This document shows, one piece after another, positions 1 to 64,000 of a stretch of DNA of 64,000 bases. Numbering within the stretch: position 1 is the first letter of the stretch; every line of letters starts with the position of its first letter. A program made the translations under genes and the position numbers. Source of the stretch: Pseudogymnoascus verrucosus (Eukaryota). The notes beneath the pieces were generated by a model that had not been told where the DNA came from, ran no database searches, and saw only the letters and a list, made by a program, of their open reading frames with translations. The stretch lies in NCBI GenBank assembly GCA_001662655.1, contig KV460245.1. One strand, 5' to 3'.

Positions 1-1843
1 GAAGAACGTTATAAATGTCGAGGTAGCTTACGGTTATATGAACCTTCGCCTTTACAGAGCCCCACATAGACTTGAGAACTGGCTTCGTGTCGGCCTTGAG
101 TTGATCAAAAGAGCCACCATCACCAAATATTTTCTTCAACGGTGAGTCTGCAAGTCCTTCCGATGCTGACGCATCTTGGTCGGTGGAGTCAACATCGTCC
201 CCGCCAAGTGTGCTTGTGCTTCTGTCTCCGGGATAGCCGGTGCTAACGGTGCGCTGGCGAAAGTTTCGTGAACCGTTCTCCTCGGATTGATACCCGTTAG
301 TATGAGCTGTCCCATGGTTGTTTTCGTCATTGCCGTAGGTTACTATGGCGATTTCTGGTCGGCGAATAGCTGGTTGGTGAGATATAGACGAACTTCTACC
401 AGGATAACTTGCAGACTGGTATCTTGCGTTGTTTGGTATGCCAGTTAACTGATCGTCCGCAGGGTGCAGCTCCTCGGCGTTTATAACGGGACTCAATAGG
501 ACGGGTGCCCGAGGCCGAGTGATTGCAACATGATGTGGCAGTCTATCCACCTGACTCGTACCATTGGCTGGGGCACTCTCTCGGAACATTTCAAGGCGAG
601 TCTTTTGGCGTTCGCTCATTGGTGTGACATTCACTGGCAGCGAGTTGCTTCTATACAAGAAGTTACTGACCTTCTGCGTCGTGGCTGGCTTACACGACGT
701 GCTTTCCTCGTGCGAGGTTTTGTTCCTCGGTTTCAGGTAGTGATTTTTCAGCTCTTTCAATAGTCCCTCATTAATCTGGTAATCTGGGTCCGAAATTTCC
801 GGCGGGCTGCTGGAAGAATCTTCGGTCTCGTGAATCTGGCTTGTATGAGAGTGCGAAGGCGGCGAGTTAGGATAGCCATCAGCCGATTCGGCATAAGAAT
901 CGGAGGCAGAGACATCCATGGAAAGGTCATCACGATTGTTAATTCCATGGCCATGCCTAGAAGATGGGGCATAAGAATCATCCGAATAGACGGAGCTAGC
1001 AACTCTTAAAATCTTCGATTCCTCGGACTTGCTTCGCTGATGAAGACCTTGAGAGAAGACGTCAGCAACTTCCAATCTATCAGTCATCCGAGTATGCATA
1101 ATAAATGAACTCTATATCTTTGAGTAAAGAATTTCTAGAGTACATTGTCGCTGAACGTAAGTGTCGGAGAAATTTGGTTCACATGTCGCGTACTGGGGGC
1201 TCAAACTTACTCAAAGGTGGCGTCTGAGGCAAAGCCTTATTGATGGACTGTTCCCAGCTTATGGCATCCTGTTGAAGCCAGTAATCTCTCTGGCACTCTT
1301 CCCACCCCTCTTTTTTCGCGAAGTAAGTTGCTCTGTTGCGGAGACCTTGCACATTGCGTCTCTTTGTGAAGCTCTCGGAATATGGATTCTTCCTCGGGCT
1401 AGCTTGGCCACGGATGGCCCTGACGATATCAGCTCTACGTGAGGCAATTCTGTGGAACCATTAGCACAGACAGTCATCTTCTGGGTTGTTTGGATGTAAT
1501 ACTTTCTGTTTTCTGCAGCCTCTATAACAGTTCGAATATTTGTGGATTCCTCGGTTTCAAGGTTGTGCAGGCTGTTCATGGACTGTCCTTCTCTATATTT
1601 GGCAAGTCTACAACATTGGTTTGAGCGCTCAATGCCTATATCATAGGTCTAAACATACCGAAAGTTGTTATAAGTAACAAGTTCTTCCATCGACACATAA
1701 TCGCTGTGAGCGATTGGGTCTTTCCTTGCCCATCCATGTGGCTCAGGATCGCACACCAGAAGTGGGTTGTTTTGAGGGAGATAACGGCTCGGAACCATGC
1801 TGTCTACGTCTTGACGCATTGATGAGTAAATAGAGGGTGCCAT
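1..1843 (-). CDS. Multi-exon hypothetical protein, Ser/Pro-rich, 3' end beyond window start
   Basis: ATG at 1843 (MAPSIYSS...). GT-AG introns at 1658-1608, 1502-1450, 1210-1151 and 1143-1077 join into one frame, using a 7-nt exon at 1150-1144. A ~350-codon stop-free exon runs from 1076 to ~32, where a GTAAGC donor begins. The ORF track misses it because there is no stop in the window. Confidence 0.7.
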
Positions 1844-3582
1844 GGATCGCTTCGAGTATAGCTGCAGTAGAGACTTCTTATATCGGGTTCTCTTGTACAA
1901 CAGAGTGCTTGGGTGTGTTGTTCGTTGTTTTGTGCCTGCTGCGCCTATCGTTGACGTTTTGGTGAATATATGTAGGGGCAGTACTAAGCGCACATGATTT
2001 TATCTAGTCTGGCAGCTTAGGTGGTACCTTCGGGTTTCAGTATCTCTCCAGTACTATATTCCAGCTTTGCCAAAGAAAATAGCAATGCGCGTTATGTTCA
2101 ACCACGGCGACGCACCATAGAGGTTGGTCAATTGAAAGATCTTTATGGAATAATAAAACCAGGATCTTGATACCACAGGTTAACCGATGCAGTGGATAGA
2201 TCAAATCATATGCAATTCCAGCCTTGCAGGAAAAGCACAACAATAATGCACATAAATGACCAAGAGAGCCTCTAAGGAAAGTATATACCACAGTCTGTCA
2301 TAGAACTTCTGCTAATGTGTTTTTCTTTTTGCACAATTACAAGACGGACAAAGAATGCTTGGTTATACAACACACTTGCGGCATAGACACCAACTCTCGC
2401 AACATATTGAGCAGTCCAGAGCTCATTTCCGAAAGCACTACTTCCGTTCCAACTTCTTTGGTTATGTTGGCATAAACTATGTTGGAATACATGACAACAG
2501 AAACGCACAGTGTGCCAAGGTGGTTCTTGTAAACTCCAATCCAAGATCTCCTTGGTTCTTGAATGGTTGTTGCATCAACAGATCCAAACGAGGAAGGGAC
2601 TCAATACAGATGTGCTATTGCACCAGACATATGAGATTCAAACCAACGGCGAGGCAAAGCCGATCTAGAACAGATAGCTTGTGTTCTATCCAGGTCATAC
2701 CAGCACCAGTGTGTTGATGTGGACAAAATATGGCTGGTGCTTTCCTCTCCGGCGTTTCCTCTCTGGCATCTTCAATCAAGGCTCCCCCTTTATCAAAGAA
2801 CGCCAGGACTATTTTAAAAGAAGCAATTGGACTTACTGGGCAGGGACAACCCGCCTGATTTATCTCAGCATGGACAAGCTGATGAGCGGTCATAGCCGAA
2901 CAGTCACTCGAGCTGCTGGGCACAGTCTTTGACGCCAACACCTCAGAGGGTATTTGGGCCAAAGGATATTCAACAGCAGACACCATGTAGGTTGATAGTT
3001 ACTTGGTCTAATCCTGGCAGTCATTTTGAAGCTCGCTCATGAACACCCGAAAGGAGGAGGGAGACCGGAGTCTAACGAGGGAGACCGGAGTCTAAGGAGG
3101 TCCCATGAGTGGTACTGTCTTGGTTGGCTTGCACTCGGACCCTGTATTAGTCAGCCATCCCGCATTCTGCGCGTTCTACGTACCGTTTCTCCATGCCGAT
3201 CCCCACATCTCCCTCTAGCTTCTCTCTGCCCCGCATCAATCGGAGACCTAAGTGCCGTGAGCGCAACCCGCGTGCTTAACCAAACCCCCCTCGGTAATCC
3301 GTCAAGGCATCTCGACATCTTTTCTCCGTCGCCATTTGCGCGTTTCTTGGTGTTGTCCCACGTCCGTGGGAGCCGGAGGAAATGCCGTCCCAGTTATAAG
3401 TACATCATCTTGCTAGTCTTCATTATTTTCTTATAATGAAGCGCATATCCCCCCTCAATCGTCTTTCCATTCTTCGTTTTATCCAGTTCTTCCACTCTTG
3501 GAATTAATTTTTTGTCGAAATACCCTCTGTCATCATCGTTACTTCTGATTTCACTGAACATATTTATTGTATGAACCAAAAC

Positions 3583-5603
3583 ATGGCTGACAACACGGCA
3601 CCAAATGGAGTCGAACTGTACGATATCGTGATAGTTGGCGCCGGTCCCGTTGGCCTCTTGCTCTCTACTTGTCTTGCAAGATGGGGCTACAAGATAAAGC
3701 ATATCGACAATCGTCCTGAGCCAACGAAGACAGGTCGCGCAGATGGCATTCAACCCCGCTCCCTCGATTTACTCAAGAACATGGGCTTGAAGCCTCAAAT
3801 AATGGCCCATAAGCCAGCGAAGGTCTTCGAGGTGGCATTTTGGGATCCCACTTCGGCTCAAGACGGCATCCATCGGACGGGAACATGGGCGAGCTGCCCA
3901 AGCTTCATCGATGCCAGATACCCATTTACAACCCTGCTTCACCAAGGACTTATCGAACGCGCCTTTATTGGCGACCTAGAGAAGAACGGTGTTGAAATAC
4001 AAAGACCTTGGACTATTACCGGGTTCAAAACAGATGCAGATGTCGACCCTACATACCCTGTGGAGGTCAGCATCGCGCATATCGACGGTACAGCCACGGA
4101 AACGGTTCGCGCCAAATACTTGTTCGGTGGCGAGGGAGCAAGGTCGTTTATTAGGGACCAATTGAAGATCCAAATAACGCACAAAGACCCCATTGCTCAC
4201 GTTTGGGGTGTTATGGATGGTGTCGTTCAGACAGACTTCCCTGATATCAAAGTAAGCCTATCCCCGAGATTTTAGCCGTGCAAGGCTAACAAATATATCA
4301 GATGAAATGTACCATTCATTCCGAGCACGGATCGATCATGGTTATCCCTCGAGAGGAAAATATGGTCCGATTATATATCCAAATTGCTTCATCGACAGAT
4401 AAGAATTGGAATCCCAGGAGAACTGCGACAGAAGAAGAGGTTCAGGCAGCCGCGAAAAAGATTATGGCACCATATAACATTACTTGGGAGCGTGTTGAGT
4501 GGTTCTCAGTCTACCCCATCGGCCAAGGAATTGCGAGCAAATATACTTTGGATCACCGAGTCTTTTTGGGTGGTGATTCATGCCACACACACAGCGTAAG
4601 TTCTTGCTAAACCTTGTTAATATATATGCTTACTGTAAAATAGCCTAAGGCTGGTCAGGGCATGAACACCGCTTTCCTCGATGCCCAAAATCTCGCATGG
4701 AAGATTCACCATGTCGAATCCGGATTTGCGGACCGTGGTATCTTGGAGACTTACGAATCAGAGCGCAAGCTTGTCGCCGAGAACTTATTGAACTTTGATG
4801 CGAAGTATGCTGCGTTGTTCTCTCAGCGCCCACCTGCTGCCCACGACGTGAAGGCCGCCTCAGAGGGCGCCACATCCAACATTGGAGAAGAAAACATATT
4901 CATCAAGACATTCAAGGAGTCTTGTGAGTTTACCAGCGGCTACGGAGTGGCATACATGCCAAATCCCCTTAATTGGAGCCCAGACCACCCCGCGAAGTCG
5001 CCTCTTATCCATCCTCAAGGCACCACACTCCGCACAGGCCGCATCTTGGTCAACGCAAATGTTACCCGGGTTGTCGATGCCAACGTCGTCCACTTGGAGC
5101 AAGAGATACCAATGAATGGATCATACCGCATCTACGTGTTTGCTGGTGAACAGGCTGTGACAAGGAAGGCTCTATCTGACTTTAGCGCCAATCTTGACAA
5201 GAAGGGATCCTTCTACAGCTCATACAAGCGTCCTGACAATACTTCTATCTCTTACCATGAGCGTCACAACCCGGAGAGTTTGTTTTACACTCTATGCACC
5301 GTATTTGCCAGCAAGAGAGCCGACATTGAGGTATCGAGGGACGTGCCAACGACTCTAGCACGCTACAGGGACCACATTTATGCGGATGACATCTGGGACC
5401 AGCGTGTGCCAAACGCCACTGCTGCAGCACACGCAAAGATGGGCCTGGATGAGAAGAAGGGCGGCATTGTGGTAGTACGACCTGACGGGTATGTTGGAAT
5501 TGTTGTCAGCTTGGTGGAGGGCAGTGGAACGGTGGATGCCTTGAACGAGTATTTCTCTGCATTCTGCACGAAGAAGCTTGGTGAGCTGAGGGGTCAGTTG
5601 TAA
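3583..5603 (+). CDS. FAD-dependent phenol 2-monooxygenase-family hydroxylase
   Basis: GAGPVGL FAD motif, [26 protein letters not shown] after splicing, and a C-terminal [10 protein letters not shown] thioredoxin-like domain. Introns 4252-4301 and 4596-4643. Start could be 3571. Confidence 0.92.
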
Positions 5604-6319
5604 TCTTGATGAGAGATAGAGATACTGTACATAAAATATAAGGTAGGCATTTTTTAGAAGTAAGCAAGCAGGTAGTCGTCCCAGGTTATAAATGAATATT
5701 TGAACAAACAATAGCTCGTCCGCCCATAATTACTTGTACTATTCCTCACTCAAAGTCGTTCCCGTCTGTACCTACCGTGAATCTCCATGCTCATTAGCCA
5801 TAGCCGTCAGATTTCTTGTATCTGCCGTAAATCTCATGTTTCGTTGACCCTTTTACCCCTCCATCATCGTTTTCGAATCCCTGTTCCATCTTCCCCACAT
5901 TGAGGGCTGCAGCTCTGATCCCTACCTTACTTTGACCGCCTTCGCTTAGGTAAGGCAGAAACTAGGTTTAACAGCGGTGGTCGGGAAATCGCAACTGGGC
6001 TCTCGATCGCGCCAGTCTCTCTTTCCTGGAATCTCCATCTCAGTCACTGAGAATTGGCCACGACGGCACAGAAACTCAAAAATGTACTCGATACTGGAAG
6101 GTACGTTCAACTCAATGCCGACCCAGGTCGCATGTTCTTTATTTACTTCCACCCCACCCTCTCTTCTTCTTCCTTCCAACATCATCGCACGCGCAGTTCA
6201 CATTCTCACGACAACATCAGCTAGCTTTTTTGCACAACAGCTTCAGCTCTATTCACTTTCATATCGCCGCGAACGATACTCATTGATAACTCCCCGCGAT
6301 GGTGCTCCTCTCCAGTCCG

Positions 6320-8854
6320 ATGGATTGGGAGCCAACTCATCGCGGCGACTACACGCCGGCCTGGCAGCCGCCAATGTCAGGTCGGTGTGTGGTCGTCGCG
6401 CATGAGCGCGACCATCCAGACTGGGTGCCCCCGATGCCAGGGGCATTTGTCGACAAACCACCTCGTCGTAACGAGGTTGGTCTTCGATGCGGCGGGGGTT
6501 TTCATTCCCCCAGCCGCAAGCGCACCGTTGAAGGTGCGCAATTCGAGGACCATCCTCAATACGCCGGGGAGTCGGCAGATGTCCCTGGCATCCAGCCGGT
6601 ACCACCATTTCTTTGTTCTTCCTTTATTTTGCGCAACGAGCTAACTTTTCTTTCAGATTATTGACGGCCTCATGACGATGAAACTGCGGTACATCATCAC
6701 CGCAGTGTGCTGGTTTGCCGGGATCACCTGGGCTTCGGCCCAGTGGACCTTCCGGAAAGCGCGTCGGGGTGAGTTTCCATTCCCACAATCATGATGCTGG
6801 CCTCAATCCTGACAACAATAGTCCAAGTCACAGAGATCCGGCGCGTCGCCGCTGATGGGTATCTGTCCATCAAGCGTCGGGCAACGGAGGTCATGCGACC
6901 GTCTGCTCCGACAGTTGAGCAGATTGCCCATCAGCGGCGGGCGCAAACAGCCCCACGACAGTCCCTGCGCCAGCTTCCCCGAAATCTTCGTCCTGTTTCT
7001 GCACAGCTTCGCAGTCGCAAATCATCAAGGGAACACACTGTTCCTCAAAATACAACCGGTGCCCAGCCAATGGGACCACCCAGCCCCCCCGCATCTCCTC
7101 TGGCGGCCGACATTCCCATCCTGGAGACTCAAGAGCCAACGATTGATCGGTCTGCGCGCGTCGAGGACGTGTCCGACGAAGATAGTTTTGAAGAGAGAAG
7201 AAAAGAGTCACGGCTCTATCTCGAGAAAGTGCGCATCAAGAGGAAGGCTATTGAAGATGAAGAAAGGAATCGGCCAAAGAGCCTTGACGAAATGATAGCT
7301 CTGGAGAATGCCAGAAAGCTACGAACCCATGACGAGACGACGGCTCGGAAGCAGGCTCAGAAGCAAGTGGAGGAGGAGAAGTTACAGAAGATGGCCCAAG
7401 AGCTGGCCGGGAAGAAATCCCAGAGGATAGCACAGCAAGAGGCCGCCAAGGAGGCGGAGAGACTGGTACAGGAAATGGCGCGGCCGACTTCGCGGCAGCG
7501 ACCCAGGCTGGCGGAGAGAGTGACACGACCAAGGGTACAGCTGGTTTCCCCACAGAGTTCCAAACAGGATGCCGAAGATGAGGCAGAGAGTTCCGAACAG
7601 GGGGCCGAATATGAGGCAGAGAGTTCCGGACAGGATGCCGGATATGAGACAGAGACACCAGCAAAGCGATTGGCGCGGACGATTGGCAAGCAACGGGCGA
7701 ACAAGGCAGAGAAAGGAGCACAGCAAGCGGTCCGGTCGATTTTGAAGCGCAATCACCATCAGGAGGCTCAAGATGAACCTTCACCATTGATACAGGCGCC
7801 CGTAGTGGCTTCTGCAGATGTTGAAAAGGCTCGAGATGAGAGCTATGTTGATTACTTCCTCATGCCCGGAGTATATGAAGAAGCGGAGGTTCTAGAGGCC
7901 GGGGTCGAGGTTGGTTTGAAAAGCCTTGCCTTGGAATCGTCCAATGAACATGCGGAATGGAAGACTGAAGATGACAAAAGGAGGAAGAAGGTGTTCGAAG
8001 AGTATACTCGGCTGGCTGCTGAAGAACTGGCCAGGGCTCAAGCAGAAGCAGAGAAATTGGCTAGAGAGATTGCAGAAGAAGAAGCTGGTCGAGAACCACA
8101 TACAGGGCGTCGTCGACTACAGACGAAGCTTGTTCAGCTCAGCGACGAGTGGCAGGTCAAGGTTGACCAAGCTATGAGGAAGGGGGAGGGCGCTACTCTG
8201 GCCACCACCTTAGACGGGACGCAGCTGGTGAAGAGGGACTTTGTCACAGTACTCGGCCGTGCAGCTTGGTTGAACGACAATATCATCAATTCATACGTGG
8301 AAATGGTAGTTGAACACGCAAACAAAAAGGCTGGAAGAAACCAACGTGACAAAACTCCAAAGGTCGTCGCACAAAATTCTTTCTTTTACAAGAAGATTCA
8401 TGACGACGGGCCCCAATCCGTATCTCGCTGGATGAGACGGAAACGGGCTGCAGGGAAGAACTTACTGGAGGTTGAGACAATGTTGATACCGGTGAACAAC
8501 GCCTCCCACTGGACAATGATTGTCGTCTCTCCGAAAGCCCGCACAATCGAATACCTGGACTCTTTTGGCGGGCCCAAAGATGTCTTTATACGCAACACGA
8601 AGGCATGGCTGGCGATAGAGCTGGGCTCTGCGTGGAATGAGGACGACTGGCGCGTCCTTAACACACAGTCTGCCAGTCAGCATAATGGATACGATTGTGG
8701 GGTGTTTGCGGTTACCAACGCTGAGTGTGTCGTGGGTGGGGTCACCACCACCAGTTATGATGGCGGCGATATGACTATGCAACGCCGTCGGATTGCGGCT
8801 GTGTTATTAAACGGAGGGTTTGGCGGGGATCTGGAAGCAGCGGAGGATATGTGA
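6320..8854 (+). CDS. ULP1: Ulp1/SENP-family SUMO protease (peptidase C48)
   Basis: WLNDNIINSY, catalytic His (ASHWT), Asp (YLDS) and Gln/Cys (QHNGYDCGVF). Long charged N-terminus. Likely introns 6599-6657 and 6769-6821. Confidence 0.88.
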
Positions 8855-11405
8855 GGGCCGGGGGTGGAGAGTTCGCCCGGTGGAGGGGCATGAATCCACT
8901 CCTGGCTCTCGGCTTGGCGGGGGTTGTGGTTTGATTCTTGTGTTTAAATTTTTGTGTGGTTCTATTCATGTGTCCACGGCGTTTTTAAAAGGTTGGGAGG
9001 AGGCCTTTGTGGGAGTTCTGGGAGCATGGGTTTGGCGTTTTTTGTTGATTCTAATCACTGTAATAACGATTACGGGGAAGGGGTGGCTGGTCGGCGTTGG
9101 CGGACGTCGGCTTGTTTTCCCCCTGGCCTTCGATAGACTAATGATGCGAAGAATTCTGAAAGAAAGTTTCACACGTAATTTTTGTGCTCTACTGGTGTCT
9201 TTTGAAAATCCAACGTGAACTTTTAATCTATGGATTGCCGACTTGAATCTGTGGTACTATGAATGCATATAGGCTCATGCTCTCCCGTTATTGCATCGGC
9301 TTCTCGTCCTGATCATCTACCGCAAATAAGTGCACCACAACAAGGGCCTGGACCATCAACACAACCATCATCACTGTTCACCATCACCAGGACAAGATAT
9401 CGCATCCCCACACGACGCTATCTCCCGGCCCTCACCACATCGGTCCTGGTAAGACTCTTCCCACCAAACGCCACGGGGCGTCTGCAATAAGCGATCAAAC
9501 CGGCAAGCGGCCGACCCATGCTAGTGCTCTGTGAGGGGAAGGAGTTGGCAAGCTTGTATGGGGCCTTGGATGCAGAGTGTCAGCGTTGGATGAGGGGCGA
9601 TTGCTGTGACTGGTGCGAGGGGCTGGCCAGGGAGTGGTTGAAGTGTGTCAGTAGTGGGTGTTAGTAGAGTTAGTAGTGTTGGTAGTGCTATAACTCCCAG
9701 TAGCGGGATCCACAGTATGCTTGAGTGTGCAGCAGCGGGTGGTGGACGGACAAAGGACAGGCAGGGTGTGAGTGGGCGAGATCGCCGAGCTGTCCCGCCG
9801 TCTGGCCTGTGGATGCCCTGTGAGCCCCTCTCTTGGTGTGGCTGTCGATGCTGCTGGTTGATCCGCTATGAGATAACTGCCCGTCGCTTGGAGGTTTCCC
9901 CATACTCGGGGTACGAGGAAGGGATGTACTGGTGGCTATCGTTGGACCCCCCCAGGGCGACCGAGGATAGCCAGATCCCTCCTCCCTACCTCCAGGCACA
10001 GGATAAGATAGACTCTTTCTTGCTACTACTCTGCTTTTGTTGATAGATGATAGATAGTCGGGGTGAGACATAGGGTAAGACGTAGAATCGATAAGTTAGC
10101 GGAGATGAACTGCACTGCGCGATACTGGAGGTAAGGAGGATACTCGAGTCAATCGGCCTGTATGTAAGGTACCTGTATCTCCGCGCCGTTGTCTGCCATG
10201 TCTCTCTCTCTCTCTCTGCCTCTCTTGTCTCGTGTCTCGCAGCTTTTGCCGGATAACGTCTGCTGTGTCTTGTCTCGGCTCATGCCATGTACTGCACTGT
10301 ACGACCGGTGTTGTGCGACCAGTACGACAGTGCGGATATGGGGCAGTGCGAGGGAGCAATCCCATCTTTATGAGACACCGAAGGGGAGAGTGTCCCCGAG
10401 ACCTGGAGGGTGACAGGTAACGGCGTCGTTGAAGGGTGAAGGGTAAAGGGTTGAGGGCCATAATCAATACAATCAACAGCAGCAGAGACATAAGTCCGAC
10501 CTGGCTTTTTACAGTCCAGAACGAGTAGATCTGGCCCTGTATCCTCATTATCCATCATCGTCGCCCTATCTGGTGGTAGAAGTCGCAATCGTGGTGGAGT
10601 TGCATATAGTACATGGCTCACAAGTCACTTCTCGCCTCGACACCTTTGTACTTCACTGGCCTACGAGTATCCGTCCCTCCTCCTCCCCTCCCTCCCATCC
10701 ATCATCCTTCCATTGAAACCACACATGCCCTCTCTCCCTCTCTCTCTCTTTCCACTCACCCCTCCTCAACAACTTCTTCTTTCTTTCGAATACAATCGCC
10801 AACAACAAAACATCATCACCCTCTTCCTTCCATTCTTCATTACAATTTTGGGGGCATCGGCCTAACTGTCCGCCTCTCGTCGCTGCTGTAATTGATACGC
10901 CGTTACACCATTAATCGTTGTATTTGCTCAGACCCTGCCTGTTATCTTCTTATCTGAATGTCCGCCTTGCCCTCGTCTTCGCGTTTGATGCTGGCCTTCT
11001 CGCCATTTACGCAGACTTGGGAATGAATAGAGTCATTTTGGATAGTGAGTATGCCGTCTCGTTACATCTGCAGCTGCTCCGTCGTCGATGGAGTGCCTTA
11101 TTGCCATGTTTACAGGACGGCTTGGCTGACGGCTTCTCTCTGTAGCACAACCACAGTAGACGTTCATGACGGACTGAGTCCTCGCCCAGTTCACCACCCC
11201 TTCACTCACTCAGTCGATAAATCTCGGCGCCCCTTGCCTACAATCCATCCCTCAGCCCAACGGGAATTTCCCATTCCTCCTTCTTCAAGACCGCGCGTCT
11301 GGGACGCCTCGCTCACTACAATTTACCACATACCCGGTTTCACGATTGTTTCTGGAGCCGCCCCGTTTACATCTATAACGATTTAATACAAACCGCTTCA
11401 TCATA

Positions 11406-13560
11406 ATGGCCACCATTGCTCTGCCGCGTCCAGTCCCGCGTTATCGCTCCTCCTCTCCCATACCCACGCTCACCCACTCCATAAACCTCGATGGCATCAA
11501 CTCCTCCGCCGCGTGCCCAATTCCTATACCCAACAAACACCTGCCTGTCTGCCCACCCGGCCCGGCCCCATCTGATAAGCCAGATACACCGCCAGCGTCG
11601 CCGCCCACGAAGCACTTGAAGCTCCAGCCACAGTCGTTGCTCTACCCACCTACCAACTATAAGAAGGTCACGCATAACTCCTCAGCTGTGTATCTCATTG
11701 ATGCGGCGGGAGTTGCAGCCGCAGTGAACCACATCTCGCAGCAACCGTTGCCAGAGGCGGGTCAAGTGTTCCCGTGGCTCCATGGCTTGCACCCCGCGAA
11801 CCATGTGCAGCAGGCGTTCTTCGTGGCACGGCGTAAGGCCCTGCGGAAGACCCCGGAGTGTTACCGTGGAGTAACAATCGTCAAGGCCGACGGGAACCTG
11901 AGCTGCTCCCGGTTGAAGTCTGCTGTCACTACCGACGAGTTCATGCAGACTGCTATGGCTGAGTTCAAGGACATTGATCCTAGGGAGGGCTTCTCTGTAA
12001 GGAACTTCCAGATCCAGTCTGCCAAGACAGCTATGCTGTCTGATATCATTGTATACGGAGAAGACGCGGACGAAGTGTTGCGAGTGGGCAGCGATATTGC
12101 CAAGGCCCAACGATCGCGGCGGCAAGGGCTCAAGGCCCTCGGCCACGAAGTCCCAGTGTACCATACGTTTGTGTGTACGAGTCATTTTGAGGAGTTTGAA
12201 GAACATCATCCGGAGATCGTGGTTGTGGATACCCGCGGCGAGCTGACGGGGAACGTCCTAGACTTCTTCCACCAGGAGCGTGTAGAGATGGCTACCATGA
12301 CGAAGGCGTCGGAGATTGCGAGAAATGTGTGGCTGGGGCCGACGGATGATTTGTCTATGAGCGGCCCGTCACCAGATGATGAGCCGTTTGATCTCTTCAT
12401 AGAGTGCAGCGACCTCGGCCGAGCCAATGTGCGGGCCCTGAAGAATATCGTTCGTGAACTTGACAGTGGGGCTGAAACAAGCCAATATGTCGAGTTCCCG
12501 TCTTCTGGGAGCATCATGCCGCCGTCCTGGCCGCTCACCGAGGCTGACGATATAGTCGAGAGCTGCAAGTGGATTTACAACTTAGCGAACGGCATTAGAC
12601 CCTCGGAAGACGAGGGTGAGATCACCGATATTGAAGGAGACAGCCCAATGCCCAGTCCTATAGAAACTAGAACAAGCAGGCCACGCAAGATCCTCATTTA
12701 CTGCACTGATGGATACACAGAGTCATCCATGCTCGCACTCGCCTATTACATGTACGCACACGGCGTGACAGTTTCAGAAGCCTGGCTGCAAATGCACATC
12801 GACAAGCGCCGCAACTTCTTTGCCTACCCCTCCGACGTGGCACTACTGAATTCCATCGCCCCAAGCATCCTCTCCAACTCTCCCGCCCTCGCACACACCG
12901 CCCCGCAGGACGTCACCCAACGCATCCATGACGAGCCCGCCTGGCTCGCCCTCATGGACGGCTCCCTACCCAGCCGAATCCTCGATTACATGTACCTTGG
13001 AAACCTCGGGCACGCGAACAATCCCGATCTCCTCCGCGCTATGGGTATTGGCCAGCTCCTCAGCGTCGGCGAGACTGCCGCCTGGACTGCCGCCGACATC
13101 GCTGCCTGGGGCGATGAAAACGTCTGCGTCGTCCAAGGCGTACAAGATAATGGCGTTGACCCGCTGACTAACGAATTCGACCGCTGTCTCGCATTCATCA
13201 GTATGTCCGCCTATCCTCCTTCCACCCCCTCAACCAAGCTAACATCTCTTCCCCTCAGACCGTGGCCGCCTCAACGGCACATCAACTCTAGTCCACTGCC
13301 GCGTCGGCGTCTCTCGCAGCGCTACAATCTGCATCGCCGAAGTAATGCGCGCGCAGTCCCTTTCCTACCCACGCGCATACTGCTTCGTGCGCGCGCGCCG
13401 CCTTAACGTCATCATCCAGCCGCATCTGCGCTTCAGCTACGAGCTGCTGAAGTGGGAGGAGACGATGCAGGTGAGGCGAGGGGAGCGGGTGAGGAGGGAG
13501 TTGGAATGGGGCGAGATTGCGAGGGAGATTGCGGCGATGAATAAGCCGTATTCGCGATAA
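11406..13560 (+). CDS. PPS1: Pps1-like dual-specificity protein phosphatase
   Basis: VFPWLHG and FSVRNFQIQ blocks and a degenerate first DSP motif (YCTDGYTESS). Splicing intron 13202-13258 gives the CX5R motif VHCRVGVSRSAT. Confidence 0.88.
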
Positions 13561-14384
13561 TTTTGGGGTTTTTGGTTTTGGGGGTGCTTGAAGTTTTCCC
13601 TTTTCTTGGTTTGCGGTTTGGGCGGTGCGGGTTCTAAGGTCTCCTTCTGGTTTTTACTAGGGGAGGGGAGGGGTGGGGGATATGGGATTTTATTATTATT
13701 TGACGACATTTATGAGGTGATGAGATTTAGGAAGGGGGTTTCTTGGGGCCTATCTTATTTTTTTTGGCCATGTTTTCTATCTTTTTCTATTTACGATTTC
13801 TGGAACTGGGGATTCATTGGGATATGATCCTTTTGTTTTGCTCGCTCCTTCGTGGTTTGGCTCGGGGAGAGTCGACATCATTTTTGAGAGCAAGCAAGCA
13901 TGCATTTTATTTCATGTTTTTCGACGGCTGGAATGGGCCTTACTTCTGGGCTCTACATTTTTGGGTATTAACAAATGTAGCGAAGAGCTTCTCTTTTTTT
14001 TTTTCTCTTTTGGAGAACTATGGTTCTATTTCGTTTTGACGGGGATGGTGGAAACAATGGCGTTGGATTGTGAACATCCTCTCACACACAGTATTTCATT
14101 TGGGCGGAATCTATTGGACATAACATAACTTTAGACAATCTATGAAGGGGTTTCACGTTAACTGCCGTTTTCCATCGTGACAATCTCTGACCGGTCTTGT
14201 GACCAATTTCCCTCCCCATCACAACCTGCATTGCTGTCTAAACCGCATCGTGAATCCAAGTGACCGGTCGTTCCTGTCGTGTCGTCGTCCCCTGTGTTGT
14301 GTTGTATTAGCAAGGTAAATTTACCTAAGCGATGTCTCGCGGCTCCATAATCCGAGACAAGCAAAACAAACACTAATCAAACCA

Positions 14385-14456
14385 GGACCGCTGGCGCAAC
14401 GGTAGCGCGTTCGCCTCCAGAGCGAAAGGTTATCCGTTCAAATCGGGTGTGGTTCA
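14385..14456 (+). tRNA. tRNA-Trp (CCA), intronless
   Basis: Acceptor stem GGACCGC/GTGGTTC+A, D-arm TGGCGCAACGGTAGCGC, anticodon arm TTCGC-CTCCAGA-GCGAA, T-loop GTTCAAATC; 72 nt. Confidence 0.93.
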
Positions 14457-15764
14457 AAACCTCATCATAATAACCTATGATATCGAATACAATCACCTGG
14501 GATTGTGTGTTTCTTTTTTGTCAATTTTTTTTTGAGCTGCTTTAGTTTGCGTGTGCTTCTGTTGGGGTTTGTGTCGTTTCGATGCTCGTTTTTTTTTGTT
14601 TCCTGTTTGTCTCAGTCGTATTGGCTGGCTACTACATCAACATTGGGGGGCCGTTGGACATTCGTAGCGGTAAGGGGGGGAGGAGAGTGGGGGTCGGTCC
14701 GCTCCCTTTTTACACCGTAGCAGCGGTGAGCTCTGGTTCAGTCTAGTGAATATGAGATACCAATGTCTCACCCCCCTCCCCCATCGCCGTGGGTAAAAAA
14801 GGGAAGGTACCTGCAGCGAACGAACGCTGTCCTTCGCTGGGACCTCGGGAGTGACAGGTCGGATTACCTAGCTGGTGGCTGGGACGGGACTTCCCAACAG
14901 AGGATGCGTTCCTTGTTGGAGTGCTAAGGTAGGTTGTGCAGTGCATGGGGATTGTTTGCTCGGGACATCTGGGATGCTTGGGACAGTTGGGACACCCGGG
15001 ATATCAGGGACACTTGGAACTCTTGGGACGACGCCCCGGGCCGCTAAGGTAGGCTGATGGCAGTGGCGCCGGCGGTAGGGGAGGGTTACTGGGTCGGTGG
15101 CGGCTGGGGGGTCCGACAGCTCGGTTTAAGGGGAGGTAAGGGGGCGGGGAGGGAGGTAAGGAAGGGGGGAGATGCGGAGATCTTGGGGGGGATTTGAGTT
15201 CCCGGATAGTGGGGATGGGAGATGGGATGAGAGGGGGGAAAGGCGTCAGATGATACGTAATGGTATGCGGTTGTTCTGACGGGGAGTGCGTGTCTTGGAG
15301 GGAGTTGGGCGGGTTGTGAAAGTTGTGAATAGGTCTGGGAGGGATTGTGCTTTACTGTATGTTGTTGAGGATCGATGTGAGCAGTTTAGGATGATGGTGT
15401 TTCTCTCTTTACTGTATTTCTGAGTAACCGATGTGAGAATCATATCCCCTAGTAATTGAAAACCTTTATTTTGAATAACAGCTGCTGTAATTAACTGCTG
15501 TCATCTACAGTTCCTTTCCAGACTCTTGGACGGAACAAATAGCTCGTTTCTAGACGGACGATAGATCTCCTGCATAGCCACCAACTACCATAACAAGGTA
15601 CGAGAACATCCCAGCCCGCGGAAATAACCCGCGAATATCACCAACCCCCTCTCCCGAGGGAGCGGTAAAGAAGCAAACGCCAGTATACAAGCCAAATCCC
15701 ATCAATATCGCTCCAGCAAAAAATCCCGCCCCCAACGCCCCCAATCACCCACACAGCAATGACC

Positions 15765-16472
15765 TCAAATGTCCCCACCAATCGTCTCCAGCAGCGACTC
15801 CAACTGCGCCTTCTCAGCCCCCTCGTTGCCCTTCTTGTCCTCCTTCACCAGCACAGCGAGCGCCTCAATGGGCGGGGCTAGACCGAGCCTGTGCGCGCGC
15901 AACCAGCGCTTGCGGCGTGGGATCCCTACGCAGGGCTATAGTGGATTTGTTAGTCTAAAGCACGCCAACAACCCAGGAGACAGGACAACTCACCCCGTAT
16001 TGCGACGACATGTCGAAGTACCGCAAGATCTTCTCCTCGGTGCTCAATCCCTCCTGGTGAACTACGCAGGTAGGTTAGCATTGCTCGCCCCGTCCCGTCT
16101 CACGCGCATCAGCTCACCTCTTGGAGCCAACCGGTCCGCCTCCCTCGCCTTCCAGTACCTCAGCACCTGGGCATGCGGCACCTTCTCCGCCGCCTCCTCC
16201 TCAGGCGTCAACGCACTCCCGGGCTTAGGGAGCTGGACCTGCGCTGGCTTGGCCTCCGCCTCCCGCACCTCTGCTTCCACGACAACTGCGTCGGCGCGGT
16301 CTAGATCGATGACATCAACCTTTGCTGGCTTCGCTGGCTCGGCTTTCTTGAGGTCTTTCCCCGTGGGGCCGGTGTGCTTGGTCACTCGCGTGGCGGCGCC
16401 GTTGAAGGAGAGGGTGGATTGGGCGCCTTTGGCGGGCGGGGCGCCACGGGTTCGTCGGGTCGTGGCGGGCAT
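15765..16472 (-). CDS. DNA polymerase delta subunit 4 (POLD4/Cdm1-like)
   Basis: Introns 16117-16062 and 15993-15936 give ...EKILRYFDMSSQYGPCVGIPRRKRWLRAHRLGLAPPIEALAVL..., the POLD4 signature. PIP-like QSTLSF near the N-terminus. Confidence 0.88.
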
Positions 16473-18327
16473 GGTGGGAGGAGGTGAGGTGGGAGTTTAG
16501 AGGTACTTTTGTCTTGCTGTGCAGATGGGACGGGAGTTAAGGTACGATGGAGGAAGGTGTAGTTGATACTGGTGGCATGTAGATGTGTACAGGTTCGGAG
16601 AGTTTAATGGCGCTGTGTGTCGTCAGGCTGTGATGACGATGGGGGTACGAAATGAGAGGCGAGCTGGCGGGGCAACGGGACAGCCTCACGGTAAGAGATC
16701 GAGACTGACACGCGAGATCACGTGAGCGCGGGTATATGGGAATTTGATAGGGGAGGAATAGAGGAATAGAGGGGAAACAGGGGACGACGAGTAAAGTTGA
16801 CCTGTTACATTTTTACCTGGTTTGCTTTTTTGGGGATTTCCTATTTTCCACACTACTGCATCTCATAATATGCAAGCCAAAACTTCTTTGGACGCCACGA
16901 TTCGGACGCGGCATCTGCCTCTTGTTCCCCGGTTACGTTGCGCTGACACTTGACACGCAACTATGGCCTGGCCATCCTTTGAGTATCATATACTTTTGTA
17001 CGTGCAGGCCCTACTTGCATACGCTCGCATGCTGGAGTATTCAAGGTGTATGGATTATATGGATTGTATGGATTTGTATGAATTTGTATGGATTGTATCT
17101 ATCCGACGAGTAACTGCCACGTACATACACATACCTGTACACTATTACTATGCTGGTACACGTCCCTGCACAACGTTAGGTCCCTTACATCGCTGTTCTG
17201 TTCCTAACCACCTCCCTGGCTCAAACCCAGCTCCCCGTCTTCGTCATTCTGATGACCATGTACTACACACTACACACGCCTCTTACCCCTGGCTGTGCTG
17301 GTGGCTGGCTGCTGGTGGGATTGGGATTGGGAGCAGCCCAGCGAGTGAGGCTAACTCAGAATATCTCTCCGCCGTCATTTGCACAGCATGAGAACCGAAC
17401 AACCACCACCCCCCATCCCCCCCCCCCCTTCAAACAGCTCACCAAACCACCCCGGCAATAATAAGCAAAGAAAAAAGACGATGACGGATTCTTCCTCTCG
17501 GGCATCTTCTTGCTCAGCTCAGAGTATCAGGTTGAAATGCTGCACAATTCTGTGACGTGGAGGCCGACAAATTCATCCACGTCGAGTCGCATATCATCCA
17601 TCCCAGCCCAAATGTCGAGTTTGATATATGCATGTCACGTGATCGAACATGAGACCGAACAAATAATTGGGCTGGATTGGCTAGTCAGTCCCCTGTTCCC
17701 TGAGGGTCCAAAGCAGGGGGAGTGAGAAACGTGCTGCTGACGGTCTGAACCACCCCCCTCCCTATCCCCGACGCCGGGGCGGGGATGGGTCATGGTAGAC
17801 AAAACTGATGGACAGCCCAAAGGTACTCAGTACGAGGAGACTGTACTCCCGATGTTCCTGGTCTGCACGCTGTAAGGTGGAGGTTGTGCTTGTGCTTGTG
17901 CTATTGCTCTATTCCTGTCGGATTTCGGGAGACACAGGAAGAGGGAAATGTGAGTGATGATGGATGGCCAGACCATTCTTCTTCATTAATAAATATCTGT
18001 ATCCCGCCCCCCCATCTGAGTGTCCCATCATTTTCACATTCGTGCTTGGTTATCTCACCAGACAAACTGCCACTTTACAATTGCACTTCCTAGCCGGCTA
18101 TACGCAGTCTATCGTTTTAGAAACGTCTTTTTAAGCTTCACGATCAAGCTTATTCAAAGCTCGATCCAACACTCAGACACTCGTCGTCGAACGCCCGCCA
18201 ATCTCTATCCAAAAGACACCACAAGGGAGCCGGTATCCTCGCCGCCCCTGCACTCTCGTCACACCAATCCCGGTCCAAACACCCAATCTCATCACATCTC
18301 ATCACGCTCGTTCAGCTCACACTTGCA

Positions 18328-18492
18328 ATGTGTACCCAATACTACGTCAGTTATCCATGCCGCTGCATCATCTATCGCGGACTGGAAGAATGTCTGCTCT
18401 ACTGGGAGGAGCAGTGCCCTGGAGTCCGGAGGAAGGATGAGGTCTCACCTCACAAGTGCAGTGATTGCAGAGGGAAGAAGGTTCGACGCTAG
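18328..18492 (+). CDS. Small Cys-rich protein (54 aa), putative zinc-binding
   Basis: MCTQYYVSYPCRCIIYRGLEECLLYWEEQCPGVRRKDEVSPHKCSDCRGKKVRR*, with 7 Cys and a GCAATG start context after a C-rich leader. Below the ORF-track cutoff. Confidence 0.55.
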   Translation: MCTQYYVSYPCRCIIYRGLEECLLYWEEQCPGVRRKDEVSPHKCSDCRGKKVRR

Positions 18493-19199
18493 GGAAGCTT
18501 TGCTTAAGATGCTTGAAATCGGGACGGGCCGGGTCGACTACTAGGGATGGAGAAGCTGAGACGCCTATTCCGGAGGAGCCGGTCGATTCATGATGTTCAG
18601 CTTGCGAAGTGTTCGACGAAGCCCTTTTATTTCCTTCTGGATCTTCACAGGAATAAATGGGTAATTGGGAATTCAGAACCTAGGCACCAAGGGGGCGCAA
18701 ACGGATGTACACAGGAACTAGAGAAAAAAAGACAACCAGCAATGAGTTAGTTATGACTGATGATTTTTTTTATTACTACTGTATATGATGCAGAGGCATA
18801 TATTATTGCCGACGCCGGCGACATAGCCTTATCAATTCAAAGACCCATCTTTTGCGTTTTTCGTACGACCTATCTTGTACTACCTGGTACGTGCGTCCGA
18901 TTTTTTCATCGTGCGTGACGTGAGATTCCCGTTTGCTCAACCTGAAACCAGACTAGGGGCGTCATCAACAAGTCAGCCGTTTCCCGAGTTTCAACAGTCA
19001 GGCAAGGGTGGTAGTATGGCGAGACATCTGTTCGTCTGACGACATGTCCTGTTATCGGAGATAAATTCATGCAGCAGCCCTCTCACTACTATGTAGTATA
19101 TCCACTCCTAATAATGAAGCTGCGAGAAAGCCGTCCGGGGTATGGAAGCAGCCACCCTTGAAACCCAATGGAGGCTTCTTGAAGTAGAGAACCGCCGAC

Positions 19200-20717
19200 C
19201 TACAGCTTCGTGATATTCTCCCTCGGGTCACTCAACCTCCTTGGTTGCTGCGGAAAAGGGCCGGCAGACCCTGACCCCGAGCTCGACTCGGCTTTGGCTC
19301 CGCTGTTAAGCGCTGCTGTGGCTCCTGGGCGTCGCTCCTGCAGGCGCAGGTTCATGAGCCATCTGACATGGCACCCGATGACCCCCTGAGCGCTTCTCAG
19401 CTCGGCGAGTTGTTCTTTGATGGGTATTGTTTCGTTGAAGAGCATTACGGTTTGCTTCGCTTCGAGCTCGGTCATCCCGACGGAGAGCTGGTCGACCTTG
19501 CTTTCCTGGTTTTCCAGTAGTGATAGGAGATATTGGTCCCGGGAGTCGTATGGTGCGGGGTCTATTAATGATTGAGGGTTTTCTGACATGTTGGGGATAT
19601 CGATAAGAGGGTCGCCGTATGACGGTGCGTTCTTGTAACTTTCGAGGAACCGAATGCGGCGGTCTTTCGTCTTGTCCTTCTCCGTAAGAGTCTGTACTTC
19701 GCCTCTCAGCGAAGTTATCTCTTCCTTTAATAATTCCACCACCGGGCCCATAGTTTTGAAAGCACATTCCGGCGCGTGATTGCCCAAATCCTTCCTCTTC
19801 GACTGATGCTCACAGCCATATATAGCCCATCTACACGGTGCGATGGCCTCCTCGCAATCTAGGTCGTGGAGGTCAGCATTCAGTCGAAGCACCTCCAGGC
19901 CACACTTGTCGCAATTTGCCACACGTTCCGAGCAGACTCGTGCCCTGTGGTGCTCCATATCAACCGCGAAACAGCTCTCCGAGCAGTCCGGACATATCGC
20001 ATACCAATGTAAGCATCCTCTGTGTACATCCTTTCGAGGGGCTTTGCGCTCGCATGTACTCTCCGGACAGTCGACTAGGCTGTAGCCACAGTACCTATCC
20101 ACGTGGTTCTGCACCATTGACCGCGCCAGGGTCTTCTCGCACCCTTCTGTAGAGTTGGGGCATCTGACTTCCAGTGCATCAAGCTGGTTTGTAATTATTC
20201 TTGCCGTCGACCCAACATGGTTCGGTGGCCGTAATCGTGTCCTGTCTATAGGACATATAGGCGCGATTCGATATGCTTGGTCGAAGCAGTCCTTGCAGAA
20301 TACATGATCACAGCTTGTGGTGACAGGATCGACGAATGGGTTCCGGCAAACTGGGCAAACCAGGTTCTCGTCGACTGCCTTAACATAGTCTAACGCGCGA
20401 AAATCTAATCCCCTGGGGATCTCTGCTGAAGTTTCTTCCGTGTTCTCAGGGGCGCCGTTCTGTTCCTCGAGGCCTGGTTGTGGAGATGGCGGAGAAAGAA
20501 ATGCAGTCGGCTCCGACTCAGGGAATGCCGACGGACTTGTATCCTCGAGGAAGTTGTGCTGAAACGCGTCGCCTATCGATCTAGATATAGGCGTACTCGG
20601 CCTCGCTGGTAATGTGCTCGGATGTGTTGATTCAGCAGATGGGGTGATGGGAGTCGGTGGATGCCACGAGCCTGACTGGCCGTTTTGCCGTTCGGGCGTC
20701 AGGCTTTGTTCTTCCAT
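19200..20717 (-). CDS. RING finger plus TRAF-type zinc finger protein (TRAF-like putative E3 ligase)
   Basis: 505-aa single-exon ORF with a C3HC3D RING (CPVC...CDHVFCKDC...CPID), repeated TRAF/SINA-type Zn fingers and a C-terminal coiled coil. Confidence 0.88.
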   Translation of the reverse strand: MEEQSLTPERQNGQSGSWHPPTPITPSAESTHPSTLPARPSTPISRSIGDAFQHNFLEDTSPSAFPESEPTAFLSPPSPQPGLEEQNGAPENTEETSAEIPRGLDFRALDYVKAVDENLVCPVCRNPFVDPVTTSCDHVFCKDCFDQAYRIAPICPIDRTRLRPPNHVGSTARIITNQLDALEVRCPNSTEGCEKTLARSMVQNHVDRYCGYSLVDCPESTCERKAPRKDVHRGCLHWYAICPDCSESCFAVDMEHHRARVCSERVANCDKCGLEVLRLNADLHDLDCEEAIAPCRWAIYGCEHQSKRKDLGNHAPECAFKTMGPVVELLKEEITSLRGEVQTLTEKDKTKDRRIRFLESYKNAPSYGDPLIDIPNMSENPQSLIDPAPYDSRDQYLLSLLENQESKVDQLSVGMTELEAKQTVMLFNETIPIKEQLAELRSAQGVIGCHVRWLMNLRLQERRPGATAALNSGAKAESSSGSGSAGPFPQQPRRLSDPRENITKL

Positions 20718-21380
20718 GATGCGGGCACTCTTGCGTATGATCGAATTGTTATATAATGCCGTAGGTGAGGCTAGAGGATATCGGTATTGTCGTCGTGGAT
20801 GTAGGGACGTCGCTCAAAGGAATCTGTCCCTCGTCGTCAATTAGACCCCGCCGGGCCGACCTATCGCTCGTGGTTATATCGGTGTGGGGTGTGACGTCGT
20901 CGGAGGCTCTGTTGCAGACAGGCCCCAGCGTGAATGCGATGTGATTTCAATTACTCTTCTTTCAAACTGATCGTATAGCTTCTTTCCAAGGACAAAACAG
21001 CGATTCAATAGATGCGATTCCAATTTCCTGTTACCTTGGTGGCGTAGGAAGTTGCCTGTGTGGTATCTGACGCTGCCTTATCGAGTATGCTGGCAGCCGA
21101 TTGGCCGGATGAACATCGAGCCGCGAACGCCGGCTGCGAGTCGTATTACGCATGGGCGATTTCCAATAACGAGGCCAGGTTGCTTTGCGAAACTCAAACA
21201 CCAAGCCCTTCGTTTGGTCATTTTACGAATCTCCGAGAGAGCCGTTTTGTTTTCCAACAGGGGGAATTGTTCTACTGCAAGGGAATTAAGAGGGATCAGT
21301 CGCTGGGGTCCTTTCCAGACGTCGCTACTTCGAACACACCAAGACGGGCTGTTTACATATCGTTGTACTGCATTCCAGCC

Positions 21381-22298
21381 ATGTCCAATCCTAATCAACT
21401 TTTCCTCCTGGCCGACCACATCAAGCTCTCCCTCCTCGAGCGGCAACGGGCAATTTCTCTAAACCTCGAGCCAAACTCGCAAGATGGCCACATCTCGCGC
21501 TCCCTCGAATCCTTCCGCGCCGGCCTCGAAAACATCGCCGTCGAGAGGGAAAGTCTAGAGGATGCCGGGGACACTGCGTACGTCCCTCTTTCCCCCCCTC
21601 CTCTCTCCCCTTCCTCCTCCACCATAACAAGCAACTAACACCCCCCCCCCAGCGCCCTCACAACCCTCAAACAATCCGAACAATCCCTCCAAGCCCAATA
21701 CGACGACCTAACCTCTCAATTCCACGGCTTTCCCTCCACCAACCCCTCCTCCCTCTCGCAACCCAACGACCCTTCCCTCGCCGCCGACTTCGCCCACGCC
21801 TCCTCCCACCCGCAGCGCAGCAGCTCCCTCCTCAAGAAATCCCTCCGCGGCCACCCCGGCGCCGCCGCCTCCTCCCCAAAATCCGTGCGATTCTCCGACG
21901 CTCCCAGCGCCGCCGCCGCGGAAGACCCGGCACGGGCCCAACTCTTCCCCTACAGGGACGACCCGATCGATGCACCCACGGACCAGAGCCAGCTCGATAA
22001 CCAGCAGATCCACGCGTATCACAGCGAGGTGTTGGCGGCGCAGGATGAGCAGCTCGATCGGCTGGGGGAGAGTATAGGACGGCAGCGGGAACTGTCGATT
22101 CAGATTGGGGATGAGCTTGATAGCCAAGTGGCGATGCTGGATGAGGTTGATGGGCTTGTGGATCGGCATCAGACGAGGTTGGATCAGGCGAGGAAGAGTC
22201 TGGGGAATGTGGCGAGGAAGGCGAAGGGGAATATGCAGGTTACGACTATTATTGTGTTGATTATCATTTTGGTGCTGCTGATTATTATACTGAAGTAG
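21381..22298 (+). CDS. SYN8: Syntaxin-8-like Qc t-SNARE
   Basis: Intron 21578-21652. SNARE motif QDEQLDRLGESIGRQRELSIQIGDELDSQ and a C-terminal TM anchor IIVLIIILVLLIIILK. Confidence 0.85.
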
Positions 22299-22863
22299 GC
22301 GAGCAGAGGAAAAGGAGGGGAAGAGGGGGACAAAGGGGGTAATGCGAGCGGCATATGGCGGCGCTGGGAGTTTTTTGTGTGTGCTTTTTTGCAAACTACT
22401 TGCGTGCATACATAGCATCGATGGATCTGCTTTCAGGAGCGGATATTCTGCACATTATTCCGAGTACTTTGCGGACTACAGAGGAGTTTTGCAATGGGAG
22501 ATAACAGACAGAGTCGGAGTCACAGATAGCGTTCTGGGGGATTATGGATCCCTAATTACTTGTCACATGGAGTTAAATGCATATTATTCCATGTTATCAA
22601 CCTTCGTTGTTGTGGGAATGCGTCCATGACCCCATTGTTTCACACAATACCATCCCATCATCATGCCTTCATTACTCCATTCCATCGGCCCTCGCAGTCC
22701 CTCAGCTCTTAATCCTCGACACCGGATCCTCTCTCCTCCCCTCCCTATCAAAGTCACCAGTCAGCCACCAATTCCCATCCACTCCTCCCTCCGTCTTCAC
22801 CAACATCAAAAACCACCCTCCTCCCCCCACCCCTCTTCCCCGCAAGACAGTAAATGACTTGAC

Positions 22864-23344
22864 TTACTTCTTCTCCCTCTCCGCCCTCTCCTTCGCCTCC
22901 CTCTGCAGCTCCTTAATACCTATATCCTTATAATTACGATCCGCATGCACGTTTTCCTCGCTCGCGGATGCGAGGTCGGCGCTCCACTCGTGCTTGCCCT
23001 CTTTTTTGAGGCGGAGCTGCTCTTGCTTGGCGCGCTCGTAGGCTTCGCCTTGGTTGGGGGAGTCTAGGGGTTTTGGTTAGATATGAGTTCATTGTTTGGG
23101 TGGGTGATTTGTGATTTGTGATTTGTGATTTGTGGTTTGTGGTGTGGGGGGTGATGACGATGATGATGTCGGGTGGATGGGGGGGAGGAGGGAAGGAGGG
23201 AGGTCGATGGGGGAGGGGGGACGAACCTCTAGCTGTCTCTTTTAGGAACTGAGAAGTCGAGATTGAGAAGCAGCGTGCCTGTGCCGGTGTCGCCATTCGG
23301 CGCACCGCCGCTGCTCTGGTAGAAGCTCTGATGATGAAAGACAT
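22864..23344 (-). CDS. Small (105 aa) predicted mitochondrial protein of unknown function
   Basis: Arg/Ala/Ser-rich presequence MSFIIRASTRAAAVRRM...RCFSIS. Intron 23226-23064 restores a charged helical exon (KQEQLRLKKEGKHEWSADLASASEENVHADR...EKK*). Confidence 0.7.
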
Positions 23345-24614
23345 GATAATGGGCGTAAATGTGATAAAAGAGGTAAGTCGTCTCCTTGTTATAGGTATGT
23401 AGGTGTATGAGAATCTGGGCAATTCGTGGATTTAAAAGGTTTGAACGGAAGCTCCGGAGAAGTATAATATATATGTATGTACGTATGAGAGATTCGATGA
23501 TTTGAAAGCATCTAGGGTGTTGGAAGCTGTGCGGATGGTCGTTGGTGCGTTATTCGTTGATCGGGGTGGCTACGTCATAACGAGATGATGAGGTCCCGCG
23601 GGAGAGCGCGGAGGTCCATTGCCAGCCAAGAGGGATGGGCAAGGGACTGATTGATGGTGAGGAATGGAATATTCCACGAATACAAGAGGCAATGATTCTT
23701 TCTCACAGACAAGACTCATGTGTAGTTTTAATATAATAGATAATAGAGATATATTCAAGTACATTGTAGACATAATCATATGTATATGATGCCACCCATG
23801 GCCCGGGCACACTTCTCCCACAACACCACCGATACGATCAAGCCTAAAAAACAAAAAAGCAAGCTCCGGAATATGCCAAAAAACCCTTTAGAGCAAGAGC
23901 AAAAAAGTAGAAAGAAAACGCTGCGGACGACCACTTAAAGTCTCCCTATTGTTGTCATCGCCCATTGTCTTATCATCATTTGCAAATGCACCCAGCCAGC
24001 CTCGACCTGCATAAACCATCCCGCTCAAAGACCGCGCGCCCATATCCAATCCAGTTAACAATGAGTAGCAATAAAAATCCAACACCGGCTCAGTCAATGA
24101 CGTGAGCAATTCGTTTCCACCACCCCATAGATCTTGACCCTCCATACCCCAAGAAGAACACCAACGACCGTTTGTGCCGAGAGAAAGGAAATCGTTCTAT
24201 ATGTTGTATCTTTTTGTCGAAGACTGCAAGAAGTCACCGCTTCTGTAACCCCGGAAGACGAAGCAAAACCATGCTAACACCCAAAAATGCACTCCAGCTA
24301 TGCATACTCGGAACACCACCCCATCCACTATTAATGAAAAACACCGTTGATTATGAACAAAAGGTATCGATATCTTTCTTTCGCCCATCTGAAGCTCAGA
24401 AGATCGTAGAAGGTCTTTCGGATTTGTACAGAGAAACCGTTGTGGCCGTGCATCAGCCAGTCGGAAAGTCGAAGGTCGGTACCCAAAGCCCAAGGAAATC
24501 AGGCGCCTAGCAAGGATAATGATGAATGGGTTGAGAATGCAAAATAACAAAAGCGCATCGCAAAATGGAAATAGCCGGTATCGCTCATCCCAGAGTACAG
24601 GAGCGATTCCCAGC

Positions 24615-25249
24615 TTACCATCGACGACCAAGATTTTGTTGTTGTTGTGGGTGCATCCTGCTAGGCGATACCGATGACGGCGGGCTCGACATCCTTGTGC
24701 TTGGGTTGACGATCGGGATAGCGTTGCGCACCCGTGTCGGTGCTGGCTGATGCACCTTCATGTTTGATGGCTGGTAGCCTGACGGAACGTATGGATTCGA
24801 CGCGGAGTTGAGGGGAAATGGCGCCGTGACTTGTTGTGCTTGTTGTGTTGGTGATGACTCGGGGGAGCCGCTTGACAGCGACGACCTATCGGAAACCGAG
24901 TGTATCGATTGCATCTGCGAAAACAGTATTGTCAGCCACGATCCCTAAGATGACTCCCATTGTCATGGGGTCCATGATGGTGGTGGCGGTTAAGACTCAC
25001 ATCGCTCTCCGTCAACAACCCGGGGCAGAACTCCATGTCATCATCCAAGTCAAAGGACCTTCCAGCCTCAAACTTCTGTCGAAAAGTTGTGATGGAAGCT
25101 GTGTCCGTCAGTTCCTTCATGCTGCGCACTCCCCTGAACTGCTTATGAGAGTTTTGGGATGTAGAGAGACGAGGAGCCCTACGGGAGCGGCCCGCGTGAT
25201 TCTGAGTTGCTGGGTGCTGGTGAGCATTGTAGTGGTAGTAGGAGGACAT
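24615..25249 (-). CDS. Fungal hypothetical protein (FEAGRSFDLDDDMEFCP block)
   Basis: Two ORF-track pieces joined in frame by GTGAGT...GCTGAC...GCAG intron 25000-24915; ends LGRRW*. Confidence 0.75.
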
Positions 25250-27508
25250 TATCGGATCATGAAAACGTATGAATTGCAGTCGAGTCGCATGAAATGACGG
25301 AAACGTTTGATGGGCGCAGTAGCTGAGCGCTGAAGCTGACCGATTCGGTGTATTTTGTTGGGGGTGGAGCGAGAGGTCTTGGTGTGCGACGCAAAGGAAG
25401 CTAATGCAAAGAGTTTCGAAGAGTTTGCTTGAGGACGACGAGAGATATTAAGAGGCGAGAATTAGGAGAGTCAATTTGAAGATGATGATGTCGATAGTTT
25501 GTGTATATTCGGGGGATCGAGTTTTGAAACTTGAGAGAGAGGGGGGTGTGGTGGGATATAGATGATAGGTAGTGTACAGTAGTATGTATGTATGTATGTG
25601 TATGTAAGAGAGAAGGTCGGGGGGCGATGAGGTGAAGGGTGGTGGGTGGTGGGAAGGGAAGAAGGTTGGTGGTAAGTGGTAGGAGGGAGGGTTTGGGGGG
25701 TTGGGCGAGGGAGTTTGACTGTTGACGGGGGGGTTTTGCTTGGGGCTTACTGGGACAAATGGGACAAATGGGACTTTGCTGGGGCTCGATGGGACTTGAG
25801 AGGCGAGAAAAGGCCAGGAAGGGCCAGGGATGGGGCAGGGATGAGGCAGGAAGCGATAAGCGAGCGAATCAAAACGAATAAAAGGGAGGGGGTGTGAGAG
25901 GGTGTGAGGGGCGCGGTGTACTGCGATGCGCTGCGATGCGATGGCGACTACTGTACGGCGTGCCACAGACCAGGGAAGTGCAGGAGTTAGTAGCTACTTA
26001 CAGTTAGAAGCCAAATTTCTGCGGTTGACTATCTTAGCGAGCCAATGATCTACCAATATGCACAGCCATTTGCCACCGAATTAGCACGGAGCGATACCGG
26101 AAACAGTCTAGGAAACCCTGGAACGGGCTGAGCGGCATGCGCCCACCCCATTTGGCAGGGCTACCGTAGATGGCTGTAACTGTGGTAGGTTGCCTCACGA
26201 TGCAGGCACCACAATCATCATCGCAGGTATAGGTATACTGTACTATCTACGGAGCACGGTATGAACAACTGTATCATTTGGGGTTGGGATGGTCCTGTAC
26301 TGTAGATAGATGGCTGGCGTGGGATGGGATGGCGTGGGGATGGTTGGGATAGTACTTCGGTATTGCCGCCAGTCCCAGCCTGCGCCCATTGTTCCAGAAG
26401 TCGTTTCCCCTCGTTTCCCCCCTACCCCCATACACACAAACTCCCCCGTCCCATACCGCCATTCAACGCCGTCCATACATTATCCTGCATCACAGTCTCT
26501 CTGTAGTATGAACTGTGTGTATGTGCTACTTGAGCGCGCGCTTCGTGCTTCCGTCTTACTCTAGTACAAGTGTTCGAGATGCCAGAGATTGAAGGATCCA
26601 CCATTGGGTCTCCGTGCTCTAAAACACCCTACGGGCGTACATTCAGACTACTCGAGCACTCCGCGTAGAGTAAGGTTACTATCTGTAGCGCCAGACCAGT
26701 TGCAGTAACCCATCTCTGTATGCTTGTCCGCCTGTCGCCGTCATTTCCCCTCCCCCTCTCACCGTCAAGCGCGGCTAAGCCTCCCCCATGATAGATGATG
26801 GCTGGATTGGATGGCTGGGTAGGATGGATGGCCCGTTCGTCGACATGGGCATACAGTATGCAGATGTGCCAGCGCTACGGCAATTTCTACTCGCACGGGA
26901 CTGGCGACAAACTAAGACTGGGCCAAGGTAAGGCACAGGTTTGTTGATCCTACCGCCCGCCGTACCGCCCTGCCACTGTCTTTGATCCAAATAAAGTGGT
27001 ACTTCCTTCCGCTGGATGCTGCAGTATCAAGCAGAATCCCATCATCCCGCCAGCATCCAATTATAGCTTCTACCAAAACACCATGCGCCACTCAGGCTTC
27101 GTGGTTTGCATGTAAGGTATGTATGTGTATGTATGAATCCTGTAGGATCCTGTATATTCATGCACCATCAAGATTCTACTGGAAGTATCTATCTGGCAGC
27201 TAATCTAATTATGCTGGAACAGAAGGTTCTGCATTTGTTCTCCACATCGCCAGTTTGTCAACTGTTCACCGCCACTTTCCCCGCTTGGCAGGTTTGTGAG
27301 ACTCGTAGATCCCGTGCCAGCCCCCTCTGAAACTATCATCATCGCCTGTCTTACTAGGCGCTTATAGGTTGGGGGTGCTGGGCTAAATGCGCTTTGGACA
27401 GCGAAGATGCATATCGAATATTCACCATTCGTTGCGTCTGCCGTACTCGCATATCATAGTACTGTGATGTTCATACCGTCTATTAATTCCTCAAGGCATG
27501 CGCTTTCT

Positions 27509-28550
27509 TCACTTGTCCAAGTTCCTGGCTTTGATGAACCTGTTGACTTGCTCCCGCGTACTCTTCTCGTTGTACTGCTCTTGGCATTCATAGAACGAAA
27601 TCATCTCCTGGATCGAGTCGACCATGGCTTCGATGTCCACGGTGCTCTCCGACAACCAGACTGAGAATCTCTGTATCTTCGTCCGCGAGGTTGCGGGGCC
27701 TTTTTCCGTGCCCGAGATGCCTCTTGCTTGGGTTGCATGCTTCAACGCTGCCTGAGCAGCCACCCCCAGACCGTTGCCTCCATTACTCGGTGTAGGTGGA
27801 GCTCCCGAGTTGCCGTTTGTCTGGAGGACTAGTACTAGTAGAATGGCCGTCAATGCAAGGATATGCGGCGCATACAGCAATGGCAAATCCGTCATGTAGT
27901 GGTCGTTTATAACTGACCACGCCAAATTGGATTCTTCCTGGGTATCAAAGAACTCGTCCTGTAGCGCCAACAGACTCCGGTAGGGCTGGTGGATAATCAT
28001 CTGAGAGTTCATTTCTGATATCAGGAAGAACTCGCACTCCCCCAGTTTTGATGTGTCGGAATTAAAGTAATCTGCGAATGGTATTAGCCCCAGCTTAGCT
28101 ATCGTCTCGAGGGTGATATATATACCTGGCCATAGAGAGCGAGCCTCGCTCACGACCAACCGGATATGCTGCGGAGATTCCTCCATTTTGCAAGCCAGGT
28201 ACACCGCGGTCGCTACCAGCAAGTATGGGTTCGTCCGCCGGATTTCGATCTTCGTGTAGAATCGCTTGATGTAGAGCTGGGCCGTGGCCATGGCTTGTTG
28301 TCTCACGGAAAGGCGCTTTCCAAGTCTCTTAACCTCTAAAACACAGATTGTTATTGCCATGAATCCCAACATCTCTCCAGGAGCACTCACGTTGGTTGAA
28401 GAAGATGCTGAGATGCCTCAGTGGAGGCAGCGGATACGTCTGGACGAGGTTCTTGTCCTCATCTTCCAGTTTCTGCCGAAGCCGGGCAAGCTCTTGTTTA
28501 GAGAACTGCCAGTGCTTTCGCTGTGTTGATTCCCAGTAGTTGGCCGCCAT
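27509..28550 (-). CDS. SSN8: Cyclin C, Mediator kinase module subunit
   Basis: MAANYWESTQRKHW N-terminus and cyclin box RQQAMATAQLYIKRFY...YLACKMEESPQHIR. Introns 28390-28336 and 28125-28072. Confidence 0.93.
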
Positions 28551-29245
28551 ATTTCTCCTCTTGACGTATGCTATGCGGATGGATGATCACAAGTTCAAAA
28601 GCCTTGCTGAGCAACAGCAAGCAACTTGATGAACAAGAAGAAATGTCTTGTCTGTAGCCTCCAAGCTACTTACATGCGGACCGGCATTCGCGATGAAGCC
28701 GGCATATATGCGCTATAGATATTGAAAAGGCACCTACAGAACGTTGTGTCTCGCAGGGCGACCACACCCAGGGGAAGGAGGGGTCCTAGGGAACACAAAG
28801 TCGATAAATGGTAATTGTTTGCGGGGGCGTTAGTTATACATGAAGAACTGTGACGATGACAACCAACAAAGATCCGTGTGGTTGTTTGAGAAGTGCCACT
28901 GATTGTAACTCAATCACTTGGGTCTGAGAGTGACATAGAGGGGCGATTAGATTGGAGCCAGCAATCTGAACGGGAGCACCCAGCTCAGGTGAGATTGAGG
29001 CTCCGCAAACCCCGGCGATTATTTTCGTCGCTAGAGGTCATTACGGTAAGCTCCAGACCTTGGTTTGCGCTACGTCCACCCAACTCTGACGAAACAGCGA
29101 AGGGCTATTTCAATGACTTGTAATCCGAACACTGGGATAACTTTTACGCTCGCCCACGACGACCGAGGTTGCTAATCTGATTTCATACTTGGTCTCGCAT
29201 CTCGATGATAGAGCTACTGTCTGCATACTGTCCACATGGACGGCC

Positions 29246-31552
29246 ATGACTTGGAAGAATCTTGCGACCTCTGTCAACATGGAGCTGTTGGAGTCTCAGA
29301 ACGAGAGGGATGCCCGTGTTGAGGATCTCTGGAGGCATCTCGACCCCAAGGAGACGGGGGAGATTGACCTGAAGGGCCTGCAAAGAGGCCTGAAGAAGTT
29401 GAACCACCGTCAGTTCCCGGATTGCCTCCCCGCGAAAGCTAAGCTAAACGAAACATAGCTCTCAAAAATGCAAACCATTTACTCGAGGATGTCATGAAGG
29501 CTGTGGATTCCAACGGGGATGGCAAGATTCAATACGAAGGTATGCGATGCGCTGGCACTGGAATGCTCCCAGATATCAAGAATGGCTGTGCTAACCCACA
29601 TGCGACAGAGTTCCGAACCTTCGTAGAGGAAACCGAAAGCCAATTATATTCGTTATTCAAATCGATCGATAAAAATAACGACGGAAAGCTCGTAAAGGAC
29701 GAATTAAAGGCCGCCTTCAAAGTCGCCGGCTTAACTGTACCACCAGCAAAGCTTGACGACTTTTTTGCGGGGGTTGATCGAGACAACTCGGGGGCGATAA
29801 CGTTCGACGAATGGAGGTAAGCATAACAAGTTTCAAGTTGTCATATCCGTACGATGTGAGCGCGCAACAATATGTATATATCTTGGTTGAGTTCATCATA
29901 TATGCCATGATGCTCACTTATTTCTTATTCACTTGGATTACCTCGGCTTTGTTAGCGCTAGATGGGGTGAACTCTAAAGTAGCAAGTGGCTATATAGCGT
30001 CAGACTTGATGAAATGGCGGCAGCTGACACTATGATTCAGGGACTTCCTCTTATTCCTACCGAATGACACACCAGGGCTTAAAGCAATCCTGTCATATTA
30101 TTCTTCTACAGTTGCGATAAATGCGGAGGGAGATACACAGTTGAGAGATGAATACATCGACAGTTTAGGTACTGCACCAAGTTTCTTTTCAGTCCTCTTC
30201 GGCTCTATATCTAGCATAGCACGACGTCCCGGCCAGCCACGTGAAAGTTCAACACCATCACCAGAGCCACCAGCAGAATCGAACTTGGATCATCAACAAC
30301 CACATTCGAGTCTACACTCAACCCCTCACACTCACAGCAGCGAAGAACAAGATACAGGTTATCTTGTGTCGCATCACTTCATGCCAGGTCAATTCCGACA
30401 CGTCGAGCCAGACTTTACAGATGATATTGACGCTACTCCACGTCTGAGGAAAAGGAAACATTCACGAATGATGAGACTAACATTTCTTTTGCCTGATCCA
30501 GGCTATTTTGCTGCTGGTGGCATTGCAGGTGTTATATCACGTACGGCGACTGCGCCACTCGACCGACTGAAGGTCTATCTCATTGCGAACACCGGCAACG
30601 TTAAAGATACACTTTCGGCTGCAAAGAAGGGAGATGCCGTTAAGGCAGTCAGACATGTCGGGCGGCCGCTCATTGATGCTACGAAAGAGCTCTGGAAGGC
30701 CGGGGGGATGAGGAGTCTTTTCGCAGGTATGTTATCAGTATCCGAGGTGAGGTGATGTTGAGGTTAATCAACGCAGGTAATGGGCTCAATGTGATTAAAG
30801 TCATGCCCGAATCCGCCATCAAATTCGGCTCTTATGAAGGTGCAAAACGTGCACTTGCGTCGTTTGAAGGCCATGGAGATCCGCAAAATATTAATGGGGT
30901 TTCCAAATTCATCGCCGGTGGGATGGGTGGCATGGTTTCGCAGTAAGTTGATTGTACTCATTTGCTTTATTATTTTTACTGAGTGATTTTCAGACTTTGT
31001 GTATATCCCTTGGACACATTAAAATTCCGCATGCAGTGTAATGTGGAGGCACACGGCCTCCGAGGCAACGCTCTGATTGTCTCCACCGCCAAGCAAATGA
31101 TCCGCGAAGGAGGGATGATGTCGGCATACCGCGGTCTCACCATGGGTCTCGTCGGAATGTTCCCCTACTCCGCCATAGATCTCGGGACCTTCGAGTTCCT
31201 CAAGTCATCGATTATTTCGTACAACGCCAAGAAGATGAATCTTCCCCTGGACCACCCAGATGTCTACCCGGGATCGTTCGCCACTGGTACTATCGGTGCT
31301 TTCTCTGGTGCTTTCGGTGCCTCCATCGTGTACCCCGTCAACCTTCTCCGCACTCGCCTTCAGGCCCAGGGAACCGTACTTCACCCCCAAACCTATACCG
31401 GTGTTGTCGACTGTGCCAGGAAAACCGTGGGGAAGGAAGGAGTCAGAGGCCTGTTCAAGGGCATTACCCCCAATCTTTTGAAAGTGGTGCCAGCAGTCAG
31501 CATCACTTACATGGTTTACGAGAACGCCAAGAAGGTCATGCACCTTCGTTAA
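29246..31552 (+). CDS. SAL1: Calcium-binding mitochondrial carrier (ATP-Mg/Pi carrier, Sal1/SCaMC type)
   Basis: EF-hands (DSNGDGKIQYEE, DKNNDGKL, DRDNSGAITFDE) and three carrier motifs (PLDRLK, PLDTLK, PVNLLRTR). Introns 29409-29458, 29540-29608, 29817-30040, probable 30169-30501, about 30727-30776 and about 30943-30993. Confidence 0.92.
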
Positions 31553-32007
31553 GCTTCTTTATTGCAGGCAGTCCTCTTGTCTAAGCTGTGGGATTAAATT
31601 TTATAATTCTGCAGGACTGAGAAAGCGGGCTTGAATATTTCTGGGGAAACCCTCGTAGCGAGCGAAGGGATACCTCTTGCAGTTTATTAAGGCGGTTGAG
31701 TTTGAAGTTTGAAGGTGCGGAGGGAGATGTATGTGTGTAGCAAAGGGATGATACAAAGATACCGTTGGGGTAGCATTTAGCGGGGCGTTTGGGCTGGCGG
31801 TTGTGGTCTGGCGTTTTAGACAAAGTCTGGATAGTAGCAGCCTACGGGTTTTGCATTTGTGGAGAAATAGAGCCTGATGTATGGAGATGTGCGAGTGTAT
31901 TTGTGAATGTACTTGTCGTTGGTGCTTGCCCTCCTTTTGTATGCCAGCAAGTTGCTGATTCGAGAGCCTCTCCACCCCTTATATTGTGCCATACTCAAAG
32001 AACAATC

Positions 32008-32068
32008 ACATACGACCATAGACTCAAGAGAATTGGGCATCCCGTCCGCTCTGCCATACACAGGCTTG
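32008..32068 (+). rRNA. 5' half of an interrupted 5S rRNA gene
   Basis: ACATACGACCATAGACTCAAGAGAATTGGGCATCCCGTCCGCTCTGCCATACACAGGCTTG matches the ascomycete 5S 5' half. A TATA-like TTATATT lies ~28 nt upstream. Similarity breaks after 32068. Confidence 0.9.
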
Positions 32069-32329
32069 TAATTCAGTGGATAGATGCTCTCAATCGTGCC
32101 AATAGGCATAGTGTGGAATCTGAGCCCCTTGCCGCCTTAATGGGTGAAGCGAGGGTGAGGCGACGCACCGTTTTCGTGTCAATGTCGTGTCAGTCTCGCG
32201 TCAATTTCGTAATAGTATGCCTTGCTCTTATTTTCTGTGATCTACCATTTATGAGCCATAAATCTAAGCCACGTAAACTAAGCCCCAAAAAGTGCACATG
32301 CAGAGGTGCAACATTAAGACCACAAGTAG

Positions 32330-33182
32330 CTAAAGCGGGTGAGTCGTGTTCACCAAGCTCTTCGCCAAAGCGTCGCAATCGAGATTCCCAGTCGAGTTAA
32401 CCATAATTGAATGCCCCGTTTTGTTGAGAGCGGGAAAATCAAGACCAGAATGTCAGATTAGTCTTATCCGCTCAAAAGCTAGGTGGGGTGCCGGGGGGGG
32501 ATAAGATAGCACTCACGTATCGATTTCGCCATAAATTTTTATGCTATCAACGTCAGCTAGACTTAGAAAAGTCAGGTTGATGGCTGGCCCTCCCGTAGAG
32601 TTGAGAAGTAGGTCAAGGTTAATGTGTCTAAGCTTTAGCAAATTCAAGCTCGTGATCGAAGCCGCATCATCGATGGCCATGCTAATGGTGATATTAACAA
32701 GGTCGGGTAGATCGTTGATAGTAACATTAGTAGGTAATAGGAGGCTGTTGTCCCAATAGGTTCCACTATAGGTGCCTCTAATCCTAAGACCAGATAGCTT
32801 AGTTAAGCCGGGCACTTCTAGCGGCCCTGCGTAGTTATGAGACGTAATTAGGTGGCTTAAGTGTTTACGACAATCAGCGGGAACGGGCTCATTTGTGCCA
32901 TCAATCATAAACCACCTTACACCGTGAAGCGTAGCATCACATTCGTAGGTAGTTTCTGCGCAGCGGACAAACAAGGCCACATCTTCTGTGACATCAAAGT
33001 AGAACTCCGCATCTGTAGTTTTAGAGATATTTTCCAAAGTAGGACCGACTCCGTATCTGTGTATCCGTAAATTAGTCAGGGAAACATCAAACTAGGGTAA
33101 ACAAGAGGCACGTACTATAGGGAGCAATCGCGGCTGTAAGGCTCACGATAGACACGCCAACAAGATAGCGGCAGCACATCAT
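32330..33182 (-). pseudogene. Degenerate Ecm33/Sps2-like (receptor L-domain) cell-surface protein
   Basis: Signal-like start MMCCRYLVGVSIVSLTAAIAP, L-domain-like repeats (DLPDLVNI, SLNLLKLRHI, LTFLSLADV) and STGNLDCDAL. Second intron acceptor reads TGG instead of AG, followed by a frameshift and a premature TAG at 32332-32330. TA-rich. Confidence 0.55.
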
Positions 33183-33824
33183 CTTTCTGAAGCCGTAAGT
33201 CGCTCGCCCTCTAGAGGTGATATATTATTAGCTCACGCATGTTTTTGAGATTTGAACCCTTCTCTAGTTCTCCATAACGACATAACTCTTGCTAACTGCA
33301 CCACGGGAGGCATTGGTAGATAATTTAGCTGCGCAGGTTTTATTGAGGCAATCATTAACAACCTGGCCGACGTCTTTAATTCTCCTGCAGTGGCACATAT
33401 GACGGACGCGCTTACATCAGAAACTGCAGCCGAGCCTCATGACTCAAAGCTCGAAGAAAAGATGAAAGAGGGTTGCAGTGTCTTGTTGCCGCGGCACCTC
33501 GTTAGCAATCCAAAACAAGATTTGGCTAGTAATTAAGGGTAACTAACATCCTTAACGTCTCTTACAGCAAAAATTGAAACTTCGAGTGCGTATTCTATAG
33601 AGTGTTAACTGATGGCGCGTCGTGCAGCTATGGTACAAAACAAATACTGATTCTGGTGACTGTTATGAAGTCTGTCCCAAGATCATTTCATTCTATCTAG
33701 AGCACATATTCATTTTTCAATGTTGATTCATACCAATACCTAATAAAGTAGTTCGAATAAATTGAAACCTATAATCTCCTCGAATTCTCCTTCATTTCCC
33801 GCATTTCGGTTGCTTTGCTCGAGC

Positions 33825-34489
33825 TCATACCCTCGGACATTCAAATCCCCCAAAAATTGTCTCAAAGTCATACTCATTCCATCTAACTACCGGTTTCAGC
33901 CCCGCCCACCTCCACTCCCACCGCCCCTGGTCCCCCTCCACATCCTTAATCCACACCCTCCTGAAGTAAAACTCATTGGTTGCATGGCTATGTCCCCTCT
34001 GCTTCTCCACCTTATGGGTCTCATCTTCAAACCGCAGATGTCCCGCTCTCAACTGTTGTCTCGCAATCACAAAATCGTCATCGACTTTCTCCCACTCACA
34101 CGCACCAAGGAGATGCTGCGTCTTCAGCAATGGATCACCGAGGAAACCCGGAGAGCTCATCATGGCGACGAACGATTCCGCTGCCATGGAGGGATACGAC
34201 TCTCCCGAAACTTGGGTATAGTCGATCAACAAGACTGGCGCGAGGATGCGAGAGAGTCGGGCCCAGTCTTTGCTGTCATAACTGTCCGCCCAGTGGAAGA
34301 GGAGGGAGGAGAGGGCGAGGTGTTCTGTCGGCTTGCGTCAGCGAAAGGACAAATTGTCAAAAGATGGTGAGAGGGGAGGAGTAAATTGGAAAGAAAGGGA
34401 GACGGACCCTCGAAAGTGATCTGTTTCTTTCCTTTCTTGGAATCAATAGGTGAACTTATGGCGGACCCATTTGCAAAATTCAACCCCAT
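33825..34489 (-). CDS. SCD1: Scytalone dehydratase
   Basis: Intron 34407-34325 gives WADSYDSKDWARLSRILAPVLLIDY, followed by FLGDPLLKTQHLLG, GHSHATN and WAGLKPVVRWNEYDF. Start may extend to 34537. Confidence 0.92.
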
Positions 34490-36199
34490 CAAGCCACCAA
34501 GGCTGTTGCGTAAAAGTGATACAATAGTCAGAATCATGGTCTTGTTGTCTTACGGGGGGGTTTTTTTTGTCGTTGAAGATGTCAACTTTCTGGCTCAGGT
34601 TTTGATGTCCAGGGAATATATTTATATCCATCTCTAACCACTCTACCAAGAAAAGTAGAATGTAACGGAGTTCATGGACCGGACCTAGTGGAGAACACAG
34701 CCCCAGCTCCCACATCTCAATCCCAATGCCTAGTTGGCAAGTACCCCGATGCCTAATCCCACTGTGCCCCGAGGACCTTACATGTCGCCATCGGCCCACC
34801 AGTCTCATGTCCGGATCCGGTATAGGTGCATTGATATCAACAACGAAACAGCAGATAAAGTAGCCACCATATCGTATCTCGGATTTTCGTGTAGGCGCCC
34901 CCTGCTTCCTGGCACTTGTTGCTGAACGGGCACTTTCCAAACCAACGTTGTCCCTACGTGTCCCGGGCCATGATACTCATCCTGTTCCCTTGACCTTTTG
35001 TCATAATGATGCTACATCGACATCTCTGGCAGTTGTATCGATTCGGTCAATGAGGACTTGCTGCCTAAAGCGTCAATCCTTCGCTTCCTCACGTCATCTA
35101 ATCCAAATCCTTAGTCACCGAGACATACTCCGTATTCATTCTGAGTCGGAACCTTGCTGGGAAGACGGGAATTTGTAGGATTTCTACGAAGGGATGTTTT
35201 CAATCATGAAGATCGTACATTCCAGATGCGGTCGCGCGGATCCGGCAGTACAAGCTTCAGACTATTGTGATTCTGGCTCGGAACATCAACGGCACTTATG
35301 GAATAATTCGGCTCTAGGATGCATCACGACCCTGAAGGCTCAACCACTCCCAAATGCGAACCTGTGACGTCTATATAGGGATGAGCTGTCAAGCTGTCAT
35401 ATTGCATGGGACGGGATCGTGGGCTAAAAGCGGGTTGTCGCCTAGTGGATTGCTTGAACCCGATTCTACCCCTGCTCACCAACGTTTCTCCGTGGCCCAA
35501 TCACGCGCTTTCCCTGCTTTCTGGGAAAGCGCGTGATTGGGCCATTTGAACCACTTACTCCATAAATGATGGTTAGTTATTCGACGAATGTCAAGAAACA
35601 GCCCATCGGCAATCGATCGATGAAGATCTATAAATGGCTTATTGCTTGCTAAGGTGTGCCCGCTGCAGAGCGAAAGAAGTGACGTCAGGACGGTTCAGCG
35701 ATAATCCTAAGAGTTGCGCGGCTGAGACTGGTGCAACCGACTATTGACGCCTTGGGCCCAACTGTGGATGGCGGCGCCGCGACGCAGCCGTCCACGGTCG
35801 GTTGAAACGGCCCCAGCTTCGGGCCGGGAATAGTCGGCGTGAGTCGGGCCTCGAGGTGTGGGCAGGACGATTGTAGGGGCATTACATGTCCCCTGTGCAG
35901 TTTCGTAGTACTTATATGAGTATACTCGGAGTATGTAGGTACGAGACTACATGGAACTCCTAGGGCTCGAAATACCATTTGCGTCTGCTTTGATTTCCGC
36001 ACTTTCAAACGAATCTTTCAAATGCCGGCTGCTCCTTGTGCAGGTGCATGCTCACCGTGATATTGTAATATTGGCAAATGTCAGGGTGGACATAGTCGAA
36101 ATTGTAACCATCGCTCAAGTTGTCAATTTACTCTATCCTTACGAGCTGCTACCCTCTCCTGTCTTTTTCTTGAATCTCGGAAACCACACCATCCTCAAC

Positions 36200-39157
36200 A
36201 TGATCTTTTGTACCTATTGCGGTAAAAGGTTCACGAGAAAGGAGCATTTGGAAAGGCATATACCAAGTCGTGCGTATCCTCGTTACATCTAGGCTGCTTA
36301 ACATGCTGAGAAGTAGAAGATACAAATGTAAAACCTCACAGATGCAAATCGTGCCAACTTTCGTTCGCGAGAAGGTAAGTTCATATCACATCACTCATGA
36401 ACGAATCGTTTTTGATGATTACGCAGAGATCTTCTGCAGCGCCATTACTCGACATACCATGAAATAGGAGATCCATCTCTCCTACTTCCAGCGTCTATTC
36501 AAACCGTTGCTGGACGAACATCCATCGCTTGCCTCAACTGTGCGAGTGCAAAGACTAGCTGTGACAAGCGTGTACCATGCGCAAGGTGTGCGGATAAATC
36601 GCTGCCATGTGAAGCAAGGTTTACGCGACGACCATCAACTCTGATGGTGAAAGCAATAGCCACGTCTGAAGCCTCCAAACAAGCTCCAGAATCAACGGAA
36701 CCCAAACCACCACAGCATTCCGCTATCTCTACTCCACTAGAAAATAATGATATGGTTATTGACCCTCGTTTACATTCGGCTCCTGCGATGGAAATTGCAT
36801 CACCTACGCCCCAAATATACAGCACTAGTACCTCCGGCGAGCCAGGGTCAACGAGAATTGGTGGCTTCGATGGCTTTGTGCAATACAACGACGGAATTGC
36901 GAGTCCTGTCTTGAATTATCAAGATCCGCTCACATGGGACGATTTATCCATGGATATGAACTTTTATGGTAATCTCACATCTGTGCCACCCGAAAACATG
37001 CATCCGGTGTATTCAGCTCAAGGCGACATCTCGTCGGGTTCTGACATAAGCTCTAGCTCAATACAATATCAACCATCGATATCACATACAAGCAGCTGCA
37101 GTATAAGTTCAGTTGGCGATGTCGACATGGGAAATGTGCCACCATCCAAGCGGGCCAAGCTGTCTCATCGTGCTGTTGCACCTGGAGTTCAAGAACCCCT
37201 GGCTACAGAGCAAGCTTGGCCATTAGCACGGTGTAATCCGCCCACATTCTCGGACTCCTGCTCACGTACGACTATTGTTCATCTTGAGAGACTGGGACAA
37301 ATCTCTAAACATGAACGTGCTTGGGATTCCCTAGACTTGGAGCCTGACCTAGCTATGTCTGCATCAGATTTCATTAATGTCGAGCCTATTAACTCCGGCA
37401 CCCGCGATACTCTTAATGCCAATACGCTAGGTTTTCTGTATCGCGCCTTGAAAACACGTCAGGGTGGTTTCACGAACAAATGCCAGAATGACCACTATCT
37501 CAGTCCAGCAAATTTCAGCTCTCGTCTTCTCCCACCAACGAATATGTTGGAGTATTTTCTCCTGAAATATACTCTTAATTTATCGAAATATTATTCGCTC
37601 GATGCTAGGGGAAGAATCGACCCTAACGAGCTCATCCACGGTAACCATACTTCTACTCTCCTCATCCTCCTCATGATCGGCCAAGGCGCTTCGATGTCAA
37701 GGTCAACAGAAGCTCGCTGTCTGTCAGCTGCTTTGACAGAAATCTGTAGGATATTGCTCTTTGATATCATTGAACAAGATATCGAGCTCAGCGCTGACCT
37801 GACTGTTCTGCGATGTGCGCTATTATTTACGATGCTCGGTTCGTGGAGTGGGGATAAATGGCATATGGATATTGCGATGGGACAGCGCGGAATGTATCTC
37901 ACTATGCTGAAACGCGCTGGGATGTTGGATCCGCCAGATATTTCGGTGCCGAGGTTAGGTGGGAGTTCAAACGTGGATGCACAATGGCGCGCTTGGGTAG
38001 AGGCCGAAACTCGGAGTCGGTGAGGATCCTGCCTAGATCTCCTATCTACTTTCGGTGACTGACTGATACTTGACAGACTAGTATACGACTGGGTCCTGCT
38101 CGATCAAGAAATATCGCTTTTCCACGACATGTCAACCATCCTCTCCATCTCCGAGCTGCACGCACTCCTCCCTCACCCCAGCCCCTATTTATTCTCCGCT
38201 TCCTCCGTCCATGCCTGGTCGACGCTCCTCTCCTCATCCTCAACATCACATATCCGGACGTCCCTCCATGAACTCTTCCAAGACTTCCTCCACGACCATC
38301 TCCAGTATTCCGCGTCCCTTACGCCACTAACACTACGCCTCCTCCTCCACCCAATCCAAAGCCTTCTCTATGAAGTCCGGCAACTTCTAACTTGCTTCTC
38401 AGAGGTCCTCTCCACGCGGCGCTCCTCAACACGGACCCCCACCAAAGCTTCAACCCTCATACGTCTCGAAGAAGTCCAATCCCTACTGCAAAAATGGTAC
38501 AACCTGCACCTTTCCCTTCCCCCCTCCGTTTCTGGGTCGGCCCACGACTCGACCAAAACTACAAATCTGATCCTATATCACCTGATCAGCCTTAACGCAC
38601 ACACCTCCTTCACATCCCTGGAGCGCCTTGCGCGCCGTGCTCCCGCCACGCTTGCCACAGCGAACCCACACTGGGATCTCAGCCTGGAGCACAAAAAGTG
38701 CATCTTTGACAGCTTCTCCGCGCTTTTCCATGCAGGGCAGATTCTGCGCCTGGTGACCCTCTTCGACTCCCTAGATCGCACGCCGCCGTGGGCCTCCCTC
38801 GCCGTCTACCGCGCCAGCCTGATCCTCTGGTTTGACGTCCTCGCTACGTCTGATCCGAGCTTCCAGCTGCGGACTGCGGAGGGTCCAATTGTGGTGATTA
38901 ATGAGAGCATGGCCGATGATGCGGCGTTAATGTGCTGGCTATTGAAGAGGGAGGGGTTGCCGGTGCTAAGGGGCCGAGATGGCAGCATGTGCAAGTTGCA
39001 AAATCCAGAGGTGGTTTTGGAGGCTTGCATTAGGTTTGTGGGTGGGATGGATGAGGGAGGGAATCAGAGGGGAGGAAGGCTCGCAGATGGGATTGTGAGG
39101 AAATTACAGACGTTAAAGGGGAATTGGCATGGTGCTGGAGGCCTGCATGGCCCATAA
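36200..39157 (+). CDS. CMR1: Cmr1/Pig1/Amr1-family transcription factor (2x C2H2 plus Zn2Cys6)
   Basis: Spliced N-terminus MIFCTYCGKRFTRKEHLERHIPSHTNVKPHRCKSCQLSFARRDLLQRH and Zn cluster CLNCASAKTSCDKRVPCARCADKSLPC. Introns 36270-36319, 36375-36426 and 38020-38076. Confidence 0.9.
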
Positions 39158-40251
39158 TATACGTGTTTTTCGATCAATCTTGCTTTTGTTTCTTGCGGGA
39201 CGAAGAATTCATTTGTGGGGTTGAACGGAAGCCCCTGCATGACGTACATCTATATTTGGAGGGCGGATCTTCAGAAAGCTGATGACACAGAAACATTCGC
39301 AGCGTATGATTACTTTATGAGTCTACAAATCTATTAATCTCAACGATCATCCTTTCCCAACCCCACTTTTTCAATACTACCTATTTATCAATCACATTGC
39401 AATATGAGCCTCCCCACGTAAGCACATATTGAACTACAGGCCTACTGGTCCACTACGAAGGCTCTTGACTACGGATGAACAGACTACAGGTTCAATCTCT
39501 GCGTAGGTCATCGGTTTGCCCTCTCAGTCTCATGGAATCTATTCAATCAGAGCATGGTGGCTTGTTTTCCTCAATTTTTATACGTTCTCGAATTCGGCTG
39601 GTGGAAGAGCGCGGCTGAAAAATACGGCTTCTTGGGAGATTGAAATGTGTCCGATGGTTAGTATTTCTTGCATGCCGTATTGTACGAAGTCAATGAGAAG
39701 GTGTCACGCACGCCACGACATGAAGAGGTTACATTTCAGATCTAACATCACCTAATATACACAGGAATGCTTGCAGATATACAGAGAAAATGCGTTGGCT
39801 AAGTCTGCTTCTTGTCATCAATATATTTATCTAGAGGGACGGGTATTAGTTTCTGGATGAATACTAGGAATTGGTCCTGAGCAATACTACTGTATTTTCC
39901 TGTCGTTGACTCGGCTCTAAGATAGAACTATGACAGAGGGAAGCGAACGAAAGAAATTGCACGAAACTTCTACATTAACATCTTCACTTGTTAAATATTC
40001 AATGTTCTACTCCATCGCAGTCGAATTGTGTTCAAAGTTGGAAGATCACGTGCAACCGGACGAAGCACTTGTTCTCTCATCATGGCTGGTGGTCTTACAT
40101 TCCCAGTTCATACACCAACTTACTTATGGCCTTATCTACCTAGCTCTTTCGCCGGATGTTTCCTATTCTCGGTCAACCGCCCTAGTAATCCGTTCTACGT
40201 CACTCACCACCAAGTCCCTCCCGGCCCGTCCAAGCCCGGAAGTCCGTCAGC

Positions 40252-40309
40252 AAGTCCGCTGGGGAAGTCCGCTGGGGAAGCCCGCTGGGGAAGTCCGTTG
40301 GGGAAGTCC
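40252..40309 (+). repeat. 13-bp tandem array (AAGTCCGCTGGGG x4 plus partial) upstream of the reductase
   Basis: Units at 40252, 40265, 40278 (AAGCCCG variant), 40291 (GTTGGGG variant) and a partial unit at 40304. Confidence 0.85.
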
Positions 40310-40716
40310 TCTGCCTTCGGACAGCGGCTCTGCTGCACAACCTCCATCGTTAGCCCTCTCTGCTCCCAAAGAAGGACTGCGCGCAGCTCTATGGACTCCG
40401 GGAAAAGGGAACCGGACGAGTCAGTTTGGGGAAAGGGGAAGGCAAATGCTGTCATTAACGGATAAGGGAAGAGAGACTGTGCGGACTTCAAATGCGACGC
40501 ACGAGACGGACGGAATAGGACGTTTTCGAAGCCGATGACATAAACACATCTGCTCAAGATGGTGATATATACCTCGACACTAGAAGATTACGCCTTCAAA
40601 CCGAGTGACGAGTAATTCGAGACTTAAAGAGCTACTTTTCGCATATCATCCTTCCCCATTTATGCAACTTTAGGCCTCAACAGCGACATCTACAATACAT
40701 CAAAACTTTCAAAATC

Positions 40717-41656
40717 ATGGCCCCACCAGCAGCAGTTGACGAGATCGCCTCTAGCCTCGCTATGGGCGGTGATGTTGATCCCCAAGGTGCCACTACATTT
40801 TTTACCTCCCTTCCATTTGCTGGAAAAGTCGCCCTCATAACCGGTGCATCCCGTGGAATCGGCCGTGGCATGGCTCTCGAGCTCGCCCAGCGCGGCTGCT
40901 CCATTATCGCGAACTATGCGTCGTCCGCGACAGAAGCCAAGTCGCTCGTTAGTGAGATCCACAAGCTCGGAACTGGCGCCAAGGCCATTGCTCTGCGTGC
41001 CGATGTCTCTAAGCCTGATGAGATCTTCCAGCTCTTCGAGGACGGCATCGCCCACTTTGGCCACCTGGACTTCGTCATTTCAAACTCCGGCACTGAGGTT
41101 TGGAAAGATGAGCTCAAGGTCACCGAGCAGGACTTCGATCGAATTTTCGACCTGAACTGCCGTGGTCAGTTCTTCGTCGCCCAGCAAGGCATGAAGTATC
41201 TCCCACGCGGCGGCCGCATCATCCTCATGTCCTCGATTGCTGCCTCCATCTCGCATGTGCCTAACCACGCCTTATACGCAGGCTCAAAGGCAGCCGTGGA
41301 GGGGTTCACAAGGTGCTTCAGCATTGATTGCGGCCCGAAGGGTATAACCTGCAACGCGATTGCTCCGGGAGGCGTCAAGACCGACATGTTTCAGGGTAAT
41401 GCATGGCATTATACACCTGGCGGAACACCGGATACGCCAATGAGCGAAATCGATGCGGGTATTGCAAAGAGCTCCCCATTGAATCGCGTTGGGTATCCAG
41501 CTGATATTGGCCGTGCCGTATCACTACTTGTGAGCCCAGAAAGCGAGTGGATTAATGGTAAGGGACCGCATTTTCACCCTTGTCGGTGATAATTTGTAGA
41601 CGCATGCTAATCTTATCTCAGGCCAGGTCATCAGGCTGAGTGGAGGAGCCATTTAA
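40717..41656 (+). CDS. Hydroxynaphthalene reductase SDR (1,3,6,8-THN reductase, Brn2/Arp2/4HNR type)
   Basis: TGASRGIG, NSG, NHALYAGSKAAVEGFTR and IAPGGVKTDMF..NAWHY. Intron 41558-41621; ends GQVIRLSGGAI*. Confidence 0.88.
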
Positions 41657-42367
41657 ATGGTGCATCAGTCGTTGCCCCCTGACTGTCGTGTCACGATATT
41701 GTATGGACGAGAAAATGTCGAACATTGCATACAGGTTTCTGCCTCAACCTCTACATGTAACTTGCACATCATAGATTGAATCTAAACCAAAGAGTTGCAT
41801 GTTTGACTACCTCAACTGATATGCATAATTGAAGTTCGCGACTCATGCTCAGCTCTAATGACATTAGGTGACGGACTTGCCTTGGTCAAGATTTTGTCGA
41901 GATGTTTTGTCCAACTCCATAATCGTCCCGACTAAAATTTTCGCTTTGGGTTAGAGTAATTGGAGTGTGCGGTTTGGAAGTGAATAAAAGAATTAACCTG
42001 TTCTCGCTGCCATACCTTATCTAAACATTCAACTCGTTTCAGTTCCGAGATGGCAATGTTGTAAGTGTACTTTTTTAGGTTTATGCTCTAGCTAGATTCA
42101 TGCCATGAGGTGTATAGATGAGACCTCATAGAGAAATAGTAACGATATAGTTCGAGTCCAAGTGACTCTTCCATTCAATTGAAGTGGGCTCACATTTGGA
42201 GGAAACAGTTTGCCATAGTTTGAGTATGTTAAACCGATATAGAAGACCATTAAACCCTAAAATGATTGATAACTTTTCGAAACCAATCGCAATTGAACTC
42301 TGATGATCCCGTCCTCTAAATTTATGCTTATGACACGCGCGTCATAAGCATTCATTGTCGCACATAT

Positions 42368-43618
42368 TTAACATCCTTCCGTCGGCCAGAATATTGAATC
42401 GGCTATTCCAGACGTCATACGCTGTTTGCCCATTCTCAGTTCTTCATATGCGATGTTAAGGTTTTTTGATAAGTGACCCAACAAAGTAGAACAAATGCCA
42501 GCATCCCTATCCCTTTCATTGCGTCCGCAAACTTCGCGGAAACGCCCAAAGAGTTCTTCCAGTTTCCGGAGTTCGCGCCATAAAATTTCATTACTGAGCC
42601 AACGACCATCTTCGTTAGCAACGCGATAACTGCCGATAGGCATTTGTGAGTCTGCTCCAGTCGTACCACCGAACCCACCCTGCAACGCTACCTGGTAAAA
42701 TGACAAGATTTTCTCCATTATGGTGGCAAGGAGCATGGTAGTGGTATTGGATCCCGATTTGGAAACACATTCTCTGCAAGCCAACATACTGGCACATCCT
42801 TCTACAGCTTTTCGATTGATGGTCAAGGCCATGTCAAACGCTGACGCTAATCGAGTGGTGCTGGAGTGATTGTGAAGAGCTTGAAGAGATTGAAGGCAGG
42901 TCGTAAAGCAGTTGCAGGATGGCGAGGATATCTTAGCATTGGTTCGGCAATCAGGTGGAGAGTTGGCATCGAGCGATGAATTTGGCGATGGAAGTTCTGC
43001 ATTCGTGCGGGGATGGAATGGTAAATTTGACGACTGACTATCGGACCATGGCGAGATTAAATTCAGCTGTGGTACAGCACCTAAATATTTCGGGCAAGAC
43101 ATCATTGTCCCTTGATCGTTTTGGACGACCGGATTGTCAAACTCGATCTGCGATATTGGCGTCCAAGGGAGCGAGGGGTCAAACAACTCGGTAGTGCTAG
43201 GAGGCAGTCCCAAATCGTAAGCATCAAACAAAGCGTCGTTGCGATGGGATGCAGTTGTGTTTGCCGAAGATAATTGCTTTCTATTTCCATTCGCTGACCC
43301 TAATGAAATATTCTTTTTATCGGTAGCTATGGGCATAGCTTGAGAGTCAAACGCAAAGCGGGAATGCGCGGCCTCGTCGACGTTCGTATTTCGGTCGGCA
43401 ACAGCACTGGTATTGATGTTGGAGTTGCTGATTCTCCTATCTGTACTTGGTTTGCCGGTCCTCAACGATGGACTGTATTTACAATCTGTTCCGCACGTGA
43501 GGCAGCGAGAACATATCGGCCTAGTTTTACTGCATTTAACCTTTGCGAAGAAGCATCCATCACAAGAAGCTCTGAACCTCTGAAGACGGGTCTTATTTGA
43601 AACTTTACTTGGTGACAT
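42368..43618 (-). CDS. Zn2Cys6 pathway-specific transcription factor, AflR-like
   Basis: [31 protein letters not shown] cluster and an AflR-like C-terminal block ([11 protein letters not shown]...[21 protein letters not shown]). Confidence 0.85.
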
Positions 43619-44628
43619 CGTAGCTGGTATTCGTTTGAGAGTTATTGAAATGGAGATATAAAATATGGCACCCTATGGATGGCACGGTCGACGTTGGCTG
43701 GAGCTCCACTGATGAAAATGTTGTGTTAATTCGATGCCATTTAAGTCGAGTGAAGGTAAAGTGAAGGTAAAATGCTTCTGCAGCAACATATATCATTTCA
43801 GACAAGTTAGATGGCCATATGATAAACCTGTGATCTAGGAACAGTTATTTATATGACGTAAGTAGTGAACCGGCCAAAGAAGCGGAAGCGTCAAAATGAC
43901 GCGTTAGTAGTTGCTGTCAACTAGTACCACATTCTTAAGGTTCTGTTCCAGTGCGCCGACCAATTGCACTGTCGCTCAGTGCAGCTACATCCTCTACATG
44001 AAGCTGCGCTGAGGCAGCTTCTATTTACGGTCGTCAGTATCAGCGAACAGATTGGATAAAACCTTCTCACGGTTCAAGAACAAAGTGATGGCCTACAACC
44101 CCCTCATGTTTCTCACATACGCGATAGTCCAGAGCGACCTAGCCCGGTTACGTCATTAGATACTTTCACCACGACCTCTTAAGCCACAACCTACCATAAC
44201 TCTTCTTAGTGTTGAGGTCATTGATAATATCGCTTAGAGCCCTCTTTTGTCCATGGGTCTCTGTCGCCTTCCGAGCATACCTCGATATTCTCTATGTAAA
44301 ATCCCGATCTAGAGCGTCTATTTCGTCGCTTTTAGCAATTTGTACGCATTCTGTGTTACTATTTTACGCTAGTATTAGCACGTACACCTACCTAGAACTG
44401 GTAGTGCATCTCTCGCCAGTATCGTAACAGAGGGATGCGATAGCTCTAAGCTCTCAGCACCAAAAATCATATGTTTCCTCACTTACTAACGGTCCTCTCA
44501 AGTACTGCTCTGTGTCACGTAGTCGAAGCGTGAGTCTAAATAGTGATCGTACATTGTAATTAATAAGACTTTAGATGCTCTCTTAAGGAGGGCATCCTTC
44601 ATAGCTATATATCAGTGGAGCATTATAT

Positions 44629-47600
44629 TCAAGCCATCGCAACGGCCTCTCTGATTTTATTCCCAAGTTTCTTCACCTATCACTAAGTTAGTACGTATAT
44701 AACCACGCTCCCACATTGGAAAGACCCACCAAGTCTCCTCCCATCATCGAGAAATGATTCCCTGGCATACGCACACATCTAATCTTCTCCGCCGGAAGAA
44801 GAGAATCCCATAGGTTCGGCCCAAAATCGCTCCTGTTATCTAGCAGAAACAGCGCGTGTCCTTCTGGATATGGATCGGGTCTCGGGTCGCTCTCGTTCTT
44901 ACACACACCGTCTTCGCACCAGATAGCCGTAACCGAGGGCGCCTTGTCTTTGGGGATACTAACGGCGTCGTATGTTGATAAAGCCGCGACTGAGGCAGCG
45001 AAGTGGGGAAGAAGCCAGGAAGGGAGTTTATTCGGGTCGCCATCGCCGAGCAGTCCGATGGATGCGAACCAGCGATGGAGTGAGGTTGGTAATGCTTCGA
45101 TGATCAGAGGGCATGGCGCATCAATCATGATCAGATGACTGACTCTATCGCCCGCCTTCACCAACTGATTCGACATCTCGAAAGCAATGACCCCCCCGGC
45201 CGACCAGCCAGCCAGCAAATATGGCCCAACTGGCTGGCGACGCTTGACCTCCTGAATGTACTTTGCAGCTATCCCAGGAACGCCACAGGTGAATTCCTCA
45301 CTTGTCTTCATGTATGGCGAATTGAGACCCCACATGGCTAGCCCTGGTGAAATCTCTGGGATGTCAGCGTAAGAGGTTGCTGAGCCGGAGCCGTCAGGAA
45401 CCATCCAGAGATGCGAGGTGGCGGTGCGAATCTTTCCTTGAAGAAGCACAGACGTTGCGAAGCGCTCTGGCGTGATATTGGTGACTTGGTGTCCAGTTTC
45501 TTTGGGAGAAACTGTTTCTGTGGATATTGGTCGGGGTAATAGCTTTGGAAAAGATCTGGCAGGAATGCGGACAGGTTTGGGTGGCTGGCCAATTCCAAGC
45601 TTGCGCTCAATGTCTTTAATGGATGCGCAGGTGACGAAAAGATCAGCCGGCAGAGATAGGTCAGTCTTCTCTCTCAACTTCCCAAGAATCAAAAGAGCCA
45701 TAAGAGAATCAACACCAAGAAGGGCGAGATCTAGTGCATGGGCGACTTCTTGCGTTGTGACACCAACTTCGACTGCGATAGTATTTTGAATAATCTCACA
45801 GAGTTGATCATCCTTGCTCAATTCCAAATCCGAATCATCTGCTGGAGTTGACAAGGGAGACATCTCCCCAAAATTAGGTGTGGAGCTATCACTATTAGGT
45901 GTGGAGTCATCAGTATTAGTATATAAGATAGAATCTTCCGTGTCTTCAGAAATCTCGCTGTCTGCTCTTTCAAACCTGGCCAGAAAGCTCTTGAACTGCC
46001 CGATTGTCGGGCATTCGAGGAAGATTGACGAGGGCAACTCGATCTCGAGCTTTTCTCGAACTGTGCCGCCTATTGTCAGCGACATAAGAGAGTCGACTCC
46101 GAGATCCGCAAATGTGATATTATCAACGAGCTCATCCATGCCAACGCCTACTTCTTTTGCCACGATGTCCATTGTTTGCGAACAGATAGTCACAAACTTC
46201 TTACTGGCAGGCTCCAGGCTCGTTGTGCTGTCTTGCGCAGTCTTGATTTTCGTAGTAGTCGTGGTTGTCTTGTGTAACGTAGATGTGGTCGGTATTGCTA
46301 CAGCTGGTGATGGCTCAGCTACTGGAGCTTGGGCTGGAGGAGCCGTAACACCGACTGGTGGGAGCAAAGTATTTAGCACAGTGCGTAAGATGCACTGGAA
46401 CTTTAGACCGCCAACGACGGCAACAATTCTACTGCCATCAAAGACATAGACGTCACCAGCAAGCATCTTTCCGCCAGCTGGTTGCATTTTGACGTATGAA
46501 CGGTAAGTTTTTTCGGCAGAAAATGGTTCCGCGATGCGAAGAGAGTCCCAACCATGAGACACGTAGACTTGATTTCCTGAATCGACAGCATCGCTCCCGT
46601 TTACAATAAAGCCGGAGATATGTGCCACGCTATCAATCCAGTATGGACTGCATACGAAAGTACCATCTGTAGGTTTAGTCTGGAAGGAGATATGCGACGT
46701 TGCTTCCATGTTCTCACTGCAGAGAATAACTTCTTCCATACCGCGATACTTTGCATCGTAATCAACCAACGCAGAGAAGAGCTTGTATGCAAGGCCACGA
46801 CCTATCTTACTAGCTTTGCCGTTTTTCTCGGCATTCTTGAGCCAGTCGACTCGATGTTGGATCAGGTAAGCTACTCGCTCCCATTCCGATAGCCAAGCAG
46901 CACAATCACCGAATGAGACAACGCAGTGAGCATGGTCGACGCGAGCCTTATCTGATCCGCTCGAGAAGATGAGTTTCGCAGAGCTGCGAGAAGCATCAAT
47001 ATAGGCAGTTAGCTTGAGAATTTGACTCGCGCCGTCTGGTCGTGCAATGAGTGGCTTGATTACTTCCATGCTTGCAACGTTGATGCCGATATTCTCAACA
47101 TCCGGGCGCACAAGCTTATATCCATACTCGCACACTGTCATGGCCATGTCAGCATAGATTGATGATGGACAAAGACCTGCGCCATTAACTAAATGTCCCA
47201 TGACGGCAGAGCGAAGGTCAGCTCTTGCCAGATCGGACTCGGTGGAGACAGTCGCCACATCGCCGTCAACCAAATCCTCAACAACCTTATGTACGGTTGT
47301 AGTAGAAATCTTGGGTTTCGAATCTTGGCAAGAGGCAACTTGACTATCACTGGCTCTTCCTTTCGTCAGACACCAGTCTCCAGTATACTGAATCCAGTAG
47401 TTCTTCTCATCGAAGGCATATGTCGGCAAATCCAAAAGCTGGACACAATCCAGGTGATCTCGATGATATTCATTCCAGTCAATATTGAAGCCTGCTGTGT
47501 GAAGAGTGGAAAGACTGTCGCTGAGCGTTTTATAAGCGCTCTCAGTCCTCCTCAGGGAAGAAACTGCCACAGTCTCCTTCCCAAGCGTTGACTTCACCAT

Positions 47601-50600
47601 GCCTATGCAAACCGGATGAGGGCCAACTTCCAAAAATAGGGTCTTCTCATTGATCAGCCCAGCTGACCGAATTGAGTTTATACCGTCCAAAAAGTTTACT
47701 GGCTCACGAGCATGTCGTCGCAGATAGGACGCATTCACAGTTTCTCCTTCTCTAAGTTGCCTTCCAAGTAGCGTTGAGACGATCGGAGCTGTTGGAGCGT
47801 GAAACTGAACTGAAGCCGCCAACTTCTCAAACTTGTCGAGGATTGGATCAACCTGGGCAGAGTGGAAGGCGAAAGGTACTTTGAGCTGCATGCATTTAAA
47901 ACCAGCTGCAGTAAGGCGTTCCGAGATGACATAAATCAGTGCTGTATCTCCACTGAGTACTGTCTCTTCTGGCCCATTGATGCATGCAATATTAATGCTT
48001 GCCTCGTCCACAGATTCTCTGATCGACAAGACTGAAGCCTTGACAGCAAGCAAGCCATGACTGCTAACTGTGCACTTCTCCATGAGAAGCTGTGCCCTCT
48101 TACCGATAAGGTAGATTGCATCACTGGCTGAGATAATGCCAGCTACATTGAGAGCTGCGTATTCGCCAAGACTGTGTCCGATGACAACGCTTGGATTGAT
48201 ACCCCAAGAAGCCCACAATCGGGCCATTGCCATCTCGAAGCACAACAAACCAAGCTGTACAACAACTGGTGATAAATCTTCCACGGCAGCAGCAGAACCA
48301 TCTATAAGTGGTAAAAACGAGGGTAAGCAATACATGGCGGCAATGTTGTTGAACTCGAGCATGGTCTCCTTGAACAACGATGAACTCTCAAAGAGCTCCT
48401 TGCCAAGAGCAGCATAGTGCGACCCTTGTCCAGTAAACACAAAGACAATCTCTTGGGTGGTCAGAGGAATTGGCGTAATGTCTTCAGTCAACTTGTGCTT
48501 GATGAATTCTCTGACCTGAGTAATATTGAATCCTGTGACTGATATCCGCCAGTTGTGTTGAATTCGACGGGCAGTAGTCGTATACGAGATATCCGCGAGC
48601 GATGCCTCCGGGTGTTGTTCGATGTAATACATCAAGCGCTCAGCGTTCTTTATCACGGCAGATTTTGATTTCGCAGTTATCGATACCATATGCGCTGATC
48701 GGTTATCTGTCAAAAGCGTCTTCGTAGCAGGACCGTCCTCGAGCAACAGCCCAGAGTTTCCACCAGCAGCACTGAAGTTGTTGACAAAAACACGTCGTGG
48801 TTGGCCAGCTTTCTTAAGTAGAGGAGTGGAATGATAAGCAATATGTACATTCCTCTCTGCCAAATCTTTTGGGAACGTTCTATTGATCGTCTTCTTGATG
48901 CCAACGTGTGGAGGCACGGTATTCTTCTGCAGCATCATGAGAACTTTGATAAGTGCTGTAACTCCAGATGCCGCTTCTCCATGGCCCACATTTGCCTTGA
49001 CTGAACCGAGATATAGCGATTGCTCTGCGCTTCTCTTCTGGTCTGCAGGAGCGAAGACATTTGTGACTGACTTCATCTCAGTGGCATCGCCGGCTTGAGT
49101 GCCAGTGCCATGCATTTCCACATAGTCTACATCCAATGGATCAACACCAGCCATATTTAGGATATTGCGATATAGAATCTCTTGAGTTCCGGCATGGGGA
49201 TGAGTGATTGACACTGCATCTGCCGAATGATTCGTGGCCGTGCCAAGAATGACACCGAGAACATTGTCCTTATCTGCAATAGCATCCTCGAGTCTCTTGA
49301 CGATGACAGTAGCACAAGCATCGGCGCGACAATATCCGTCGGCGTCGTTATCGAAGGTGGCACATGGCCCATTCTTTGACAAGAACTGTCCTCTGCTGAG
49401 GCCGGCGAAAATGTCAGAGTTGGTCATACAACTCAGGCCTCCAACAACAGCAGTATCGCAGTCCTTGGCCCACAGCGACGTACAAGCGAGTTGCATAGCC
49501 GCCATACTGGAAGAGCAGGCGGTGTCGATACTGAAACTTGGCCCACTAAAGCCGAAATGATAGTTGATACGTCCAGGTCCAAATGCGCGGACGCCACCTG
49601 TAATGAAGTATGTGTCAACCTCCTGCGCTGCATTGATTTCACGCCAATCATCACTGGTCTGTCCATAAAATGTACCAACTCTGTCGAGCTTTGTGGAGCG
49701 AGTTCTGTTTGGCACATAGCCAGACATTTCCAAGGCCTCATAAGCGGTAGTAATAGCCATGCGTTGCATCGGATCTGTTTGATGCGCTTCTCTTGGCGAC
49801 ATATTGAAGAAGCGAGGATCAAATAGACCTGGATTCTCAATCCAGGCTCCATAAGACGTATGACTCGTGTTCATAACCTTTCCAGAAGGGTCACAGTGAG
49901 TCTTCATATCAAATCGATCTGCCGGTACCTCTCTGTGTAAAGCGAGTCCCTTTTCGAGCAGTTCCCATAGCTTCTCATGCGTTGCAGCATCGGGGAAACG
50001 GCCTGCCATACCGACAATAGCAAGTTTACACCGCTTTGACGAACCATGGTCTCCTGTGTGAGGTGCCATACGATCCTTTTTTGAATGCGGTGCGCGGCGC
50101 AGATGAACCTCAAGACCTGTTTCATTCTTGAGTTGTTGTACTAGGCTACTAGCAGCTTGCGTTGGACCGAACGGTATAACGAGACACGATGAGCTTCTAT
50201 AATTATTTGCTTGCGTCACACAGCTTGCTAAGACCCGCTGAAAATTTAGTGGCTCCAGAAGAATGTCTCGAATAACTGCTGTGATAAGCTTTTTAGGATC
50301 TTTTTCCGCAAGCCACTGCCCTGTTGAGCATGAAATGACAGGGAATCGTCGAGATGCATTTTTGAGAACTTCGCTTAGGTTAGAATCGTTAAGTCGCAAA
50401 ACTGCCTCAATTTCAGCGGCGGAATAGAGATGTGATGCGTGGTACGGCCCATAGATAGGCAGTGGTAGTGGCCCATCTTTGAACTCATGCTCATCGACAA
50501 GCGCCTTCAACGTGGGTGGTGGACCGCTAAAAGCTATGCTCGTTGAAGTGATGGCGCTGATATATGCTTGACTGGTCGTTGTGTAGCCCTGGCAAAGTTA

Positions 50601-51272
50601 AGTCTCCAATTTTTGTTTGTGTGTAGTGATAACTCACCTTCGACTCGTTAAAATCAGCAAGTAGGGACCTTCCAGCTGGTTCATTAAGTCCCGGAACAAC
50701 ATAAGTCCAGCTCTTGGCCGCATCGCCAGATTCATGTATGTGCTCTGCAAGAGCAGAAACATGTCGTCCTGTTCGGAAGGCCAAAAGTACAAATTCGGCG
50801 CCAATGTTTACAAGAGCCGAGAGAGATGGTGCAATGGAAACCGCAACGGCGGCAATAAGCCCGGTGCAGAGGCCAACTGTCCATGTTTCCTGTGGTCTTG
50901 TAGCATCTTCCGGAACCTTTTCTGCTCGACTAAAGTATTATAAGCATCAGATAAGAGCAAGATCGTAGTGAGCACGTACTCGATATAGTGAGCGAGTTGT
51001 GTAGTAACAAGAAGAGCACTGTCTATTGCAGGATGTGTAACATCCCTGGTATGATATCTCTGACTAAGTTCTTGGATTGTAGTGAAAGATGGTATGTGTC
51101 GACGTTCTAGAGATGGGAGACGTTCGATCTCATTTTGAAGAGTAGAAGCAACGCGATTGAGGAAAGCATGTGAAAGAATACTTGGATTTCCATTACGGCA
51201 AAAGTCTGCAAGAAACCCCTGTGTGTCCAGAGACTGTTCTCCAAAGAGAAGAAATGATATTTTCTCGGCCAT
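44629..51272 (-). CDS. Non-reducing iterative type I PKS, SAT-KS-AT-PT-ACP-ACP-TE (~2160 aa), DHN/naphthalene type
   Basis: SAT GLCTG; KS DTACSSS, HGTGT and GHGEAASG; AT GHSLGE; PT GHLVNG; ACPs GVDSLMSL and GVDSLMAL; TE GWSAGG...GNHFSMM. Introns 50979-50930, 50637-50589 and 44729-44677. Confidence 0.95.
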
Positions 51273-52734
51273 TTTGAGCACCAGTTGGACATCAGTAAGA
51301 ATAATGGGACGCAGGGTTTGGAGGTGCTTTTAGGCTTATAAAGAGTAGAGAAAGTGCTTTACCCGACATGGCAATACTTCCATTATACTTTTAGTCACAT
51401 TTAGCGCATCAACTCTATCGGTCGCCGAGCGCTGATTCAGGTCTATATCGTCATATACGTGGTACATTAGATCCAAAATTGCCTTGCGAGGCTTTGGTAG
51501 TTTCGTTATTTCCATCTATTACTATGGAAAGCCACAATGCTGGTAAAAGAAGCCCTCAAGCTCAATCGAGACATAATTGAAATCAATCCACACTTTAAAA
51601 AGAGACATCGTCCACCCCATTAGGGAAGCTTTTTACATGTCAAGACACAGCATGAAGATCCAATACCAAATGGAAATTAGGAAGCGCATGGACGCCGACC
51701 GAAGACCGAAGCTATAGCTACGAATTGAGCAGTACCACAGCCATCATCTCGAGCTTAAAGAGAGAAGACATCAGTCCTTTGATTTGCATTACAGGAACCC
51801 AAAAAATTTTCCTGTTGATGATTCAAAAAGGCTTAGAGTTTCCGGCGGACTTCGTGGACATCCCCATGGAGGTCCGAAAGAACACGGAGAGCCACAAATG
51901 AGCTAACGTCAGTGTTCAAGCCATGTGTGCGAGGTCGCAATGTCAATTGAAATATTAAAGAACTTCTTTAAATATTCTATACCAGATAATCCCCGTTGCC
52001 AATGAAGAGGTAAAGTAAGCACCTTTTTATAATAATTTGTATAGAGGGCAAGCTAAAATAAGGTTCTCACTTCGTCGCCCTACCCAATTCCTCGGTCACC
52101 TTCGCGCCCATTCTCGCTACCTCTCTCATCGGCTTTTGAGTCAGGAAACTGGTTCTGTTCTTCTAAAAAATCGGGCAGCTGGCTTTTTGAAGAGCTGCTA
52201 CACTCTTTTCCAGAGGGCCTCCTACTTTCGAGCCTAAAATGCAGCCCTGGAAGCTGCTTGTGGACCTGGTTAGCTGCATTGCGGGGTATTAGTTTACATA
52301 CTAATAAATGCAAGATCGGGAGTCGTACCAAAGTTCGAAGCGCAAGGCCTGGGCCGGCACGCTTACGAACTGGCTCGGTTCACGGTTGGGCCGGAACATA
52401 CACGAAGTGATAAAAGGGATGAGATCATCCGTAGCAATCCCTACTCCCAGCGGGTTTCCGAGGATTTTCCCCACCGGACTTCCGTCGGGGATAGTGAAAA
52501 TTTTGATATCATATAGACCGCCCAAAAAAACCTTCACTAGTCCTGTGTCATATTTTGTCGGGGCTGTTTAAGAACACGTCATTTTGGCCTAATCCTAGCA
52601 TTCAGGCCGACCAGCAGCTGTTAAACTTCAATTCACCTCGGTCGTATAGGCTCACGTTGAGTTTCTGTAGTCGCGAAGCCTTTACTGCAGCGCCTAAATT
52701 CTACAGTTGATTTCCCCACTTACTGAAAGCTACT

Positions 52735-54543
52735 ATGGGTTTATTTCTAATCGTACTGTTGGTTGTGATACTTCCATGCGCCGTAGCAGCTCATAGATGG
52801 TGGCATGATCCTTATCGTCGTATGCCAGCGGGAGCTCGAAAACTTCCAGGACCATGGAGTACGCATCATTTCTCTGCAGTAATCAACGATAATATATGTA
52901 CTTACTGGATCCGCAGGCATGTGGTTTATTGGCCGTATTCACGATATCCCAAAAGAAAGAACGTGGCTTGGGTTCTACAAATGGGCGAAAGAATCAGGCC
53001 CCATCTACAAGCACGAACTCTTTGGCTCGACCCATGTCTGGATTTCCTCAGAGCAAATCGCGAAGGACTTGCTTTCGAAACAAGGGTCCATATTTTCCGA
53101 CCGGCCACTGATAGATAATCTTCCTATCAACAAGACGGGCGGAGAGTACCTCCCTCTCTTGGGGGAAAATGGTATGCTAGACAGTTCCGTCTTTGTCAGG
53201 TACTGGATAAAATGGTAACTTGTTCTAATCTAGAGATCTGGAAGCACCAGCGGAAGTTTGGACATCTTCTCATGACAACAAGCTCAAAGAATGCTCAATA
53301 CCACTATCCGGTCATTGAGACTAAGCGCCTCTTGTACAAGCTTCTCCTCGCGCCAGAGTCCTACAGAAGCCTCCTCGAGGACCACACCAGTCGGAATATC
53401 TCCCGTTTAGCGTGGGGCTCGCCAGATTGTTATCTGACTCTGCAACAAGTGACTATGGCTCTGTTGAGTGTGATTTCGCCAGCAGGCGCTCTCCCTAATG
53501 TAATCTCACCTCTCGCTGCACTCCCAGAATGCCTATCACCATGGAAGAGGTACGAAAAGCAGCGATATGCCTTCGAGCGGGAGTTCTTCCTCAACCAGAT
53601 GTCGAAGGTCCGCAAAGAATGGCTTGCAGGTACAGCCAAGCCATCTTACATGCGCCTGTTCCTTGAGTCGCAAGAGAAGTTTCAAACTAGCTACGTTGAA
53701 GGTGCTTACCAAGTCGGCATGATGGCTATTGCTGGAGCCTTGACCATAGCTAGTCCGATGATGAGTTTTGTTCTCGCGATGGTTCAATCACCTGAATGGC
53801 TTGCGAAGACGCAGGAAGAACTCGATCGGGTATGTGGCGACAGATTGCCTGCAATGGCTGACATGGAGAATCTGCCCGTTTTGCGAGCCGTCGTGAAAGA
53901 GGTGCTGAGGTGGAGACCACCAGTTCCTACTGGTTTGTCGCAATATCCTACAATGTCTGACCGTTACTTGACTAACCATTTTGCAGGAATCCCACATGCT
54001 TCGACTAAGGACTATGTGTACCAAGGCTACTTCATCCCCGCTGGCTCTACTATCCACGCATTTGAATGGTAGGAATACGTGCAAGTTTAAACTTGGTGAA
54101 GATGGTCATGCTAACTTGAATCTAGGGGCCTCACCCGGGAACCAAGTATTTACCCAATGGCAAACACCTTCCTTCCTGACCGATGGCTAAATCCCTCTTA
54201 CCCTACATACCGCGAGCCTCTCACCATCCACCCAAAACTCGAAGGGCACTCACAATTTGGGTATGGCCGCCGGACCTGTATGGGAGTCGACATCGTCAAC
54301 CACGAGCTATTTCTTGTTTGCGGTGCCATCGCCTGGGCATTCAACCTAAGGAAGAAAATAGATGAGAACGGACAGGAGATCCCTCTCAATGATATGGAAT
54401 ACTCCAATCTGCTGATTTCCAAGCCAGCAAAATTTTCGTTCGACTTGACCTTGAGGGACGCGATGAAGGGAGAAAGCATTGTCGCGATGTGGGAAGCGGC
54501 CGAGAAGGAGGATGGAATTCAAAATGAACCGATTAATGTATAG
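52735..54543 (+). CDS. Cytochrome P450 monooxygenase
   Basis: N-terminal TM anchor plus LPGP, EVLR (ExxR), PDRW (PERF-like) and heme motif FGYGRRTCMG. Four introns at about 52859-52916, 53172-53234, 53933-53986 and 54069-54125. Confidence 0.92.
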
Positions 54544-54695
54544 TTCCTTTATGTTCTCTTATGTGGGTTGCCTGGTCCTATATGATGGTTTATTCGGGTT
54601 TGGGAGGAGTTACGGGCATATATCAGAGGTCTTGTTCTATAACCGTGCTTCGGAACATGTAGGGTGATAACTCTTTCTTCCACGGAGATCGTATA

Positions 54696-57097
54696 TGTTC
54701 CGGCCCAACCGTAAGATCGGCCAGCTCGCGAGCTGGCCGGCCCATTCGCGAGCTGGCCGGCCCAACCGCGAAGTGGCGGTGTAGAATAGTATCGTAGAAA
54801 TTGAAATCCTACCTCCTACCTCCTACAACTATAGTATAGTATAGTAATTATGGCTACTATTACTTCAATTACTCCATTTCCATTTGACGTACGCACTGCT
54901 TTTGAGGCCTATATAAGCAGCCCTACTTACTACAATCGAGAGCAATTCTCACACGAAAAATGGGGCCAAATACACACTATACTCGAGGATCCAGCTGCTT
55001 TTATTCTGCATAATAAAGAGAGTACAAACCTAAAGCACCATACACTCTCTAGCTTTAAGCTTGTTAATAATAAGCTATATAAGCAGAGTGATAGGCGGAG
55101 TGATAAGCAGCACCTACGAGCTGTAGTTCAAAAGGCTGAGGTGTTTGACGTTATTGCACAAGAGCACCTTAAGCTTCTACACGCAGGTCGGAATAAGGTA
55201 TGGCCTACTATCAAGCAAAAATACTATGGAATAAAGCGAGAGGATGTAGAGTTTATACTTAAACGGTGTAAGAATTGCACTTTGAATAGGCCGAACACTA
55301 CAAAAGCTCCCTTAGTTCCTATTATAAGTGGACGGGCGTGGGAGAGGGTTCAAATCGACTTAATTGATATGCGCCACGAGCCTTTAGGGCAGTATAAGTG
55401 GATTCTTCATATAAAGGATCACTTCTCAAAGTATACACAGCTATACCCATTGAAAAGCAAGCACGCAGAGCCTATTGCAGAGTGCTTTGCTCAATTTATT
55501 ACAGCTTTCCTACCTCCGAAGATTATGCAGGCTGATAATGGGAAGGAATTTAAGGGGGCTCTCTTACTCCTACTACGGAAGTATGGAATACAGGTGATAA
55601 ATGGAGCACCACGGTCGCTACAAACTCAGGGCCTAGTCGAGCAGGCTAATGGGGTTGTTGAGAATAAGCTCCGGGCATGGAAAATGGATCATAGGTCTAC
55701 AGAATGGAAGGATGGGCTATTAGAGGTTACACTTGCTATGAACACCCAAATCTACTCTACAATTGGGTGTGCACCAGCTGAGCTTCTATTCCGGGAACGG
55801 AGCTCATATATCAATTGGCTCGATAGCTAGGCCCGGAAGGATCTAACAATCGGAATTGAGCAGGAGGACCCAGCTATGGGCCCTATTTTCGAGAGCGACC
55901 TCCAGTCTGAGCTTGAGTCCGAGACAGAAGCTCTAATCGACCTACAGCTCTAGCGAGTCCCTGAGCCTAGCTCTAGCTCTGAGCCTGAGCTAGAGCCTAA
56001 GCGAGAGCTCGATTCTAGGCTTCGAGCCCAGCCTAGAAACCGAGCTAGAGCCAGAGCCCAGCACCAGCAAGCCCCTAAGCCCAGAATCGAGCACTCTAGC
56101 TCAGAGCTCAATTCCGAGCCCAGCTCTAGCTCTGAGCTCGAGCTAGAGCGAGAGCTCAATTCCGAGCTCTGTCGTCTAGTTCCTACTCGAGCTCAGGCTC
56201 GAGTACTGGCTCAAATCCAGGCTGAGCCAGAGTTCTGTCTTGAGCTCGAGAACTCTAGAGCCCAGCGAGCCCCTGAGCCCAGAATCGAGCTCTCTGGCTT
56301 AGGGCTCAGAACTCGAACCAGAGCTGGCGCTAGAGCCCTGATCCAGCTTGGACCAGAGCTCGGAATTGAGCTCTCTAGCTCTAGGCCTAATTCCGAGCCC
56401 AGCTCTGGCTCAGAGCTTGAGCCAGAGCCAGAGCGAGAGCTCAATTCCGAGCCCCGGCGTGGGACCTGGGCCAGAGTTCCAGCTCAGCCTAGAACTGAGC
56501 TTCGGGCTACACCTAATCCTATAATTGAGAGAGCTATAGCAGCCACTCAACGAGCTAGGATTTCTATGGTGCGGAAGTATATAAAGAAGCATGATATTTA
56601 GCACTTTGATATAGGAGCAATAGTCTCTATAAAGGTTCCTCGAGAGGATAGAACCTCAACTGATAATAAGAGGCTATTTGCACGGATTCTAGAAGAGCCT
56701 TACCCTCATAGGTATCGGATTCTTACAGCTTCTGGTATTATACAACGCCTTATTCCTACAAAATCACTTAGAGTTGTAGAGCAAGCTCTATGGGCTGATA
56801 TTATAATTCCTACTTCTACAAAGCAGATATCATTAGGGCTTGCAGCTAGANNNNNNNNNNNNNNNNNNNNNNNNNNNNNNNNNNNNNNNNNNNNNNNNNN
56901 NNNNNNNNNNNNNNNNNNNNNNNNNNNNNNNNNNNNNNNNNNNNNNNNNNNNNNNNNNNNNNNNNNNNNNNNNNNNNNNNNNNNNNNNNNNNNNNNNNNN
57001 NNNNNNNNNNNNNNNNNNNNNNNNNNNNNNNNNNNNNNNNNNNNNNNNNNNNNNNNCCAGCTCGCGAGCTGGCCGATCTTACGGTTGGGCCGGAACA
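54696..57097 (+). mobile_element. Ginger/TDD-like DNA transposon with retroviral-type integrase, inactivated
   Basis: TIRs of at least 41 bp (TGTTCCGGCCCAACCG... at 54696-54736 and 57057-57097), TATA 4-bp target duplication on both sides, and an assembly gap at 56851-57056. Confidence 0.85.
54850..56850 (+). pseudogene. DDE integrase/transposase (H2C2 plus rve core) with in-frame stops
   Basis: H..H...CKNC zinc motif and catalytic QIDLID, QADNGKEF and GLVEQAN. In-frame TAGs at 55828 and 55951, then an E/P/S/L-rich repeat tract and a C-terminal VSIKVPREDR block. Confidence 0.82.
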
Positions 57098-57352
57098 TAT
57101 ATAATTTGACGACAAAGACGAGGTATCGTGCTTTGAAAACCTATCGCGGTGTTACCTTGTTAGTTTGTTCACATTAACAGCCCGGTGGCTTAGAACCCGT
57201 AATAAACAATGGCGACATTTGGACTTCATGCTATGCATATTAATGAGGATTCAATTTTAATCTGCAAAGTGCGCATTTGACGTTTAGAAAATTAGGCCTC
57301 GGCTATAACGAGGACTCCGGTCCATTGGTAGCCAATATGAGTTAAACCGTAT

Positions 57353-59556
57353 TTATAACCCGGAATCTATCTGATCAACGACGTTATGCCCACTATATTG
57401 CCACCAGTCTCGACAGGTCTGCGCCATGATCGACGGGATTTGGCACTCGGTGATCAAATCAGGGCGTTCCTAGGTTCTCTTTATCAGCCAAGTTCGCGCC
57501 ATCCATTAGTACAAAGCGACAAAATAAAGAGTTGTTTAGCAAGGAATAGTGGTTATAACTCACCATAACGTTCATAGACAGCCCATCACTAATATGCCAA
57601 GCGACATGACAATGGAACGGCCACACCCCAGGATTATCGGCCAAGAAATCAATCACCACATAACTCGGTTTGCCCGGACTGGGATACCCCCAATCGATGA
57701 TGTGTGTGTCCCTTCGCTGCGGGTTCTCGGGCCGCGTGATGACTCCGTCCCATTCCCCCACCCCCTCAGCGATGACCCAGAAGCTATGGCCGTGGAGGTG
57801 CATGGGATGCATAATGGGGATTCGGCTGCGCACGATGAGGCGGATCGAGGTGCTATTACCAAAGTTGTAGACGTTCCATTGCGGGTCGTCGGGGTAGGAG
57901 GTGTTGCCTAGCTTTGCGAGGAGAAGTATTGGGTGGCTGAGATTTTGTGTTAGGAGTTGTGAGGAGTGAGTGAGTAGGTGGACTATAGGGTGTGGAATAG
58001 GGAGTATTTAACTCACTCAAAGTTAGCTCGGAAAGACTGGTTGTTTATGGTCCACAATTCACTGCCTGTGGCATTAGTTTGGAAGTCAATGTCGACTATC
58101 TGCGTAAAGTCAGGCTCAGGAGGAGGCGCCATAACAAAAACAGGCTTCGTCATATTAAGAGGGTCGTTTGAGCAACTCGTCTCATTGTAAACTGTAGCTT
58201 TGGATGTTGGCGTAGTGGAATTGTCAGATTCCTCATAGTGGATTATAGCGAGAGCATGAGGCTGGTTGGTATTGCTACATCTCTTGCTAATGTCGCTTCT
58301 CATCCAGAATGATTCTGTAGGGCGGCCCGTTCCTCTAACGAGAACGTCACTACGCTGCCCAACTCCAAGCGTGATAACATCTGTTTCATAAGGTTTAATA
58401 GGCACGTAGTCGTTAGCAATTACTGTCATGGTGTGGCCATCGATAGTAAATCTCTGGGTCCCCTCTGATCCAGAGTTAATAAGACGTAGTCGGTGTACCT
58501 TTCCAGACACCAATTTGAACCTTGATAAGCTAGCATTAGGCGTGCAATTTGTTTTCGTGAGAGAGCAGTCATAATCCATCTTGCCATTAATGAGATTGTT
58601 GTCTGAATTTGGAACAGCTCTGGTTCCTATGTAGCGCTTAACAAGCTCGAAATAACCCGTGTGGTAATGGTCAGACTAGCTAAGTAAGCCACTTGTTTCT
58701 GAACAAGAATTCGATCACGTACCAGAAGTATAGGTCCAAGGTCATAATCATAATGTGTATGAGCAGGTCCGTGGATTATCATAGCCCCAAAAATCCCGTC
58801 TGCGTACTGAGCGCTGTAGTGAGAGTGATACCAGCTTGTGCCATAAAGGCCCGCTTGAAACGTATACGTGAACGAGCTCCCTGGTGCAATAGGGCATTGA
58901 GAAACTATTAGTTACGTTAATATAATGCGATTTACATCAAAAACTAGCAATATTACCTGATGGTATACCATCAAACCAAGGTGTCTGATCTTGATGCAGA
59001 CCATGCCAATGGAGACTGGTTCCTTCTTCAGGACCTGTGATATTATTTGTCACTGTTATCTGTCCAATTTAGTGAGTTTGATGCTGCAACTAAACTCAGT
59101 GATCTCACCTGAAATGTATCTCCCCAGTTCGCTTCAATAGTCGGACCAGGAAATTGTCCGTTGATTAGTATACCATTTTTTTGGACGCCATCTGGTGCTA
59201 GGGTGCCGCGCTCAATGACAAAATTATATGGGCGGATTTTTCCAGTATACGGAGCATGGCGGGGATCTGTGAGATTCGTTGTCGCCAGTCCCCATGGAAG
59301 TCCATAAGGTAAGGGCTTCTAACCATTAGAAAGTGCCGAAAGCACGAGAGGGAGACTTACGCCGTCCGTTAGAAATTTGGGCATGTAAGGAGCAGACAGC
59401 GTGCCTAATAGAGAGTGTCCTAGAAAACAATGTATAATCAGTTTCCATTATCTTAGTTGTAGAAGTCTAAACGCCATTAATACCATTTGTAGCGACTTGC
59501 GGCAGAGAAGCTATTAAATTTGCCGAGTCGAAGATGGACCGGAAGGAGAACTTCAT
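57353..59556 (-). CDS. Laccase / multicopper oxidase
   Basis: Copper motifs [17 protein letters not shown] and HCHVAWH, plus [15 protein letters not shown] and the ascomycete laccase C-terminus DSGL*. Multi-exon; start codon uncertain. Confidence 0.92.
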
Positions 59557-59935
59557 ATCGACGTATTACTCTGGGAAGAGCGAAAATAATCCACAACAAC
59601 AGAGATCTGAAAAAAATAAGATTCCCAGGTGATGCCATTGATTAAAAATATACATAGTCGTGAGCAGTCCTTATAGCTACACCTGTAGAAGAAAATGGGT
59701 TAAGACAATCTAGGATCGGCTATGGCTCCGTCGTAACAAATAAACGTTGCCAAGAGACACAGTAGAGAGTCGGGCCAATAAACACCTATGATAATGTAGG
59801 ATGGCTATGAAACTGTCTCAATAACCGCTGAACACGGAGAGACAGGAGTTAAGACAATAAACACCTGCAACACCTGTCTCCAGTTGCGCTACACAGCCCA
59901 ACATGAAACAAAAAATATGTGCGAATTCCGCATCC

Positions 59936-59976
59936 AGTACTCATATCACTCCGCAGTGCGGAGTGATATGAGTACT
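59936..59976. repeat. Perfect palindrome, 20-bp arms, 1-nt spacer
   Basis: AGTACTCATATCACTCCGCA-G-TGCGGAGTGATATGAGTACT. Confidence 0.9.
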
Positions 59977-60075
59977 AGATCCGGAGCCACCGCAGTTACA
60001 CTTCATGGCTTGTCCGCTCACTCAACTCACCTGTAGGCATCCAATATCGCTGTGCAATGCGTCGTAGTCGAGGTC

Positions 60076-60169
60076 AGATGGGTGAGGGAAGGTGAGACAT
60101 CCAGTAAATGTCATTTGATGGATATATCAAATGGCATTTACTGGATGTCTCACCTTCCCTCACCCATCT
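60076..60169. repeat. Inverted repeat, 44-bp arms (one T/G mismatch), 6-nt loop
   Basis: AGATGGGTGAGGGAAGGTGAGACATCCAGTAAATGTCATTTGAT-GGATAT-ATCAAATGGCATTTACTGGATGTCTCACCTTCCCTCACCCATCT. Confidence 0.92.
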
Positions 60170-60266
60170 AGGGGGATAACCGGATTGTCATGAGGCATCA
60201 AAAACATAAGGGTGGCGACGCTCACCCAGTAGTCTAAATGGCACCGTCCTAAGTATTAATCCACTT

Positions 60267-60332
60267 CAAGCTTGAGATCGGTGGATTAGTAGTTGGGTGG
60301 GTGACCACCAGCGAATACCCTCTGTTGTATGT
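60267..60332 (+). rRNA. 3' half of the interrupted 5S rRNA gene
   Basis: CAAGCTTGAGATCGGTGGATTAGTAGTTGGGTGGGTGACCACCAGCGAATACCCTCTGTTGTATGT matches the fungal 5S 3' half. Its end GTTGTATGT pairs with ACATACGAC at 32008. Confidence 0.92.
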
Positions 60333-60366
60333 TTTTGTCATTTTCTGTCATTTTCTGTCATTTTTT
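60332..60366 (+). terminator. Pol III T-run terminator(s) of the 5S gene
   Basis: TTTTT at the 5S 3' end, then GTCATTTT(C/T)T repeated three times. Confidence 0.7.
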
Positions 60367-60678
60367 GTCGTTTTGTCTGTCGAAAGCTACTGCCACCTTA
60401 AAGATGAACTGTAGCCTCGAATTCGTGAATGTCCATATATTTTGATGATCAAACAAATTTCTAGGTATTTCATTTAGATATTTTAAGTATTTTAAGTATG
60501 CCGGATGTCAAATTAAGTAATATCCCACCCAATGTCAAAACCCTACTCCTCGCTCTCATTCAAAATTTTGAGTACTGGCCGTCAGTTGACTGCTACCCCA
60601 GTCTAGGTGTTCCCAATATAACTCGCTCCTCGGTGCAATGCATATAGAAGAAGTCAACAATAAACCCCTATCCACATC

Positions 60679-62310
60679 TCAAACAACCGCCTCAGATCCC
60701 GACCCGATCGTCCCCCTCTCCTTCTCAATCTTAAGCACCTTCTTCTGCTCCTCATCCAGCCCCGACTTCTTAAACCCACCCGGCAACACAACCCACGAAA
60801 TAAAGATAACCCCCAGCAACGCCAGCGCGAAAGGTTGTAACACCCACACCCCCTTCGCCTGCGCAATCGCCCCAACAACGAACGGAAACACCGCCGCTCC
60901 CGAGCTACCAAACGCAGCCACGAACCCAATAGCACTAACGTGCAGACGCGGTGGCAGAAGCTTCGTCGCAACCATGATAGCAGCCGGAAATAGGGGCCCT
61001 AGGAAGAAGCCTAGGAATGCCGCGAAAATGGCCGAGGCAACGAAACTGGGAATCAGCCAGAAGAGCAGCTGCAAGCCCACGCTCAGGGCGAGATAAAGCG
61101 CCACAGCGAGCTTCTCCCCAATGCGCCCCGTCACGAAACCAAGCACAACACGGCCGGCAGTTAAACCGAGCCAGAAGCCCGTAGCTACCATTCCCGAGGC
61201 GAACGGCTCGCCCTGTCGCATCTGCAGCATGAACGTCACGATCCAACCCCCCAGCGCGACCTCGGCGCCGACGTAGGCGAGCAGGAAGACGGCGACGAGC
61301 CAGGTGATTTTGGATTTGAGGGCTTCGCGGGTGCGGGACTCGGGCGGGCCGGTGGTGGAGACGGGGTGTTTGGCGCGGTAGACGCTGCCGGTTGCCGAGC
61401 GGAAGGCGTAGTAGCCTAGCATGATCTCGAGGACTGCGAATCCAACCTGGGTGGTGTTAGTGGGGGGTTGCGGTTTAAGGGGGAGAGGGGAGAGGGGCGT
61501 ACCATAACGTAGTACCAGGTGTACCAGTGCAGACCTCCTTTTGTGACCATAGCGGTCGAGATCAAGGGGCCAATGGCACCACCAAGTCCGTATGCGCCGT
61601 GCAGGATGCCCATCAACTCGTTGGCATTCTCCATGTTGCCCACCCACGCGTTCCAGGCTCCGTCTTCGAGGCCATTTCCGAGACCGGTCAAGACGAAAAA
61701 GACGGGGATGACTGGAAAGGGTGGGTGAACGCAGGTGATGACATAGGCAATGATCTTGCAGATTGGAGCAATAACAGCGATTCCAACTTGGCCGAAGCGC
61801 ATGTGGATTTTGCTTATCATGAACGCGGAGAGGGTGTAGCCGGCGAAGGGGCTCAGGAACATGCAAGCTACAATAGTGTAGTTGATCTTGTAATATTCCT
61901 CAATCTGGGACCTTGTTAGTTCATTTTTCAGGTCAGACAGAGGGACAGGGCAAATAGTCTCTTACGTATGGAAGTAAAGCCTGTAGATTGAGAGTCAGTA
62001 TAAAATATATATCTAATCACGTGGAGAAACTCACTCCGAGAGAGGCATCGCTCACGCCCATGACCAGGAAGGCCAGGAGAGTCTGAAGGTAACGAGTGAT
62101 ATTTGTGGATGAGGAATTCCATCTTTCCCGAGCAGGTTCAGCATCTTGATCGTGATCTTGTGGTTGCGCCGTTGAAATGGACGTGGCCGCCTCCTTTTCT
62201 ATGTTGGCCATTTTCTCGTCAATGCTGTCAGGCGCTGGCGTGGTTAGAGAGGGGGGCGAGGAAGTGCCAAGCTCTCCCGCTGTTGGTGGGGAAGGATCCA
62301 TCGACTTCAT
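60679..62310 (-). CDS. MFS transporter (Bsc6/fucose-permease-like)
   Basis: Multiple TM helices with GVSDASLG, GLGNGLEDGAWNAW, YVGAEVALGGW, GFWLGLTAGR and GPLFP blocks. Multi-exon. Confidence 0.88.
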
Positions 62311-63218
62311 CTTTTTACGGAGCCCAACAGCGCTTCAAAAATAAAAATATAGACAAAGATGAAATTGAGGAGGATAAAGGAAAGGAAGGGAGACTGATAT
62401 AAGAAAATCCGGACATAGGAACGGGCTTCAAGTGAGAAAGCTTGTTGGGTACTGGCTTACTCTTTGTGTGATTTGTGTGGTCTAGATGGGAGGGAATAAT
62501 CATAGCTCCTCTTAGCCTTCCCATGGCCGCCGGGGTTCAACCGAGCTTTTTTTGATCTCGGACCAGAACCGACGAGTATTTACGCCGAGTATTTATGACG
62601 GATGGAAGGGTGTACTCCGTACAGGGTAAGCGTATACTATATCCGTATGCGATTTAATGCCCAGGATGCGATGTATGTGATGAATGTCATGTATGATACT
62701 ACTCGTAGAATAGTGTGATGCCGGCGCATTGAGGCAAATCGCTGCTCCCCGCTTTGTACGTACAGCATGAAGAATTTGTTGCTCCTGACCTCGAACAACG
62801 TTGTCGTCTATTCCCATCAAAGGATGTTTTGCCGATGTCTCGCCGTCTCGTCCACGTTTCCGCGAGTCAGCATCCGGCCCGTCACTCCGCAGAATGTCTT
62901 GGTATTCTCGTGCCACCGGGATCTCCATAACCATTCGTCGTATGTTATTGTGATGAACTGCCGTAGTACTATATCGACTCAAGCGCATGTCCACACCATT
63001 CTATTAAGGGTATGTTTCGTTCTGGGACTTTTGTGGCGATCCCGGTGGTGTGCACCATCAGTGCAAGCTTGTTCGATCTCTAACCTTGCTAGTGCTTCTT
63101 GGAGCCAACAAAATAAAGCCACGGCGGCGCTGTGACTACAAAGCGAACATTAGGCACATTAGGCACATTCACGTCCTTGTAGAGTACTGTACTGTAGTTC
63201 AAGCATTTCTTCATTGTT

Positions 63219-63962
63219 TCAAGATGACCGAGCCTTCTGGTCCAACTCATCTGCTAACCTCAATAGATAGAACTTTCGAGTGTCAGGTGGTAGGCTTTCA
63301 AACGTGTTGCTGAGCTTGGTGATATCCTGTCTTCCCTTTTCATACGCCTGCAAGTCCCTGTTTCCATATACGTCCTTCCCCGCAGCGTACCCGTGCTGTA
63401 GACCTCTGAAGAAGACATTGACGGAAACACTTACTCCGTCCAATGGCTTCGCAGTGTGTAACCAAAGCGACGGCAGGAATAGTACATCGCCTGCGTTCAT
63501 ATTTGCTTCGTGCGGATGGCTTGGGGCTGCCTTGGTACCAGTTAAATCCCCAAAGGCATCTACGCTGGAGCTAGATGCCCCGGGCGCGAAATCAAAATAC
63601 TCCACGTCGCCCGGAGGGAAGAGCAGAAGTCGTTTTTGGCCTCGAATTTGACAAAGAACGTTGGACATAACATCATAGTGAAGCCACATCGTGACCGGGC
63701 CCGAGATCCTCAGAGGTGAACTGTGCTTGTTCTCCTCAACCACAAGAAGCTCCGGTGGGAGATGGAAGTCTCCCGCTATTTCTGGGAAGTCTCGAGATAT
63801 ATCGGCAGGCAACTCTGATGGCTTGCCAATTGCCAATGATCGTAGATATAGCTTTTCGCCTTTGTCGATGGATTCGATGAAGTTGCCGAAGTCCTTCGTT
63901 ACATATTGAAAGTTTTTTGATACGAAGTCCATGCGGTCCTCGTTGGCTTGGTGAACGGTTAC
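63219..63962 (-). CDS. Last exon: JmjC/cupin domain, probably the C-terminus of a Tyw4/Ppm2-type wybutosine-synthesis protein (5' part outside window)
   Basis: MDFVSKNFQY, YLRSL, SSPLRISG, WLHYDVM..VLCQIRGQKRLLLFPP, WLHTA and DVYGNRDL. Acceptor CTAACTTATGCAG at 63963. Confidence 0.75.
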   Translation of the reverse strand, partial: VTVHQANEDRMDFVSKNFQYVTKDFGNFIESIDKGEKLYLRSLAIGKPSELPADISRDFPEIAGDFHLPPELLVVEENKHSSPLRISGPVTMWLHYDVMSNVLCQIRGQKRLLLFPPGDVEYFDFAPGASSSSVDAFGDLTGTKAAPSHPHEANMNAGDVLFLPSLWLHTAKPLDGVSVSVNVFFRGLQHGYAAGKDVYGNRDLQAYEKGRQDITKLSNTFESLPPDTRKFYLLRLADELDQKARSS

Positions 63963-64000
63963 CTGCATAAGTTAGAAAGCTTGAATTCTGGGAAAGGAAA

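Follow-up and report, generated by a model that had tools for sequence, protein, structure and literature searches.

Starships of Aspergillus fumigatus known as Osiris (Enterprise family) insert specifically into 5S rDNA and fragment the 5S gene; they span 37–138 kb, their haplotype h4 carries a biosynthetic gene cluster (BGC) with a non-reducing PKS (NR-PKS), and direct repeats longer than 6 bp accompany the 5S targeting (PMC12153272). The starfish paper and its tables give 5S rDNA as a favoured Starship target, with about 23% of the curated sites, direct repeats of 6–16 bp and at least five sites used by 5S-targeting elements (PMC11162782). The cut site of Voyager of Macrophomina phaseolina lies 20 bp into the 5S gene, with the repeat GCCCTGTATTCT (PMC9156397; PMC11162782 Table S1), and an A. 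niger element has its repeat at the 3′ end of the 5S (PMC11162782 Table S1). The captain is positioned at the 5′ end of a Starship (PMC9156397).

The locus described here resembles the Osiris elements in its 5S insertion, its fragmented 5S gene and its NR-PKS cluster; however, Osiris elements possess a DUF3435 captain and are strain-polymorphic, whereas the present block has no captain in its assembled sequence, measures 28 kb, occurs in all four relatives examined and holds a melanin-type cluster (PMC12153272). The existence of 5S-targeting Starships with cargo genes, which an earlier note on this DNA had taken as its premise, is documented in print, BGC cargo included (Osiris h4, PMC12153272; the 5S share of sites, PMC11162782). 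A fixed 5S position and a 5S-derived direct repeat are shared with Voyager and with the A. niger and Alternaria tenuissima elements (PMC9156397; PMC11162782), although the site of the block, 5S positions 54–61 (CAAGCTTG), differs from the three 5S repeats among the matches listed in the starfish tables, none of which contains AAGCTTG (PMC11162782).

The interrupted 5S rRNA gene and its junctions

In the window (the whole stretch of 64,000 nt that was analysed), the 5′ part of a 5S rRNA gene (positions 1–61) lies at 32008–32068 and the 3′ part (positions 54–119) at 60267–60332, both on the plus strand and in the correct order, as the earlier note had proposed. With each stretch cut at its junction, the left part aligned to positions 1–59 of the Rfam model RF00001 (10.4 bits, E = 10, 3′-truncated) and the right part to positions 49–120 (26.9 bits, E = 4.7e-4, 5′-truncated), neither half alone reaching the Rfam gathering score of 38 bits; a search of the whole window with this model at E ≤ 1 returned no 5S match, the halves and other fragments included. 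A length of 119 nt results from either join, 32008–32060 with 60267–60332 or 32008–32068 with 60275–60332, and the script-rejoined sequence is identical at 113 of 119 positions to an intact 5S gene of 119 nt from a metagenome contig (L002), whose 3′ half is 97% identical to the right half. Measured against the predicted Y-shaped fold of the L002 gene, the rejoined sequence would make 35 of the 36 pairs and all 13 of those bridging the two halves, in agreement with the length and the cross-half pairing put forward previously. The TATA-like box and the terminal T-run named there are likewise in place: TATATT was read directly at 31980–31985 on the plus strand, 23–28 nt 5′ of the 5S start (−28 to −23), and the 3′ end leads into a T5 run at 60332–60336.

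The block locus shares about 50 nt of sequence 5′ of the gene with other 5S-bearing contigs in the relatives, where the 5′ half (32008–32068) reaches 40–90 times single-copy depth and 20–30 distinct 5S-bearing contigs are found per relative in about 32–36 Mb (107 Mb read for X19). That two unrelated 5S fragments would by chance fall within 28 kb of each other with matching strand, correct order and the same 8-bp overlap is unlikely, at a rough estimate of below 1%. The evidence supports one 5S rRNA gene split by about 28.2 kb of DNA that holds a whole PKS cluster, and this arrangement would have arisen by insertion of the block as opposed to the addition of 5S pieces.

At the boundaries, direct repeats matching the target site, as used to recognize Starships, are present: direct comparison of the junctions gives CAGGCTTG at 32061–32068 (plus strand) on the left and CAAGCTTG, a palindrome equal to 5S positions 54–61, at 60267–60274 on the right, where it opens the 3′ part. 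The left copy is one change from the palindrome, with G at 32063 where other 5S copies have A; since canonical copies read A at this position, both copies of the repeat probably started out as a perfect CAAGCTTG. The G occurs in no contig of X2 or X6 and at about one single-copy depth in X4 and X19. The words AGTGGAT (32075–32081) and ATCCACT (60259–60265, plus strand) are a candidate short terminal inverted repeat (TIR), lying 1 and 6 nt inside the 8-bp overlap; an exact 7-nt inverted match within 20 nt of each end arose in 248 of 20000 random pairs (1.2%). A weak collinear inverted chain between 32075–32195 and 60265–60183 (~120 nt) scores 15.5 against 9.8 ± 2.4 (p about 0.02) and was equalled by 24 of 1000 shuffles and 15 of 1000 random segments; evidence for TIRs, a frequent though not universal feature of Starships, is weak at the block ends. 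The block interior has a GC content of 47.7% against 51.4% and 50.6% for the two flanks, a difference that speaks for an inserted block. An inverted-repeat search found a near-perfect palindrome with 44-nt arms (98%) at 60076–60169, some 100 nt inward of the right junction, containing GGGTGAG-type motifs like those of the left tail and showing weak inverted similarity to 32132–32159.

Gene content and the search for mobility genes

The block is flanked by two convergent genes, as had been stated before: a Sal1-type Ca-dependent mitochondrial carrier gene at 29443–31549 (plus strand; Pfam EF-hand_7, 5.6e-16; Mito_carr, 1.4e-42 and 2.1e-10) and an MFS transporter gene at 60682–61961 (minus strand; MFS_1). 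The first interior ORFs (32516–33416, minus strand) give a weak CFEM hint (E = 0.0053, below the cut-off), and a 192-aa ORF there has no Pfam match. These are followed by a scytalone dehydratase (33828–34337, minus strand; Scytalone_dh, 1.8e-52; PDB 1STD/4STD, E = 4e-42), a Cmr1-like regulator (35939–39154, plus strand; zf-C2H2, 5.4e-6; Zn_clus [Zn2Cys6], 2.5e-5; Fungal_trans, 1.2e-4) and a 1,3,6,8-tetrahydroxynaphthalene reductase-type SDR (40717–41586, plus strand; adh_short_C2, 6.8e-50), which matches PDB 1JA9 with E = 1.4e-108 versus 1.9e-69 for trihydroxynaphthalene reductase and has its best named relatives in Leotiomycetes (63–70% identity). An AflR-like Zn2Cys6 regulator (42371–43672, minus strand; AflR, 2.2e-10; Zn_clus, 4e-7) precedes the NR-PKS, which occupies three ORF pieces at 44691–51329 (minus strand) with the order SAT-KS-AT-PT-ACP-ACP-TE (Pfam ketoacyl-synt, 6.4e-74; SAT; PS-DH; two PP-binding; Thioesterase). 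Further to the right are a cytochrome P450 (52883–54540, plus strand; p450) between inverted ~56-nt repeats (52350–52405 and 54689–54744, 79%), an LTR-retrotransposon integrase fragment (54835–55827, plus strand; rve, 5.2e-9; Integrase_H2C2, 5.6e-7), a directly read scaffold gap of 206 N (56851–57056) and a laccase-type multicopper oxidase (57462–59318, minus strand; Cu-oxidase, Cu-oxidase_2, Cu-oxidase_3). The first 45 nt past the gap are a perfect reverse complement of 54692–54736.

The NR-PKS, the hydroxynaphthalene reductase, the scytalone dehydratase, the Cmr1-type regulator and the oxidase together make up the set expected of a DHN-melanin cluster, and judged by this gene make-up the cargo is of DHN-melanin type; a further naphthalene-derived product is conceivable in view of the P450 and the AflR-like regulator. 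In the Leotiomycete Botrytis cinerea, the genes bcpks13, bcbrn2 and bcscd1 form a melanin cluster (Schumacher 2016, cited in PMC5733056), which similarly groups a PKS, a hydroxynaphthalene reductase and a scytalone dehydratase; the likeness concerns this core, and the portion of PMC5733056 that treats the Botrytis cluster says nothing of a location within a 5S gene. In its make-up, the cluster of the block looks like an ancestral melanin cluster of Leotiomycetes, unlike typical accessory cargo, and this content argues against the view, an interpretation in the earlier note, that everything between the 5S halves is accessory DNA.

No DUF3435 (PF11917) captain was found among 32 ORFs of at least 130 aa, 38 ORFs of 75–364 aa or 99 intergenic ORFs of 40–74 aa, a scan that left out ORFs antisense inside recognized genes and the 206-N gap and that a heavily decayed gene could escape. 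The Pfam matches of the same ORF sets include none of the Starship companions DUF3723, ferric reductase, patatin-like and NLR, and the ORFs scanned within the block include no hAT transposase. Outside the N gap, the space between genes in which a decayed captain could lie reaches about 1.6 kb at most. As assembled, the block lacks a recombinase gene.

The left tail repeat and the block in relatives

Inward of the left junction, the block opens with ~170 nt of a repeat family that has about 5–9 copies per relative genome. This tail (32069–32241, plus strand), recognized from its depth in the relatives and its homology on two metagenome contigs, is always joined to 5S position 61 and contains a GGGTGAG-type minisatellite; its depth at 32184 is about 5–9 times single copy in all four relatives, and in each of these genomes several contigs pass from the 5S half into the tail. 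Among the metagenome contigs scanned for the junction word, two loci (L001 and L002) show the same 5S–tail joint before unrelated genes. The L001 tail is 79% identical over 248 nt, with four differences in the first 75 nt, and the homology stops just past the T-run TCTTATTTTCT (32226–32236). On L002, just 17 nt of 5S precede the tail, and an intact 5S gene stands 55 nt upstream of it, an arrangement that is not predicted by a simple insertion model and counts against it. Neither a captain nor a 3′ half was found within 10 kb of the tail or left unit (5S 1–61 plus tail) on these two contigs, and the RNA folding stability of the tail is not unusual (z = −1.37). Because the tail is joined to the same exact 5S position at several other loci, a family of 5S-specific integrating elements would exist in this lineage, and the block would carry at least one of its ends. 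The repeat family joined to 5S position 61 is new here.

In the four relatives examined (X2, X4, X6 and X19, out of 23 runs), flank and interior are present at single-copy depth in all 30 bins, and the divergence of the interior rises in step with that of the flank, which argues against recent mobility. No empty site was seen; the contigs of these relatives end at the repeated 5S and so display neither a filled nor an empty junction. X4 (organism D) has a 349-nt deletion at 32764–33114, within the first interior ORFs. In X2 and X4, the contigs that cover the interior stop near 56450, short of the N gap.

Origin of the block

With moderate confidence, we favour reading the block as the old relic, now without a captain, of an element that integrated specifically into 5S genes and was most likely Starship-like. 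A single 5S gene would have stood between the 3′ ends of the Sal1-type carrier gene and the MFS gene and would have been opened at the 8-bp palindrome (positions 54–61) by integration of what is now the 28.2-kb block, leaving the 8 bp at both junctions. The 8-bp overlap with inverted AGTGGAT words just inside suggests a crossover of the site-specific tyrosine-recombinase type, and known 5S-targeting Starships behave in the same way at their junctions. The captain may have been lost, or may never have been present if the block was moved in trans, and the block would have been kept by at least four related species while no longer being visibly mobile. With no mobility gene and with four relatives carrying the block, it would be an old relic and not a working giant transposon. 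The earlier proposal of a PKS cluster as Starship cargo thus holds in part: the split 5S and the 8-bp direct repeat speak for it, whereas the missing DUF3435 gene and companions, a cargo that is not obviously accessory and the presence in all four relatives speak against it.

The 5S parts could instead be two unrelated pseudogene pieces, and the melanin cluster an original resident of this locus. The left unit would then be a copy of a dispersed pseudogene or SINE-like repeat, spread by segmental duplication or as a retroposed read-through Pol III transcript, and the 3′ half a separate 5′-truncated pseudogene. The multi-copy left unit lacking a nearby 3′ half on L001 and L002, the L002 copy with its 17 nt of 5S, as in a 5′-truncated retrocopy, the T-run at the end of homology as a possible Pol III stop and the ancestral-looking cluster make-up would all suit this, and filamentous fungi commonly carry truncated 5S pseudogenes (18–83% of copies; Rooney and Ward 2005, cited in PMC5555474). 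We nevertheless consider it unlikely, given a density of a few dozen 5S loci in ~33 Mb: the two halves share strand and order, and the 3′ half begins 28 kb away at the very 8 bp with which the 5′ half stops. Furthermore, no target-site duplications were seen by eye around the units, and some copies extend into the ~50 nt 5′ of the 5S, a stretch that would be missing after retroposition. A giant transposon of the cut-and-paste (DDE) type, for example a non-autonomous hAT-like element with the cluster between short TIRs, appears distinctly improbable. An 8-bp duplication is a hallmark of hAT elements, which prefer the target nTnnnnAn. The junction repeat, the AGTGGAT words and the weak inverted similarity of the ends agree with such an element, but the 8 bp do not fit the preference, the sole DDE-type match in the block is the retroviral-type integrase fragment, strict adherence to a single 5S position across several loci is atypical for hAT and a 28-kb cargo is unusual; with the repeat present, TIRs weak and transposase absent, the block is not assigned to hAT.

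Very little weight is given to a scaffolding artefact, in which a wrong join at the N gap would have brought together two loci, one with the left half and most of the cluster, the other with the right half and the laccase. The gap itself, the inverted copy that follows it and the lack of an X2 or X4 contig across it leave room for such a join, but a laccase-type oxidase is expected in a melanin cluster, and a random misjoin would not give 5S pieces that match to the base. Least probable, and only barely credible, is a complete and possibly active Starship with its captain in a missed gene model or in the unassembled gap, which could hide one: the 5S target, direct repeat, size and BGC cargo fit published Starships, but captains sit at the 5′ end (PMC9156397) and both ends of the block are assembled without one. 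The scanned ORFs gave no DUF3435 signal, and a block shared by four relatives with divergence tracking the flank does not fit either.

Aspergillus nidulans has 5S pseudogenes of the type '5′ half plus conserved 3′ sequence', and the truncated 5S pseudogenes of filamentous ascomycetes resemble the left unit of the block in having a 5′ half followed by conserved non-5S sequence at several loci. The left unit differs from them in that a matching 3′ half, with an 8-bp overlap, lies 28 kb away, and this suggests that 5S 'pseudogenes' of this kind can be scars at the left end of large insertions.

One 5S rRNA gene in two pieces

As the earlier note had proposed, a single 5S rRNA gene is present as two halves in the right order on the same strand: positions 1–61 of the gene occupy 32008–32068 and positions 54–119 occupy 60267–60332, both on the plus strand. 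The pieces share an 8-bp overlap, CAGGCTTG at 32061–32068 versus CAAGCTTG at 60267–60274, the latter being a perfect palindrome at 5S positions 54–61; this junction repeat is the sole refinement of the earlier 5S observation. When joined by script, the pieces give 119 nt with 113/119 identity to the intact 119-nt 5S gene of a metagenome contig locus, L002. In the rejoined sequence 35 of the 36 pairs of the predicted fold of the L002 gene form, as do all 13 pairs that bridge the halves, in line with the helix pairing that had been noticed across them. The TATA-like element and the T-run reported at either side were also recovered, as a TATATT box 23–28 nt upstream and a T5 run after the 3' end.

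At the gathering threshold Rfam returned no 5S match in the whole window; neither piece was called at E ≤ 1, and a 301-nt piece that surrounds the left half likewise had no match at E ≤ 1. Truncated Infernal alignments were yielded only by stretches cut at the junction, with the left piece covering model positions 1–59 (10.4 bits, E 10) and the right piece model positions 49–120 (26.9 bits, E 4.7e-4). Neither score reaches the gathering threshold of 38, which is no surprise for halves without any long-range pairs. The window has G at 32063, where all other 5S copies in the sequencing runs of four related fungi (X2, X4, X6 and X19) have A, so that the original junction repeat was probably perfect; in X4 and X19 the G has a depth of about one single copy, and in X2 and X6 it is absent. 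The split 5S gene is real, and an insertion scar is the best reading of it.

The ends of the block and their counterparts elsewhere

The left end of the 28.2-kb block between the halves is a member of a repeat family, which is a new finding. The 667-nt bin just inside the left junction has 7–11 times single-copy depth, the depth at 32184 corresponds to about 5–9 copies in all four relatives, and six or seven contigs per genome cross from the 5S half into the tail (the first ~170 nt of the block, 32069–32241) and then diverge in a GGGTGAG-type minisatellite. A search of metagenome contigs with the junction word gave two loci. At L001, 5S positions 1–61 are joined to the tail, with four differences in its first 75 nt; homology with the window stops at about 32241, just past a T-run near 32230, and a methyltransferase, a Tc1-like transposase, LysM proteins and a GH18 chitinase follow downstream. 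The intact 5S gene of L002 (10195–10077 of that locus, minus strand) has TAAACTTG in place of the CAAGCTTG core of the window, and is followed by a 55-nt spacer and then by a 17-nt 5S fragment with the core joined to the tail (10027–9909), beyond which lie a histidine kinase and other ordinary genes. A 5S variant lacking the target adjoins the copy that was hit, which recalls the variant-specific targeting that PMC9156397 describes for Voyager. Within the 10 kb examined at L001 and L002, neither a captain (the DUF3435 tyrosine recombinase of Starships) nor a 5S 3' half was present. As a folded RNA the tail has no unusual stability (z −1.37), and it matched no Rfam family.

The two ends share the word AGTGGAT in inverted orientation, 6 nt in from the left repeat and 1 nt in from the right repeat, an arrangement with a chance of 1.2%. 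Strict local alignment of the two ends gave a score of 24, equal to the maximum of 200 shuffles and not above it, and looser scoring lent weak support to a similarity between the ends. Two near-perfect palindromes, at 60076–60169 (44-nt arms) and 59927–59985 (29-nt arms), lie in the block within 350 nt of the right junction, and the former yields spurious microRNA-family matches in Rfam. A sequence of about 45–56 nt, found three times in alternating orientation (52350–52405, 54689–54744 and 57057–57101), brackets a P450 gene and an integrase fragment and is either a transposon end or a contig-end assembly artefact. Helitrons begin with 5' TC and end with 3' CTRR near a hairpin; a Helitron was rejected, as a direct repeat stands at the junctions and neither feature is seen at the ends.

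Gene content and divergence in related fungi

The block begins with an ORF pair with a weak CFEM hint, followed by a scytalone dehydratase (PDB 1STD, 4e-42), a Cmr1-like regulator that combines C2H2 and Zn2Cys6 domains, a reductase whose closest match is 1,3,6,8-tetrahydroxynaphthalene reductase (1JA9, 1.4e-108), an AflR-like Zn2Cys6 regulator and a non-reducing PKS (SAT-KS-AT-PT-ACP-ACP-TE), after which come the P450, the retrotransposon integrase fragment, a 206-N gap and, last, a multicopper oxidase. Judged by these matches, the 28.2-kb content is a DHN-melanin-type cluster. The best named relatives of the reductase are from Leotiomycetes, with 63–70% identity, and the one-cluster arrangement is common to the block and to the Leotiomycete Botrytis cinerea, for which PMC5733056 places bcpks13, bcbrn2 and bcscd1 in one cluster; on these grounds the content resembles a standard pigment cluster more than the usual accessory cargo. 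A 13-nt unit (AAGTCCGCTGGGG) in four and a half tandem copies (40252–40316) lies inside a 205-aa ORF located between the genes of the Cmr1-like regulator and the reductase. By domain matches the flanks are ordinary genes on both sides, in agreement with their earlier description as housekeeping: a Ulp1 protease, a phosphatase, a RING/TRAF protein, a SNARE, a cyclin and a Sal1-type carrier to the left of the 5S gene, and an MFS protein and a JmjC/cupin protein to the right. A tRNA gene lies in the flank at 14385–14456 (Rfam 56.3 bits). Tetranucleotide distances added little beyond the GC shift between block and flanks.

A junction-spanning 10-kb query led to 23 runs, of which four, from four differently coded organisms, were compared over 22062–42061; small-sided joints (sides of 21–34 letters, for example 32056 to 37648) were discounted as noise from repeats. 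The 23 include runs X12–X18, from more distant relatives, with word shares of 0.11–0.14. All 30 bins are covered at single-copy depth in all four relatives, in flank and interior alike. Their contigs end at the 5S start (32002–32009) and restart at 32188–32567 because the 5S gene is a high-copy repeat (20–30 contigs, 40–90 times single-copy depth); the four relatives thus display no junction, be it empty or filled, and these breaks were not taken as evidence for its absence or presence. The depth of the 5S half against single-copy depth points to roughly 85 to more than 170 5S copies per genome in the relatives, summed depths being only a rough guide, in those 20–30 distinct contigs. The interior contigs of X2 and X4 extend to about 56450, judged from their lengths, so that the cluster is collinear as far as the repeat-rich stretch that precedes the gap.

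Other-letter counts in flank and interior were 38/9894 and 17/9874 in X2, 114/9912 and 88/9146 in X4, 279/9938 and 96/7707 in X6, and 69/2088 and 84/5818 in X19. In X2, X6 and X19 the first 10 kb of the interior thus shows about half the divergence of the 10-kb flank, and in the fourth relative, X4, the two values are close (flank 1.15%, interior 0.96%). Flank and interior divergence climb in the same order across the runs, a pattern that fits co-inheritance of block and flank; the divergence of the four relatives gives no sign of recent spread. As to the lower interior divergence, the cluster genes may be under stronger constraint, or the history that the relatives share for the block may be younger. 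In organism D (run X4), 349 nt with GT..AG ends are missing at 32764–33114, within the first interior ORF, so the first gene of the block is polymorphic among relatives. The content speaks against the view that the interior is all accessory DNA: the cargo is a melanin-type cluster common to relatives and not strain-specific.

Captain search and origin of the block

DUF3435 was found in none of 32 ORFs of at least 130 aa right of 27.5 kb (chosen from 80, antisense ORFs inside recognised genes being left out), none of 38 ORFs of at least 75 aa outside recognised genes at 31.9–60.4 kb (chosen from 100, one piece beside the gap being excluded) and none of all 99 ORFs of 40–74 aa, mostly intergenic; the same three sets (32, 38 and 99) contained no DUF3723, ferric reductase, patatin-like or NLR gene. 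No gene-free stretch exceeds about 1.6 kb, the gap aside, whose 206 N may differ from its true size. Whereas Starships carry the captain at the 5' end, as given in PMC9156397, both ends of the block are assembled and gene-free. Starship membership fails on the captain. Of the Starship-like island that had been proposed, the split 5S gene stands, now with a junction repeat; the captain and companion genes are missing from the ORFs searched and the cargo is shared by relatives. 'Starship-like' is a fair term for how the block probably came to its place. Of the two titles listed in a literature search, neither was about a melanin cluster as Starship cargo.

A tyrosine-recombinase crossover would have left the 8-bp overlap flanked by the inverted AGTGGAT words, and this repeat compares with the strand-specific direct repeats of 6–16 bp reported for 5S-targeting Starships in PMC11162782. 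That one 5S position was reused at several loci speaks for site-specific integration. Together these points lead us to prefer an old relic, without a captain, of a Starship-like element that targets 5S genes, a reading to which we give about an even chance. Three 5S-targeting repeats from the starfish tables occupy other 5S positions, none with AAGCTTG, so that the target core would be new compared with these three. A further-reaching version, which we consider unlikely, assigns the block to a 5S-targeting family not described before, with the CAAGCTTG core at 54–61 and a conserved end of ~170 nt. As a non-autonomous member without a captain, the block would have been moved in trans by a recombinase encoded elsewhere, relocating or importing a whole DHN-melanin cluster that was later fixed in a species group.

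The L002 copy with only 17 nt of 5S, and the T-run where homology ends, would also suit a left unit that is a self-dispersing pseudogene, the 3' half being there by coincidence; this too seems unlikely, as the halves complement each other to the base. If this rival were true, an ordinary melanin cluster would stand beside ordinary 5S debris. A DDE transposon with an 8-bp duplication is a still weaker candidate. A scaffold misjoin at the gap would draw on the 45 nt at 57057–57101, which begin at the first base past the N run and are a perfect inverted copy (100% complementary) of 54692–54736, and is very improbable; a complete Starship whose captain falls in the gap is the most improbable of all.

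Starships so far known are strain-variable carriers of accessory genes. If the block is a relic of a 5S-targeting element, a standard melanin cluster would lie inside the scar of a 5S-specific integration and would have been retained through speciation, such elements could turn permanent and lose their mobility gene, and the location of gene clusters held as core could stem from them. Truncated 5S pseudogenes would then be markers for old captain-less insertions invisible to captain-based tools such as starfish, and a new 5S target position would be added to those described. Should the trans-moved family be real, a core pigment pathway would have been brought to its present place as cargo, and fungal 5S pseudogenes of the classical '5' half plus conserved tail' type would be scars of such elements.

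Follow-up and report, generated by a model that had tools for sequence, protein, structure and literature searches.

The interrupted 5S gene

A 5S rRNA gene in the 64-kb window (the whole stretch of DNA analyzed) is split by a 28.2-kb insert at GCTTG, nucleotides (nt) 57–61 of the gene. What is this insert, and how did it find the 5S gene? The original prediction read the junctions as tyrosine-recombinase attachment sites, in which GTGGAT is the recombinase-binding word in both arms and in the target, accompanied by an 8-bp direct repeat. The letters of the junctions were placed correctly, with CAGGCTTG at 32061–32068, AGTGGAT at 32075–32081, ATCCACT at 60259–60265, CAAGCTTG at 60267–60274 and the GTGGAT of the 5S gene at 60281–60286. 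The window's two 5S halves complement each other exactly. Each junction has a copy of GCTTG, and an intact 5S gene has just one; it is the kind of short, target-matching direct repeat that characterizes Starships. Rfam did not call the split 5S gene in the 64-kb window. The features of the locus are collected in Table 1.

Truncated 5S genes were compared over the whole genome. Orphan 5' halves end at nt 61 in 53/68 cases, and 34/39 orphan 3' halves start at nt 54–58. The breakpoint is therefore the same, as predicted. AGTGGAT/ATCCACT occurs 13 times in the 64-kb window, so the 7-mer is weak evidence alone. Because the junction feature is seen again at dozens of split 5S genes, it is not a product of chance. 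The predicted 8-bp repeat is identical at 7/8 positions (G at 32063 versus A in the 5S consensus), and the shared core is the 5-bp GCTTG. CAA precedes the core in just 9/39 orphan 3' halves and T in 21, which argues against the longer repeat.

Table 1. Features of the split 5S gene and its insert in the 64-kb window
Feature	Position	Strand	Remarks
Carrier gene			left flank
5S rRNA gene 5' half, nt 1–61	32008..32068	+	matches the genome's intact 5S copies
Left core GCTTG, 5S nt 57–61	32064..32068	+	end point of most orphan 5' halves
Captain-less Starship derivative, 28.2 kb	32069..60269	-	one left and one right motif only in the window; no captain match
Left terminal arm, type A	32072..32088	+	3 nt (TAA) from core
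Conserved left subterminal motif CTCAATCGTGCCAATAGGCATAG	32089..32111	+	genome matches and metagenome loci
Second, subterminal inverted repeat, left copy	32120..32139	+	TGAGC...GCCGCC-TTA
Scytalone dehydratase, cargo	33825..34337	-	sole match in genome
Zn2Cys6 transcription factor, cargo	36204..39157	+	homologues additionally carry C2H2
Short-chain reductase, cargo	40609..41589	+
AflR-like Zn2Cys6 regulator, cargo	42368..43672	-
Non-reducing polyketide synthase, cargo	44688..51329	-	SAT, KS, AT, PS-DH, two ACP, TE
Cytochrome P450, cargo	52711..54543	+
Nested transposon	54692..57101	+	45-bp perfect TIRs; rve integrase ORF 54835–55830; assembly gap inside
Multicopper oxidase (laccase-like), cargo	57459..59318	-	position of captain in sister elements
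Two near-perfect hairpins	59927–59985, 60076–60169		span 59927..60169
Second, subterminal inverted repeat, right copy	60207..60226	-	GGTGAGCGTCGCCACCCTTA
Right terminal arm, type A	60252..60268	-	1 nt from core
Right core GCTTG (60270–60274) and 5S 3' half, nt 57–119	60270..60332	+	
Arm-like stretch of target, 5S nt 64–80	60277–60293		within 5S 3' half
MFS gene			right flank

Structure of the ends

Alignment of sister ends gave the structure arm(17)-N-GCTTG-NNN-arm(17). Inverted arms had been predicted 6 and 1 nt from the repeat and 7 bp long; the letters are there, but the real arms are 17 bp, lie 3 and 1 nt from the core, and are complementary at 12/17 positions in the worn window copy. Asymmetric terminal inverted repeats of this kind are a Starship trait. 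At these distances from the core the two ends, once joined, mirror each other across a 9-nt spacer, and the register scan revealed a constant register among ends, the left spacer equalling the right spacer plus 2. Only one subtype shows the 8-bp repeat and the 6/1 asymmetry. The palindrome CAAGCTTG is not conserved at type B, C and D right ends or in relatives with the core GCTCC.

The arms fall into four types (A, B, C and D). Typing used 46 in-register left halves out of 68 orphans and 35/39 right halves, dropping three non-element junctions and one worn core. Left and right arms are of the same type in 9/12 paired elements (p=3.5e-4), the other 3/12 not being called the same, and they match at a mean of 13.3/17 positions versus 9.9 in permuted pairs (p=1.5e-4). 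Arm type follows the lineage of the captain-side flank, with 10 changes versus 19.6 when shuffled, on a weak tree. With 68 left and 39 right ends, many have no partner, so some pairs may derive from later rearrangement.

Next to the left arm lies CTCAATCGTGCCAATAGGCATAG, which has 68 genome matches at ≤3 mismatches (reversed control, 0) and is found at 23 metagenome loci. It is far better as a search motif than GTGGAT. The interiors of type C elements switch at the word of the left subterminal repeat.

Captains and family placement

Pfam and tblastn searches of the window revealed no DUF3435 or captain match. Sister elements do possess captains. DUF3435 genes, decayed and all with stops, adjoin three right ends (C25, C52 and C27), and captain remnants are found at further right ends and at one metagenome locus. 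As in other Starships, the sister captain is the first gene; it starts some 370 bp in from the end that adjoins the 5S 3' half and faces inward. One complete type-A unit including its captain occupies C52:107.5–120.5 kb. Captains of this lineage belong to the right end, so the window element reads on the minus strand. Other sister-element cargo comprises NACHT-ankyrin, GH18/LysM and transporter genes.

Two type-A captains are 57–66% identical to KFY93904, an entry that Table S4 of PMC11162782 assigns to fam06, or Enterprise. By this indirect route these captains probably belong to Enterprise, and a 5S target with an AAGC-type direct repeat was found as in that family. A PDB sequence search with the captain homologue P0001 (DUF3435) found no match. 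The ends are those of a tyrosine-recombinase-type, 5S-targeting Starship family, as predicted. The insert is quite probably a captain-deleted, non-autonomous derivative of an Enterprise-family lineage that is site-specific for dispersed 5S genes, with the target chosen through the core and 5S nt 64–80.

Likeness of the arms to the 5S target

Among 208 windows of 5S sequence, nt 64–80 are the best match to all 81 arms (mean 8.98, next 7.2, median 4.0). Type A arms match this stretch, 3' of the core, at 13/17 positions (p=1e-4); the similarity is significant for types A and B only (type C p=0.10, type D p=0.09). G71, T74, T77, A78 and T80 of 5S agree with 77–96% of arms. Upstream of the core, 5S has no arm likeness (at most 6/17). 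The predicted mimicry of 5S by the arms thus survives in this wider form, but not as GTGGAT.

GTGGAT does hold for type A arms (left 8/12, right 10/12) and for this genome's 5S. In types B–D it is found in 0/33 left and 0/18 right arms, so it is not supported as the family's binding arm or search motif. It is present in 2/18 distinct junctions from metagenome contigs. The 5S variant targeted by those metagenome elements, GGCAGATTAG, has GGCAGAT without GTGGAT, and the same site is used. The family therefore does not recognize its target by GTGGAT, which is confined to type A, and a relative whose 5S lacks this word is targeted at the same site. A GTGGAT word shared by arms and target, with an 8-bp repeat, is very improbable: as a family-wide rule it is refuted, and at most it could hold for the type-A captain alone. 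GTGGAT does follow the core in 5S by 6 nt, as predicted, but by 7 nt in the left end of the element, which shifts the likeness by one base.

That one-base shift in register raises the question of whether the arms are relics, once copied from 5S, while targeting now depends on, for example, Pol III factors or 5S chromatin together with the short core. The arm of one left end (C53:121656) is pure 5S sequence, every arm type uses the same site, nothing arm-like lies upstream of the core, and types C and D are weakly 5S-like, all of which a relic would explain. It would not account for the bases kept across all arm types, which are largely those in common with 5S nt 64–80 and are unchanged in the relatives' 5S variant, nor for fused junctions (below) in which an element arm can substitute for one side of the target. 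We regard a relic as rather unlikely, and recognition of 5S nt 64–80 as the preferred reading.

Cargo and origin of the window copy

The insert carries 28.2 kb of host-like cargo including a polyketide synthase cluster, in keeping with the tens of kb carried by Starships. The transcription factor at 36204..39157 is presumably Cmr1/Pig1-like, and the reductase at 40609..41589 is probably THN-reductase-like, judging by its context. The right end is homologous to those of sister elements as far as 60170. Candidate miRNAs called by Rfam at 60075–60170 scored below the gathering threshold and are simply the hairpin.

We considered whether the two window ends belonged to different dead elements that were joined by ectopic recombination or deletion, around a native pigment cluster that was never mobile as a unit. 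The missing captain, the many unpaired ends and the single scytalone dehydratase gene are compatible with such an origin. So are a cluster regulator found genus-wide at 72–98% identity and cargo at single-copy depth in 4/4 related datasets (of 23 listed). Contigs of those four datasets ended at the 5S repeat; none spanned the left junction, and an empty site was not seen. Against this origin, both window ends are type A in the correct orientation, the 5S halves are exactly complementary, and no further end lies between them among the matches listed. Furthermore, four named Pseudogymnoascus genomes place the carrier gene and the cargo regulator on separate large contigs (one record left out, short-contig genomes uncounted), which leaves the cluster and the left flank gene unlinked there. 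Tags of the same two genes are adjacent in VKM F-4519, which counts against insertion. For the right flank, a synteny comparison through the MFS gene yielded no Pseudogymnoascus record. Joining of two dead elements is unlikely, and a single captain-deleted element remains the preferred reading.

Such an element would excise as a circle with the joint arm-N-GCTTG-NNN-arm, an attP-like site of two inverted putative recombinase-binding arms about a 9-nt spacer. The captain would recombine the circle with a 5S gene, with strand exchange inside the very short common core GCT(TG). The target would be chosen by the core and 5S nt 64–80, via the conserved outer bases G71, T74, T77, A78 and T80 rather than GTGGAT. 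Inner arm bases would vary among lineages A–D, with the left-right match kept inside each. The window copy may have brought or captured a DHN-melanin-type cluster and then lost its captain; it would now be an old resident, mobile only in trans.

Inverted arms also flank a short spacer in bacterial ICE and prophage att sites, Cre/loxP and Tn916-type integrases, and these systems tolerate a partly unmatched overlap. Some bacterial attP sites bring along the target RNA gene's 3' end, so that integration restores the gene. Unlike the bacterial systems, the enzyme here is a eukaryotic DUF3435 protein and arm-like sequence lies on one side of the target only.

Fused junctions and possible target restoration

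Right-left fused junctions with the geometry predicted for the circle joint were found in chromosomes. Of nine examined, seven are in register in G000 and one in L177. No circle was observed for the window copy. A special fold at a fused junction was sought and not found (z=+1.05). In relatives the core follows their own 5S variant, GCTCC, with 10/18 distinct junctions in register. At L181 a 5S half with CTGGAG bears a GCTTG type-A joint, a single case suggesting that TG came with the element.

At least four related copies (C6:549856, C22:445220, C17:224830 and C6:534665) have a 5S 3' half and terminator at their left end. The C17 copy is a whole unit consisting of intact 5S, left end, 5.1 kb, right end and 5S 3' half. 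Because the left end carries the 3' half and terminator, integration would restore the target gene, as with tRNA-targeting ICEs. A small subfamily thus appears to restore its own target.

Comparison with known Starships

Aspergillus Enterprise (fam06) Starships such as Osiris share the captain family and the 5S target (PMC11162782, PMC12153272). In Table S7 of PMC11162782, Aspergillus fam06 elements have the direct repeat aagccacacg/ggctt and a captain that runs antisense to this repeat. Compared by eye, aagcc(acacg) apparently matches the 5S position used here, where the captain is antisense to the repeat too. A GCTTG/CAAGC repeat was not among the matches for those words in Table S7. Osiris h4 carries an NR-PKS cluster, and the window element likewise has gene-cluster cargo (PMC11162782, PMC12153272). 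One Aspergillus fam06 element has GGGTGAGC, read without regard to orientation, in a TIR called by starfish. Unlike the Aspergillus elements, the window copy has no captain, the core is GCTTG or GCTCC, there are four arm types, and most paired units are 3–14 kb. More than 50 ends were found in this one genome, versus the few elements described in A. fumigatus.

Voyager of Macrophomina also resides in dispersed 5S copies with a direct repeat and TIR, but belongs to another family and uses another site, 20 bp from the 5' end, with the repeat GCCCTGTATTCT (bioRxiv 10.1101/2021.12.13.472469). The same paper mentions degraded captain-less Starships. Hephaestus likewise combines a short core with required outer bases on one side, TTAC N7 A, and its captain faces inward, as in our sister elements (PMC10104507; bioRxiv 10.64898/2026.09.21.753150). 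It differs in its low specificity and in not targeting 5S. A circular intermediate has been demonstrated for Hephaestus in the latter report.

Implications

PMC11162782 treats the role of Starship direct repeats and TIRs as a presumption that awaits demonstration. A literature search, covering few subscription journals, found nothing on Pseudogymnoascus Starship ends, arm-target likeness or target-restoring Starships. Taken together, the observations may outline an att-site grammar for 5S-targeting Starships. In it 5S nt 64–80 would serve as one recombinase half-site, arm and captain variants would co-evolve, a subfamily would restore its target, and captain-less mini-Starships, with split 5S genes outnumbering intact ones, would carry the genome's melanin-type cluster. 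We hold this combination tentatively, as possible rather than probable.

In this one genome some 80 natural ends belong to a single lineage and vary in a matched manner. They yield base-level predictions for the core GCT, the 9-nt spacer and arm positions 8, 11, 14, 15 and 17. Most of this 5S-targeting family would be overlooked by captain-based annotation, and the end motif finds the family in other genomes. The target-restoring subfamily, if true, would qualify the published expectation that insertions disrupt the 5S gene.

An interrupted 5S rRNA gene and its counterparts in the genome

The letters quoted in the original prediction are all present in the window (G000:C40:186001-250000 of a 30-Mb fungal genome) and belong to one 5S rRNA gene cut in two. 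The gene parts were delimited by comparison with 5S copies of the genome. They are separated by 28,201 bases, and GCTTG (5S nt 57-61, the core) is present at both junctions of the insert. The predicted feature is real and was partly misdescribed, being a captain-less member of an already known kind of element. Related proteins assign the window to Pseudogymnoascus. A tRNA gene is located at 14385-14456 (Rfam RF00005, 56 bits).

Pattern searches gave 108 matches for the 5' half of the 5S gene and 80 for the 3' half; among the matches listed, 43 genes were intact and the orphans numbered 57 for the 5' half and 37 for the 3' half. With further loci added, the orphans scored for breakpoints came to 68 for the 5' half and 39 for the 3' half. 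5S identity stops at nt 61 in 53/68 orphan 5' halves and starts at nt 54-58, most commonly 57, in 34/39 orphan 3' halves. One conserved motif lies about 20 nt beyond the orphan 5' half in 53/68, with exact register in 46. Since breakpoints cluster at one 5S site, the proposal that truncated 5S copies break at a common place holds on both sides.

Coordinates of features in the window and in the genome (G000; C, contig; L, individual locus)
Feature	Location	Strand	Remark
5S rRNA gene, nt 1-61	window 32008-32068		
5S rRNA gene, nt 57-119	window 60270-60332		
Near-perfect hairpin, 59 nt	window 59927-59985		single-copy
Near-perfect hairpin, 94 nt	window 60076-60169		single-copy
Near-perfect hairpin, 52 nt	window 35493-35544		single-copy
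Nested transposon	window 54692-57101		45-bp perfect TIRs; rve/H2C2 integrase ORF; N gap inside; adjoins P450 gene
ORF, no Pfam family	window 32513-33091	minus	inside 32342-33216
Type C ends with swapped interiors	C2:379.1-388.5 kb (L032), C6:534752, C27:137007, C33:316190		
Fused right-left junctions	C2:296693, C3:131575, C33:136573, C39:230536, C64:2788, C71:1801, C5:415227; L177		several of mixed arm type
Left ends after 5S 3' half and terminator	C17:219.7-225.0 kb (L088), C6:549856 (L138), C22:445220 (L139), C6:534665 (L107)		

Anatomy of the ends

Left ends, next to the 5S 5' half, read GCTTG, 3 nt and a 17-nt arm, and right ends read arm, 1 nt and GCTTG. In a register scan the best left-right arm match always fell where the left spacer equals the right spacer plus two; therefore, once joined, the two ends mirror each other across a 9-nt spacer. 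The 6-versus-1 asymmetry described earlier arises because the count was made with an 8-bp repeat and a 7-bp piece of worn arm. The 8-bp repeat is not general, as CAA precedes the core in just 9/39 right ends. Direct repeats with asymmetric terminal inverted repeats are already known in Starships, as stated in PMC12257634.

Left arms were of types B (15), A (12), C (10) and D (8), with one unassigned, and right arms of types A (12), B (7), D (7) and C (4), with five unassigned. The window copy is A/A. Nearest left-right pairs (n=12) share 13.3 of 17 arm bases vs 9.9 in permuted pairs (p=1.5e-4), and their types are equal in 9/12 (p=3.5e-4). Arm type tracks the lineage of the captain-side flank in a weakly supported tree. 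Type C right ends bear the interior normally found at left ends, and one type C element (L032) has a captain remnant at its left end. The swapped interiors suggest inversion between subterminal TGAGC repeats.

The captain

Searches of the window found no DUF3435 match in the insert. Homology of the window copy to the right ends of sister elements ends at 60170, adjoining two hairpins; the 59- and 94-nt hairpins stand where this copy lost its captain. DUF3435 genes lie beside three sister right ends, where they start about 370 nt inside and read inward. All three hold stops and are TpA-enriched. A whole type-A unit with captain occupies C52:107.5-120.5 kb.

The two captains of type A share 57-66% identity with KFY93904, which is listed in Table S4 of PMC11162782 under fam06, to which the Enterprise captain belongs. 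Rows of Table S7 of that paper give Aspergillus fam06 elements the direct repeat aagccacacg or ggctt and an antisense captain, the same layout as in the G000 family. From these rows and published accounts (PMC11162782 and PMC12153272), 5S targeting by Enterprise-family Starships is thus already known. More DUF3435 loci, lacking these ends, are found at C44:135.9-137.2 kb, C26:47.2-48.5 kb and C20:428-429 kb and on C61, C46, C18, C24 and C15. They are probably other Starship lineages.

Cargo of the insert

The insert carries genes for scytalone dehydratase, a reductase, two regulators, an NR-PKS, a P450 and a laccase, which we take to be a DHN-melanin-type set. The scytalone dehydratase is the sole such match in the genome. 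The cargo is at single-copy depth in 4/4 related datasets, and none of these datasets gave a contig bridging the left junction. In four named Pseudogymnoascus genomes the left flank gene and the cargo regulator are on separate large contigs; in VKM F-4519 their tags are adjacent. The insert likely moved as a unit; no empty site was found for this copy.

An arm related to that of the nested transposon lies at 52350-52405, and relatives occur in L084 and L044. In three related datasets, window 32342-33216 has a second copy, ~87% identical, and L154 holds a relative. Small sister elements (L035, L094, L088, L061, L032) carry NACHT-ankyrin genes and GH18 together with LysM and chitin-binding genes; a NucA/B DNase and an AAA/DUF7779 protein are also encoded, as is AnmK alongside a sugar transporter.

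Fused junctions and likeness of the arms to 5S

The family has a fixed site, matched arms and a characteristic captain position. The element would excise as a circle whose joint would serve as an attP-like site; circle excision was shown for Hephaestus in bioRxiv 10.64898/2026.09.21.753150. Right-left fused junctions with the exact geometry predicted for a circle joint occur in chromosomes (8/9 examined in register), with same-type and mixed-type arm pairs. They are most readily explained by tandem integration at the end of a resident element. One case, L181, suggests that the final two core bases move with the element and that the needed homology is GCT.

The original prediction held GTGGAT to be the recombinase-binding arm and the reason for 5S targeting. 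This hexamer occurs in 8/12 left and 10/12 right type-A arms, and in 0/33 left and 0/18 right arms of types B-D. A metagenome scan for the family yielded 23 loci (18 distinct junctions), at the matching position of a 5S variant with core GCTCC and GGCAGATTAG downstream; the core agrees with the variant in 10/18 in register. GTGGAT is present in 2/18 distinct junctions. Restricted to type A and rare in the metagenome, where the targeted 5S reads GGCAGATTAG, the hexamer is therefore not the recognition word of the family.

Mimicry of the target stands in a wider form. When all 81 arms were compared with 208 17-nt windows of 5S, the stretch immediately 3' of the core (nt 64-80) ranked top (mean 8.98; next 7.2; median 4.0). 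Arms and 5S agree in the outer bases G71, T74, T77, A78 and T80 (77-96% of arms). Against simple mimicry, 5S nt 64-80 lies one base nearer the core than the left arm of the element does. No arm-like sequence was found on the 5S side upstream of the core, and the likeness to 5S is not significant for types C and D taken singly. At the left end at C53:121656 (L056) the arm is pure 5S nt 62-80, followed directly by the subterminal motif of the element.

Four related left ends immediately follow a complete 3' half of 5S with its terminator and have a common arm ending GATAGC/AATAGC. One of them (L088, on C17) forms a whole unit that finishes with a right end and another 5S 3' half. A left end lies within 60 nt of intact 5S in 3/30 examined. 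These elements may form a subfamily whose insertion makes the 5S gene whole again; deletion between neighbouring loci and off-target insertion into the terminator are possible alternatives. The left ends of L090 and L003 have the same position, behind a full 3' half of 5S and its terminator. With so many sister ends, the basis of 5S targeting by Starships becomes testable.
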